DNA of 38,157 nt from Defluviitaleaceae bacterium (GTDB lineage: Bacteria; Bacillota; Clostridia; Lachnospirales; WRAA01). The stretch spans positions 1 to 38,157 of the forward strand of contig WRAA01000001.1 in assembly GCA_009780445.1 (NCBI GenBank), given 5' to 3'. Every line of letters begins with the position of its first letter. The first letter of the stretch is position 1. The notes beneath the pieces were generated by a model. The model was not told where the DNA came from. It did not search any database and saw only the letters and a program-made list of their open reading frames with translations. Made by a program: the position numbers and the translations under genes. This document shows positions 1-38,157 of this stretch, in pieces.

Positions 1-522
1 GGATCTGCCCCATCTGGGCCTCCAGCGCCGCAGGTAACCCTTGGCCGATGTGGGCGGCGTGTCGCGGCCGTCCAAGAAGGCGTGTACGTACACCTTCGTA
101 AGCCCCTGACGCTTCGCAAGCTCCAGCAGGGCATACAGGTGTGTGATATGGCTGTGTACGCCGCCGTCGGACACAAGGCCGAAGAGGTGCAGCGCGCTGT
201 CCTTGGCCTTGCAGTTTGCCGCGGCCGCAAGGAAGGCCTCGTTGTCGAAGAAGTCTCCGTCCTCGATAGACTTGGTGATGCGCGTCAGCTCCTGGTACAC
301 CACGCGCCCCGCGCCGATGTTAAGATGCCCGACCTCGGAGTTGCCCATCTGCCCGTCCGGCAGGCCGACGGACAGGCCGGAGGCCTCGCCAAGCACATAT
401 GGGCAGTCCTTCATAAGCCCGTCCAGCACGGGCGTTTGCGCCATGTCTATGGCGTTGTTGTCTGTTTCATCCGTTATTCCGTAGCCGTCCAGCACGACCA
501 GGACGGTTGTAGTTTTGTCCAT
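1..522 (-). CDS. gpmI: 2,3-bisphosphoglycerate-independent phosphoglycerate mutase, N-terminal part (3' end runs off the window)
   Basis: Absent from the ORF track because there is no stop in the window. My translation of the minus strand from ATG 522-520 gives [79 protein letters not shown]...[32 protein letters not shown] and FLDGRDTPP are classic iPGM signatures. It lies directly downstream of pgk-tpiA. The last ~10 codons look out of frame (see findings). Confidence 0.85.
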
Positions 523-530
523 ACGCACCT

Positions 531-1280
531 CTAGCCGTTATATTTAACGATCTGCTCAAATTCCGGCTTGAGCGACGCGCCGCCAACGAGACCGCCGTCG
601 ATGTTGGGCATGTTGAACAGCTCCGCGGCGTTGCCGCCGTTTACAGAGCCGCCGTATTGTACGCGGATGCTTGCCGCAGTGTCTGCCGAATATATTTCGG
701 CAAGCACTTGGCGCACGGCCGCGCAGACTTCCTCGGCCTGCTGTGCGGTGGCGGTCTTGCCCGTGCCTATGGCCCAGATCGGCTCGTAGGCCACGACGCA
801 CTTCGCCGCGTCAGCCGCGGAAATTTCAAGGAAGGCTATGCGCACCTGTTGGCGCACAAAGTCTATGGTGATGCCCTGTTCGCGCTGTGTAAGGGTTTCG
901 CCGCAGCAGATTATCGGCACAAGCCCTTCGGCCAGAGCCTTGAGCGCCTTCTTGTTTACGCCTTCGTCGGTTTCGGCGAAGTATTCGCGGCGTTCGGAAT
1001 GGCCGATCACAACATAGCGCACTCCCAAGGAGGCAAGCATCTTGGCCGAGATCTCGCCGGTGTAGGCCCCGCTGTCCTCGAAGTGCATGTTCTGCGCGCC
1101 CACGGCAATGTGCGTGCCGGCCACGGCCTCCAGCACCGGGGCAAGGCTCACGGCGGGTACGCACAGCACAACGTCGGCTGTATCCGTGTTGATCTTGTTC
1201 TTGATGCCGTTTGCGAAGCTCACGGCTTCGGCCGGGGTGAGGTTCATCTTCCAGTTGCCGGCGATAATCTTCCTGCGCAT
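531..1280 (-). CDS. tpiA: triosephosphate isomerase
   Basis: 249-aa ORF with the TIM signatures [28 protein letters not shown] and YGGSV. Its ATG overlaps the pgk stop (TAATG at 1278-1282). Confidence 0.95.
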
Positions 1281-2470
1281 TATTTGTCCTCCACGGCGGC
1301 TACGCCCGGCAGGACAATACCCTCCAGGAACTCCAGCGACGCGCCGCCGCCTGTGGAGATGTGGCTCATTTTGTCGGCGAAGCCGAGCTGGTGTACGGCC
1401 GCCGCGGAATCGCCGCCGCCGATGACGCTCATGCCGTCGATCTCCGAGAGAGCCTGCGCCACGGCGATGGTGCCCTTGTTGAAGTTGTCCATCTCGAACA
1501 CGCCCATGGGGCCGTTCCAGATGACGGTCTTTGCACCCTTGATAGCTTCGGCGAAGATCGCGGAGGTTTTCGCGCCGATGTCAAGGCCCAGCCAGCCGTC
1601 CTCGATGCTGTCGCAGTCCACTGTCTTGAAGTTTGCGTCGTTGCTGAACTTGTCGGCCACGATGGTGTCTACGGGAAGCAGGAGGTTCACGCCCTTGGCC
1701 TTGGCCTTATCCATCATTTCGCGGGCGTAGTCGAGCTTGTCCTCTTCCAGGAGTGAGTTGCCCACGCCGTGGCCCATGGCCTTTACAAAGGTGTAGGCCA
1801 TGCCGCCGCCGATGATCAGGGTGTCCACCTTTTCCAGCAAGTTGTTGATCACGTTTATTTTGTCGGAAACCTTCGCGCCGCCCAGTATGGCTACGAAGGG
1901 GCGCTCGGGGTTGTTGACGGCGTTGCCGAGGTACTTAATTTCGCTCTGCATAAGGTAGCCCACGGCGGATTCCTTCACGAACTGCGTCACGCCTACGGTG
2001 GAGCAGTGTGCGCGGTGGCTGGAGCCGAAGGCGTCGTCCACATAGATATCCGCCAGGGAGGCGAGATCCTTGGAGAAGGCTTCGCCGTTTTTTGTCTCTT
2101 CCTTGCGGAAGCGTGTGTTCTCGAGCAGCACAACATCGCCGTCCTGCATGTTCGCGACGGCCTTGCGCGCGTTGTCGCCGACCACGGTGTCGTCGGCGGC
2201 GAATGTCACGGGTTTGCCCAGCAGCTCCCCAAGGCGCACGGCCACGGGCGCCAGGGATGCCGACGGATCCGGCTCCTTAGGCTTGCCCAGATGGGAACAC
2301 AGGATGACCCTGCCGCCGTCGGCCGCCAGCTTCTTGATAGTAGGCAACGCGCCCACGATACGGGCGTCGGAGGTGATCTTGCCGTCCTTCATAGGCACGT
2401 TAAAATCACAGCGCACCAGCACGTTCTTGCCAGATACGTGAAGATCGTCCACAGTTTTCTTGTTCAGCAT
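1280..2470 (-). CDS. pgk: phosphoglycerate kinase
   Basis: 396-aa ORF with the typical PGK motifs [40 protein letters not shown] and [13 protein letters not shown]. Confidence 0.95.
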
Positions 2471-2502
2471 TGCAGTTCTCCCTTCTATACATCATTGGGA
2501 AT

Positions 2503-2531
2503 ATTCTACCACCTTGCTATGGATTACGCAA
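2503..2531 (-). promoter_or_regulatory. candidate sigma-A promoter for pgk-tpiA-gpmI
   Basis: The minus strand reads TTGCGT (2531-2526), a 17-nt spacer, then TGgTAGAAT (-10 hexamer at 2508-2503), about 35 nt upstream of the pgk ATG. Sequence match only. Confidence 0.4.
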
Positions 2532-2610
2532 GGGCAAATGAATAATGTTGAAAAGTTATCGGCGATGTGATACCCTAGTAAACATAAGATATGATTTAGG
2601 AGTGACTGAC

Positions 2611-3501
2611 TTGATAAAGACGGACCACCACATGCATACGAACGCCTCGGGGGACAGCCCCGCCGATATGGAGGACATGATACGCCAGGCCGTAAGCCTT
2701 GGCCTTGACGAGATATGCATAACAGACCACGTGGACTTTCCGCCTGTGGAGGACATACGCCACTGGCCTGTTATAAGCGGCGCGGGTGTGTCGTCGCAGC
2801 TGGAGTGGGCGCGGATTCTCGAGGACGGGGAGACCTGTGAGATCGTGAGAATCCCCTTCGATGAATACGTCGCCAACTACCAACGCCTTGCCGAAGCCTA
2901 CAAGGATCGCATCACGGTGAAGCTGGGCTGTGAGATCGGCATAAGTTACCACTGCCGCCAAGCCATCCACGCCCACTTGGCCAAGTACCCCTTCGACTTC
3001 GTGATAGGCTCCCAGCACACGGTGGACCGCTTCGACATCTGCGGCAACCGCGAGACGTTCTTTATCGGCAAGACGAAGCACGAGGCCTACACGGCGCATC
3101 TGGAAGAGATGGCGGATAACGTGCGCAGCTACGACTGCTTCGACGTGCTGGGGCATATGGACTACATCATCCGCTATGTGCCGTACCAAGACCGCCAGAT
3201 GCATGTGACCGAATTCGCGGATCTGCTGGACGGCATATTCACGACCTTGGTACACAAGGGCAAGGGTTTAGAGCTTAACACGTCCGGCCTGCGATACAAG
3301 CTGGGTCAGGCGCACCCGCACATCGACATACTGCGCAGGTACCGCGCTCTGGGCGGCGAAATAATCACCGTAGGTTCGGACGCGCACAGGCCTAACGATC
3401 TTGCCGCATACATGCGCGAAGCGGAAGAGATTTTGCGCGAAGCGGGCTTTAAGGCGTACTGCAAGTTTAACGCGCGTGTGCCGATATTTATTGACCTGTA
3501 A
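2611..3501 (+). CDS. PHP-domain phosphoesterase, HisJ-type histidinol-phosphatase family
   Basis: The track ORF is 2545-3501. I prefer the in-frame TTG at 2611, preceded by AGGAG (2598-2602). The metal-ligand pattern DHHMHT, CITDHVD, GCEIG, GSQH, LGHMDY and GSDAH is typical of PHP/HisJ phosphatases. Confidence 0.8.
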   Translation: MIKTDHHMHTNASGDSPADMEDMIRQAVSLGLDEICITDHVDFPPVEDIRHWPVISGAGVSSQLEWARILEDGETCEIVRIPFDEYVANYQRLAEAYKDRITVKLGCEIGISYHCRQAIHAHLAKYPFDFVIGSQHTVDRFDICGNRETFFIGKTKHEAYTAHLEEMADNVRSYDCFDVLGHMDYIIRYVPYQDRQMHVTEFADLLDGIFTTLVHKGKGLELNTSGLRYKLGQAHPHIDILRRYRALGGEIITVGSDAHRPNDLAAYMREAEEILREAGFKAYCKFNARVPIFIDL

Positions 3502-3502
3502 G

Positions 3503-4387
3503 TTAGATACTGTAGTTGGAAAGCTTTTCGTAGACCTTCAGCACGGCCTGGGTGCCCAGGCGGCCGCCGTCCTCTTCGGCTTGCAGGGCGCGGAGGAACT
3601 GGAGGGAGAGCGCGACGCAGGGCGAGGCCAGCCTGTGGGAGTTCTGCGCGTCCTGCACAATGCCGAGATCCTTCACGGCCAGGTCTGTGAAGAAACCGGG
3701 CGAGAAATCCCGCTTGACCATCTTGGTGCCGTTGAGGGTCAGTTGTGCGGACGCGCCCGCGCCGCCGGAGACAACTTCCACAAGGGCGTCCAGATCCAGC
3801 CCTTCCTTCGAGCCGAGCATCAGCCCTTCGGCAACGCCCATCATGCAGGCCAGAACCATCACTTGGTTGGCCATCTTGGTGGCCTGACCCGCGCCGGACG
3901 GCCCCATGTAGGTTATCTTGGTACCCATGGTTCGGAACACGGGTACACAGCGTTCAAAGGCCGCCTTGTCGCCGCCGACCATGATGCTGAGCTTGGCGTT
4001 TATCGCGCCGATGTCGCCGCCGCTCACGGGCGCATCGAGCATCACCGCGCCAAGTTCGGCTATGCGTGCCGAAAAGCCGCGGGTTGCCTCGGCGGAGATC
4101 GTGCTCATGTCCACCACGACCTTGCCGGCGGAAAGCCCCTGCGCCAGACCGTCCTTGCCGAACAGCACGTTCTCCACATCAGGCGTGTCGCTGACGATGG
4201 TGATGATGATGTCGCAGGCCTTGGCCACTTCCGCCGGAGTGGAGGCGACAACCGCGCCGCCCTTCTCAAGCTCCGCCGCCTTGCCGCCGCTGCGGTTGTA
4301 GACGTGCATCGGGTAGCCCGCTTGAAGGATGTGGCCGGCCATTGGCCTGCCCATGATTCCCAGTCCGATAAAACCTATTCGTTCCAT
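3503..4387 (-). CDS. NAD(P)-dependent oxidoreductase, 3-hydroxyisobutyrate dehydrogenase / 2-hydroxy-3-oxopropionate reductase family
   Basis: MERIGFIGLGIMGRPMAGHIL is a Rossmann GxGxxG motif. DAPVSGG and the GAGQATKMANQ region are typical of HIBADH/GarR-like enzymes. The ATG at 4387 is preceded by GGGGG. The 65 extra N-terminal codons of the track ORF (to 4582) overlap rluD and are Arg/Pro/Ser-rich junk. Confidence 0.85.
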   Translation of the reverse strand: MERIGFIGLGIMGRPMAGHILQAGYPMHVYNRSGGKAAELEKGGAVVASTPAEVAKACDIIITIVSDTPDVENVLFGKDGLAQGLSAGKVVVDMSTISAEATRGFSARIAELGAVMLDAPVSGGDIGAINAKLSIMVGGDKAAFERCVPVFRTMGTKITYMGPSGAGQATKMANQVMVLACMMGVAEGLMLGSKEGLDLDALVEVVSGGAGASAQLTLNGTKMVKRDFSPGFFTDLAVKDLGIVQDAQNSHRLASPCVALSLQFLRALQAEEDGGRLGTQAVLKVYEKLSNYSI

Positions 4388-4400
4388 GTGTACCCCCTGA

Positions 4401-5336
4401 TTATATGTTTGAGTTGTGAAGCTTCGTAAGCAAGCTCCTGAAATAAACCGGCATCTGCGCGGTGAACTCCATGTACGTGCCGGTGTGCGGATGGGTGAAG
4501 CCCAGCACTTCGGCGTGCAGGATCTGCCCGCTTGCCGGCGGCTGATAGGCCGGTCTTGCAGGGCCGTATACTTCGTCGCCAAGGATCGGGTGGCCGATAG
4601 AGGCCATGTGTACGCGTATCTGGTGTGTGCGCCCGGTCTCGAGCCTAAGGCGCAGGAGGCAGCATCTTACGGGACGCTCGAAGCGTTCCGTTACCTCGTA
4701 GTGGGTGACTGCTCTGCGGCCGTGTTGTACCACGGCCATTTTCTTGCGGTGAACCGGGTGGCGGCCTATGGCGCGGTTGATACTTCCGCTGTCCGCGCCG
4801 ATTCGCCCCGCCGCCAGGGCGATGTATTCGCGCCGCATACTGTGGGCGGAAAGCTGGGCGGACAGCGCGTGGTGTGCCGCGTCGTTCTTGGCAACCACAA
4901 GCAGGCCGGACGTGTCCTTGTCGATACGGTGTACTATGCCCGGGCGGTATTCGCCGTTGATGACGGGAAGGTTGCCGCCAAGGCGGTGCAGCAGGGCGTG
5001 TACCAACGTGCCGCCCGTGTGGCCGGGCGCGGGATGCACGACCATGCCCTTAGGCTTGTCCACCACCAGCACGTGGCCGTCCTCGTACACGATGTCCAGC
5101 GGGATGTCCTCCGGCACCGGGCCGACCTCTTCGGGTTCGTTAAAGCGTATGCTTACGGTGTCGCCCGGGGCGATCAAGCGGCCGGGCTTTGCGGCAAGGC
5201 CGTTCACAAGTATGCCGCCGCCGCGCAGCAGGCTCTGGACGCGGGTGCGCGAAAGGCCAAACTGCGCCGCGGCCGCGGAGTCCAGCCTCTTGCCCGCAAA
5301 CGGGTCGTCCGCCTCCGCCGTAAATTGGCTATTCAT
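4401..5336 (-). CDS. rluD: RluA-family 23S rRNA pseudouridine synthase (RluD-like)
   Basis: 311 aa with an N-terminal S4-like segment (RLDSAAAAQFGLSRTRVQSLLRGGGILVNG) and the catalytic motif HRIDKDTSGLLVVAKN. It forms the conserved lspA-rluD pair. Confidence 0.9.
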   Translation of the reverse strand: MNSQFTAEADDPFAGKRLDSAAAAQFGLSRTRVQSLLRGGGILVNGLAAKPGRLIAPGDTVSIRFNEPEEVGPVPEDIPLDIVYEDGHVLVVDKPKGMVVHPAPGHTGGTLVHALLHRLGGNLPVINGEYRPGIVHRIDKDTSGLLVVAKNDAAHHALSAQLSAHSMRREYIALAAGRIGADSGSINRAIGRHPVHRKKMAVVQHGRRAVTHYEVTERFERPVRCCLLRLRLETGRTHQIRVHMASIGHPILGDEVYGPARPAYQPPASGQILHAEVLGFTHPHTGTYMEFTAQMPVYFRSLLTKLHNSNI

Positions 5337-5865
5337 GTTCGGAAACCGCCGGCGCGGCCGGTTTAGATTCCGCCGGTTTCGATTCCGCCGGTTCCTTCGA
5401 GACCGGTTCGTCCTTGATCACGAAGATCAGCAGAGCCGAAAGCACGGCCGTACCCACGACCAGGAAGACATCAGCAAGGTTGAACACCGGGAAGTTGATG
5501 AAGGTGACGTGCAGGAAGTCCACCACATAACCTTTCATCAGCCTGTCGATAAAGTTGCCCAGCGCGCCGCCGCAGATCAGCACAAGCGTAAGCCGCACCC
5601 ACGAATATTCACGCGTGTGCGGCAGTTTTACGAAGTAGTAGGCCAGGGCGGCCACCACCGCGACAGTGACGGCCACAAAGAACCACCTTCCTCCGCTGAA
5701 CAGCCCGAAGGCCGCGCCGTCGTTAGTGGCATAGGTGAGGTGGAACACGCCCGGCACAAGGGCAAGGCTGCCCACAGGCCGCAGATAGTTCACGGCCGCC
5801 AGCTTCGTGGCCTGATCCATTATAACCAACAGCGCGACATAGGCCAGCGCGAGATACTTGTTCAT
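5329..5865 (-). CDS. lspA: lipoprotein signal peptidase (signal peptidase II)
   Basis: 178 aa, multi-TM, with the NDGAAFGLF and FNLADVFLVVG motifs. It overlaps the rluD start by 8 nt and has a low-complexity C-terminal tail (KEPAESKPAESKPAAP). Confidence 0.9.
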   Translation of the reverse strand: MNKYLALAYVALLVIMDQATKLAAVNYLRPVGSLALVPGVFHLTYATNDGAAFGLFSGGRWFFVAVTVAVVAALAYYFVKLPHTREYSWVRLTLVLICGGALGNFIDRLMKGYVVDFLHVTFINFPVFNLADVFLVVGTAVLSALLIFVIKDEPVSKEPAESKPAESKPAAPAVSEHE

Positions 5866-5875
5866 GTTATCATTC

Positions 5876-7159
5876 CTAATCCTCTGTAACTTGCTGCGTG
5901 ACGACCACGCGGGATATCAGCTTTTCCTGTATTTGCGTTATGCGGAAGTGCAGGCCGCCGTACTCGATCTCCGGCGTTTCGTCCTCTTCGGGGAAGCGGC
6001 CCAGCTGGCCGATGAGGAAGCCGCCCAGAGTGTCGTAGTCGTCCTCGGGAAACTCCACGCCAAGCTCCATTTCGTCCAGGAACTCCGACACATCCTTCAG
6101 CATTGCCGTGCCGTCTATGGCGAAGGTTCCGTCGTCCTGGCGCGATATCGCGGGCGCCTCCTGTTCGTCGTGTTCGTCCAGGATGGAGCCCATTATTTCC
6201 TCCACGAGATCCTCCATCGTCACAAGCCCCACGGTTCCGCCGTATTCGTCAACAACTATGGCCATGTGAACCTGCTTGCCCTTCATCTCCATGAAGAGGT
6301 CGTCCAGCTTCTTGGAGGACGGCACGAAGTAGGCCTCGCGCAGCATATTCCGTATGCTGAAGCCGTCCAGCGTGCGGTTGTGCAGCACATGCCCCAGGAT
6401 GTCCTTCGTGTGCAGCAGGCCAAGGATGTTGTCGAGATTGTCCTCGTACACGGGTATGCGTGTGAACTTTTCCTCGGTAATAAACGGGGCGATCTCCTCG
6501 ATGGATGAATCTATCTCTATCGCGCTGATGTGGGTGCGGTGTACGGAGAGATCCTCGGCGGTCTTGGTGCTGAAGTCGAACACGTTGTGGATCATTGTGC
6601 GCTCCGCTATGTCTATCGCGCCGGCTTCGGAGGCTTCGTCGGCCAGAGTGCGGATCTCTTCCTCCACATAGTCCTCGCCGTCCTCCTTGCGCCGTATGCG
6701 CACGGCAAGCCGCAGGATCGCGTTGACCAGCACGGAGAACACCGCCGCCGCCGGGTATATCAGCCACGCCAGCAGGCTCATGGGCTTGATAAGGTCGTAG
6801 GCGGTCTTGGTGGCGTACAGCTGGGCGAAACGCTTCGCGAATATGGCGGCGGGTATCAGCAACAGAACAAGAGCCGCCCCGGCGGCCGCAAAAAAGTTGA
6901 CGTCCTCCGCGATGCCGCCGGCCAGGTACAGCACAGAGCCAATAACGCCAAGCCCCACGGCGGACAGAGCCGTCTGCATGGCCGCCATAAAGACGTCGGG
7001 CGGGTCTGTGTGCTTGAGCAGAAGCTGCGCCCCGGCGTGGCCGCTTTCGGCGTCAGCCCTGACCTTGCTGCGGTTAAGATGCATCACCGCCGCTTCCATA
7101 AGGCACACAAAGGTATACAGAACCATCAGCAAAAGTATTACAATCATATTGCCTATCAA
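5876..7159 (-). CDS. CNNM/CorC-HlyC family membrane protein (DUF21 - CBS pair - CorC_HlyC domains; 'hemolysin family protein')
   Basis: 427 aa. It has an N-terminal 4-TM region, then a CBS-pair region (IMIHNVFDF...[19 protein letters not shown]...[25 protein letters not shown]), then a C-terminal CorC_HlyC-like region ([12 protein letters not shown]...[17 protein letters not shown]). The track start is TTG 7159; the ATG at 7147 is an alternative. Confidence 0.85.
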
Positions 7160-7194
7160 AATGAGACTATCCCCCGTAATTTCAAATTAACCTA

Positions 7195-7223
7195 ATTATA
7201 CAATATCTTCATGCAAATTGAAA
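7195..7223 (-). promoter_or_regulatory. candidate sigma-A promoter for the CNNM/CorC gene
   Basis: The minus strand reads TTTCAA (7223-7218), a 17-nt spacer, then a perfect TATAAT (7200-7195). It lies ~35 nt upstream of the start codon and immediately downstream of the palindromic element. Confidence 0.45.
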
Positions 7224-7231
7224 GAAGTATT

Positions 7232-7399
7232 TAGGGCGTGTTTGAAAACCCGCTTCCGGCGGATTTTCAAGTGATTTTTTCGCTAGACTAGGAAGTGGCA
7301 AACGCCGCGAACCCTTGTGGTTCGCAAGTTTGACACTGACGACGTATGGCGGAAAAAGTACCGAAAATACGCCGGAATGGGGTTTTCAAACACGCCCTA
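7232..7399. repeat. ~168-bp extended imperfect palindrome (long hairpin / MITE-like element)
   Basis: The perfect 20-nt arms TAGGGCGTGTTTGAAAACCC (7232-7251) and GGGTTTTCAAACACGCCCTA (7380-7399) are reverse complements. Pairing continues inward (TTCCGGCGgATTTTC with GAAAATaCGCCGGAA; TTTTTCGC with GCGGAAAAA). An inner hairpin GCGAACC-cttgt-GGTTCGC is present. The right arm ends on the TAG stop of the TPR gene. Confidence 0.7.
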
Positions 7400-8548
7400 G
7401 AAGCCTTCGCGGAAATCGGCCTTGAAGCCGTTTAGGATGCCGCCGAGGGTGGTTTGGTAGTCCCTGGTCTTGCCGAGGGCTTTCTTGATCTTGGCGGATT
7501 CGAAGAGGCTGCGTTCGTTCTCCGGGTCGATGGCCAGGGCTTTCTTGATGGCGTTCTCGGCCTTGGTGAGGTCGTAGTCCTGCCTGTGATAGGCGGCCAG
7601 GCGTGTCCACAGCTCTGCGTCTGCGCGGTTGTGCAGGATGGCTTGCTCGATAGACTTGATAGCCGCGGGGATGTTGTGCGTGAGGCGGTGGATGTCCGCG
7701 CGTATGATGTGGAAGGTGCGATCCTTGACTACTACAGAGTTAAGGGCTTCGGCGGCCTTGTCGTAGCTGCGCAGGCGTATATAGACCTGTGCCAGGCTGT
7801 AGACGTAGTGCGGGTCGTACCGGGTGGCCAGGGCTTTCTTGAAGTAGTCTATCGAGTGGCGCGTGTCGCCGGTTTCAAGGTTTAGCAGGCCGTGCATGTA
7901 GTTGATGTCGGGGTTGTTCGGCTCCAGCTCAGCCGCGGCGATCACGGCGCGAAGGCCCTGCTCCAGATTGCGGGCGCGGATGTGGCTTTCGGCCAGACCC
8001 AGCCGCAGACGGATGTCCGAAGGTTCGAGAGACACCGCGCGTTCCAGCATCTCCGCGGCCTCTTCAAAGCGGTAGAGCCGCATGAGGGACATTGCGTAGT
8101 TGTTCAGCAGCCGGTAGTCCTCACTATAGGCCAGGGCGCGTTTGTAGAGACCGGCGGCCTTGGCCGGGCTGCCTTGGCGGTAGAGATAGTCGGCGTTTTC
8201 CTTCAGCCTCTCCCACATCAGCCGGGCTTCCCACTGCGTGAGGGACGCGCGGAGCGACGAAAGCTGGACTTCGTCGTAGAACTCGAACAGGGACAGGAAG
8301 CCGATGAGCCGCGCGCTGAGCGTGTTCTTGTCGTGAAGCTGTGTAAGCTGCGTCGCGTAGTAGGGCAGGCGCAGGGTGTCGCGCGTCCAGTCGATAAACT
8401 CGCGGCTTAAAAATTCCTCCCCCGATTCGCGCCAGTACTTGAACACATGAAAAGCCGCCTCTTCAAGCGAGTAGACGTTGATGTCGGTCATTTTGAACTT
8501 GTAGGGCACCTTGGTTTCTTCGCTTGAAAGGGCGGGGTAGAGCTGCAC
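7397..8548 (-). CDS. tetratricopeptide-repeat (TPR) protein, last gene of the Hsp70 cluster
   Basis: 383 aa with a GTG start preceded by GGAGG (6-nt spacing). From about residue 120 there are repeated 34-aa A/Y/L-patterned units (e.g. AAGLYKRALAYSEDY, EEAAEMLERAVSLEPSD, GLRAVIAAAELEPNNPD, YFKKALATRYDPHY, NAIKKALAIDPENE). The N-terminal ~110 aa are not recognisable. Confidence 0.8.
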   Translation of the reverse strand: MQLYPALSSEETKVPYKFKMTDINVYSLEEAAFHVFKYWRESGEEFLSREFIDWTRDTLRLPYYATQLTQLHDKNTLSARLIGFLSLFEFYDEVQLSSLRASLTQWEARLMWERLKENADYLYRQGSPAKAAGLYKRALAYSEDYRLLNNYAMSLMRLYRFEEAAEMLERAVSLEPSDIRLRLGLAESHIRARNLEQGLRAVIAAAELEPNNPDINYMHGLLNLETGDTRHSIDYFKKALATRYDPHYVYSLAQVYIRLRSYDKAAEALNSVVVKDRTFHIIRADIHRLTHNIPAAIKSIEQAILHNRADAELWTRLAAYHRQDYDLTKAENAIKKALAIDPENERSLFESAKIKKALGKTRDYQTTLGGILNGFKADFREGF

Positions 8549-8560
8549 GTGGAACCTCCG

Positions 8561-10642
8561 TTATAGGCGTATAAGCTCGGTGATGCTCATTGCTATGTTG
8601 TCGAGAATGTCGAAGAACTTGTCGTTCAGGTCGTAGTACTTGCCGTTGGGCTTGGTCACGGGGTCATAGGCCTCGATGCTCTCGCGATCCTTGCGCGCAA
8701 CGATGAATGTTACCACGCCGTTTGAGTTCAGCATGGTGCATATGTTGGACACGCTCTTGCCGGACTTTGTGGGAACGTGGGGCGGTGCGTCGGTGATAAG
8801 GATGAATATGTTCTTGGAGCCGGGTTCGATCACGGAGGAGTTTAGAAGCTCGATGCCCGTCTCCAGCGCATCCAGTGAGGACTCGGGGATGTCGCCGCCG
8901 TATGTCCGGGGGATGTTCTTCACCTGTTTCTGGAACTTGGCGATGTCGTTGGTGAAGTTGTATACCGAAGGTTTCTCCTTCTCGTACAGATCGCCGAAGC
9001 CGATCAGCCCCAGGCGGAACGACGCGCCCTTACTGCTGATGATGTTGCTGAACTCGATTGCGCGATCCTTCACGCCTGTGATGTATGTGTCCATCGAACC
9101 CGTGGTGTCGATGAGGAACACGACGTTCACCTTGTCGGAAGTGAGGGCTGCGCGGGCTTCGCGCGTGGGCGGCGCAGATGCCTTGCTTCTGTCGAACTCT
9201 GCGCGCTGGGTGCGGCCGCTCTCCACGTCCTTGATGAACACTTCGAAGATGTTGTTTTCGTCGATGGCGTAGGTGAGTTCGAGCCGGGTCGCGCCGGACA
9301 GGCCGGAGAAGCCCACCGTGCCGATATAGCGTTTGTCGGCCTCGTGCCCCTGCGCCCACTGGAATACGTCAACATTCACGGCGGACGCGCCGGACATTGT
9401 GGCGAAGTTGCTGTCCGACACGCTGCAGGGTATCGCGCTTCCCATGGGGATGATGGGGATAAGCTCGCGGCGCATTGTGGCCACGTCCACCACGGCCTCG
9501 GTGCCGACTATCTGGCGCGTAACCTGGCCGACCTTCACGCCGCGCCCCGGCAGGTGTATCAGGTAGTTGTAGATGGCCGCGCCCATGGCCACGGACTTCG
9601 CCGGGTCTGTCGCGCGGTACGGCTCCTTCACAAAGCCCGCCACCATGCGGCGCACCATGGGTATCAGCGTGGAGCCGCCCACCAGGATCACCTTGGATAT
9701 CTCGTCGGCCGCCTTGCCCGAACGCTTGAGGGCTTCTTCGATAATGTCGCGGCTGCGGTCTACATACTTGCGTATCAGAGCCTCGAACTCTTCGCGGGTG
9801 ATCTCGGTTTGCAGGTTCTTGGGCACGCCGTCCTGCACAAGCAGGGGGTGTATGCGTATGGGAGCCTTGTTCGCGCCGGAAAGCTTCTTCTTGGCGGATT
9901 CGGCCTCCTGCTTCAGCTTCTGGATCACGCGCTTGCGCTCGGCCTCCTCCAGAGTGTCCACGTCGATGCCCGTGGCCTCGGTGAACTTCGCCTTCATGAA
10001 GCGGATCAGCTCCAGGTCGAAGTCGTCGCCGCCAAGGTTCATGTCGCCCACGTCTGAAAGCTCCTGGAAAACTTCCTGCCCCAGCTCATCCTGCGAGACA
10101 TCCAGCACACAGGCGTCGAAGGTGCCGCCGCCCATGTCGTAGACAAGCAGGGTCTGCGCGTAACCCTGTTTGAAGCCGTATTCAATGGCCGCGGCCAGAG
10201 GTTCGCTCAGCAGGTACACATCCTTGAAGCCGGCCAGCAGCCCCGCCTGTTTTGTGGCGAATATCTGCCGGTCGTTGAAGTAGGCCGGGTGGGTGATTAC
10301 AACTTCGTTAAAGGTTTCGCCGGACTGCTCCTCCGCCGCTGTCTTGAGCCTGCGCAGGATCTGCGCGCTTACGTCCTCCGGCAGTTTTTCGTGGTCGCCG
10401 AAGTTCAGCTTCTCGCCGCTGCCCATCATACGCTTCACGGACAGGATGGTCTTGTCCGGGTAGATTATCGCGCCGGACTTGGCCTCTTCGCCCACAATTA
10501 TGCCTTCGTCGAGATAGCTGACAACCGACGGCAGGATCTCGTAGCTGCCGTCCAGCTTTACGATGTCGGTCTCGTCGTTTTTGTCGTTGTATATTACCGC
10601 CACGGAATTTGTGGTTCCAAGGTCTATTCCTAAGTAGCCCAT
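8561..10642 (-). CDS. Hsp70-family ATPase (NBD + SBD-beta) with a C-terminal von Willebrand factor A domain in place of the lid
   Basis: 693 aa with AGGAGG 7 nt upstream of the ATG. The actin-fold motifs are intact: GIDLGTTNSV, ITHPAYFNDRQIFATKQAGLLAG, VYDMGGGTFD, ILVGGSTLIPMV. An SBD-beta-like block (GLSGATRLELTYAIDENNIFEVFIKD) is followed by a vWA domain with the MIDAS-type residues VVFLIDTTGSM...GGDIPES...ILITDAPPH (about 8564-9136). Confidence 0.85.
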   Translation of the reverse strand: MGYLGIDLGTTNSVAVIYNDKNDETDIVKLDGSYEILPSVVSYLDEGIIVGEEAKSGAIIYPDKTILSVKRMMGSGEKLNFGDHEKLPEDVSAQILRRLKTAAEEQSGETFNEVVITHPAYFNDRQIFATKQAGLLAGFKDVYLLSEPLAAAIEYGFKQGYAQTLLVYDMGGGTFDACVLDVSQDELGQEVFQELSDVGDMNLGGDDFDLELIRFMKAKFTEATGIDVDTLEEAERKRVIQKLKQEAESAKKKLSGANKAPIRIHPLLVQDGVPKNLQTEITREEFEALIRKYVDRSRDIIEEALKRSGKAADEISKVILVGGSTLIPMVRRMVAGFVKEPYRATDPAKSVAMGAAIYNYLIHLPGRGVKVGQVTRQIVGTEAVVDVATMRRELIPIIPMGSAIPCSVSDSNFATMSGASAVNVDVFQWAQGHEADKRYIGTVGFSGLSGATRLELTYAIDENNIFEVFIKDVESGRTQRAEFDRSKASAPPTREARAALTSDKVNVVFLIDTTGSMDTYITGVKDRAIEFSNIISSKGASFRLGLIGFGDLYEKEKPSVYNFTNDIAKFQKQVKNIPRTYGGDIPESSLDALETGIELLNSSVIEPGSKNIFILITDAPPHVPTKSGKSVSNICTMLNSNGVVTFIVARKDRESIEAYDPVTKPNGKYYDLNDKFFDILDNIAMSITELIRL

Positions 10643-10659
10643 GGGGTTGCCTCCTTGTG

Positions 10660-12282
10660 TTATAACTCAACCTTGGCGAAGCGGCTCGGGTCGAAGTCCT
10701 CTTTGAAGCCGCTTGGCTCATACTCGCCGCTAAAGCCAAGATCCTCCACAGAACCCTTTATCAGGCCGCCCTCTTCCTGCGCCATCAAGGTGATTTTCAG
10801 CTTGGTCTTGCCGCTTGGGCGGACCGGCAGGCCGGAGATGGACACTTCGCCGATCAGCTTGCAGTCCTCGATAGGGTCCTCCCTGTTGATGCGTTCGAGA
10901 ATCTTCAGGCCGAAGGTTGTCATGTCCTCGGGCGTGTCGCCTTGCAGGGTGAATGTGTGGCTCTTCTTGGCCAGGGCGTAGGACGTGCCGCGGCGCACCA
11001 TGTTGAAGAAGGTTTTTTTGCCGCCGCTAACCACTTCCAGCCCGATATCGTGCGGCGCGGTGACTTCAAACTCCACCTGCGGCCGCTCCGATTCAATGTC
11101 AGGGCTGCCCAGCAGACCCAACTTCATGGCGGCGTAGTAGGTCGCGCCGATGGAGATGTCCAGCGCGGGTTTCTCGGAGGTGTAGATCTTGTCCTCGCTG
11201 CCGAAGATGTCAGTCAGCATTTCCTTGACCCACGGCATCTGCGACGAACCGCCCTCCAGCAGTACGCGGTCTACGCGGTCCGCGCTTACCGGGCCTATGT
11301 AGCATTCGCGCAGAGCCTTCTGCACAAGCTTGCGTGTCTTGTCGATGAAGTTCTTGTTCAGCTCTTCGAATTGGTCGCGGGTCATCTGCTCCACAAACGG
11401 CGGGATGCAGAACGTGAAGGGTATGCGGAAGTTCTTCACGCCGGAGAGCCTCTCCTTTACTTCCCGCGCGCGGGCGTTCAGCTCGGCCTGGTTTTCGGGT
11501 GCGAGTTCGGCAGAGCCTGTTTTTTCGCGTATCAGCTCGTAACACCGCTCGAGGATGGCTTCGTCCACATTATCGCCGCCGTGATAGGCCTCGCCGCCTT
11601 CGGAGATCACCCGGAGCTTGATGCGTGTCTCGTCCTTTTCGGCCACGTGGAAGAGGGTGATGTCAAGCGTGCCCCCGCCGAAGTCGAACACCAGTATCTT
11701 CTCGCCGATGGCCAGCACGTGGCGGAAGTTGTAGGCCAGAGCCGCGGCCTTTGGCTCTTCGATAAGGCAGATCAGCTTATCTTCCAGCCCGGCCAGGGCG
11801 GCGGCGCGCATGGTGGCCTTTTTCGCGCTGTCGTCAAAGTCGTATGGCACGGAGAGGCATAGCCCGGCGATCTCGGCCTTAGGGTTGAGGGAATGGCAGT
11901 GATCCGCCAGTTCGCGCAGGATCTTGGCGGAGATTTCCTCCGGCAGATAGTCCTTGCCGCCCAGGCTTATCTTCTCGTTGGTGCCCATTTTGCGCTTTAC
12001 GGAGCGGATGGTGGTCTCGGGGTAGATCTTCATGGAGCGGTAGGCCTCTTCGCCCACGACCCATTCGGGAGGGCGATCCTCGTCGTCCTTGCGGTACTGC
12101 ACCACAGACGGCAGGGGGATCTTGCCGAAGCCGTTGCTGATGTCGATAGGTTCGGGGCGGCCGGTATTGCCGTCCCAGTAGCTTATCACCGAATTGGTGG
12201 TGCCAAGATCCACGCCGATCACATACCAGTTTTCGTCAAGACCGCCGGCCTGTATCTGTGCCTTGTAGCTTTCCCAGTTCAA
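10660..12282 (-). CDS. Hsp70-family ATPase, lidless paralogue
   Basis: 540 aa with a TTG start preceded by AAGGAGGTG. Motifs seen: GVDLGTTNSV, SVPYDFDDSAKKATMRAAALAG, VFDFGGGTLD, LLEGGSSQMPWV. The protein ends just after the SBD-beta block (ISGLPVRPSGKTKLKITL), so it has no alpha-helical lid. Confidence 0.85.
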   Translation of the reverse strand: MNWESYKAQIQAGGLDENWYVIGVDLGTTNSVISYWDGNTGRPEPIDISNGFGKIPLPSVVQYRKDDEDRPPEWVVGEEAYRSMKIYPETTIRSVKRKMGTNEKISLGGKDYLPEEISAKILRELADHCHSLNPKAEIAGLCLSVPYDFDDSAKKATMRAAALAGLEDKLICLIEEPKAAALAYNFRHVLAIGEKILVFDFGGGTLDITLFHVAEKDETRIKLRVISEGGEAYHGGDNVDEAILERCYELIREKTGSAELAPENQAELNARAREVKERLSGVKNFRIPFTFCIPPFVEQMTRDQFEELNKNFIDKTRKLVQKALRECYIGPVSADRVDRVLLEGGSSQMPWVKEMLTDIFGSEDKIYTSEKPALDISIGATYYAAMKLGLLGSPDIESERPQVEFEVTAPHDIGLEVVSGGKKTFFNMVRRGTSYALAKKSHTFTLQGDTPEDMTTFGLKILERINREDPIEDCKLIGEVSISGLPVRPSGKTKLKITLMAQEEGGLIKGSVEDLGFSGEYEPSGFKEDFDPSRFAKVEL

Positions 12283-12316
12283 ACGTTATGCACCTCCTTG
12301 GATGTTGAACAGGCTC

Positions 12317-13927
12317 TTATATGAAGAAGCTCTTGTCGGCGGCGATGTCCGTCTTGGGGAACATTTCGCCGAAGCCCAAGTCTCTTACGCGGCATGTTAC
12401 GCAGTTGAAGTTTTTGAAGGATATGTCGACGCACAGGCGTGTCGCGCCGCGTGGGCGTTCGGGCAGGCCGCGCAGGGTGACTTCTTCCGCGAAGGTGATG
12501 TCGCCGCGTTGGTCCCGCCGGAAGAACCTTATGCCGGGAGGTTCGGCGGCGATAGCGTCGCCCAGTATGAAGTGGACGGGCGGGCGTTTCTGCCACCAGA
12601 AGGAGCTTTGCTCCACGATAGGCACGAAGCGTTCGCGCCGGCCGGAGGTGATCATGATGCCGATGTCCACGTTCACGCGGTTCAGGTCGGTGATCGTAAG
12701 CTCCAGCTTGGGCAGGAGGCAGAGGGAGCGTGCGGCGGAAACAGCCGCGCCTTCCGACACGCAGGACTTTGAGTTCTTGCGAAAGTGCAGGCTGCCCTCC
12801 GGGAAGATGCCGCGCAGAACATCCCGCGCCCACATCATCTCGAAGCCGCCGCCGTAGGCCAGCACCGTGCCGATGTCCGACGCTTGCAGGCTGCCGCCGT
12901 CGTGGGTGTTGTTCTTGAGAAGCTTCGCGATAAAGTCCTTCATGCGAAGCTCGATATCGCCGATGAGTGAGGCGACCTCGCCTTCGCTGACGCTGCGCGA
13001 AAACGCGGGGTAGGCGAAGTTGAAGTAGAGCCGCGCCGGCTTGGCCTTGATGCTCTTTTGGAACAGGATGTCGCGGTGCTGGAATGTGAACGCGTCCAGA
13101 TGCGCCTGTACGGCGGGTGTTATCTTGTCGGCCTCCGGCGCGAAGTTGTCGCGGTAGAACAGGCCGAACAGATCCGACACAAGGCTGTTGACCACATTGG
13201 TGCTGACATTACCCTCGAACAGGGAGGACGTGGAGCGCAGATGTACGCTGTCCTGCGCCATTGAGGTGATGTCGAACACCGTGCCGCGAAGCTCGCGCGA
13301 ACCAAGATCCAGCAGCAGCACACGCCCGGCAAGAGGCGCGGACGTTTTGCGCCCCCTGCCCGCGGCAAGGCTGCTGCCGTGGAAGTATCCGTGCAGCACG
13401 CACTCGCGGTCGGTCACAAGGCCGATCAGCTCCTTCTCCAGCCCCGCCTTGTTGAAGGCCAGCAGGAACTCGGACCTTGCGTCGTCGCTGAGATAGCCGG
13501 GGATGGCCGCGGCCACGCCCACGATCTCGGCGCGCGGGTTGATGCTGTAGATGTGCGACACAAGCTCCTTGATGAACATTCCCAGAAGCGTCACAACAGA
13601 CACGGAACGCCCGTCCACATCCACATATTCATGCTTGCCGAGCCGCTCCACAAGCCCGGTCACAAGCACGTTGCCCAACGCGTTGTCGCCAAGTACGGCA
13701 TATTCGCCGTAGACCCACTCGCGTGTCTCCGCGATATACTGCATCGCCGTCGGCACGGAGGGCTTGCCGTATCCGCCGGAGATGTCCACGACCTCCGCCT
13801 GGCCGGAGCCTGCGTTAAACAACGACAAACTCGAAGAATCGTTGCCGATATCTATGCCCAGCACAAACTGCGCCTCTTCAAGAGACGCGCCCGCGCTTAC
13901 TAGGTTGTGGAACTTTTTCCAATACAT
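12317..13927 (-). CDS. divergent Hsp70-like protein with degenerate nucleotide-binding motifs
   Basis: The track ORF runs to 14014. I prefer the ATG at 13927 (MYWKKF...), preceded by AAGAGG at 6-nt spacing. The Hsp70 architecture is recognisable but the motifs are altered: GIDIGNDSSS (vs DLGTTNS), LLDLGSRELRGTVFD (vs DxGGGTFD) and LAYGGGFEMMW (vs LVGGSTRIP). The SBD-beta-like end reads LRGLPERPRGATRLCVDISF. Confidence 0.75.
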   Translation of the reverse strand: MYWKKFHNLVSAGASLEEAQFVLGIDIGNDSSSLSLFNAGSGQAEVVDISGGYGKPSVPTAMQYIAETREWVYGEYAVLGDNALGNVLVTGLVERLGKHEYVDVDGRSVSVVTLLGMFIKELVSHIYSINPRAEIVGVAAAIPGYLSDDARSEFLLAFNKAGLEKELIGLVTDRECVLHGYFHGSSLAAGRGRKTSAPLAGRVLLLDLGSRELRGTVFDITSMAQDSVHLRSTSSLFEGNVSTNVVNSLVSDLFGLFYRDNFAPEADKITPAVQAHLDAFTFQHRDILFQKSIKAKPARLYFNFAYPAFSRSVSEGEVASLIGDIELRMKDFIAKLLKNNTHDGGSLQASDIGTVLAYGGGFEMMWARDVLRGIFPEGSLHFRKNSKSCVSEGAAVSAARSLCLLPKLELTITDLNRVNVDIGIMITSGRRERFVPIVEQSSFWWQKRPPVHFILGDAIAAEPPGIRFFRRDQRGDITFAEEVTLRGLPERPRGATRLCVDISFKNFNCVTCRVRDLGFGEMFPKTDIAADKSFFI

Positions 13928-13949
13928 AACATGCCTCTTACTTAAGGTG

Positions 13950-14089
13950 AGTTCGATGAACAAAAACCATTCATCGAACTTTGACTGCATCCGCACAATT
14001 TGCGGAAAGATCACCGCAAATTCTGCGGATAACCTGAAAAATGCTTCGCATTTTCAGCCGCTCACGCGGCCGGTTCGACTTCGTCGAAC
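13950..14089. repeat. array of six short hairpins in the only long intra-operon spacer
   Basis: Plus-strand stems: AGTTCGATGAA/TTCATCGAACT (13950-13980); CCGCA/TGCGG twice (13991-14005 and 14014-14028); CTGAAAAATGC/GCATTTTCAG (14034-14057); GCCGC-tcac-GCGGC (14057-14070); GTTCGAC-ttc-GTCGAAC (14073-14089). Confidence 0.6.
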
Positions 14090-14094
14090 TCAGA

Positions 14095-15936
14095 TTACTT
14101 GGCGGCGATAACGCTGGCGCGAACCAAGACCGTGTCGCCTTCGCGGTAGCCGCTGCTGAAAGTCTTGACAATTTCGCCCTTGGCGAAACCTTCGGTGCGC
14201 TCGGCCATGAGAACGTCGTGTTCCTTGCCGTCGAAGCTGTCGTGGGGCTGTGGCTGTATGCGTGATATGCCGTTGCGGCCCAGGATCTCCAGCAATTCGG
14301 CGTGGGCGTTGTGCAGTGCGGCGGCATATTCCTGCGAAGGGGTGTTCGCGGGTTCTGTGGTGAGCTTGCTTACGGAGAAGTTCATTATCTCGTCGAAGGT
14401 TCCCATTTCGTAGAGCAGCACCTCGCGCTTGAAGGTCAGAATGTGCTTGTGGATCTCGCTTTGCCACACGGCCGAAGTTTTGCCCACGCGCTGGGTGAAG
14501 CTCTGTTCATAGGCTTGCTCGAAGGCGGCCTCGACGGTTTGCAGGATGTTCTCGGGCTTGACGCTTGGCAGGACGGGCAGCAGAGCCGCCTCGACCTCCG
14601 CGCGCAGAGCATCAAACACGGAGCTTAGAAGCTCGCGCCCGTCTGCCATGTAGTTCACAAGCTTGCGCATGGCCTCTTCGTAGAACTCGCCCTTGCTGTC
14701 CTGTATGTTCATGATCTTGATGGCGGTGGTCTCGTTGATGCCGGCTATTATCTCGGCGCCGGGCTGGCCGTCCAGCTCGTCCTTGCGGTTGGCGGCGTAT
14801 TCGTGGGTTTTGCGGAACACCTCGGCGATCTCGCCGGCCATGATGGTGGATTGCGTGACGCTCTTGCGAAGCTCGTATAGAGTGTGATCCAGCCGCGCCT
14901 TGGATACCTTGGTGTCGATAATCTCGAGAAGGACAGCGGACAGGCTCTGCCTGTACGCGCTGTGCAGCGCCGGCAGTTCTGCCTTGATCTGCTCCAGCGC
15001 GGCCGCGGGGAAGAGGTCCGGCTCTGCCAGCTTCGCGAAGATGTCCGCGTGGTAGCTGTCATAACTTTCAAAGGGCGGGCGGCCGGGGCAGTCGTCCTGA
15101 TTCAGGGCGGAGCGAAAGGCCTCCAGCACCTTGTCGGCCTCCTGCGTGAAAACTTGGTAGCACTCGCGTATGGCGCAGAGCGCGGGCTGTTCCTCCGCTT
15201 CGCTGGTCAGCGCGCCCAGCTGTATCTTGACGATAGGCTCGAGGATGTCGCGCTCGGTCTCGATCATGCGGAAGTAGTAGCTTGCGGACTTGCGCAGGTT
15301 TAGGTCGTTCAGCGCGGCCACAAGCTCGCGGCACTTGCCGCAGTAGACGGTGTATGTCGGCCGGCTCAGTGCCCGGGCATGTTGTACGAGTTGCGCAAAC
15401 GCGGCGCGCGCTCCCGGTTCGATGTCCCCGGCGTTGGCGGCGTATAACGCGCTCTGTATGTGTGCGCGGGCGTTCAGCGCGTCCTTGGGCACGAGCTTGT
15501 ATTCCCTGTAGAAGCCTTGCAGCACGCAGGCCACCAGCCTGTTTTTTTCGGCGGTGACGGGGTTGCTGCCGGCGAAGCCGCCGTTTTCCTCGGCGAACTT
15601 AAAACGCGATGATATTACGGCGGCGATTCCGTCGAAGATGCCCTGCGCCCTGTCGTCCGTGCAGGGGGTGTCCGGGCGGACAAGACCCAGTATCACGGCA
15701 TAGCGTTCTATCAGGCGTGAGTAGACCTCATAGGCGCGTTCGTCAATGCCGTTTAACTTGGCCAGGGAGCCGGACAGCACAATCTTGTGCGACACACTCT
15801 TGCCGAAGCCGGATATAAGCCGCGCGGCAAACTTGTCGGACACCGCGCCGCCAAAGCGTTCCAGATCGGCCAGGGCCACACGCAGCGGCTGTACGTTAGT
15901 ACCGGACGGCCTGGGTTTTCGTTGACGCTTAGACAT
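14095..15936 (-). CDS. GrpE-domain protein: long helical N-terminal extension fused to a GrpE-like nucleotide-exchange C-terminus
   Basis: 613 aa. The last ~60 aa read GISRIQPQPHDSFDGKEHDVLMAERTEGFAKGEIVKTFSSGYREGDTVLVRASVIAAK. This follows the GrpE C-terminal pattern G-x-x-x-I-...-FD-x-x-x-H-[EQD]-A/V-...-GY-x-x-x-x-x-V/I-L/I-R-x-A-x-V-x-V. The preceding ~500 aa are helix-rich with no motif I recognise. Confidence 0.75.
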   Translation of the reverse strand: MSKRQRKPRPSGTNVQPLRVALADLERFGGAVSDKFAARLISGFGKSVSHKIVLSGSLAKLNGIDERAYEVYSRLIERYAVILGLVRPDTPCTDDRAQGIFDGIAAVISSRFKFAEENGGFAGSNPVTAEKNRLVACVLQGFYREYKLVPKDALNARAHIQSALYAANAGDIEPGARAAFAQLVQHARALSRPTYTVYCGKCRELVAALNDLNLRKSASYYFRMIETERDILEPIVKIQLGALTSEAEEQPALCAIRECYQVFTQEADKVLEAFRSALNQDDCPGRPPFESYDSYHADIFAKLAEPDLFPAAALEQIKAELPALHSAYRQSLSAVLLEIIDTKVSKARLDHTLYELRKSVTQSTIMAGEIAEVFRKTHEYAANRKDELDGQPGAEIIAGINETTAIKIMNIQDSKGEFYEEAMRKLVNYMADGRELLSSVFDALRAEVEAALLPVLPSVKPENILQTVEAAFEQAYEQSFTQRVGKTSAVWQSEIHKHILTFKREVLLYEMGTFDEIMNFSVSKLTTEPANTPSQEYAAALHNAHAELLEILGRNGISRIQPQPHDSFDGKEHDVLMAERTEGFAKGEIVKTFSSGYREGDTVLVRASVIAAK

Positions 15937-15944
15937 ATCTCACC

Positions 15945-17636
15945 TTAGCTATACAGTTCGTCTACTGCAAGTTCTGTTACCGCGCCGCCGTCTCCGGTGG
16001 ATTTTGCCGTAACGTGCAGCATGTTGTCCTGCCCCACGCTGAAGATTACTTTCACCTTCTCCAGGCCTTTCGGGCGTTGGGGTATGCCGCGCAGGCTGGT
16101 GCCGGCCAGGCGTTTCATGCCCTCCATGTGTACGAGCGGGGTTGTGTCGCCCTTGGCCTTGCCGGATTGCGGCAGGGTGTTTTCGTACACCACGATGGCC
16201 ATGCTGCTTACGTTGTCGAAGTTGGTGGTCAGCAGTTCCGCCGCCTCGACAACAAGCCCGCCCGCGGGGATGTCCACGCCGCCGCCCACAATCTCCATAA
16301 ACCTGCGCCCGGCGATCTCAAGCCCCAGCGGGTGTACCGTGCGTTCCTGCATAACAGGCCCCTTTACGGTGGGCATCATGATCATGTTGCAGTAGTGTGC
16401 CGCGCCCTGGGATATTGACAGCGCGGGGCTTATGCGCGAACGAAACGGCTCCTTGCCGAACTTCTCGGTGATCTTCTCGCCCACTTGCAGGAGGGAGGAG
16501 CTTCCGCCGACAAGGAACACTTCGTCGATATCCGCGGGGGCAAGCTCCGCGGCTTCCAAACATCTGTCCACGCATTCCATCGTGACTTGCAGGAGGTCCT
16601 CGAGATTTTTGTCGCGGAATTTTTCGTAGTACTCCTGTGGGTCGCCCAGCGGGTTTACGCGCCTGTGCGCCACGAAGTCCTCGCGGGAGATCTCCATGTT
16701 GATGTTGATGATGCGCGGTTCTTGTATGAAGGGCGCAAGCACGACCTTGGTGGTCTTGGCCTGCGACAGGCGTTCCTTGGCTTGTGTTGCGGCCTGCATC
16801 AGGCGCACGATGGCCACCTTCTTCTGACGTTTTGATACGCCGTCGTCGGCGTGTTCGTCAAAGAGGTCGATTTCGTCGCCGGCCAGCTTCTTAAACTCTT
16901 CGTAGATCATGTCCATGATGATCTTGTCGATATCGTTGCCGCCCAGCCGGTTGTCGCCGTAGGTGCTGAGGATGGATATTGTCGGCTCGCCGGCTTCTCC
17001 TGATTTGATCTCCAGTATACACGCGTCGAAGGTTCCGCCGCCGAAGTCGTAGACCAGCACCTTTTTGTCGGCGGATTCGTTCACGGCATAGCTGATTGCG
17101 GCGGCGGCCGGCTCCAGCCGCAGGAACACGCTGTTCTCCTCGAAGCCGGCCTTCATGGCGGCCAGCTTGGTCATCTTTTTCTGCTTGTCGGTGGAGTTGG
17201 CCGGCACGGTGATAACACAGCCGGAGAACTCGCCCGCGATGTTCAGCTCTTCCTGCACATATTCGTCGGCCTTGGCCTTGAGGTATGCGATGATCTCGCC
17301 GGCCACTTCCTCCGGGCTGAAGGTGTACTCGCGCTCGTCCACCGTCACACGGATGCTCTCTTCGTTGGCCAGCCTGCGCTTCACCGACAGCACGGTGGAG
17401 AGGGGGTAGATGACGGCGGCCTCCTTGGCTTGCACGCCGAACACGCGCGACAGCTTTGTGTCGTCGTCCGGGTCGCTCTCGAACTGTATGGCGGTGGGGA
17501 AGATGTTGCCTCCGTCGATAGGGATCGTGACGGCTTCGCCCTCCGCGAAGTTGTACAGCGACACCACCGAGTTAGTGGTGCCGAAGTCGATGCCCAGGAA
17601 CAGGCCGCGTTCCATGTCAAGTCCAAGTGTTCCCAT
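15945..17636 (-). CDS. Hsp70-family ATPase, lidless paralogue
   Basis: 563 aa with AGGAGG 6 nt upstream of the ATG. Motifs seen: GIDFGTTNSV, ITVPANSTDKQKKMTKLAAMKAG, VYDFGGGTFD, FLVGGSSSLLQV. The protein ends at the SBD-beta block (LRGIPQRPKGLEKVKVIFSVGQDNMLHVTAKSTG). Confidence 0.85.
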   Translation of the reverse strand: MGTLGLDMERGLFLGIDFGTTNSVVSLYNFAEGEAVTIPIDGGNIFPTAIQFESDPDDDTKLSRVFGVQAKEAAVIYPLSTVLSVKRRLANEESIRVTVDEREYTFSPEEVAGEIIAYLKAKADEYVQEELNIAGEFSGCVITVPANSTDKQKKMTKLAAMKAGFEENSVFLRLEPAAAAISYAVNESADKKVLVYDFGGGTFDACILEIKSGEAGEPTISILSTYGDNRLGGNDIDKIIMDMIYEEFKKLAGDEIDLFDEHADDGVSKRQKKVAIVRLMQAATQAKERLSQAKTTKVVLAPFIQEPRIININMEISREDFVAHRRVNPLGDPQEYYEKFRDKNLEDLLQVTMECVDRCLEAAELAPADIDEVFLVGGSSSLLQVGEKITEKFGKEPFRSRISPALSISQGAAHYCNMIMMPTVKGPVMQERTVHPLGLEIAGRRFMEIVGGGVDIPAGGLVVEAAELLTTNFDNVSSMAIVVYENTLPQSGKAKGDTTPLVHMEGMKRLAGTSLRGIPQRPKGLEKVKVIFSVGQDNMLHVTAKSTGDGGAVTELAVDELYS

Positions 17637-17657
17637 TGTGTTCCTCCTTCGTAAGAT

Positions 17658-20543
17658 TTATAACAGCTGGCTCTTTATCATGCAATAGTCGCGCAGGTAG
17701 TCCGCCACCAGTTCCTCCACCTTGTCGTAGCGGAACATCTGCTCGTAGATCAGGGCGTTGTTCAGCATGAAGTAGGGGTCCGGGGAGTGTTCCCGTAGGG
17801 TATTCTCCGTGCAGGCCATGGTGGCGGGCTTGGTGTCCACCGAGCCGGACTTCGATATTTCGGAGAAATAGTATTCGATATTTTCGCCCGAGAACTGCAC
17901 GATGTGGCATGTGTAGATTCCGAAGAACAGGTAGTTCATGGGTGTGCGGGCGAAGTCGGCGTCCTGCGAATATCTGTACGCAAGGTACACGTCCTTGCCC
18001 GGTTGTGTCCTGTATGTGAAGGGTGTGTTCTTTACAAGATACGAACCGAACACACTTTTGTCTTTAACAAGGCGAAACGGCGGCAGAAGCACCCCGCGTG
18101 ACTGCATGGACGCGAAGGCGCGGCGCAGGATATAGTCGGACGACGATGTGGACACGCCGCCCTCGAGATAGGCGTACACAAGGCCGCATCCTAAACGGAT
18201 GTCGCCGTACTTGATAAACTGCCGCTCCATGATGTCGATGACGGCGTGGTCGGGAACTGTGCCGCGCACCATACATTCATAGGTGCCGAACTCCAGGAAG
18301 GGCGCGACAAGGGCGTGGCGGGGGTCGTTGGCATAGAGCCGCGTGAATACGCGCTGTGCGCCCGCGCTGAACGTGTGGGTGAACAGGCTGTCGGAGATGA
18401 TCTTTTCGTCCACGCGGATGTCGTCCGCGCCAAGCTGGTGCAGGGCGGCGGAGAGCGCGTGCCATTCCTCCTGCGTTCCGCGGTAGTATTGTATCACAAC
18501 TTCCAGAAAAGCTTTGTCGAACCATGACTTTAGAATCATTTCATAGGCCACGTTGGTGATGATCGGCACCAGGGCCTGTTTGTCGGGGCTTTGGGGTGCT
18601 ACGTTGGCCACGGTGAGGATGCGCACCAGAGCCTTGAAGATGGTGCGTTCCTTGATGCAGTGGGGCTTTGTCGAAATGAGGCGTGCGGCGGGTTCGAGCC
18701 GCGCCGCTTCCATGTAGACCTCCAGCATCTTCTCGACGTGCTTGTCGCTGATGTACTTGCCGTCGATCTTGGCGAAGTTGTCCAGTGCGGCGGAATGATT
18801 GTCCAGTGCGGCGCAGATGCCGCCCAGAGCCGCCGTGGCGCGGGTGGTAAAGGATTCGGAAACCGTGGTAAGTGCCAGGCTCTTGCCCAGTATCTCCACG
18901 CCGAAGGCCAGCCTGTCCGCGTGTTTGGCGGCCTTGCGCACAGACTTGTCCAGCGCGTCCTCCAGAGATATGAAGTAGCGCGAAAGGGCGATCAGCAGGT
19001 TGTCGCTGTGTGCCTCCCTGTTGTAGCAGGCCTTTAGCATGTCGAAGTTTGGGCGCGGCGTAAGCTTGGCCACGCGCACGTCACATTCGCAGATGCGGCG
19101 CATGTCCGCCGTGAAGCACACAAAGGTGAAGTCGGCGTCGGCGGCGTAGACGCGGGCGCGTCCGTCCGCCACGTCATAGGGCTGCTGGACAGACTTTTCG
19201 CGCTCGTTGACCCACACCAGAGCCACGCCGGGGTCGGCGAACTCCAGGTCGTAGGCGAAGAGGCTCGGCCAGAGCTTGGCCGATATCGCGCCGTAGTAGT
19301 ACGCAAGGCTTGCCAAAGCCTTGTTGCCGCTTAGAACGCAGTCGGTCAGGCTGATGTTGTTGCGCTGTTCAAACTCGATGCAATATTCCGCGAAACGTTT
19401 GTAGCTGCTGTTGACGTAACGGGCGGAACTGCTGTCGTGCAGCTTGTTGTCGCAGGCATAACAAGCGAACTCCAGTATGCCGTCGTGGTACGCGGGGGCG
19501 AGATCCGCCAGCTTCTTGGTGGTCAGCAGCTTGTGGTATACGTAGGCGGCCAGCCGTGCGTCCTCCGGGTCGTCCAGCGAGAGGGTGTTGGCGTCCAGAA
19601 ACTGTTTCAGCGAATGGCGCGATATTTCGTCCAGCCGGTTGCGGTAGGCGGAGCGCACCACGGCGTTTGCAAGGCCGGGCAGATCCAGCTGCCTGTTCTC
19701 GGCCAAACGGTAGTACTTGCAGGCGTTGCGGCTGTAGTCGCCGGTTTCCAGCAAGCGGGTGACAAGCTTGGCAAGCAGCCATTCGCCGTCACACACGGAC
19801 AGCAGAGCGTCGTAACACGTGTAGGACACTCTGCCGGCGAAGCCCAGGTTGGGCGCGTAGAAGTCGAGCATGGGGCCGATGTCCAGCCCGCGGGTTACGC
19901 ACCAGAGGAATGTGTCTACCAAGAAGGTGTGGCTGCCTTCGATGGCCGGCTTGCTGCCCAGCAGCTTGTATGTGTGGGCGTAGAGGTACGCGCCTGTGTA
20001 GCCGCGCTCGCGGGAGTTACGCAGAGCCCGGAAGCTGTCGGCGTGCCGCCCCGCCGCGGCAAGAGCCGCGCCCAGCACGCACATAACAAATCCGCCGCGC
20101 TCAAGATCCCCGCGGGACAGGCGTTCCGTCACAAAGTCCTCCAGAGTGCTAACGGCCTTGGCGAAGTCCGCGTCGTTTCCGGCGCGGCGGGCGAGTTCGG
20201 CCTGGAAGTACCACAGGAGGGCATAGGCGGCGTGGTCGTTGTTCTTGTAGAAGTTGCGGTATGTTCGGAGCTGGCGCAGATGGTCGCCGGCGGTTTCGTT
20301 GTTGCCAAGCTCTATGTTTACGAAGATGAGCGCGAGAAGAAGCTCGATGCTGCCGGGTTTGCGCGCGAAGGACGTCACCGCGGCGTGGTTGGCTTCGTGC
20401 AGAAGCTCCCGCCTGCCGGTCACAAAGAAGCATTGCCACAACAAGCCCACGGCCGCCGTGATGTCGGTGACGGAGCTTTCCGGGCGGCTCAGTACGGCGC
20501 GGCATTTGTTCAGTTTTGCGTGTAGGCGTGCTTCGTGGCTCAC
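17658..20543 (-). CDS. 961-aa protein of unknown function (mostly alpha-helical by composition; cytoplasmic)
   Basis: Long uninterrupted ORF with normal codon and amino-acid composition. The GTG start overlaps the upstream stop (GTGA at 20540-20543) and is preceded by AGGAG. There is no signal peptide, TM segment or catalytic motif I can recognise. Confidence 0.7.
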   Translation of the reverse strand: MSHEARLHAKLNKCRAVLSRPESSVTDITAAVGLLWQCFFVTGRRELLHEANHAAVTSFARKPGSIELLLALIFVNIELGNNETAGDHLRQLRTYRNFYKNNDHAAYALLWYFQAELARRAGNDADFAKAVSTLEDFVTERLSRGDLERGGFVMCVLGAALAAAGRHADSFRALRNSRERGYTGAYLYAHTYKLLGSKPAIEGSHTFLVDTFLWCVTRGLDIGPMLDFYAPNLGFAGRVSYTCYDALLSVCDGEWLLAKLVTRLLETGDYSRNACKYYRLAENRQLDLPGLANAVVRSAYRNRLDEISRHSLKQFLDANTLSLDDPEDARLAAYVYHKLLTTKKLADLAPAYHDGILEFACYACDNKLHDSSSARYVNSSYKRFAEYCIEFEQRNNISLTDCVLSGNKALASLAYYYGAISAKLWPSLFAYDLEFADPGVALVWVNEREKSVQQPYDVADGRARVYAADADFTFVCFTADMRRICECDVRVAKLTPRPNFDMLKACYNREAHSDNLLIALSRYFISLEDALDKSVRKAAKHADRLAFGVEILGKSLALTTVSESFTTRATAALGGICAALDNHSAALDNFAKIDGKYISDKHVEKMLEVYMEAARLEPAARLISTKPHCIKERTIFKALVRILTVANVAPQSPDKQALVPIITNVAYEMILKSWFDKAFLEVVIQYYRGTQEEWHALSAALHQLGADDIRVDEKIISDSLFTHTFSAGAQRVFTRLYANDPRHALVAPFLEFGTYECMVRGTVPDHAVIDIMERQFIKYGDIRLGCGLVYAYLEGGVSTSSSDYILRRAFASMQSRGVLLPPFRLVKDKSVFGSYLVKNTPFTYRTQPGKDVYLAYRYSQDADFARTPMNYLFFGIYTCHIVQFSGENIEYYFSEISKSGSVDTKPATMACTENTLREHSPDPYFMLNNALIYEQMFRYDKVEELVADYLRDYCMIKSQLL

Positions 20544-21736
20544 TCCAAATCTCCTATCGTGACGCTCTGTGTGCGTGTGAAGGTTCGGTCGTCCTGCGAA
20601 ATGTGTACGTACAGCTCCCCCGTGATGGTGGGCTGTTTCTTGATGAGCATTTGCGCTATCTGTAACGGCGAGAGCTTGGCCGTAAAGCCGATCTGCGTTT
20701 CACCGGGCGGGATGTCGCGGCTGTCCTTGTTGTCCGGCCTGATAAAGCTGTCGGAAACGCTAAGTTCCAGCCTTGCGGGGCGGCCGCTTAAATTGCGCAC
20801 GACCAGCACGCCGCGGCTGCCCGTCTTGAAGTAGGCGTTGTTGACGTGGCAGGAGAAGTCCGCGCCGGCCTTCACCTTTACGCCGATCTCGATGCTGCCG
20901 ATGGTTAAAACGTCGCTGACGCGGCTTGTGCGGATCTTGGCCGGGTTGATGGTGTAGGTCAGTGTGGCGGTGTCTCCGCCGTCGAAGTCGTGTTCGGTGA
21001 TGAGATCCTTCTGCGGGACAAGCCAGGCCGAGGCATACTTCACGCGCACCGCGTCCTCGAAACTGCCCCACAGGCCGCGGTGCAGTGTGACGGAACCTTG
21101 CAGAGGGTCGCGCGCGTGGAGGATAACCTCATGTTCGCGGGAGGTTTCGCCGCGCACGCTCAGTGTCACGGGGTTCTTGAGCTTGTGCAGCACAAGGAAG
21201 GCCTCCAGGGACAGGCGCGGCGACGGCGCCTTGCGCAGGCTCCTGTAAATGTCGGGGTAGGCCGTGCCGTGTTCCTCCAGCCAGTTGGCAAACTCCTCCG
21301 ACACGAATACGGCCGCGGCCTGCGCGGGCTGTTTGCGGGCATATGCCGCGAAGTCTTTCAGCCCGGTAAGCTTTGCGCCGTCCGGCTCCAGAGTCCGCGC
21401 GACAATCTTGACCACGGCGGGGATCTGCATTTCGCCGCCGTTGGTGCGCAGCAGTATGCCTGTGTGGATGATTTCGCCGGCGCGGTACTTGCCGGGCGGC
21501 ACGCTGTAGCCCAGACGGAAGCTGTTGGCGCAGAAGCTCCCGCTTTCCAGCGTTAGCACAGGCCCCGACGGCACGGCTGTGCCCTCCAGTGTCTGCCCGC
21601 CGGTATTCTTGAGGGTGATCGCGCCGGAGGTGCCGGCGGCGGTGGTCTCGATAACCAGCTTGCCGCTGTGCAGCCTGTCGCCGCCAAGCACCAGCTTTGG
21701 CAGAGGATACTCAAGATGATGTGTGTTAATGTTCAT
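20540..21736 (-). CDS. 398-aa protein of unknown function (beta-rich by composition, possibly Ig-like sandwich repeats)
   Basis: The ORF overlaps the upstream gene by 11 nt, with GGGGG 7 nt before the ATG. Alternating polar/hydrophobic beta-strand-like patterning is seen (e.g. GKLVIETTAAGTSGAITLKNTGG, GELYVHISQDDRTFTRTQSVTIG). No signal peptide. Confidence 0.65.
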   Translation of the reverse strand: MNINTHHLEYPLPKLVLGGDRLHSGKLVIETTAAGTSGAITLKNTGGQTLEGTAVPSGPVLTLESGSFCANSFRLGYSVPPGKYRAGEIIHTGILLRTNGGEMQIPAVVKIVARTLEPDGAKLTGLKDFAAYARKQPAQAAAVFVSEEFANWLEEHGTAYPDIYRSLRKAPSPRLSLEAFLVLHKLKNPVTLSVRGETSREHEVILHARDPLQGSVTLHRGLWGSFEDAVRVKYASAWLVPQKDLITEHDFDGGDTATLTYTINPAKIRTSRVSDVLTIGSIEIGVKVKAGADFSCHVNNAYFKTGSRGVLVVRNLSGRPARLELSVSDSFIRPDNKDSRDIPPGETQIGFTAKLSPLQIAQMLIKKQPTITGELYVHISQDDRTFTRTQSVTIGDLE

Positions 21737-22946
21737 GCCGATGCCCCCGCAACTCGTCCAGACGTATGTCGATCTGCTCCTTCACCGCGGCTATGGCGCG
21801 GACTTCGTTGCGCCCCTGCTCGTCCAGCCTGTCGGCGATGTTGCGCAGGGTCTGCGCAAGGTCTTGGTTCGTGCGTGTCATGTTGCTTACGCTGTCCTCC
21901 AGGCCGGATGTTAGGTTGTTCAGAGAGCGCGACACGTGGTGATCCAGCATTGTGCCGAAACCTTCGCCCAGCTTGCGGGTCAGATCCTCCAGCACGGATT
22001 CATAGTTCTTCACGGCCTTGTCGGGCGAGTGGCGTTCAAGCTCTGTCAGCATGTTGGCCAGTGTGCCGGCTACGTCGGAAAATTGGGTTATGGCGTGGAG
22101 CAGCCTCTCGTTGGACTGGTTCGCCCCGTGCTGGAGCTGTGCGGCGCGTGATATCTGGTCGTTCCAGCGGCTCATGGGTTCTTTCAGCAAGGTGTCTACG
22201 TCGGCCAGCTTGATGAGGGTGTGTTCGATACTGCGCGACATATCGCCGAGGCTCTTGCTTACGGCGGCCGAAACGGTTTCGCCGGACATACGGGATGCGG
22301 CGGAGAACGCGTCGGACTGTGCCTTGATGGCCTCTTGCAGGGTGCCGCGCAGGATGGTGAGGTTGGCCGTGATGTCCGGCGTGAAGAACTTGGCGGCTTC
22401 GCGCGTGACATAGGACGCGGCTTCGTGGTGCAGCTGTTCCCGCGCGAGGCGCACGTCAAACACTGCGCTAAGCAGGCGAAGCGCCAGCCACAGCGCGGCC
22501 GCGCTAAGCCCGAAGGCTATGCGGGCTTCGTCGAACACAAGGGCAAGAAGCAGCCCCGCCGGCACGATCGAACGCTCGAAGCCTTCCGCAAAGCGCAGCA
22601 CGCCGGAGAAGCTCCAGCCGAACGCGCCCAAGCGGCCTATGTGCATGTCTGCGATATCGCGGACGTTGGCCGTAGTTATGCCGCTTTCGCACAGGCCGAT
22701 GTACTCCCGCGCCACGCTTGTGAGTATGCCGGCGCGGCCGTCCTTCAGCTCGTGCAGGGTCTTGGCCGCGCTTCGCGAATTCTTCCACACAAGGCCGCGC
22801 TGGCCTTGGTATACAAGGTAGAGCGATATGCGCAGCACGGCGGTGACGGCGGCGACGCCCAGCAGGGCGATGTACGCCGCAAAGGCGTTGCCGGAGTGGT
22901 TTATGGCGTTAAAGAACTGTAGCAGCTCGTAGAAGTATTGTGGCAT
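21726..22946 (-). CDS. membrane protein with about 3 TM segments and a ~230-aa C-terminal coiled-coil/helical tail, first gene of the cluster
   Basis: 406 aa. Hydrophobic segments are AFAAYIALLGVAAVTAVLRISLYLV, SIVPAGLLLALVF and AFGLSAAALWLALRLLSAVF. A long Ser/Leu/Glu/Arg-rich helical region follows. The ATG overlaps the glyQS stop (TAATG at 22944-22948). Confidence 0.7.
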   Translation of the reverse strand: MPQYFYELLQFFNAINHSGNAFAAYIALLGVAAVTAVLRISLYLVYQGQRGLVWKNSRSAAKTLHELKDGRAGILTSVAREYIGLCESGITTANVRDIADMHIGRLGAFGWSFSGVLRFAEGFERSIVPAGLLLALVFDEARIAFGLSAAALWLALRLLSAVFDVRLAREQLHHEAASYVTREAAKFFTPDITANLTILRGTLQEAIKAQSDAFSAASRMSGETVSAAVSKSLGDMSRSIEHTLIKLADVDTLLKEPMSRWNDQISRAAQLQHGANQSNERLLHAITQFSDVAGTLANMLTELERHSPDKAVKNYESVLEDLTRKLGEGFGTMLDHHVSRSLNNLTSGLEDSVSNMTRTNQDLAQTLRNIADRLDEQGRNEVRAIAAVKEQIDIRLDELRGHRHEH

Positions 22947-24349
22947 TAGAACTTCAACATCTCGTCAAGGTAGGCGGCGAGAGCAACGATGGGTATACGT
23001 TCCTGCTCCATGCTGTCGCGTTCGCGCACGGTTACTGCGCCGTCCTCCGGGGAGTCGAAGTCGTAGGTGATACAGAACGGCGTGCCGGCTTCGTCCTGCC
23101 GGCGGTAGCGTTTGCCGATGGAGCCGGCTTCGTCATAGTCGCAGGGGAAGAGGGCGGAGAGTTCTTGGTAGATCTCGTTCGCGCCGTCGGCCAGCTTTCT
23201 GGAAAGGGGAAGCACGGCGGCCTTGACGGGCGCAAGGGCGGGGTGGAAGCGCATGACGGTTCGGATGTCGCCTTCGGCCACTTCCTCTTCGTCATAAGCG
23301 TCGCACAGGAAGGCCAGCAGAACACGGTCCACGCCCAGCGAAGGTTCGATGCAGTACGGCACGTACTTCCTTGCTTCGCGCCCTTCCTCCGCCGCTTCGA
23401 TCACGTACATTTCTTCGTTAGAGTGCTTCATGTGTTGTGTGAGGTCGTAGTCTGTGCGGTTGGCCACGCCCCAGAGTTCGCCCCAGCCGAAGGGGAAGAG
23501 GTACTCGATATCCGTGGTGGCTGTGGAGTAGTGGGAGAGGTGTTCCGGCGCGTGGTTGGACAGGCGCAGGTTGTCCTCGGACATGCCCAGGCTAAGGAGC
23601 CAGTCTACGCAGAAGCGTTTCCAGTGTACGAACCATTCCATGTCGGTGCCGGGTTCGCAGAAGAACTCCAGCTCCATCTGCTCGAATTCCCGCGTGCGGA
23701 AGATGAAGTTGCCCGGGGTGATCTCGTTGCGGAAGGACTTGCCGATCTGCGCTATGCCGAAGGGGATCTTCTTGCGGGACGTGCGCTGTACGTTCTTGAA
23801 GTTTACGAAGATGCCCTGCGCCGTCTCCGGGCGCAGATAGACGGCGTTCTTGCTGTCCTCCGTCACGCCGGCGTGGGTTTTAAACATCAGGTTGAAGGTG
23901 CGGATGTCCGTGAAGTTGGTCTTGCCGCAGCTTGGGCAGGGTATGCCGTGTTCGGCTATATAGGCCGATAGGCGTTCGTTGCTCCAGCCGCCCAGGTTCG
24001 GCTCTTCGCCGTGGGCCTTCATGAAGTCCTCCACCATGTTGTCGGCGCGGAAGCGTTCCTTGCACTCCTTGCAGTCCATCAGCGGATCCGAAAAGCCGCC
24101 GACATGGCCGGAGGCCACCCACACCTGCGAGTTCATGAGGATGGCGGAGTCTACGCCGACGTTTATCGGGCATTCCTGCACAAACTTCTTCCACCACGCG
24201 CGTTTTATGTTGTTCTTCAGCTCTACGCCCAGCGGGCCGTAATCCCAGCTGTTTGCCAGCCCGCCATATATCTGGGATCCGGGATACACAAACCCGCGGC
24301 TCTTGCAAAGCGCGACTATCTTCTCCATCGTCTTGCCTGTAGTATCCAT
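22946..24349 (-). CDS. glyQS: glycine--tRNA ligase (alpha2 type)
   Basis: [47 protein letters not shown] is a typical GlyQS N-terminus. The ATG at 24349 is preceded by AAGGAGA at 7-nt spacing, giving 467 aa. The longer track ORF (to 24445) adds a Cys/Arg-rich extension without an RBS. Confidence 0.93.
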
Positions 24350-24389
24350 GCGATATCTCCTTCGATTACGTAATTCTTCCATTATCTTT

Positions 24390-24417
24390 ATGATACAGCA
24401 TTTTGAGCATTTGTCAA
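24390..24417 (-). promoter_or_regulatory. candidate sigma-A promoter for glyQS
   Basis: The minus strand reads TTGACA (24417-24412), a 16-nt spacer, then TATCAT (24395-24390). This leaves a leader of only ~35 nt. Confidence 0.4.
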
Positions 24418-24500
24418 GGTTTTGACTTCGACACGCGCGACACACGGCAATTTGGCCGGAGGAATAGTTTGTAAGTTCAGAAGATTATCTTTTAAAGGTA

Positions 24501-24529
24501 TTGCAAAACAGTTGTATCCGGTGTATAAT
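24501..24529 (+). promoter_or_regulatory. strong sigma-A-type promoter driving a non-coding transcript
   Basis: TTGCAA (24501-24506), a 17-nt spacer, then TGtATAAT with a perfect TATAAT at 24524-24529. No ORF or RBS follows it. Confidence 0.55.
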
Positions 24530-24535
24530 ATGGGT

Positions 24536-24672
24536 ATACTAAAAGAGAGCGCGTGGGTGCGCCCTCTCCGTCAGCAGATTGTTCGGCAAGTTATGACCGG
24601 ACGCTAATCTAATTAAAAGCATTAACGAGAAATAAGCCCTACTTGTAGAAGATGGGGGCTTATTTCTTTGTG
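24536..24672 (+). ncRNA. candidate ~135-nt small RNA, convergent with and 3'-overlapping the small peptide gene (putative type I antitoxin)
   Basis: It is bounded by the promoter above and the intrinsic terminator at 24629-24672. It has a 5' hairpin GAGAGcGCG...CGCcCUCUC (24545-24569) and no plausible ORF. The ends are inferred, not measured. Confidence 0.4.
24629..24672. terminator. bidirectional intrinsic terminator shared by two convergent small transcription units
   Basis: An 11-bp stem GAAATAAGCCC (24629-24639) / GGGCTTATTTC (24656-24666) encloses a 16-nt loop. A T-rich run follows on the plus strand (TTTCTTTGTGTTCTT) and another follows on the minus strand (TTATTTCTCGTT). Confidence 0.6.
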
Positions 24673-24746
24673 TTCTTATATGCCAAGTACATCAAAGTTA
24701 CTGACGTAACAGTAAGAAGCAAGTACAACACTTCAAACATGGTCAT
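24660..24746 (-). CDS. 28-aa hydrophobic peptide MTMFEVLYLLLTVTSVTLMYLAYKNTKK (candidate type I toxin / small membrane protein)
   Basis: Not in the ORF track because it is too short. The ATG at 24746 is preceded by AAAGGAGG (24755-24762) at 8-nt spacing. It has a single TM-length hydrophobic core and a basic KNTKK tail. The TAA stop sits inside the terminator stem. Confidence 0.5.
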   Translation of the reverse strand: MTMFEVLYLLLTVTSVTLMYLAYKNTKK

Positions 24747-24802
24747 AGGCCATTCCTCCTTTCGGAAGTCCGGCCACACAAGCCCCGCAATCTGCTTGCG
24801 CA

Positions 24803-24832
24803 ATTATAGCACATACATTATGGAAATAGCAA
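24803..24832 (-). promoter_or_regulatory. candidate sigma-A promoter for the small peptide gene
   Basis: The minus strand reads TTGCTA (24832-24827), an 18-nt spacer, then TGcTATAAT (perfect TATAAT at 24808-24803). The predicted ~50-nt 5'UTR contains the hairpin CUUCC-GAAA-GGAGG, which buries the SD (24748-24775). Confidence 0.5.
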
Positions 24833-24850
24833 GCCCGCGACAAACGCTGC

Positions 24851-24879
24851 TGGACAACGTTTAAGCAGGATGGTATATT
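24851..24879 (+). promoter_or_regulatory. candidate sigma-A promoter for pepP
   Basis: TGGACA (24851-24856), a 17-nt spacer, then TGgTATATT (-10 at 24874-24879), ~37 nt upstream of the pepP ATG. Confidence 0.4.
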
Positions 24880-24915
24880 ATATTGGAGTGAACAAATTAC
24901 GGGTTGGAGGGGCAT

Positions 24916-26703
24916 ATGACAGTTAGCGAGAGGACAGACGCGCTTAGGGCGCGCATGGCGCAGTGCGGTGTTGACGCGTATGTTGTGCCGTCGTCGGACA
25001 GCCACCAGAGCGAGTATGTCGGCGACAGCTTCAAGGCGCGGGAGTATATCACGGGCTTCACGGGTTCCGTGGGCGCGGCTGTTATTACGGCGGGTGACGC
25101 GGCCTTGTGGGTGGACGGGCGGTACTACATCCAGGCGGAACACCAGCTTGCGGGCAGCGGCGTGCGTATGATGAAGATGGGTGAGGACGGCGTGCCGAGC
25201 ATCACCTGGTATCTGCGCGGCGCGGTGAAGAGCGGCGGCAAGCTGGGTTTCTACGGCCGCACGATGGGCTACGAAGAGGGCGCGGGTTATGCGTCGGTCT
25301 GTGCGGAGAAGGGCGCGTCTCTCGAGTTTGCGCGGGATCTTGTGGGCGAAGTTTGGACGGATCGCCCGGGGGTGAAGTCCGCGCCGGTGTTCGAGCTGGA
25401 AGAGGCTTACAGCGGGGAGGCGCGGGCGGCCAAGCTGGCGCGGCTGCGCGCAAAGATGGAGGGCTTCGGCGCAAGCCGCCACGTGCTGGCCACGCTGGAC
25501 GACATAGCGTGGCTGCTGAACCTTCGGGGCGACGAGCCGGACAACAGGCCGCTATTTGCGGCGTACATGGTGCTGGACGCGTCATCGGCCGTGCTGTATG
25601 CCGACGAGGCGAAGTTCGGCGCGCAGATACGGGACGGCCTGCGCAGGGACGGCGTGACCATCGCGCCATATGACGCGGTGTACGCGGACATCGCCGCAAT
25701 CGCGGAGGGCGAAACACTGCTGATCGACCCGGACCGCGTGAACTATGCCCTTGCGGCAGGCGCGGCCTGCAAGCTTGTGAAGCATGCCAACCCGACGGTG
25801 ATGTTCAAGGCCTGCAAGAACGAGACGGAGCTGCGCAACATCCGCGCCGCGCACATCAAGGACGGCGTGGCGCAGACCCGGTTCATGCGCTGGATCAAGA
25901 CACACGCGGGGTTGCCCGGGGTGGACGAGATCAGCGCGGGGGAAAAACTCAGGGAGCTTCGCGCCGAACAGGAGGGCTTCATGTACCCCAGCTTCGGCTC
26001 GATTGTGGCGTACATGGAACACGCGGCCATCATCCACTACCGCGCGGAGCCGGAAACGGCCAAGGTTATTCTTGCGGAGCAGATGCTGCTGACTGATTCC
26101 GGCGGGAACTATCTTGAAGGCTCCACCGACATTACGCGCACTTACGCTCTGGGCGAAGTTTGCCTTGAGCATAAGGCGCACTACACTGCGGTTCTGCGCG
26201 GGCTTATCGCCTTGTCGCGTCTGAAGTTCAGGAGCGGCGCGGGCGGTTTTGCCATAGACGTGGCGGCGCGTCAGCCGCTGTGGGAGGCCGGGCTGGACTA
26301 TAACCACGGCACGGGCCACGGCGTGGGTTACCTCACCACGATACACGAGGCTCCGTGCAACATACGCTGGCAGATCCCCGCGGGCAAGCCCGTTCCGCCG
26401 GCCTTGGCCGAAGGTATGGTGCTGACGAACGAGCCGGGGGTGTACGTTGAAGGTTCCCACGGCATACGCCTGGAGAACGAGCTTGTCGTGCGCAAGGCGG
26501 AGCAGACGGCCTTCGGGCAGTTCCTGCGCTTCGAGACGATCACATTCTCGCCGTTTGACACGGACGCGATCCTGCCGGAACAGCTGACGGAGGGCGAACG
26601 CGCCTTCTTAAACGACTATCACAGGCAGGTGTTCGAGCTGATAAGCCCGCATCTGGACAGCAGCGAACAGGACTGGCTGCGCGAATACACCCGCCCTATC
26701 TAA
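24916..26703 (+). CDS. pepP: aminopeptidase P family (M24B Xaa-Pro aminopeptidase) with N-terminal creatinase-like domains
   Basis: The track ORF starts at TTG 24904. The ATG at 24916 has GGAGG 5 nt upstream. The M24 metal-ligand context is present: DSGGNY, HGTGHGVGYLTTIHE, NEPGVY and RLENELVV. Confidence 0.9.
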   Translation: MTVSERTDALRARMAQCGVDAYVVPSSDSHQSEYVGDSFKAREYITGFTGSVGAAVITAGDAALWVDGRYYIQAEHQLAGSGVRMMKMGEDGVPSITWYLRGAVKSGGKLGFYGRTMGYEEGAGYASVCAEKGASLEFARDLVGEVWTDRPGVKSAPVFELEEAYSGEARAAKLARLRAKMEGFGASRHVLATLDDIAWLLNLRGDEPDNRPLFAAYMVLDASSAVLYADEAKFGAQIRDGLRRDGVTIAPYDAVYADIAAIAEGETLLIDPDRVNYALAAGAACKLVKHANPTVMFKACKNETELRNIRAAHIKDGVAQTRFMRWIKTHAGLPGVDEISAGEKLRELRAEQEGFMYPSFGSIVAYMEHAAIIHYRAEPETAKVILAEQMLLTDSGGNYLEGSTDITRTYALGEVCLEHKAHYTAVLRGLIALSRLKFRSGAGGFAIDVAARQPLWEAGLDYNHGTGHGVGYLTTIHEAPCNIRWQIPAGKPVPPALAEGMVLTNEPGVYVEGSHGIRLENELVVRKAEQTAFGQFLRFETITFSPFDTDAILPEQLTEGERAFLNDYHRQVFELISPHLDSSEQDWLREYTRPI

Positions 26704-26945
26704 ATTCTTCCCCAAAATTCACGGGCGAATGGGTTGTACGCTATGATTAAAACGATGCAATATACAGCATATTACCCGGAGTTGATATGTAGTTTCGTAA
26801 AATAAACACTCACGGCTTTCCGTTTTTTGTCAATTGCGCATATACCAGGCTGTTTTGCGGCTTCCGCAAGGGCATACATAATCCTTGCGGAAAGCCTTGT
26901 ATTTGTGGTAATCTGATAGATATTATTAGAGTGGGCGGGTGATGT

Positions 26946-27881
26946 ATGAGTTTGATAAAGCTGCAAGAGATCATCGACGAGTTTGAGATGACGGTTGTTA
27001 CGCAGAACACAGATATAACGTCGAAGGATGTTATGATATCGGAGGTGAACCGGCCGGGATTGCAGCTTGCCGGGTTCTACGATTATTTCAACCAGGACAG
27101 GCTGCAGATTATCGGCATGGTGGAGTATACATATCTGCGCAAGCTGGACAGCGCCCGGCGTGCCGAAACATTCCGCAAGCTGTGCGAGCATAAGTTCCCC
27201 GCGATAATACACAGCCGCGGGCTTACGCCGTTTCCGGAGCTTATGGAAGTGGCCGAGGAGCGCGGAGTGCCTGTGTTAAGCTGCGAGACATCCACCAGTG
27301 AGCTGATGGGCGAGCTGATACGCTGGCTGCGGGTGAAGCTTGCCCCGCGCACCACCATGCACGGTGTGCTGCTGGATGTATTCGGCGAAGGCATACTCTT
27401 GCTGGGCGAAAGCGGAGTGGGCAAGAGCGAGACCGCGCTGGAGCTGATACACCGCGGCCACAGGCTGGTGGCGGACGATTCCGTGGAGGTCAAGAAGGTG
27501 TCGAACCAGACATTGGTCGGCACATGCCCGGACATAATCCGCTACTTTATCGAACTGCGGGGCATCGGCATTATCGACGTGAAGCAGATGTTCGGTGTGG
27601 AATCCGTGAAGGACACGCAGACGATAGACCTTGTGATACAGCTGGAACTGTGGGACAAGAACAAGGAATACGACAGACTGGGCACCAGCGACGAGTTCAT
27701 AGACATCTTGGGCAATCAGGTGGTGTGCAACCGCATACCCATACGCCCCGGCCGTAACCTGGCGATAATCTGCGAATCGGCGGCGATCAACCACCGCCAG
27801 AAGAAGATGGGCTACAACTCCGCCCATGTTCTGTCGCAGCGCGTAATAGACAACATCAACAGCAACAGCAGCATACACTAG
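26946..27881 (+). CDS. hprK: HPr kinase/phosphorylase
   Basis: 311 aa. It has the Walker-A-like motif GESGVGKSETALELIHRGHRLVADD and the signature ELRGIGIIDV. Confidence 0.93.
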   Translation: MSLIKLQEIIDEFEMTVVTQNTDITSKDVMISEVNRPGLQLAGFYDYFNQDRLQIIGMVEYTYLRKLDSARRAETFRKLCEHKFPAIIHSRGLTPFPELMEVAEERGVPVLSCETSTSELMGELIRWLRVKLAPRTTMHGVLLDVFGEGILLLGESGVGKSETALELIHRGHRLVADDSVEVKKVSNQTLVGTCPDIIRYFIELRGIGIIDVKQMFGVESVKDTQTIDLVIQLELWDKNKEYDRLGTSDEFIDILGNQVVCNRIPIRPGRNLAIICESAAINHRQKKMGYNSAHVLSQRVIDNINSNSSIH

Positions 27882-27882
27882 G

Positions 27883-28803
27883 ATGTGGGAGAATAGCGTG
27901 TTCGACACAACATTGTTCCGGCAGAACTTTGAACCGCACAAGCTGCTTGTCGGCGAACCGATGAGCCGCCACACCACATTTTGTATAGGCGGCCCCGCGG
28001 CGGTGATGCTGTTGCCGGACTGCGCCGAGGATATCGTGACGGCGGTGGAGCTGGCGGGGTTTGTTGGTGCGCCGATATTTGTGACGGGCGGCGGATCCAA
28101 CCTTCTTGTGAGCGACAGCGGCATTAACGCTGTGGTTATCAAGCTGGGAAGGGACTTTGCGCGGGCGGAGTGTGAGGACGGGATTATCACGGCGCAGGCG
28201 GGTTTAAGCCTGGCCGCGCTTGCGGACACCGCGCTTGCGCAGGAGCTTGCGGGGCTTGAGTTCTCCGCGGGTATCCCGGGCAGCCTTGGCGGGGCGGTGT
28301 TCATGAACGCGGGCGCGTATGGCGAAGAGATGTCGGGCGTGGTGCAAAGCGTGCAGCTGCTGGAGCGCGGCGAGCTTGTTACGCGCGGCGCAGACGGGCT
28401 GGGCTTCGGCTACCGCACAAGCGGCGTGTTGACCGGCGGGGGAATCGTGCTTTCGGCAACCCTGCGGCTTGAGCCGGGCCGCCCGGAGGACATCCTGGCG
28501 AAGATGGAGGACTTGGCGGCGCAACGGCGCGACAAACAGCCGCTGGAGTATCCCAGCGCGGGCAGCGCGTTCAAACGCCCGCCCGGCCGCTTTGCGGGCA
28601 AGTTGGTGGATGACGCGGGGCTTCGTGGTTTCGCCGTAGGCGGCGCGCAGATATCGGTCAAGCACGCCGGCTTTATAATCAACACGGGCGGCGCGACGGC
28701 GCAGGATGTACGCGCGCTTATAGCACATGTGCAGGAGAGGGTGTTCAAGCTGTTTGGCGTGGAGCTGGAGCCGGAAGTAAGAATGGTGGGTGGCGGCGTT
28801 TGA
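27883..28803 (+). CDS. murB: UDP-N-acetylenolpyruvoylglucosamine reductase
   Basis: 306 aa with SRHTTFCIGGPA, GGGSNLLVSD, EFSAGIPGSLGGAVFMNAGAYG and SAGSAFKRP. An alternative start is GTG 27898, preceded by GGAGA. Confidence 0.93.
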   Translation: MWENSVFDTTLFRQNFEPHKLLVGEPMSRHTTFCIGGPAAVMLLPDCAEDIVTAVELAGFVGAPIFVTGGGSNLLVSDSGINAVVIKLGRDFARAECEDGIITAQAGLSLAALADTALAQELAGLEFSAGIPGSLGGAVFMNAGAYGEEMSGVVQSVQLLERGELVTRGADGLGFGYRTSGVLTGGGIVLSATLRLEPGRPEDILAKMEDLAAQRRDKQPLEYPSAGSAFKRPPGRFAGKLVDDAGLRGFAVGGAQISVKHAGFIINTGGATAQDVRALIAHVQERVFKLFGVELEPEVRMVGGGV

Positions 28804-29690
28804 ACTTGGTGATAGTAACGGGGATGTCCGGTGCGGGTAAGAGCACCGCGCTGAAATTCCTGGAGGACATGGGCTTCTACTGCGCCGACAACATACCGCC
28901 GTCGCTAATGGCGGGCCTCACGCGGGAGGTGTCGGCGCACTACAACACCGCCGGGGAGGAGTATGTGCCGCGGCTGGCTATCGGCGTGGACATCCGCCTC
29001 AAACGCCTTTTTGAAGGTTTCGCCGAGGGGCGGCGGGAGATCGAGAAAGCGGGTTATCCCGTGAAGATCCTGTTCCTGGACGCCTCAGAGGATGTGTTGA
29101 TAAAACGTTATAAGGAGACGCGGCGCAGCCACCCTCTCGCGCCGCACGATCGTTTGGCCACGGGCATCGAGGCGGAGCGGGAACTGCTGCGGGAGATCCG
29201 CGCAAGGTCGGACTATATCATCGACACGACTCATGTGCTTACGCGGGATCTGCGCCGCAAGATGCGCGAAATCTTCTTCGAGGACAAAAGCTTCGATTCG
29301 CTCATCATCAACATAATATCCTTCGGATACAAGTACGGAATACCGACGGATTCAGACCTTGTGCTGGACGTGCGCTTCCTGCCGAACCCGTTCTACGACC
29401 TGAACCTGCGCAGGCAGACGGGCAACGACCCGGAGGTTGCCAAGTTTGTGATGGAGCGCGACGAGACGCGTATCTTCCTGGAAAAGTTCGGCTCCATGCT
29501 GGATTTTCTGATACCGCGCTATATTGCAGAGGGCAAGAACCAGCTTGTGGTGGCCATAGGCTGCACGGGCGGCAAGCACCGAAGCGTGGCAATTTCGTCA
29601 GCGATAGCAAATACTTTGCAGAAAAACGGGAATTCTGTTATAATAAGTCACCGTGACATCGAAAAAGACAGGGTGCCGATTATTGAATGA
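28800..29690 (+). CDS. rapZ: RNase adapter / nucleotide-binding protein RapZ (YvcJ)
   Basis: 296 aa. The TTG start overlaps the murB stop. It has the P-loop VIVTGMSGAGKST and the conserved ending GCTGGKHRSV. Confidence 0.9.
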   Translation: MNLVIVTGMSGAGKSTALKFLEDMGFYCADNIPPSLMAGLTREVSAHYNTAGEEYVPRLAIGVDIRLKRLFEGFAEGRREIEKAGYPVKILFLDASEDVLIKRYKETRRSHPLAPHDRLATGIEAERELLREIRARSDYIIDTTHVLTRDLRRKMREIFFEDKSFDSLIINIISFGYKYGIPTDSDLVLDVRFLPNPFYDLNLRRQTGNDPEVAKFVMERDETRIFLEKFGSMLDFLIPRYIAEGKNQLVVAIGCTGGKHRSVAISSAIANTLQKNGNSVIISHRDIEKDRVPIIE

Positions 29691-30607
29691 GATCCTTCTC
29701 CGCAACAGTCAAGAGCGAACTTATGAGCGCGAAGGTTCCGGATACGCCGCGGCACTGTGTCCTGGCCGAGATGGCCGCGCTGATGCTTGGCGCGGGCAGG
29801 CCGGATTGCGGCGGCATAAGCCTGTCCGGCCACAACATACGGCTTGTGCGGCGTTTCGCGGAGCTTGCGGCGGCGGCCTTTGGGCGGCAGCCCGCCGTGT
29901 CGGTTGTGCCGGCGGCTGCGCACAGGGATGAACCACGCGCGGGGCGGCGGCAGCTGACATGCTCCGTGCAGGGTACCGGGCGCGAAATGCGTATCGCCGC
30001 AAGCGAACTTGCCGATGAAGCCCTGCTTGTGCGCGAATGCTGCAAGCGGGCGTATATCCGCGGGGCGTTCTTGGCGGGCGGCTCGCTTAGTGATCCGGCC
30101 AAGCACTATCATCTGGAGTTCACATGCCACGACAGCGGCTCGCTGAAGCTGCTGCGCTCCGCTGCGGAGTACCTGGGCGCGGATGTGCGCGTCACCCTGC
30201 GTAAGTCCGCGGAGGTGCTGTATGTGAAGGACGGCGAGGCTATTGCGCACTTGCTGAACATTATGGGCGCGCACAAGGCTATGATGGAGCTTGAGAACGT
30301 GCGCATACTAAAGGACGTGCGCAACAACGTCAACCGCAAGGTCAACTTTGAAACGGCCAACCTGTCGAAAACTGTCGACGCGGCTGTCTCACAGGTTGCT
30401 GACATACATTATATTCTCGATAGCGGCGAGTTTGGGCGGCTTTCGCAGAACCTGGCCGACGCGGCAAGGCTGCGCCTTGAATACCCGTCCGCCAGCCTCC
30501 GGGAAATCGGTGAAAGACTCTTGCCGGCCGTCAGCAAGTCGGCAGTGAACCATAGGCTACGGAAGATCAGCTGTATTGCTGAAAAGTTGAGAGGAGAACA
30601 GGGATGA
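29687..30607 (+). CDS. whiA: DNA-binding protein WhiA
   Basis: 306 aa. It has the MSF(S)xxVKxEL-type N-terminus (MRSFSATVKSEL), a LAGLIDADG-like core (AYIRGAFLAGGSLSDP...YHLEF) and a C-terminal HTH (ASLREIGERL...SKSAVNHRLRKI). It overlaps rapZ by 4 nt. Confidence 0.9.
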   Translation: MRSFSATVKSELMSAKVPDTPRHCVLAEMAALMLGAGRPDCGGISLSGHNIRLVRRFAELAAAAFGRQPAVSVVPAAAHRDEPRAGRRQLTCSVQGTGREMRIAASELADEALLVRECCKRAYIRGAFLAGGSLSDPAKHYHLEFTCHDSGSLKLLRSAAEYLGADVRVTLRKSAEVLYVKDGEAIAHLLNIMGAHKAMMELENVRILKDVRNNVNRKVNFETANLSKTVDAAVSQVADIHYILDSGEFGRLSQNLADAARLRLEYPSASLREIGERLLPAVSKSAVNHRLRKISCIAEKLRGEQG

Positions 30608-30849
30608 AGCAGAGGACGATTACAGTCATCACCAGCATCGACGCAAGGACAGCCGCGATGTTTGTGCAGACGGCGGGTAAATTCCAGAGTACCATCAAGA
30701 TTCAGCTCGACACCAAGGAAGCTAACGCCAAGAGCATCATGGGCATGATATCGCTGGGCATACTCGAAGGGAGTTCCATCGTTATTACCGCCGAAGGGGC
30801 GGACGAAGAGGACGCGCTGGAGAAGGCGTGTAACTTCTTCACGGAGTAG
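30604..30849 (+). CDS. HPr-family protein lacking the His15 phosphorylation site (Crh-like; Asp at the equivalent position, Ser46-equivalent retained)
   Basis: 81 aa. TSIDARTAAMFVQTAGKF aligns with the HPr sequence GIHARPATLLVQTASKF, with GAC (Asp) at 30640-30642 where the His codon is expected. KSIMGMISLG keeps the regulatory Ser (AGC at 30733-30735). It overlaps whiA by 4 nt. Confidence 0.85.
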   Translation: MKQRTITVITSIDARTAAMFVQTAGKFQSTIKIQLDTKEANAKSIMGMISLGILEGSSIVITAEGADEEDALEKACNFFTE

Positions 30850-30869
30850 TAATGACTGCACATAAAAAT

Positions 30870-30901
30870 GCCGCTCCATCACACGATGAGGCGGCGTTTT
30901 T
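30870..30901. terminator. intrinsic terminator between the convergent HPr-like gene and csrA
   Basis: GCCGCTC (30870-30876) pairs with GAgGCGGC (30888-30895). TTTTT follows on the plus strand and AAAAA precedes it, so it is usable from both directions. Confidence 0.6.
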
Positions 30902-30923
30902 GTGTGTATTAAGTTTGTGTGTA

Positions 30924-31151
30924 TTAAGTAGGTAGCTTTAGCATGTCGGCGATGCGGCTCATGTCGAGCTGGGTTACGGCCTCCTTGTTAGACGCCGCAA
31001 TCTGGTCGAACACTTCCTGCCGGTGTACGGGAACGTTGCGCGGTGCTTTTATGCCGAGCCGAACATGGTCGCCGCGTATCGAAATCACAGTGACTTCGAC
31101 GTCGTCGCCGATCATTATTGATTCGCCCTTCTTTCGTGTGAGTGCCAGCAC
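30924..31151 (-). CDS. csrA: carbon storage regulator / translational repressor CsrA
   Basis: 75 aa. MLALTRKKGESIMIGDDVEVTVISIRGDHVRLGIKAPRNVPVHRQEV is a near-consensus CsrA sequence. The GTG start is preceded by AGGAGGAA. It sits downstream of fliW, as in other flagellated Firmicutes. Confidence 0.93.
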   Translation of the reverse strand: MLALTRKKGESIMIGDDVEVTVISIRGDHVRLGIKAPRNVPVHRQEVFDQIAASNKEAVTQLDMSRIADMLKLPT

Positions 31152-31185
31152 GCGGCTTCCTCCTCTGGCTTAGAGCTGTACAGCC

Positions 31186-31665
31186 CTAGCTTACGTCTCG
31201 CGATTCCTGCATGATGCGGTGCCGGACGCTGTAGTCCTTGTTGGTGGCCAAGACCTGCTTGCCCATTTGGGTGCCGGCGTTGATAACTACGGGGGCGCAG
31301 AGGTTCACCGTCATGTTCTCCAGCTTTTCCGGCACGACTGCGATATTGCGCACGATCATGTCGTCCTCCGCGAAATCGCCCAGAGAATCCAGCGCGCCTT
31401 CCTCAAGCTCCGGGCTGTAGCCGGGCATAAAGAGGAAGGTGTTCAGCAGGATGAACGAGACCTCGCCGTCGTCCAGAGACTGCAACCAGAGGAACACGCC
31501 CGACGTATGCAGGGTGACCTCTGTGTCGTCTGCCGCGCTTTCGTTGTGGAACAGGACAAACTGCCTAAGATGCTCGAAGCCGGGCAGCCCTTCCTCGAAA
31601 GTGATTATCTTGCTCTCGTCAACATCTATCTCGCCGAAGTGGCGCGTCGTAAGTTTCATTTGCAT
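31186..31665 (-). CDS. fliW: flagellar assembly factor FliW
   Basis: 159 aa. It has the FEEGLPGFEHLRQFVL motif and the typical fliW-csrA pairing. Confidence 0.9.
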   Translation of the reverse strand: MQMKLTTRHFGEIDVDESKIITFEEGLPGFEHLRQFVLFHNESAADDTEVTLHTSGVFLWLQSLDDGEVSFILLNTFLFMPGYSPELEEGALDSLGDFAEDDMIVRNIAVVPEKLENMTVNLCAPVVINAGTQMGKQVLATNKDYSVRHRIMQESRDVS

Positions 31666-31700
31666 GATCCTTTCCGAATGAGAGGGGTACGCGTACTGCT

Positions 31701-33209
31701 CTAGCGTATAAAGTCGGCCAGGGTGAGCTGCAGCACGCTTGCGCCGACGCGCAGTGACGCTTCATAGGCGGCGCGCGCCATTGCCATAAACGTGGCGACT
31801 TCGGCCAGGTCTGCGTCCTCGTTGTCGGAGATAAGCTCGCGGAAGTTGAGCTGATCCTCTTCCAGGCGCAGGCGGATCATGTCGAGCCGCTGCATACGGC
31901 TTCCGTGGTCGGCCTCTTGGCGTGATATCTGCTGGTAGTGCGTGTCGATACGCGCCAACATGCTGTTGAAGCGGTTCTGCATGGCCGTGTTTATCTGGGA
32001 ATTTTCGGCGGCGATCTGTTGGGTCAGCGCGGCCTGGACCTGTTCGTCAGTCCAGTTTGGCTCGGCGTTTCTTATGGCTTGCTCGAGAGCCTGCGGGTTC
32101 GAGAGCATCCCCTCCATGGAGTTCACAAAGCGGATGAGTTCGCGCAGGTCGGCGTGGAGCTTGTCGGTGACTACGTTTCGCGCCAGCGTATTGATGGGTA
32201 TGCGGGTGTTGAAGCTGAACTCGAACTCCAGCCGCTGGTCTGTGATGCTGCCGATGTCGTTATGGAAATGGGCGATGTTGTAGTCGATAAGATCTTGTGC
32301 TGTATAGCCGAATACATCCAGTGCATCCGCGCTGGTGGAGGTGCTTTCGCTGATGTCGAAGCTGTTGAAGTAGATCTTGGGGTTAAGTTCGCCCGCGGTG
32401 AAACCTTCGCGCACAAAGCGCACGTTCATCTCGTTGCTTTGCAGAAGATTTGCCACATTGCTGCCGAGGATCAGTTCGCCGGTGGCCTCGATAAAGTGTA
32501 TGTCGTCAGGATCCGGATCGTATGCAGTGAGGTCGGCGATATGGGCATTGGCGGCGTTGAAGGGTACAAGATTACCGGTCCAGCCGGCTAAGCTTACCTC
32601 AATTTCGGGGATGTTGCCGGCATAGGCCAGCTTGATTATGCGCACGCCTTCGCGCAGCTGCACGGCGTTGAGCGGGTTTGACGAGTCGCGCTGGATTACG
32701 TTGGTGGTCTCCATATCGGCGAAGCGGAAGTGCTGCTCCACCGCGAACACCAGGTCCGGCTGATCCACTTCGAAAATGGGCGGGTGGTTCGTGCGGAAGC
32801 CCGAGAACACGTAACGCCCGGCATAGGGGGTGTTCATGAAGGAGCCAAGCTGCGCCTTCATCTGGCTGATGGTGTTGATGATGGCCTGACGTTCTTGCAG
32901 CTGTTTGTCGGCGTTTATCGCGCTGTTAAAGTTGTTGCGCATATTGGTGACAACTTCGGTAACGCCGATGAAGGCGGCGTCGGTGGCACCCATCCAGGAA
33001 AGGCCTTGGCCTACGTTGCGCATGTACTGCTGTGTTTCACGCAGGCTTGTGCGGAACTTCAGGGCGCGGGCGGCAAGGATCGGGTCGTCCGAAGGGAAGG
33101 TTATGCGCTTGCCCGACGCAAGCTGGTTGGCAAGATTGTCCATACGGTTCATGTTGCGCGTGAGATTCAGCATCATGCGGTTGGACATCATTTGGTTCGT
33201 TACTCGCAT
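31701..33209 (-). CDS. flgL: flagellar hook-associated protein 3 (FlgL), long form
   Basis: 502 aa. It has a flagellin-like N-terminus (MRVTNQMMSNRMMLNLTRNMNRMDNLANQLASGKRI) and a flagellin-like C-terminus (ASLRVGASVLQLTLADFIR). It lies downstream of flgK. Confidence 0.85.
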   Translation of the reverse strand: MRVTNQMMSNRMMLNLTRNMNRMDNLANQLASGKRITFPSDDPILAARALKFRTSLRETQQYMRNVGQGLSWMGATDAAFIGVTEVVTNMRNNFNSAINADKQLQERQAIINTISQMKAQLGSFMNTPYAGRYVFSGFRTNHPPIFEVDQPDLVFAVEQHFRFADMETTNVIQRDSSNPLNAVQLREGVRIIKLAYAGNIPEIEVSLAGWTGNLVPFNAANAHIADLTAYDPDPDDIHFIEATGELILGSNVANLLQSNEMNVRFVREGFTAGELNPKIYFNSFDISESTSTSADALDVFGYTAQDLIDYNIAHFHNDIGSITDQRLEFEFSFNTRIPINTLARNVVTDKLHADLRELIRFVNSMEGMLSNPQALEQAIRNAEPNWTDEQVQAALTQQIAAENSQINTAMQNRFNSMLARIDTHYQQISRQEADHGSRMQRLDMIRLRLEEDQLNFRELISDNEDADLAEVATFMAMARAAYEASLRVGASVLQLTLADFIR

Positions 33210-33221
33210 AGTATCCCCCTT

Positions 33222-35075
33222 TTAGAAGTTGCCCAGACGGTTGATTGTCAGGTCGTAGATTCCGTCGATAACGTTGATAAGCTGTGCCGCGGCTTGGTAG
33301 ATATGCTGGAAGCGCATCATGTTTACGATCTCTTCGCTGGTGTCCACGCCCATTACGGATATACGCTGGATGTCCACGGACTGCACGATGTCGTTGTAGT
33401 TTTCTTCGAAGCGCAGAGCCTGTCTCAGGTCTACGCCCAGTTCGCCGGAGATGGAGATTAGGAAGTCTTGCAGACGGCCTTGAGCAAACAGGCCGCTGTA
33501 GTTGTTCACGGCAAGGAAGCCCAGTATCACGTCATTGAAGCTTTCGCCCGTGTTGTTGTTGGACGATACGGCGAGCCAGTCCGGGTTTTGCATCAGAATC
33601 TCGTTTACGCCGAAGTTCAGGAAGGCTTGCGAACGCCAGTTAGGGTTGCTGTCGTCGCCCAGCACGAACATGTTGTGCAGGACATTGCCCGGCACGTGGG
33701 ACACATCGCGGTTGCCGGCAGGCACTGCCCCGGGGATGGGTTGGCCGTTGCGGTTTAAGCCGTAGTTCATAGCATCGGCGAAGGTGCGCACCAGGGTGTT
33801 GAACTGGTTCATGTAGTGCGGTATGCCCTTGAAGTTGGTGGTGCGGCCTATTTCTATGCGGTTGAGGTTTGCGGGGTCGAAGTTTGGTGGGAAGGTGTCC
33901 ACGGTTAGCGTAAAGAAGGGCTGATTGCCTGGCGTGCCTGGGTTCCACACCAAGTTTGTGTAGTCGATTTCGATGACGCGGTCGTCGTAATTGAAGAGGG
34001 TTATGCGGCCTTGGTCGTTGAGGTCATCGCGGTGCGGCGCGGGTATCGTAAGCACCGTGCCGTTGAAGTCTCCGGCTGTTACGGCCATGCTGATGTGTGT
34101 GCCGTTGTTGCCGTCGCGCACGTCCAGCAGACCACGAAGCTGGCCGCGAAGCTGCGGGCTGTACATGTCGAACTGGCGGCCTCCGCGGAACTGAATGTCG
34201 AACAGGCCTACGACGTCGGTGGGGTTGCGCTCCGCGCCGGCCGGCCGGGCGACTGTCTCAAGAAGGTTGATGTTGCCGCCGCTTACGAAGTCCTGGCCGT
34301 TGATCATCACGCGGAAGTGGAGCTTGCTAAGGCCGCGTTGTTCGGGTTCAGGGAACATTCCCGCGGCGAAGTCCTCGTTGCGTTCGGTTTCGATTATGCT
34401 TACGTTCACCAGCAGCGAAAGTTCGTCGATAAGCCTTGCGCGGGAATCGCGCAGGTCGTTGGCGCGGGAGCCTGTGAGCTCTGTGCGCGCTATCTGCTCG
34501 TTGAGGCTGGCTATCTGGTTGCCCAGGCCGTTTATGCGCCCCACCATGATGTGTACCTCGGTGTTTGCGTCTATTTGCTGGCGGCGCATGGTCTGTGCCA
34601 TATTGTGTACGAAGGATTGGAGGGTGCTTGCGGTTTGCAGGACGTTTACGCGGTATACGGAGTCTCCGGCGTTGGTGCTTAGGTTTTGCAGGCTGTTGAA
34701 GAACAGGCCGAAGCCCGTGGTTGTGCCTACGCCGCCTGTGGGGGAGTCCGCCCCGCGAAGCTCGTTAAGCCCCATTTCCAGCACGCGCAGCTGCTGCGCC
34801 TGTGCCTGGAAACGCCCAAGCGTCGAGCGTTCGTTCCAGAACTTGTGGTCCAGGAATACGTTGCGGTGCTGGCCTACGCCGTAGATCTGCGCGCCTGTGC
34901 CGTACATGCCGCGGCCGTCGCGCAGATTCAGCGCGGGCAGTGCGCGGTGTTCAATGAACTGGCGCGAGAACCCGGGGCCCTGGCTGGCGATATTGTGGTT
35001 TACAACGTCCAGCCCGCCGCGAGCAAGGAACAAGGCTGTGCGGGCTACGTTAAATTCAAAGAATGCTGAGCGCAT
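33222..35075 (-). CDS. flgK: flagellar hook-associated protein 1 paralogue (FlgK-like, second copy)
   Basis: 617 aa. The N-terminal rod/hook-type segment is LDVVNHNIASQGPGFSRQ. The C-terminal segment is EEIVNMMRFQHIYQAAAQLINVIDGIYDLTINRL. Confidence 0.82.
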   Translation of the reverse strand: MRSAFFEFNVARTALFLARGGLDVVNHNIASQGPGFSRQFIEHRALPALNLRDGRGMYGTGAQIYGVGQHRNVFLDHKFWNERSTLGRFQAQAQQLRVLEMGLNELRGADSPTGGVGTTTGFGLFFNSLQNLSTNAGDSVYRVNVLQTASTLQSFVHNMAQTMRRQQIDANTEVHIMVGRINGLGNQIASLNEQIARTELTGSRANDLRDSRARLIDELSLLVNVSIIETERNEDFAAGMFPEPEQRGLSKLHFRVMINGQDFVSGGNINLLETVARPAGAERNPTDVVGLFDIQFRGGRQFDMYSPQLRGQLRGLLDVRDGNNGTHISMAVTAGDFNGTVLTIPAPHRDDLNDQGRITLFNYDDRVIEIDYTNLVWNPGTPGNQPFFTLTVDTFPPNFDPANLNRIEIGRTTNFKGIPHYMNQFNTLVRTFADAMNYGLNRNGQPIPGAVPAGNRDVSHVPGNVLHNMFVLGDDSNPNWRSQAFLNFGVNEILMQNPDWLAVSSNNNTGESFNDVILGFLAVNNYSGLFAQGRLQDFLISISGELGVDLRQALRFEENYNDIVQSVDIQRISVMGVDTSEEIVNMMRFQHIYQAAAQLINVIDGIYDLTINRLGNF

Positions 35076-35174
35076 CGTAACACCTTCTCTACTATTATCG
35101 TTATGTCAATGCACGAAGAGTTTTTCAGAAAAATTAGCTGAGACTATCCGGTTTGCGATATCGCGGAGGGGCTT

Positions 35175-35346
35175 GGGGAACGAAGCGTTCCCCAGGAGGA
35201 ACGTTCCGTTCCCAATTAGCAGTAGATTTTCGGCGGCGTGTACGTCGAAAATCTGTTTAGCATTCGCAACGCGGATGCTAAACGTTCGTACAGTTTCAAA
35301 AAAATCCCGCACTTGGATTTTTTTGAACGACAAACGCGAAGCGTTT
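35175..35346. repeat. array of hairpins in the 278-bp flgK-flgK' spacer
   Basis: Plus-strand stems: GGGGAACG-aag-CGTTCCCC (35175-35193); palindrome GGAACGTTCC (35198-35207); AGATTTTCG/CGAAAATCT (35224-35254); GTTTAGCAT/ATGCTAAAC (35255-35283); AAAAAAATCC/GGATTTTTTT (35298-35324); AAACGC-gaa-GCGTTT (35332-35346). Confidence 0.6.
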
Positions 35347-35353
35347 GGCGTAA

Positions 35354-37138
35354 TTATCGTCCCATTTGGTTGATGATCGTATCCATCATTGAGTCCAGCA
35401 TGTTTACCATACGTGCGTTTGCGTTGTATGCGTGCTGGAATGTAAGCATGAACGACAGCTCTTCGTCCATCGAAACGCTCATGACGGATTGGCGGCGGTT
35501 GTCGATGGCCTGCACAAGTGTGGTCTGTTCGCGCACAAAACCCAGCGCCTGGCTTGTGGCGTTGCTGTTGTCTGTTATCATTTGGCGGTAGGCGGTGTCC
35601 AGGCTCATGGGTCTGTGGTCCATGCCGAAGAACACAACGTTTTCGGACTTCCACTGCTCCATAAGATCCAGCACCAGGGTGGTGTCGTCCTGCGCGTTCG
35701 CGCTTAGGGACAGAGCCAGCAGGTTGGGGCCGCCGTCCCGCAGGAGGGCGGGGTTGATGAACACGTTGCCGATGCGGTAGAGGGTGTTTGCCTCTGTGGG
35801 GTCGTACGGGTTGGGTTGTACGTAGACATATGTTCCGCTTCCGTCGTCCACGAAGCGCGGCACATAGGTGCCGTTTGCGTAGTTTCTGACGAACACGGGC
35901 AGATGGGTGCGTTCGTTGTTTGCGTCGAAGGGTGCGTTAGGGTCGCGCTCACCGGCCGCCGTTATTGGCGACACCGCGTTGTTTATCATCGTTATAACTT
36001 GGTTGAACAGGGTGTCAATCTGCATCATGGTACGCGGGATCATGGATGTGGTGAGGTTGAATCTTATGCGGTCGTATTCAGCTTGGTCGCCGGCGAGTTG
36101 GGCGGCGGCCAGACGTTGGGGCGAGTATGAATCTTCTTCGGACAGGCCGCGGGCGATGATCAGCCCCAGCAGTCTGCCGGAGTCGTTGCCGCGGTGCGCC
36201 GCTATCTCGTCGTTTACGTCGAAGAGCAGCTGGTAGGTGCCGGAGGGTGCGTCGTAGGGAAGAACGTCGCGCGAGTTGGTGATGACGGGCAGAACCAAGT
36301 TGGTACCCGGCGCGGACTGTTTCAGGCCGATGCGGTTTACGTCTATGCCGCCGCTTAGCAGCTCACTGCCGCCGGAGCGGATGCTGACCATGCCGCGCGC
36401 GTCCTCCCAGAATGTGATGTGCAGGAGGCTTGAAAGCTCGTCCAGTGCGTTGTTGCGGCGGTCGCGCAGGTCGTTGGCGTTGTCGCCGAAGAACCAGCGG
36501 TCGTCCCGCAGGGAGTGACCCTCGTTTGCGGCGATGGACACGTTAAGCTGTGCCACTTGCTCGAGAAGCTGGTTCACGCGGATTACCGTGCTCTTGACCT
36601 GGTTGTTCAGGTTCTGCTGGTATGCGCGTAGGTGGGAGTGTACGGAGTTCATCTTATTCAGGAAGGTGACGGCGGTGGCGATAAAGTTGTTGCGCACCTC
36701 CAGGCCGGATTGGTTCACGCTTAGTTCGTTCAGCGCGTCCCATATGTCGTTGAACACGGTCTGCGTGGGCAGCGCGCCGTGCAGCTCCGACAGGAGCATC
36801 TCGATCTCGAAGCCGGTGTCGGCTATTGGCGCGTGAAAACCAAGGCGGCCCAGTTCCCGCCGGTAGGATATGTCTATGAATAGGTCGCGGATCTGCGTGG
36901 TGGACGTGACATTGGTGCCGAGGCCGCGCTGCATGGGGTCTGTGCCGCCGCGGCCGCTGTTTAAGTTGGCGCGGCTTGCGCCTTGGAAGTTGACGTATGC
37001 GAAGTTGTGCTGGAGTATGCGCTGGCGCGAAAAGCCGGGCGCGGTGGAGTTGGCCAGGTTGTGGCCGACTACGTTAAGCCCCATGCGTGCGGCATTCATG
37101 CCGCTTACAGCCACGCTTAGAGATCCTAAGTTTGCCAT
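35354..37138 (-). CDS. flgK: flagellar hook-associated protein 1 (FlgK), first copy
   Basis: 594 aa. The N-terminus is canonical: LSVAVSGMNAARMGLNVVGHNLANSTAPGFSRQ. The C-terminus reads DEELSFMLTFQHAYNANARMVNMLDSMMDTIINQM. AGGAGG lies upstream of the ATG. Confidence 0.88.
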   Translation of the reverse strand: MANLGSLSVAVSGMNAARMGLNVVGHNLANSTAPGFSRQRILQHNFAYVNFQGASRANLNSGRGGTDPMQRGLGTNVTSTTQIRDLFIDISYRRELGRLGFHAPIADTGFEIEMLLSELHGALPTQTVFNDIWDALNELSVNQSGLEVRNNFIATAVTFLNKMNSVHSHLRAYQQNLNNQVKSTVIRVNQLLEQVAQLNVSIAANEGHSLRDDRWFFGDNANDLRDRRNNALDELSSLLHITFWEDARGMVSIRSGGSELLSGGIDVNRIGLKQSAPGTNLVLPVITNSRDVLPYDAPSGTYQLLFDVNDEIAAHRGNDSGRLLGLIIARGLSEEDSYSPQRLAAAQLAGDQAEYDRIRFNLTTSMIPRTMMQIDTLFNQVITMINNAVSPITAAGERDPNAPFDANNERTHLPVFVRNYANGTYVPRFVDDGSGTYVYVQPNPYDPTEANTLYRIGNVFINPALLRDGGPNLLALSLSANAQDDTTLVLDLMEQWKSENVVFFGMDHRPMSLDTAYRQMITDNSNATSQALGFVREQTTLVQAIDNRRQSVMSVSMDEELSFMLTFQHAYNANARMVNMLDSMMDTIINQMGR

Positions 37139-37180
37139 TGTTGCCTCCTGTAGCAGTTCCGCTTGTCAAGTGGGACTGCG

Positions 37181-37675
37181 TTATTGTTTAGCGTCAAAAA
37201 GGGTGGAGCGTCCGTCCGCCGCGGAAACTTCGTCAAAGCCGGGGGTGCCATCGGCCGCGCCGCGGATCAGGTTCATGGTGAAGTCCACGTAGTCCAGCGA
37301 GAACGCCAGCAGAGCCTTGTTGGAATCGTTAACTTCCTTTAGCTCATCTACTGCCGCGCGGAGCCGCTTGGCTACGGCGACCAGTGCGGGGTGTTCTTCC
37401 TGCCGGGCGATCAGCTCGGCAAGCAGGCTCAGCGTCATGTCGGACTCGTTCTTGCCCAGCACTGTGGAGATGTCGCGGGTTATTCGCACGCGCTGTTTCT
37501 CCAGCCGCTGGTTGTTGCCCACGATTATGTTCTCGACATTGGTGATCTTCTGCAGAGACTTTACGTCGTTTTGCACAAGCACCTGGCGTTTTTCATGCGA
37601 AAGAGCAAGCAGGTTCTCGTAGTTCTCTGCCTGCTCGTTCAGAACGGTCAGTAGTTCGTTTATCAGCCCGGCCAT
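37181..37675 (-). CDS. flgN: FlgN-family flagellar export chaperone
   Basis: 164 aa, helical. The N-terminus LINELLTVLNEQAENYENLLALSHEKRQVLVQNDVKSLQKI resembles FlgN. It sits between flgM and flgK, as is typical. Confidence 0.8.
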   Translation of the reverse strand: MAGLINELLTVLNEQAENYENLLALSHEKRQVLVQNDVKSLQKITNVENIIVGNNQRLEKQRVRITRDISTVLGKNESDMTLSLLAELIARQEEHPALVAVAKRLRAAVDELKEVNDSNKALLAFSLDYVDFTMNLIRGAADGTPGFDEVSAADGRSTLFDAKQ

Positions 37676-37956
37676 TACCGGCTCCGTTCGTCTGTAAAGA
37701 CCTCGGCGATCCTGCGCGGATCCGGCTCGTAGGTTCCGTTTTCGATGCGCGCGCGTATGTCGGACACAAGGCCTTCGCGCACTTCGGGCGCGTTGGCGAT
37801 AGCCTGGAACGCTGTTGTGAAGCTTCGCGCGGAGTCAGAAACCTCCAGGGAATCGCGCCGCGCCTCCGGGCGTTGGTTGCCTGCGCGGCCTGCGCGGGCG
37901 GCGGACTGTTGTGCGGAAGCCGTCTCATATATGTTTGCAATGTTGTTGATCCTCAT
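37675..37956 (-). CDS. flgM: anti-sigma-28 factor FlgM
   Basis: The C-terminal motif VREGLVSDIRARIENGTYEPDPRRIAEV is typical of FlgM. I prefer the ATG at 37956 (MRINNI...), preceded by GGGGTGA. The track start at 37974 has no RBS. The stop overlaps the flgN start. Confidence 0.85.
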   Translation of the reverse strand: MRINNIANIYETASAQQSAARAGRAGNQRPEARRDSLEVSDSARSFTTAFQAIANAPEVREGLVSDIRARIENGTYEPDPRRIAEVFTDERSR

Positions 37957-38024
37957 TGCTTCACCCCGTTTCATTAATTGTGGACCGGATCATTGTAGAT
38001 CAAAACGTAATTTCTCTCGAAAGT

Positions 38025-38053
38025 ATTATCGGAACAAATTGTCGTTAATATTA
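38025..38053 (-). promoter_or_regulatory. candidate sigma-28 (SigD/FliA)-type promoter upstream of flgM
   Basis: The minus strand reads TAAT (38053-38050), a 16-nt spacer, then tCCGATAAT (38033-38025). The -10 matches the GCCGATAA consensus well. The -35 matches TAAA at 3 of 4 positions. Confidence 0.45.
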
Positions 38054-38157
38054 GCGTTTTTCGAAAGATTTGTGTTGTTGTGAGATGTAAACAGTTCATT
38101 GGCGTTTTCTGAATGGTCGGCGGGGTCGTTTGCGCGGGCGGCGGTGTAGGAAGAGAC

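Follow-up and report, generated by a model that had tools for sequence, protein, structure and literature searches.

A conserved multi-Hsp70 gene module with a GrpE-domain fusion and a split DUF5717 protein in Clostridia

Kaur et al. 2020 (PMC7159879) described chaperone-vWA systems and GAP1-N2 systems with HSP70+GrpE, which the locus analysed here resembles in theme. The locus occupies positions 7397-22946 on the minus strand of the window (the whole 38,157-nt stretch that was analysed) and is a real, strongly conserved, uncharacterised gene set of Clostridia. PADLOC and PHROGs returned nothing meaningful for the window's module, and the searchable literature held neither a description of it nor a named system that matches. 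At a probability of about one half, we favour a reading of the cluster as a dedicated multi-Hsp70 machine that works independently of a J protein and is inherited vertically in Lachnospirales (Clostridia). Its function, as read from the genes, would most likely be housekeeping or cell-biological, namely to assemble or remodel one particular structure, possibly an envelope-associated one. The genes (g1 to g9, in order of transcription) and associated features are as follows.

22946..24349, minus strand: glyQS, glycyl-tRNA synthetase, upstream neighbour (Pfam tRNA-synt_2b and HGTP_anticodon)
21726..22946, minus strand: g1, membrane coiled-coil protein with three predicted TM segments (hydropathy scan)
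20540..21736, minus strand: g2, N-terminal portion of the predicted DUF5717 scaffold (Pfam DUF5717_N, E 6e-34, profile positions 37-276)
17658..20543, minus strand: g3, C-terminal portion of the predicted DUF5717 scaffold (Pfam DUF5717_N, 324-634, and DUF5717)
17661..17678, minus strand: DUF5717 C-terminal tail, IKSQLL-COOH (tails of ~100 family representatives)
15945..17636, minus strand: g4, Hsp70 paralogue 1, NBD and SBD-beta, lidless (Pfam HSP70, E 5e-65)
14095..15936, minus strand: g5, nucleotide-exchange-factor fusion (Pfam GrpE, E 9e-13, profile positions 83-164 of 165)
13928..14094, minus strand: hairpin-rich spacer of 167 nt at the g5-g6 junction (RNA fold)
12317..13927, minus strand: g6, degenerate Hsp70 NBD and SBD-beta-like C-terminal domain, DUF5716 (Pfam DUF5716_C, E 1e-19)
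10660..12282, minus strand: g7, Hsp70 paralogue 3, NBD and SBD-beta, lidless (Pfam HSP70, E 7e-58; weak DUF5716_C match)
9179..10642, minus strand: g8, Hsp70 part, NBD and SBD-beta, aa 1-488 (Pfam HSP70, E 1e-90)
8564..9127, minus strand: g8, vWA domain, aa ~506-693, at the lid position (Pfam VWA_4, VWA, VWA_2)
7397..8548, minus strand: g9, adaptor with a ~120-aa family-specific N-terminal domain followed by TPR repeats (Pfam TPR_2 and related families)
7233..7398, unstranded: 166-nt element with ~26-nt inverted repeats at its ends, directly after the g9 stop (sequence inspection)

The ORF coordinates matched the layout first described, namely nine tightly packed genes with overlaps of 11 nt (g1/g2) and 4 nt (g2/g3), remaining gaps of 21, 8, 34, 17 and 12 nt and a single 167-nt spacer between g5 and g6. 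The length of this spacer follows from a g6 start at 13927, which is supported because the start region ATGTATTGGAAAAAG is conserved in a relative of 66% identity (L001) while the spacer is not. A Shine-Dalgarno site had been claimed for every gene; the sites of g3-g9 are clear and those of g1 and g2 weak. Upstream, the glyQS stop and the g1 ATG share one nucleotide (TAATG). The two genes are thus probably co-transcribed, in a unit of possibly ten genes, and the strongest sigma70-like site on the minus strand (TTGACA-16-TATCAT) lies at 24417-24390. GlyRS also adjoins the module in L001 and L003.

Profile searches identified true Hsp70s, as first proposed, and not MreB/FtsA or sugar kinases, with E-values for g4, g7 and g8 of 5e-65, 7e-58 and 1e-90 against HSP70 versus 1e-8 to 1e-18 against MreB. 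An actin-fold cytoskeletal or filament system, in which the Hsp70-like ATPases formed polymers on a membrane scaffold of TPR and coiled-coil proteins, much as in MamK/MamA or ParM-like systems, would be consistent with the actin fold shared by Hsp70 NBDs, with weak MreB/MamK/BeeR profile matches and with the TPR and membrane coiled-coil proteins of the operon. However, the HSP70 profile surpasses MreB by 40-70 orders of magnitude in E-value, and SBD-beta and a GrpE exchange factor belong to chaperone cycles and not to filaments, which makes such a system very improbable.

The four paralogues all terminate at about DnaK position 500-507, after SBD-beta as originally noted, and therefore none has a lid. 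Each forms an ancient, separately conserved orthologous group in the NJ tree and is not a recent duplicate; the positions of the SBD-beta pocket are hydrophobic, and each paralogue keeps its own fixed set. Three of them, g4, g7 and g8, are predicted to be ATPase-competent. In g4 the catalytic residues D8, T11-13, K70, E171, D194, G196-198, T199 and D201 are invariant across 42 orthologues, all of which (42/42) also carry an acidic C-terminal tail, SVD[ED]LY(x)-COOH (...AVDELYS in the window), so that the supposed lack of any EEVD-like tail does not quite hold for this paralogue. The catalytic residues are likewise kept in 35 orthologues of g7, which has a conserved FDP[SD]RF motif close to its C-terminus, and are invariant in 29 orthologues of g8, the most DnaK-like of the four (aligning to Geobacillus DnaK residues 5-471, E 1e-76). 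In the latter set the MIDAS-type motifs of the vWA domain (LIDTTGSMD, YGGDIPES and ILITDAPPH) are intact and invariant. Conversely, all 60 orthologues of g6 (60/60) have other residues in place of K70, E171, T199, D201 and T11/T12. This marks g6 as a conserved pseudo-ATPase, an Hsp70 that is catalytically dead, judging by these residues, but retains an SBD-beta-like domain; it is the constant partner of DUF5717.

The exchange-factor homology of g5 is confined to the GrpE C-terminal domain, located at aa ~530-613 (nt 14098-14349), and the ~500-aa N-terminal region (aa 1-529) matched neither DnaJ nor any other family at E<=10. The last ~240 aa remain conserved even where the protein is only 263 aa long, in L011, and g5 is the fastest-evolving member, with 54% identity to L001. 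The reported lack of a J-domain signature was borne out: no protein of the cluster has the HPD motif, and searches of g1, g2, the N-terminal region of g5 and the N-domain of g9 gave no DnaJ match at a permissive E<=10. The equivalents of DnaK R167 and N170, at which DnaK contacts the J domain, and of the VLLLD linker are conserved in no paralogue, and no CIRCE element was found at the locus. These features bear on a further explanation, a second, specialised stress-proteostasis DnaK/GrpE set, back-up or condition-specific, that would serve general unfolded clients with a housekeeping DnaJ encoded elsewhere. Genuine Hsp70 NBD and SBD-beta domains with intact catalytic sites, a retained hydrophobic pocket and the GrpE domain are compatible with it. 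Nevertheless, the loss of the lid in all four paralogues, of the J-contacts and of the linker, together with the missing CIRCE, the conserved pseudo-enzyme g6, the antiquity of the separate orthologous groups and a link to DUF5717, TPR scaffolds and vWA that is obligate in most loci, render it quite unlikely. The original proposal of a dedicated Hsp70/NEF machine outside general proteostasis is supported by the fixed gene order and by the absence of a J domain and of CIRCE.

The two large proteins first listed as unknowns proved to be halves of a single Pfam family, DUF5717 (582 clusters at 50% identity), which is one fused protein in other lineages. The predicted g2 protein, made up of beta-sandwich domains and a helical linker, aligns with the N-termini of fused homologues. 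For one of these, P0072, the AF2 model places a beta-sandwich at residues 14-105, followed by a helical bundle at 121-178. The AF2 model of g3 (pLDDT 88.6; residues 954-961 below 50) consists of a TPR-like alpha-solenoid (1-427), a beta-sandwich (430-493), a second alpha-solenoid (500-838), a second beta-sandwich (839-910) and a disordered, conserved C-terminal tail. Its best Foldseek matches were the TPR scaffolds Ski3, IFT139, Ctr9 and Naa15, at low TM scores, and a profile search of the PDB likewise matched TPR proteins. As modelled, g2 and g3 together constitute a non-enzymatic scaffold of ~1350 aa built of beta-sandwich domains and TPR-like solenoids; profile searches, AF2 models and Foldseek revealed no catalytic domain in DUF5717. 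The tail follows the motif [IV][RK][GAS]x[LI][LM]-COOH across ~100 family representatives, and we propose it as a putative docking peptide for Hsp70 SBD-beta.

The N-domain and first TPRs of g9 are homologous to a 270-300-aa TPR protein of reduced modules described below (hhalign probability 99.5%, E 1.7e-22), and g9 follows g8 in 15/18 testable loci. By comparison, g1, with TM segments in aa 19-46 and 127-165 and a long coiled-coil/helical C-terminal part, matched no Pfam family above cut-off. Homology between g1 and the reduced type's own membrane coiled-coil protein could not be detected (hhalign probability 0.6%). Orthologues of g1 lie upstream of DUF5717 in 13 loci and are absent from L008, L010 and L011. 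g1 is a variable accessory of the module; it is the sole basis for the earlier suggestion of a membrane-associated machine, and it is missing or replaced in many relatives.

Across dozens of metagenomic and MAG loci, gene order was retained for g4>g5 in 54/54, g5>g6 in 74/77, g6>g7 in 45/48 and g7>g8 in 30/32, with scaffold identity as low as about 20-25%; as most of the metagenomic loci stem from a few samples, these counts are not phylogenetically independent. The same order was seen in the individually inspected loci L001, L004, L008, L010 and L011, with g3 as little as 18-26% identical; co-conservation thus extends to very divergent relatives. The unit is not strictly nine genes: g4-g8 form the most constant block, and the fixed order accommodates sub-modules (the five-gene Hsp70 core, DUF5717, TPR and the membrane protein). 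A chance grouping of unrelated genes, or a cluster in decay, was rejected. It might have accounted for the division of DUF5717 into two ORFs and for the odd 167-nt spacer, but dozens of independent loci repeat this order, the split and its 4-nt overlap are themselves kept in L001 and elsewhere, and all nine ORFs are intact and under purifying selection.

Three architectures were distinguished: the full module, the five-gene Hsp70 core without DUF5717, and a reduced DUF5717-DUF5716-TPR-membrane form common in Lachnospiraceae, including abundant gut species. DUF5717 lies upstream of g4 in 22/31 testable loci; the core occurs with neither DUF5717 nor TPR nearby in the other 9/31, so that the core can function, or at any rate be maintained, with no scaffold beside it. 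In the reduced loci L003, L012, L013 and L014, DUF5716 adjoins DUF5717. As g6 and the reduced-type DUF5716 proteins form one clade, sister to g7 (NJ tree), and L062 is intermediate between the full and reduced types, the reduced type appears to have arisen by loss; the Lachnospiraceae form would be a derived one that no longer has the active Hsp70s, GrpE and vWA.

Many relatives have a varied set of further genes on the same strand, interspersed among the core ones (MBL-fold hydrolase, methyltransferase, GNAT, NUDIX, HEPN, Uma2, S41 peptidase and serpin), and RM methylases stand beside some core-only loci. These variable 'passenger' genes hint at the main rival explanation, an anti-phage or anti-invader conflict system of the NTPase-vWA-TPR type, in which the Hsp70/GrpE cycle would switch at a threshold, the TPR/Ig scaffold would be the sensor, and the effectors would be variable linked enzymes or the membrane protein. 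The thematic likeness to the systems of Kaur et al. (PMC7159879) is matched by inserts typical of conflict loci (HEPN, HEPN-GNAT, Uma2, NUDIX, MBL-fold, S41 peptidase, serpin and AAA_25), by Type ISP and C5 methylases adjoining some core-only loci, by the rapid evolution of the sensor-like components DUF5717 and g5 and by weak PADLOC matches to the candidate PDC-M61B. The inserts, however, vary between loci, some of them being obvious TA-like hitchhikers, whereas the window's module and all inspected reduced Lachnospiraceae modules lack any effector-type domain, and GTPase, MoxR, STAND and nuclease components are all missing. Plasmids gave no match to the module, nor did viral contigs, apart from one 'phage' match that is a mislabelled bacterial contig. 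The active Hsp70s are under purifying selection as strong as that on GlyRS (88-93% versus 86.5% identity; 88.6% for g4 against L001 and 92.9% for g8 against L016), and core-genome synteny with housekeeping flanks holds in every examined lineage. In the relative whose GlyRS is 86.5% identical, the arrangement GlyRS, cluster, CorC-LspA is shared, and the composition of the locus is unremarkable, consistent with the initial view that it is not a recent island. The locus is best read as syntenic core genome, vertically inherited in Lachnospirales, and a conflict role seems rather unlikely.

Under the preferred reading of a dedicated multi-Hsp70 machine, the module proteins would form one assembly with built-in ligands, from which we infer that it is not a general folding system. 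The disordered DUF5717 tail ([IV][RK]xx[LI][LM]-COOH) would sit in a lidless SBD-beta pocket and the acidic g4 tail (SVDELY-COOH) would dock into a TPR groove, with g9 serving as a TPR adaptor with a module-specific N-domain. ATP hydrolysis and ADP release catalysed by g5, which would supply the GrpE-type exchange domain, could then cycle the complex between states, while the vWA-MIDAS site would grip a target and g1, in this lineage, would serve as the membrane tether of the complex.

Two non-coding elements complete the description. The g5-g6 spacer is strongly structured (RNA MFE -77.7 kcal/mol, z = -7.4) and contains the palindrome CCGCAAATT[G/C]TGCGG in two copies (13991-14005 and 14014-14028; 4 strand-hits versus 0.66 expected). 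It is lineage-specific, and relatives carry gene insertions at the same junction. The 7233-7398 element, with two inverted-repeat matches versus 0 expected, likely marks the end of the operon, whether it is a large hairpin/terminator or MITE-like in nature; the downstream gene corC has a separate TATAAT promoter, and a similar element was found upstream of DUF5717 in L006.

The cluster consists of nine consecutive minus-strand ORFs, here g1 to g9 in order of transcription, at exactly the coordinates of the sequence-only reading.

22946-7397, minus strand: g1, membrane coiled-coil protein; g2 and g3, split DUF5717; g4 and g7, Hsp70; g5, GrpE-domain fusion; g6, degenerate Hsp70 (DUF5716); g8, Hsp70-vWA; g9, TPR protein
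13928-14094: hairpin-rich spacer of 167 nt between g5 and g6
7233-7398: 166-nt element with ~26-nt inverted repeats (AGGGCGTGTTTGAAAACCC...), directly after g9

Genes g1 and g2 overlap by 11 nt and g2 and g3 by 4 nt, and the remaining gaps measure 21, 8, 34, 17 and 12 nt apart from the g5/g6 spacer. The spacer length presupposes a g6 start at 13927, which is supported because ATG-TAT-TGG-AAA-AAG is kept in the closest relative (locus L001, also L016) and the spacer is not. Four strong hairpins are predicted in the spacer (z = -7.4), which also holds two copies of a 15-nt palindrome, CCGCAAATT[G/C]TGCGG, lying 8 nt apart; the palindrome looks like an operator. A Shine-Dalgarno (SD) sequence, previously claimed for every gene, is obvious for g3 to g9 and weak for g1 and g2. 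Between glyQS and g1, stop codon and ATG overlap (TAATG, 22944-22948), and the strongest sigma70-like site on the minus strand lies upstream of glyQS; the transcription unit may therefore extend from glyQS through g1 to g9. In L001, ~180 nt separate glyQS from g1, whose start codon there is TTG, with AAGGTGA as a good SD. Neither riboswitch, T-box nor other Rfam RNA was matched in the window, the region upstream of glyQS included. Beyond the element at 7233-7398, corC has an independent TATAAT promoter. A clearly similar element begins at position 9434 of L006, upstream of DUF5717 in another Defluviitaleaceae MAG; such an element may be either a repeat of MITE type or a terminator structure that has been conserved.

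Gene-neighbourhood analysis revealed that the fixed order recurs. The g3 family comprises 582 clusters at 50% identity in a library of 1.8 billion proteins, and distant members (18-26% identity to g3), whose contexts were read from the contigs encoding the cluster-representative proteins, show the same order: [membrane protein]-DUF5717-Hsp70-GrpE fusion-DUF5716-Hsp70-Hsp70-vWA-TPR. A contig scan seeded with the g3 alignment recovered only an already known relative, its peptide patterns being too specific, and a profile search for homologous proteins added one new protein. A metagenome scan seeded with the GrpE-fusion alignment yielded 77 loci, whose ORFs were classed with HMMs built here.

Loci in which a core gene is followed by the canonical next core gene; since many of the loci derive from only a handful of samples, the counts are not independent of one another.
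g4 to g5: 54/54
g5 to g6: 74/77
g6 to g7: 45/48
g7 to g8: 30/32
g8 to g9: 15/18

DUF5717 lies upstream of g4 in 22 of 31 testable loci. Even with samples that are not independent, the junction counts rule out an accidental juxtaposition. The module genes are strictly co-inherited, and the cluster is almost certainly a real functional module.

Three architectures were distinguished. The first is the full module, as in the window. The second is a five-gene core, g4 to g8, with DUF5717 and TPR genes absent within 7-8 kb (L052, L057, L067, L072, L077 and others); its neighbours vary (SLH-CAP wall proteins, MerR/Cass2, a C5 methylase, A2M and DUF5724/DUF4132). The third is a reduced Lachnospiraceae module without active Hsp70, GrpE or vWA (L003, L012, L013, L014), composed of a fused DUF5717 of ~1180 aa, a DUF5716 of 360-420 aa, a TPR protein of 270-300 aa and a membrane coiled-coil protein of ~400 aa. 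This reduced form is the Pfam archetype of DUF5716 and DUF5717 and is carried by Butyrivibrio, [Clostridium] fimetarium and very abundant gut organisms; among Lachnospiraceae of the human gut DUF5717 is very common, with 1430 member sequences in a single 90%-identity cluster. Locus L062 is intermediate, with the full module and a reduced-type membrane protein at its end. In a neighbour-joining tree, g4, g6, g7 and g8 each form a separate orthologous group, and the DUF5716 proteins of full and reduced modules fall into one clade, sister to g7; the reduced type would therefore be derived, most simply, by loss. In some five-gene-core loci (L077 positions 1-3390; L072 and L077 upstream of g4) an SLH+CAP wall protein is encoded ahead of the core, and L077 also encodes a large DUF5724-DUF4132-DUF7737 protein; this recurrence may point to an alternative partner to DUF5717.

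The ORFs read as Hsp70s proved to be real Hsp70s and not other actin-fold families, since the Pfam HSP70 profile (PF00012) matches g4, g7 and g8 with E-values of 5e-65, 7e-58 and 1e-90, far better than those of MreB (1e-8 to 1e-18). All three combine the NBD profile with the catalytic residues D8, K70, E171, D194, T199 and D201 that mark the superfamily. Across aligned orthologues (g4, n=42; g7, n=35; g8, n=29; g6, n=60), D8, T11-T13, K70, E171, D194, G196-198, T199 and D201 (DnaK numbering) are invariant or nearly so in g4, g7 and g8, which are firmly predicted to be ATPase-competent. The g6 protein retains the fold and SBD-beta and lacks the Hsp70 catalytic residues: in its 60 orthologues K70 is hydrophobic, E171 is V/I/M, T199 is E/Q/G, D201 is R and T11/T12 are N/D/E, a pattern expected of a conserved pseudo-ATPase. 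DUF5716 (PF18980) scores 71 bits against g6 (gathering cut-off 34.7) and 26.2 bits, under the cut-off, against g7.

The four proteins are lidless, as had been noted: all end at about DnaK position 500-507, with NBD and SBD-beta present and the alpha-helical lid absent, by alignment to the E. coli DnaK sequence and by HMMER alignment of g8 to Geobacillus DnaK. In g8 a C-terminal VWA domain occupies the lid's place, with invariant motifs (LIDTTGSMD, YGGDIPES, ILITDAPPH) and an intact MIDAS. Residues R167 and N170, at which DnaK meets the J domain, and its VLLLD interdomain linker are replaced in every paralogue by conserved paralogue-specific motifs, and the SBD-beta pocket positions are hydrophobic throughout and fixed differently in each paralogue. 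The claim that no EEVD-like tail occurs needs correcting for g4: in 42/42 orthologues its C-terminus reads ...ELSVD[ED]LY(x)-COOH.

The GrpE match of g5 covers just the C-terminal part of the profile (positions 83-164 of 165), at aa 530-612 of 613, with 48.7 bits against a Pfam cut-off of 25.8, and the NCBIfam GrpE equivalogs all score far under their cut-offs; g5 is accordingly described as a putative GrpE-type exchange factor. The reported lack of a J domain holds for the nine cluster proteins: HPD is absent from all of them, DnaJ Pfam has no match at E<=0.01, and the DnaJ profile has none even at E<=10 in g1, g2, g5 residues 1-529 or the g9 N-domain; a J protein may be encoded elsewhere in the genome. 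The CIRCE inverted repeat TTAGCACTC-N9-GAGTGCTAA gave 0 matches over the whole window with up to 3 mismatches, and the cluster was not assigned to the HrcA/CIRCE heat-shock regulon. Sporulation-specific control is unsupported as well, given the sigma-A-like extended -10 boxes upstream in several loci and the reduced module of the non-sporulating Butyrivibrio.

The 'two large unknowns' of the sequence-only reading turned out to be one Pfam family, DUF5717 (PF18984 + PF18983), split into two ORFs, since g2 and g3 cover complementary ranges of the DUF5717_N profile (positions 37-276 and 324-634, respectively) and g3 also matches the DUF5717 C-terminal family (117.4 bits for g2, 129 and 34.8 bits for g3; gathering cut-off 25). 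The NCBI name of g3 is already 'DUF5717 family protein'. The split, with the same 4-nt overlap, is kept in L001 and other loci, and DUF5717 is fused in other lineages (1180-1300 aa). The AF2 model of g3 (pLDDT 88.6) alternates two solenoids, the first TPR-like (1-427) and the other at 500-838, with two beta-sandwiches (430-493 and 839-910), and ends in a disordered tail; a fused homologue was also modelled and shows, in addition, an N-terminal beta-sandwich together with a helical bundle. Foldseek searches with both models retrieved only generic long TPR scaffolds (Ski3, IFT139, Ctr9, Naa15; TM<=0.2), and a profile search of PDB sequences likewise matched TPR proteins for the scaffold; sequence and profile searches of the PDB with g2 and g5 returned nothing useful. 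On these models, DUF5717 is a predicted scaffold without a catalytic domain. Its C-terminus reads [IV][RK][GAS]x[LI][LM]-COOH, or Q[LIM]FK[PT]L-COOH in the reduced type, and the C-terminal tail is disordered in both models.

The g9 product is a TPR protein by Pfam, and its N-domain is shared with the reduced-type TPR protein (hhalign probability 99.5%, E 1.7e-22). The g1 product is predicted to have three TM segments, is helical in its C-terminal half, and showed no detectable homology to the reduced-type membrane protein. A similar TM topology and a weak ZorA match suggested a MotA/ExbB-like stator; this reading of g1 was dropped, as the ZorA match falls in the coiled coil, MotA_ExbB Pfam is absent even at E<=10, and there are neither conserved polar TM residues nor a MotB/ExbD partner.

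Comparison with known systems places the module outside each of them. Like DnaK-DnaJ-GrpE, it has a GrpE-type domain and an Hsp70 NBD and SBD-beta whose catalytic residues are intact. It differs in having four lidless paralogues instead of one Hsp70, including a pseudo-ATPase and a vWA fusion, in the absence of a J protein, of the J-contact residues and linker and of CIRCE, in a GrpE that forms no more than the C-terminal domain of a 613-aa protein, and in its linkage to a TPR/Ig scaffold. Against the DnaK equivalogs (TIGR02350, NF001413), which describe full-length proteins with the alpha-helical lid, the best scores, 201-338 bits, fall short of the cut-offs (648-822). Membership of the canonical DnaK system was rejected on these grounds. 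A specialised HscA/HscC-type Hsp70 is ruled out by scores under the curated NCBIfam cut-offs (HscA models, 108-280 bits against 620-743; PRK11678, 36-79 bits against 331).

The 'HSP70 + GrpE' theme of the GAP1-N2 systems, found in Firmicutes, joins Hsp70 and GrpE to an FNIII-repeat protein that carries a TPR or DnaJ fusion, within systems defined by a DO-GTPase and GAP1 and holding one or two Hsp70s, often with a DnaJ fusion (Kaur, Burroughs, Iyer, Aravind 2020, PMC7159879). The module likewise links Hsp70 and GrpE genes to a beta-sandwich-repeat/TPR protein, and vWA occurs in related themes (PMC7159879); beside Hsp70 and GrpE, DUF5717 has predicted beta-sandwiches and a TPR-like solenoid, resembling the FNIII-TPR protein in layout. 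Unlike GAP1-N2 systems, the module has four lidless Hsp70s and no J domain. No GTPase or P-loop Pfam domain was found in the nine proteins or the flanks, and the one GxxxxGK[ST] string present falls within a TPR helix in the g3 model; a GTPase-centric GAP1-N2 system was rejected, its GTPase and GAP1 components being absent. With MoxR-vWA(-TPR) modules (for example the Bat operon and the ternary systems of Kaur et al. 2020), which are often membrane-associated, the module has in common an ATP-driven chaperone-type NTPase, a MIDAS vWA and a TPR protein. Here, unlike in MoxR-vWA systems, the NTPase is an actin-fold Hsp70 with an exchange factor and not a MoxR AAA+ protein, the vWA is fused to it and DUF58 is missing; although a vWA with intact MIDAS is present, the absence of any AAA+ domain from the cluster led us to reject a MoxR-vWA or Bat-type system. 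CoCoNuT CnuD combines a degenerate Hsp70-like NBD/SBD with HEAT-like repeats (Bell et al. 2024, PMC11090510), a pairing of degenerate Hsp70 and alpha-solenoid comparable to DUF5716 with DUF5717. Identity with CoCoNuT was rejected, as its McrB GTPase, McrC/DUF2357, HEPN and CSD components are absent from the module, which, unlike CoCoNuT, has active Hsp70s and GrpE.

Literature searches found no paper on DUF5716, DUF5717 or this operon, and nothing joining the two families to each other or to Hsp70, GrpE or vWA; searches on Hsp70 with vWA and GrpE and on lidless or atypical Hsp70s gave no description of the module. In the eukaryotic ribosome-associated complex (RAC) and its Hsp70 triad, the pseudo-Hsp70 Ssz1, with a truncated SBD, acts with the J protein Zuo1 and with Ssb, plus exchange factors. 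The module would resemble RAC, by analogy and with no homology implied, in combining a non-hydrolysing Hsp70 with a truncated SBD, active Hsp70s and an exchange factor in a dedicated, stable assembly instead of a free general chaperone. It differs in lacking a J protein, whereas RAC needs Zuo1 and the ribosome; a ribosome link of the module is suggested only by the repeated aminoacyl-tRNA synthetase gene neighbourhood. By these analogies, its closest parallels in mode of action would be scaffold-bound Hsp70 assemblies, yeast RAC among them, and the module also resembles chaperone-vWA-TPR modules.

The sequence-only observation of a dedicated Hsp70/exchange-factor cluster is thus borne out and its interpretation supported, with corrections. 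We propose that the proteins form one assembly with built-in 'substrates', in which the hydrophobic-basic DUF5717 tail would be a plausible SBD-beta ligand and the acidic g4 tail a plausible ligand of a TPR groove in g9 or DUF5717. The g5 protein would reset the ADP state, the vWA-MIDAS site would bind an external target, and g1 would anchor the complex to the membrane in the window's lineage. Lidless SBDs would exchange fast unless a partner serves as the lid in trans, and the loss of the J-contact residues suggests that hydrolysis may be triggered by the scaffold and not by a J domain. The general mechanism has, in our estimate, an even chance of being correct, and the specific tail-docking scheme is a more doubtful part of it. 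The role is probably the assembly or remodelling of a specific cellular structure, and recurrent envelope neighbours (PBP5, NAGPA, MurJ, SLH proteins, LspA) hint weakly at an envelope link. In its complete form, to which we give a probability of roughly 0.3, this reading describes a so far unrecognised kind of Hsp70 machine: three active lidless Hsp70s and a dead one would make up a J-independent, self-contained hetero-oligomer, fixed permanently on a giant TPR/Ig scaffold by built-in tail peptides, that uses ATP/GrpE cycling and the grip of the vWA-MIDAS to assemble, disassemble or gate a supramolecular structure at the membrane and belongs to the Lachnospirales core.

A rival reading takes the same core as an Hsp70-based immune switch with cassette-like effectors, that is, a conflict system. 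It is kept alive mainly by the heterogeneous same-strand genes inserted between core genes, at almost every junction, in many relatives (L001, L020, L023, L025, L027, L033, L037-L039, L042, L060, L067, L072, L077, L081 and others). An MBL-fold hydrolase at g4/g5 and an S41 peptidase recur, and further inserts encode SAM methyltransferases, GNAT, NUDIX, histidine phosphatase, HEPN, HEPN-GNAT, Uma2, serpin, AAA_25, hemerythrin and D-aminopeptidase. In L001 an S41 peptidase gene and a HicB-like one separate g3 from g4, and g7 is followed by a methyltransferase-like ORF. Such genes may represent variable effectors or else hitchhikers, TA modules for instance. The window copy has no passenger genes, only the hairpin-rich g5/g6 spacer at a junction that bears inserts in other loci. 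Searches of PADLOC-DB 2.0 gave weak partial matches only, to the ZorA coiled coil (5.7e-4), to PDC-M61B over an Hsp70 NBD fragment (8.5e-7) and to PDC-M71B over the TPR, and a known anti-phage system of that database was rejected for want of significant component matches. Were the conflict reading right, no earlier immune module would be centred on Hsp70 and equipped with cassette-like effectors.

By the prevailing view, Hsp70 action needs a J protein and normally a lid. A deeply conserved bacterial operon without a J protein, encoding four lidless paralogues with a conserved pseudo-Hsp70 among them, a private exchange factor and an Hsp70-vWA fusion, challenges this rule and offers a tractable model for J-independent, partner-dedicated Hsp70 action. 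If the scaffold-bound assembly exists as proposed, the module would be the bacterial equivalent of those eukaryotic systems that couple Hsp70 to a scaffold (RAC, clathrin uncoating), and of this module dominant human-gut Lachnospiraceae would keep only the scaffold and a pseudo-Hsp70 remnant. The orphan families DUF5716 and DUF5717 are now joined to each other and to Hsp70 biology, which gives hundreds of 'hypothetical' gut-microbiome genes a testable context, relevant, with function inferred, to chaperone biology and to gut-microbiome 'dark matter'.

In L001/L016 the arrangement GlyRS-g1...g9-CorC-LspA is the same as in the window, the GlyRS-to-LspA stretch being fully syntenic.

Protein identity between the window and L001/L016.
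Flanking genes: GlyRS 86.5%, LspA 83%, CorC 69%
Hsp70s and TPR protein: g8 92.9%, g4 88.6%, g7 88.1%, g9 80%
Other module genes: g6 71%, g1 71%, g3 66%, g2 64%, g5 54%

Compared with GlyRS, the active Hsp70s (g4, g7, g8) are thus as constrained as an aminoacyl-tRNA synthetase. Neighbours also recur across distant lineages: a divergent class-I/II aminotransferase gene upstream of DUF5717 (L004, L008, L014), MgsA/RarA directly upstream of it (L003, L012, L013), GlyRS nearby in the window, L001 and L003, GlyRS or ValRS within a few genes in five loci, and a PBP5-type carboxypeptidase near DUF5717 in two. This recurrence would fit vertical descent in the core genome. The cluster lies in a Defluviitaleaceae MAG (order Lachnospirales), and housekeeping genes border it at both ends, with tpiA, pgk, rluD, lspA and corC at one and glyQS, pepP, hprK, murB, rapZ, whiA and late flagellar genes at the other. 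These flanks, the synteny and a GC content of 0.55-0.63, like that of the flanks and with no discontinuity, agree with the earlier statement that this is not an obvious recent island; a mobile element or genomic island was rejected. Plasmid and viral-contig searches gave no match and PHROGs nothing meaningful. The only 'phage' match, MT835486.1 from human faeces (L012, positions 1-24775, labelled 'UNVERIFIED: Bacteriophage sp.'), was rejected as phage, being a Lachnospiraceae-like chromosome fragment that carries MgsA, a NAGPA-domain gene, DUF5717, DUF5716, ValRS and glycosyltransferases. The ValRS gene of L012 is apparently split into two ORFs.

Elsewhere in the window, GC falls to 0.50 at 24001-25000, the divergent intergenic region between glyQS and a Xaa-Pro aminopeptidase gene (24904-26703, plus strand), with promoter-like sites on both strands. 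A 249-aa ORF without family at 24733-25482 (minus strand) is probably spurious. The late flagellar block (31186-37675, minus strand) encodes flgN, two FlgK-like proteins, a FlgL-like protein and fliW; the FlgL-like gene encodes a flagellin-N-domain protein of 502 aa, and the FlgK-like genes stand in tandem (594 and 617 aa), a duplicated flgK being unusual.
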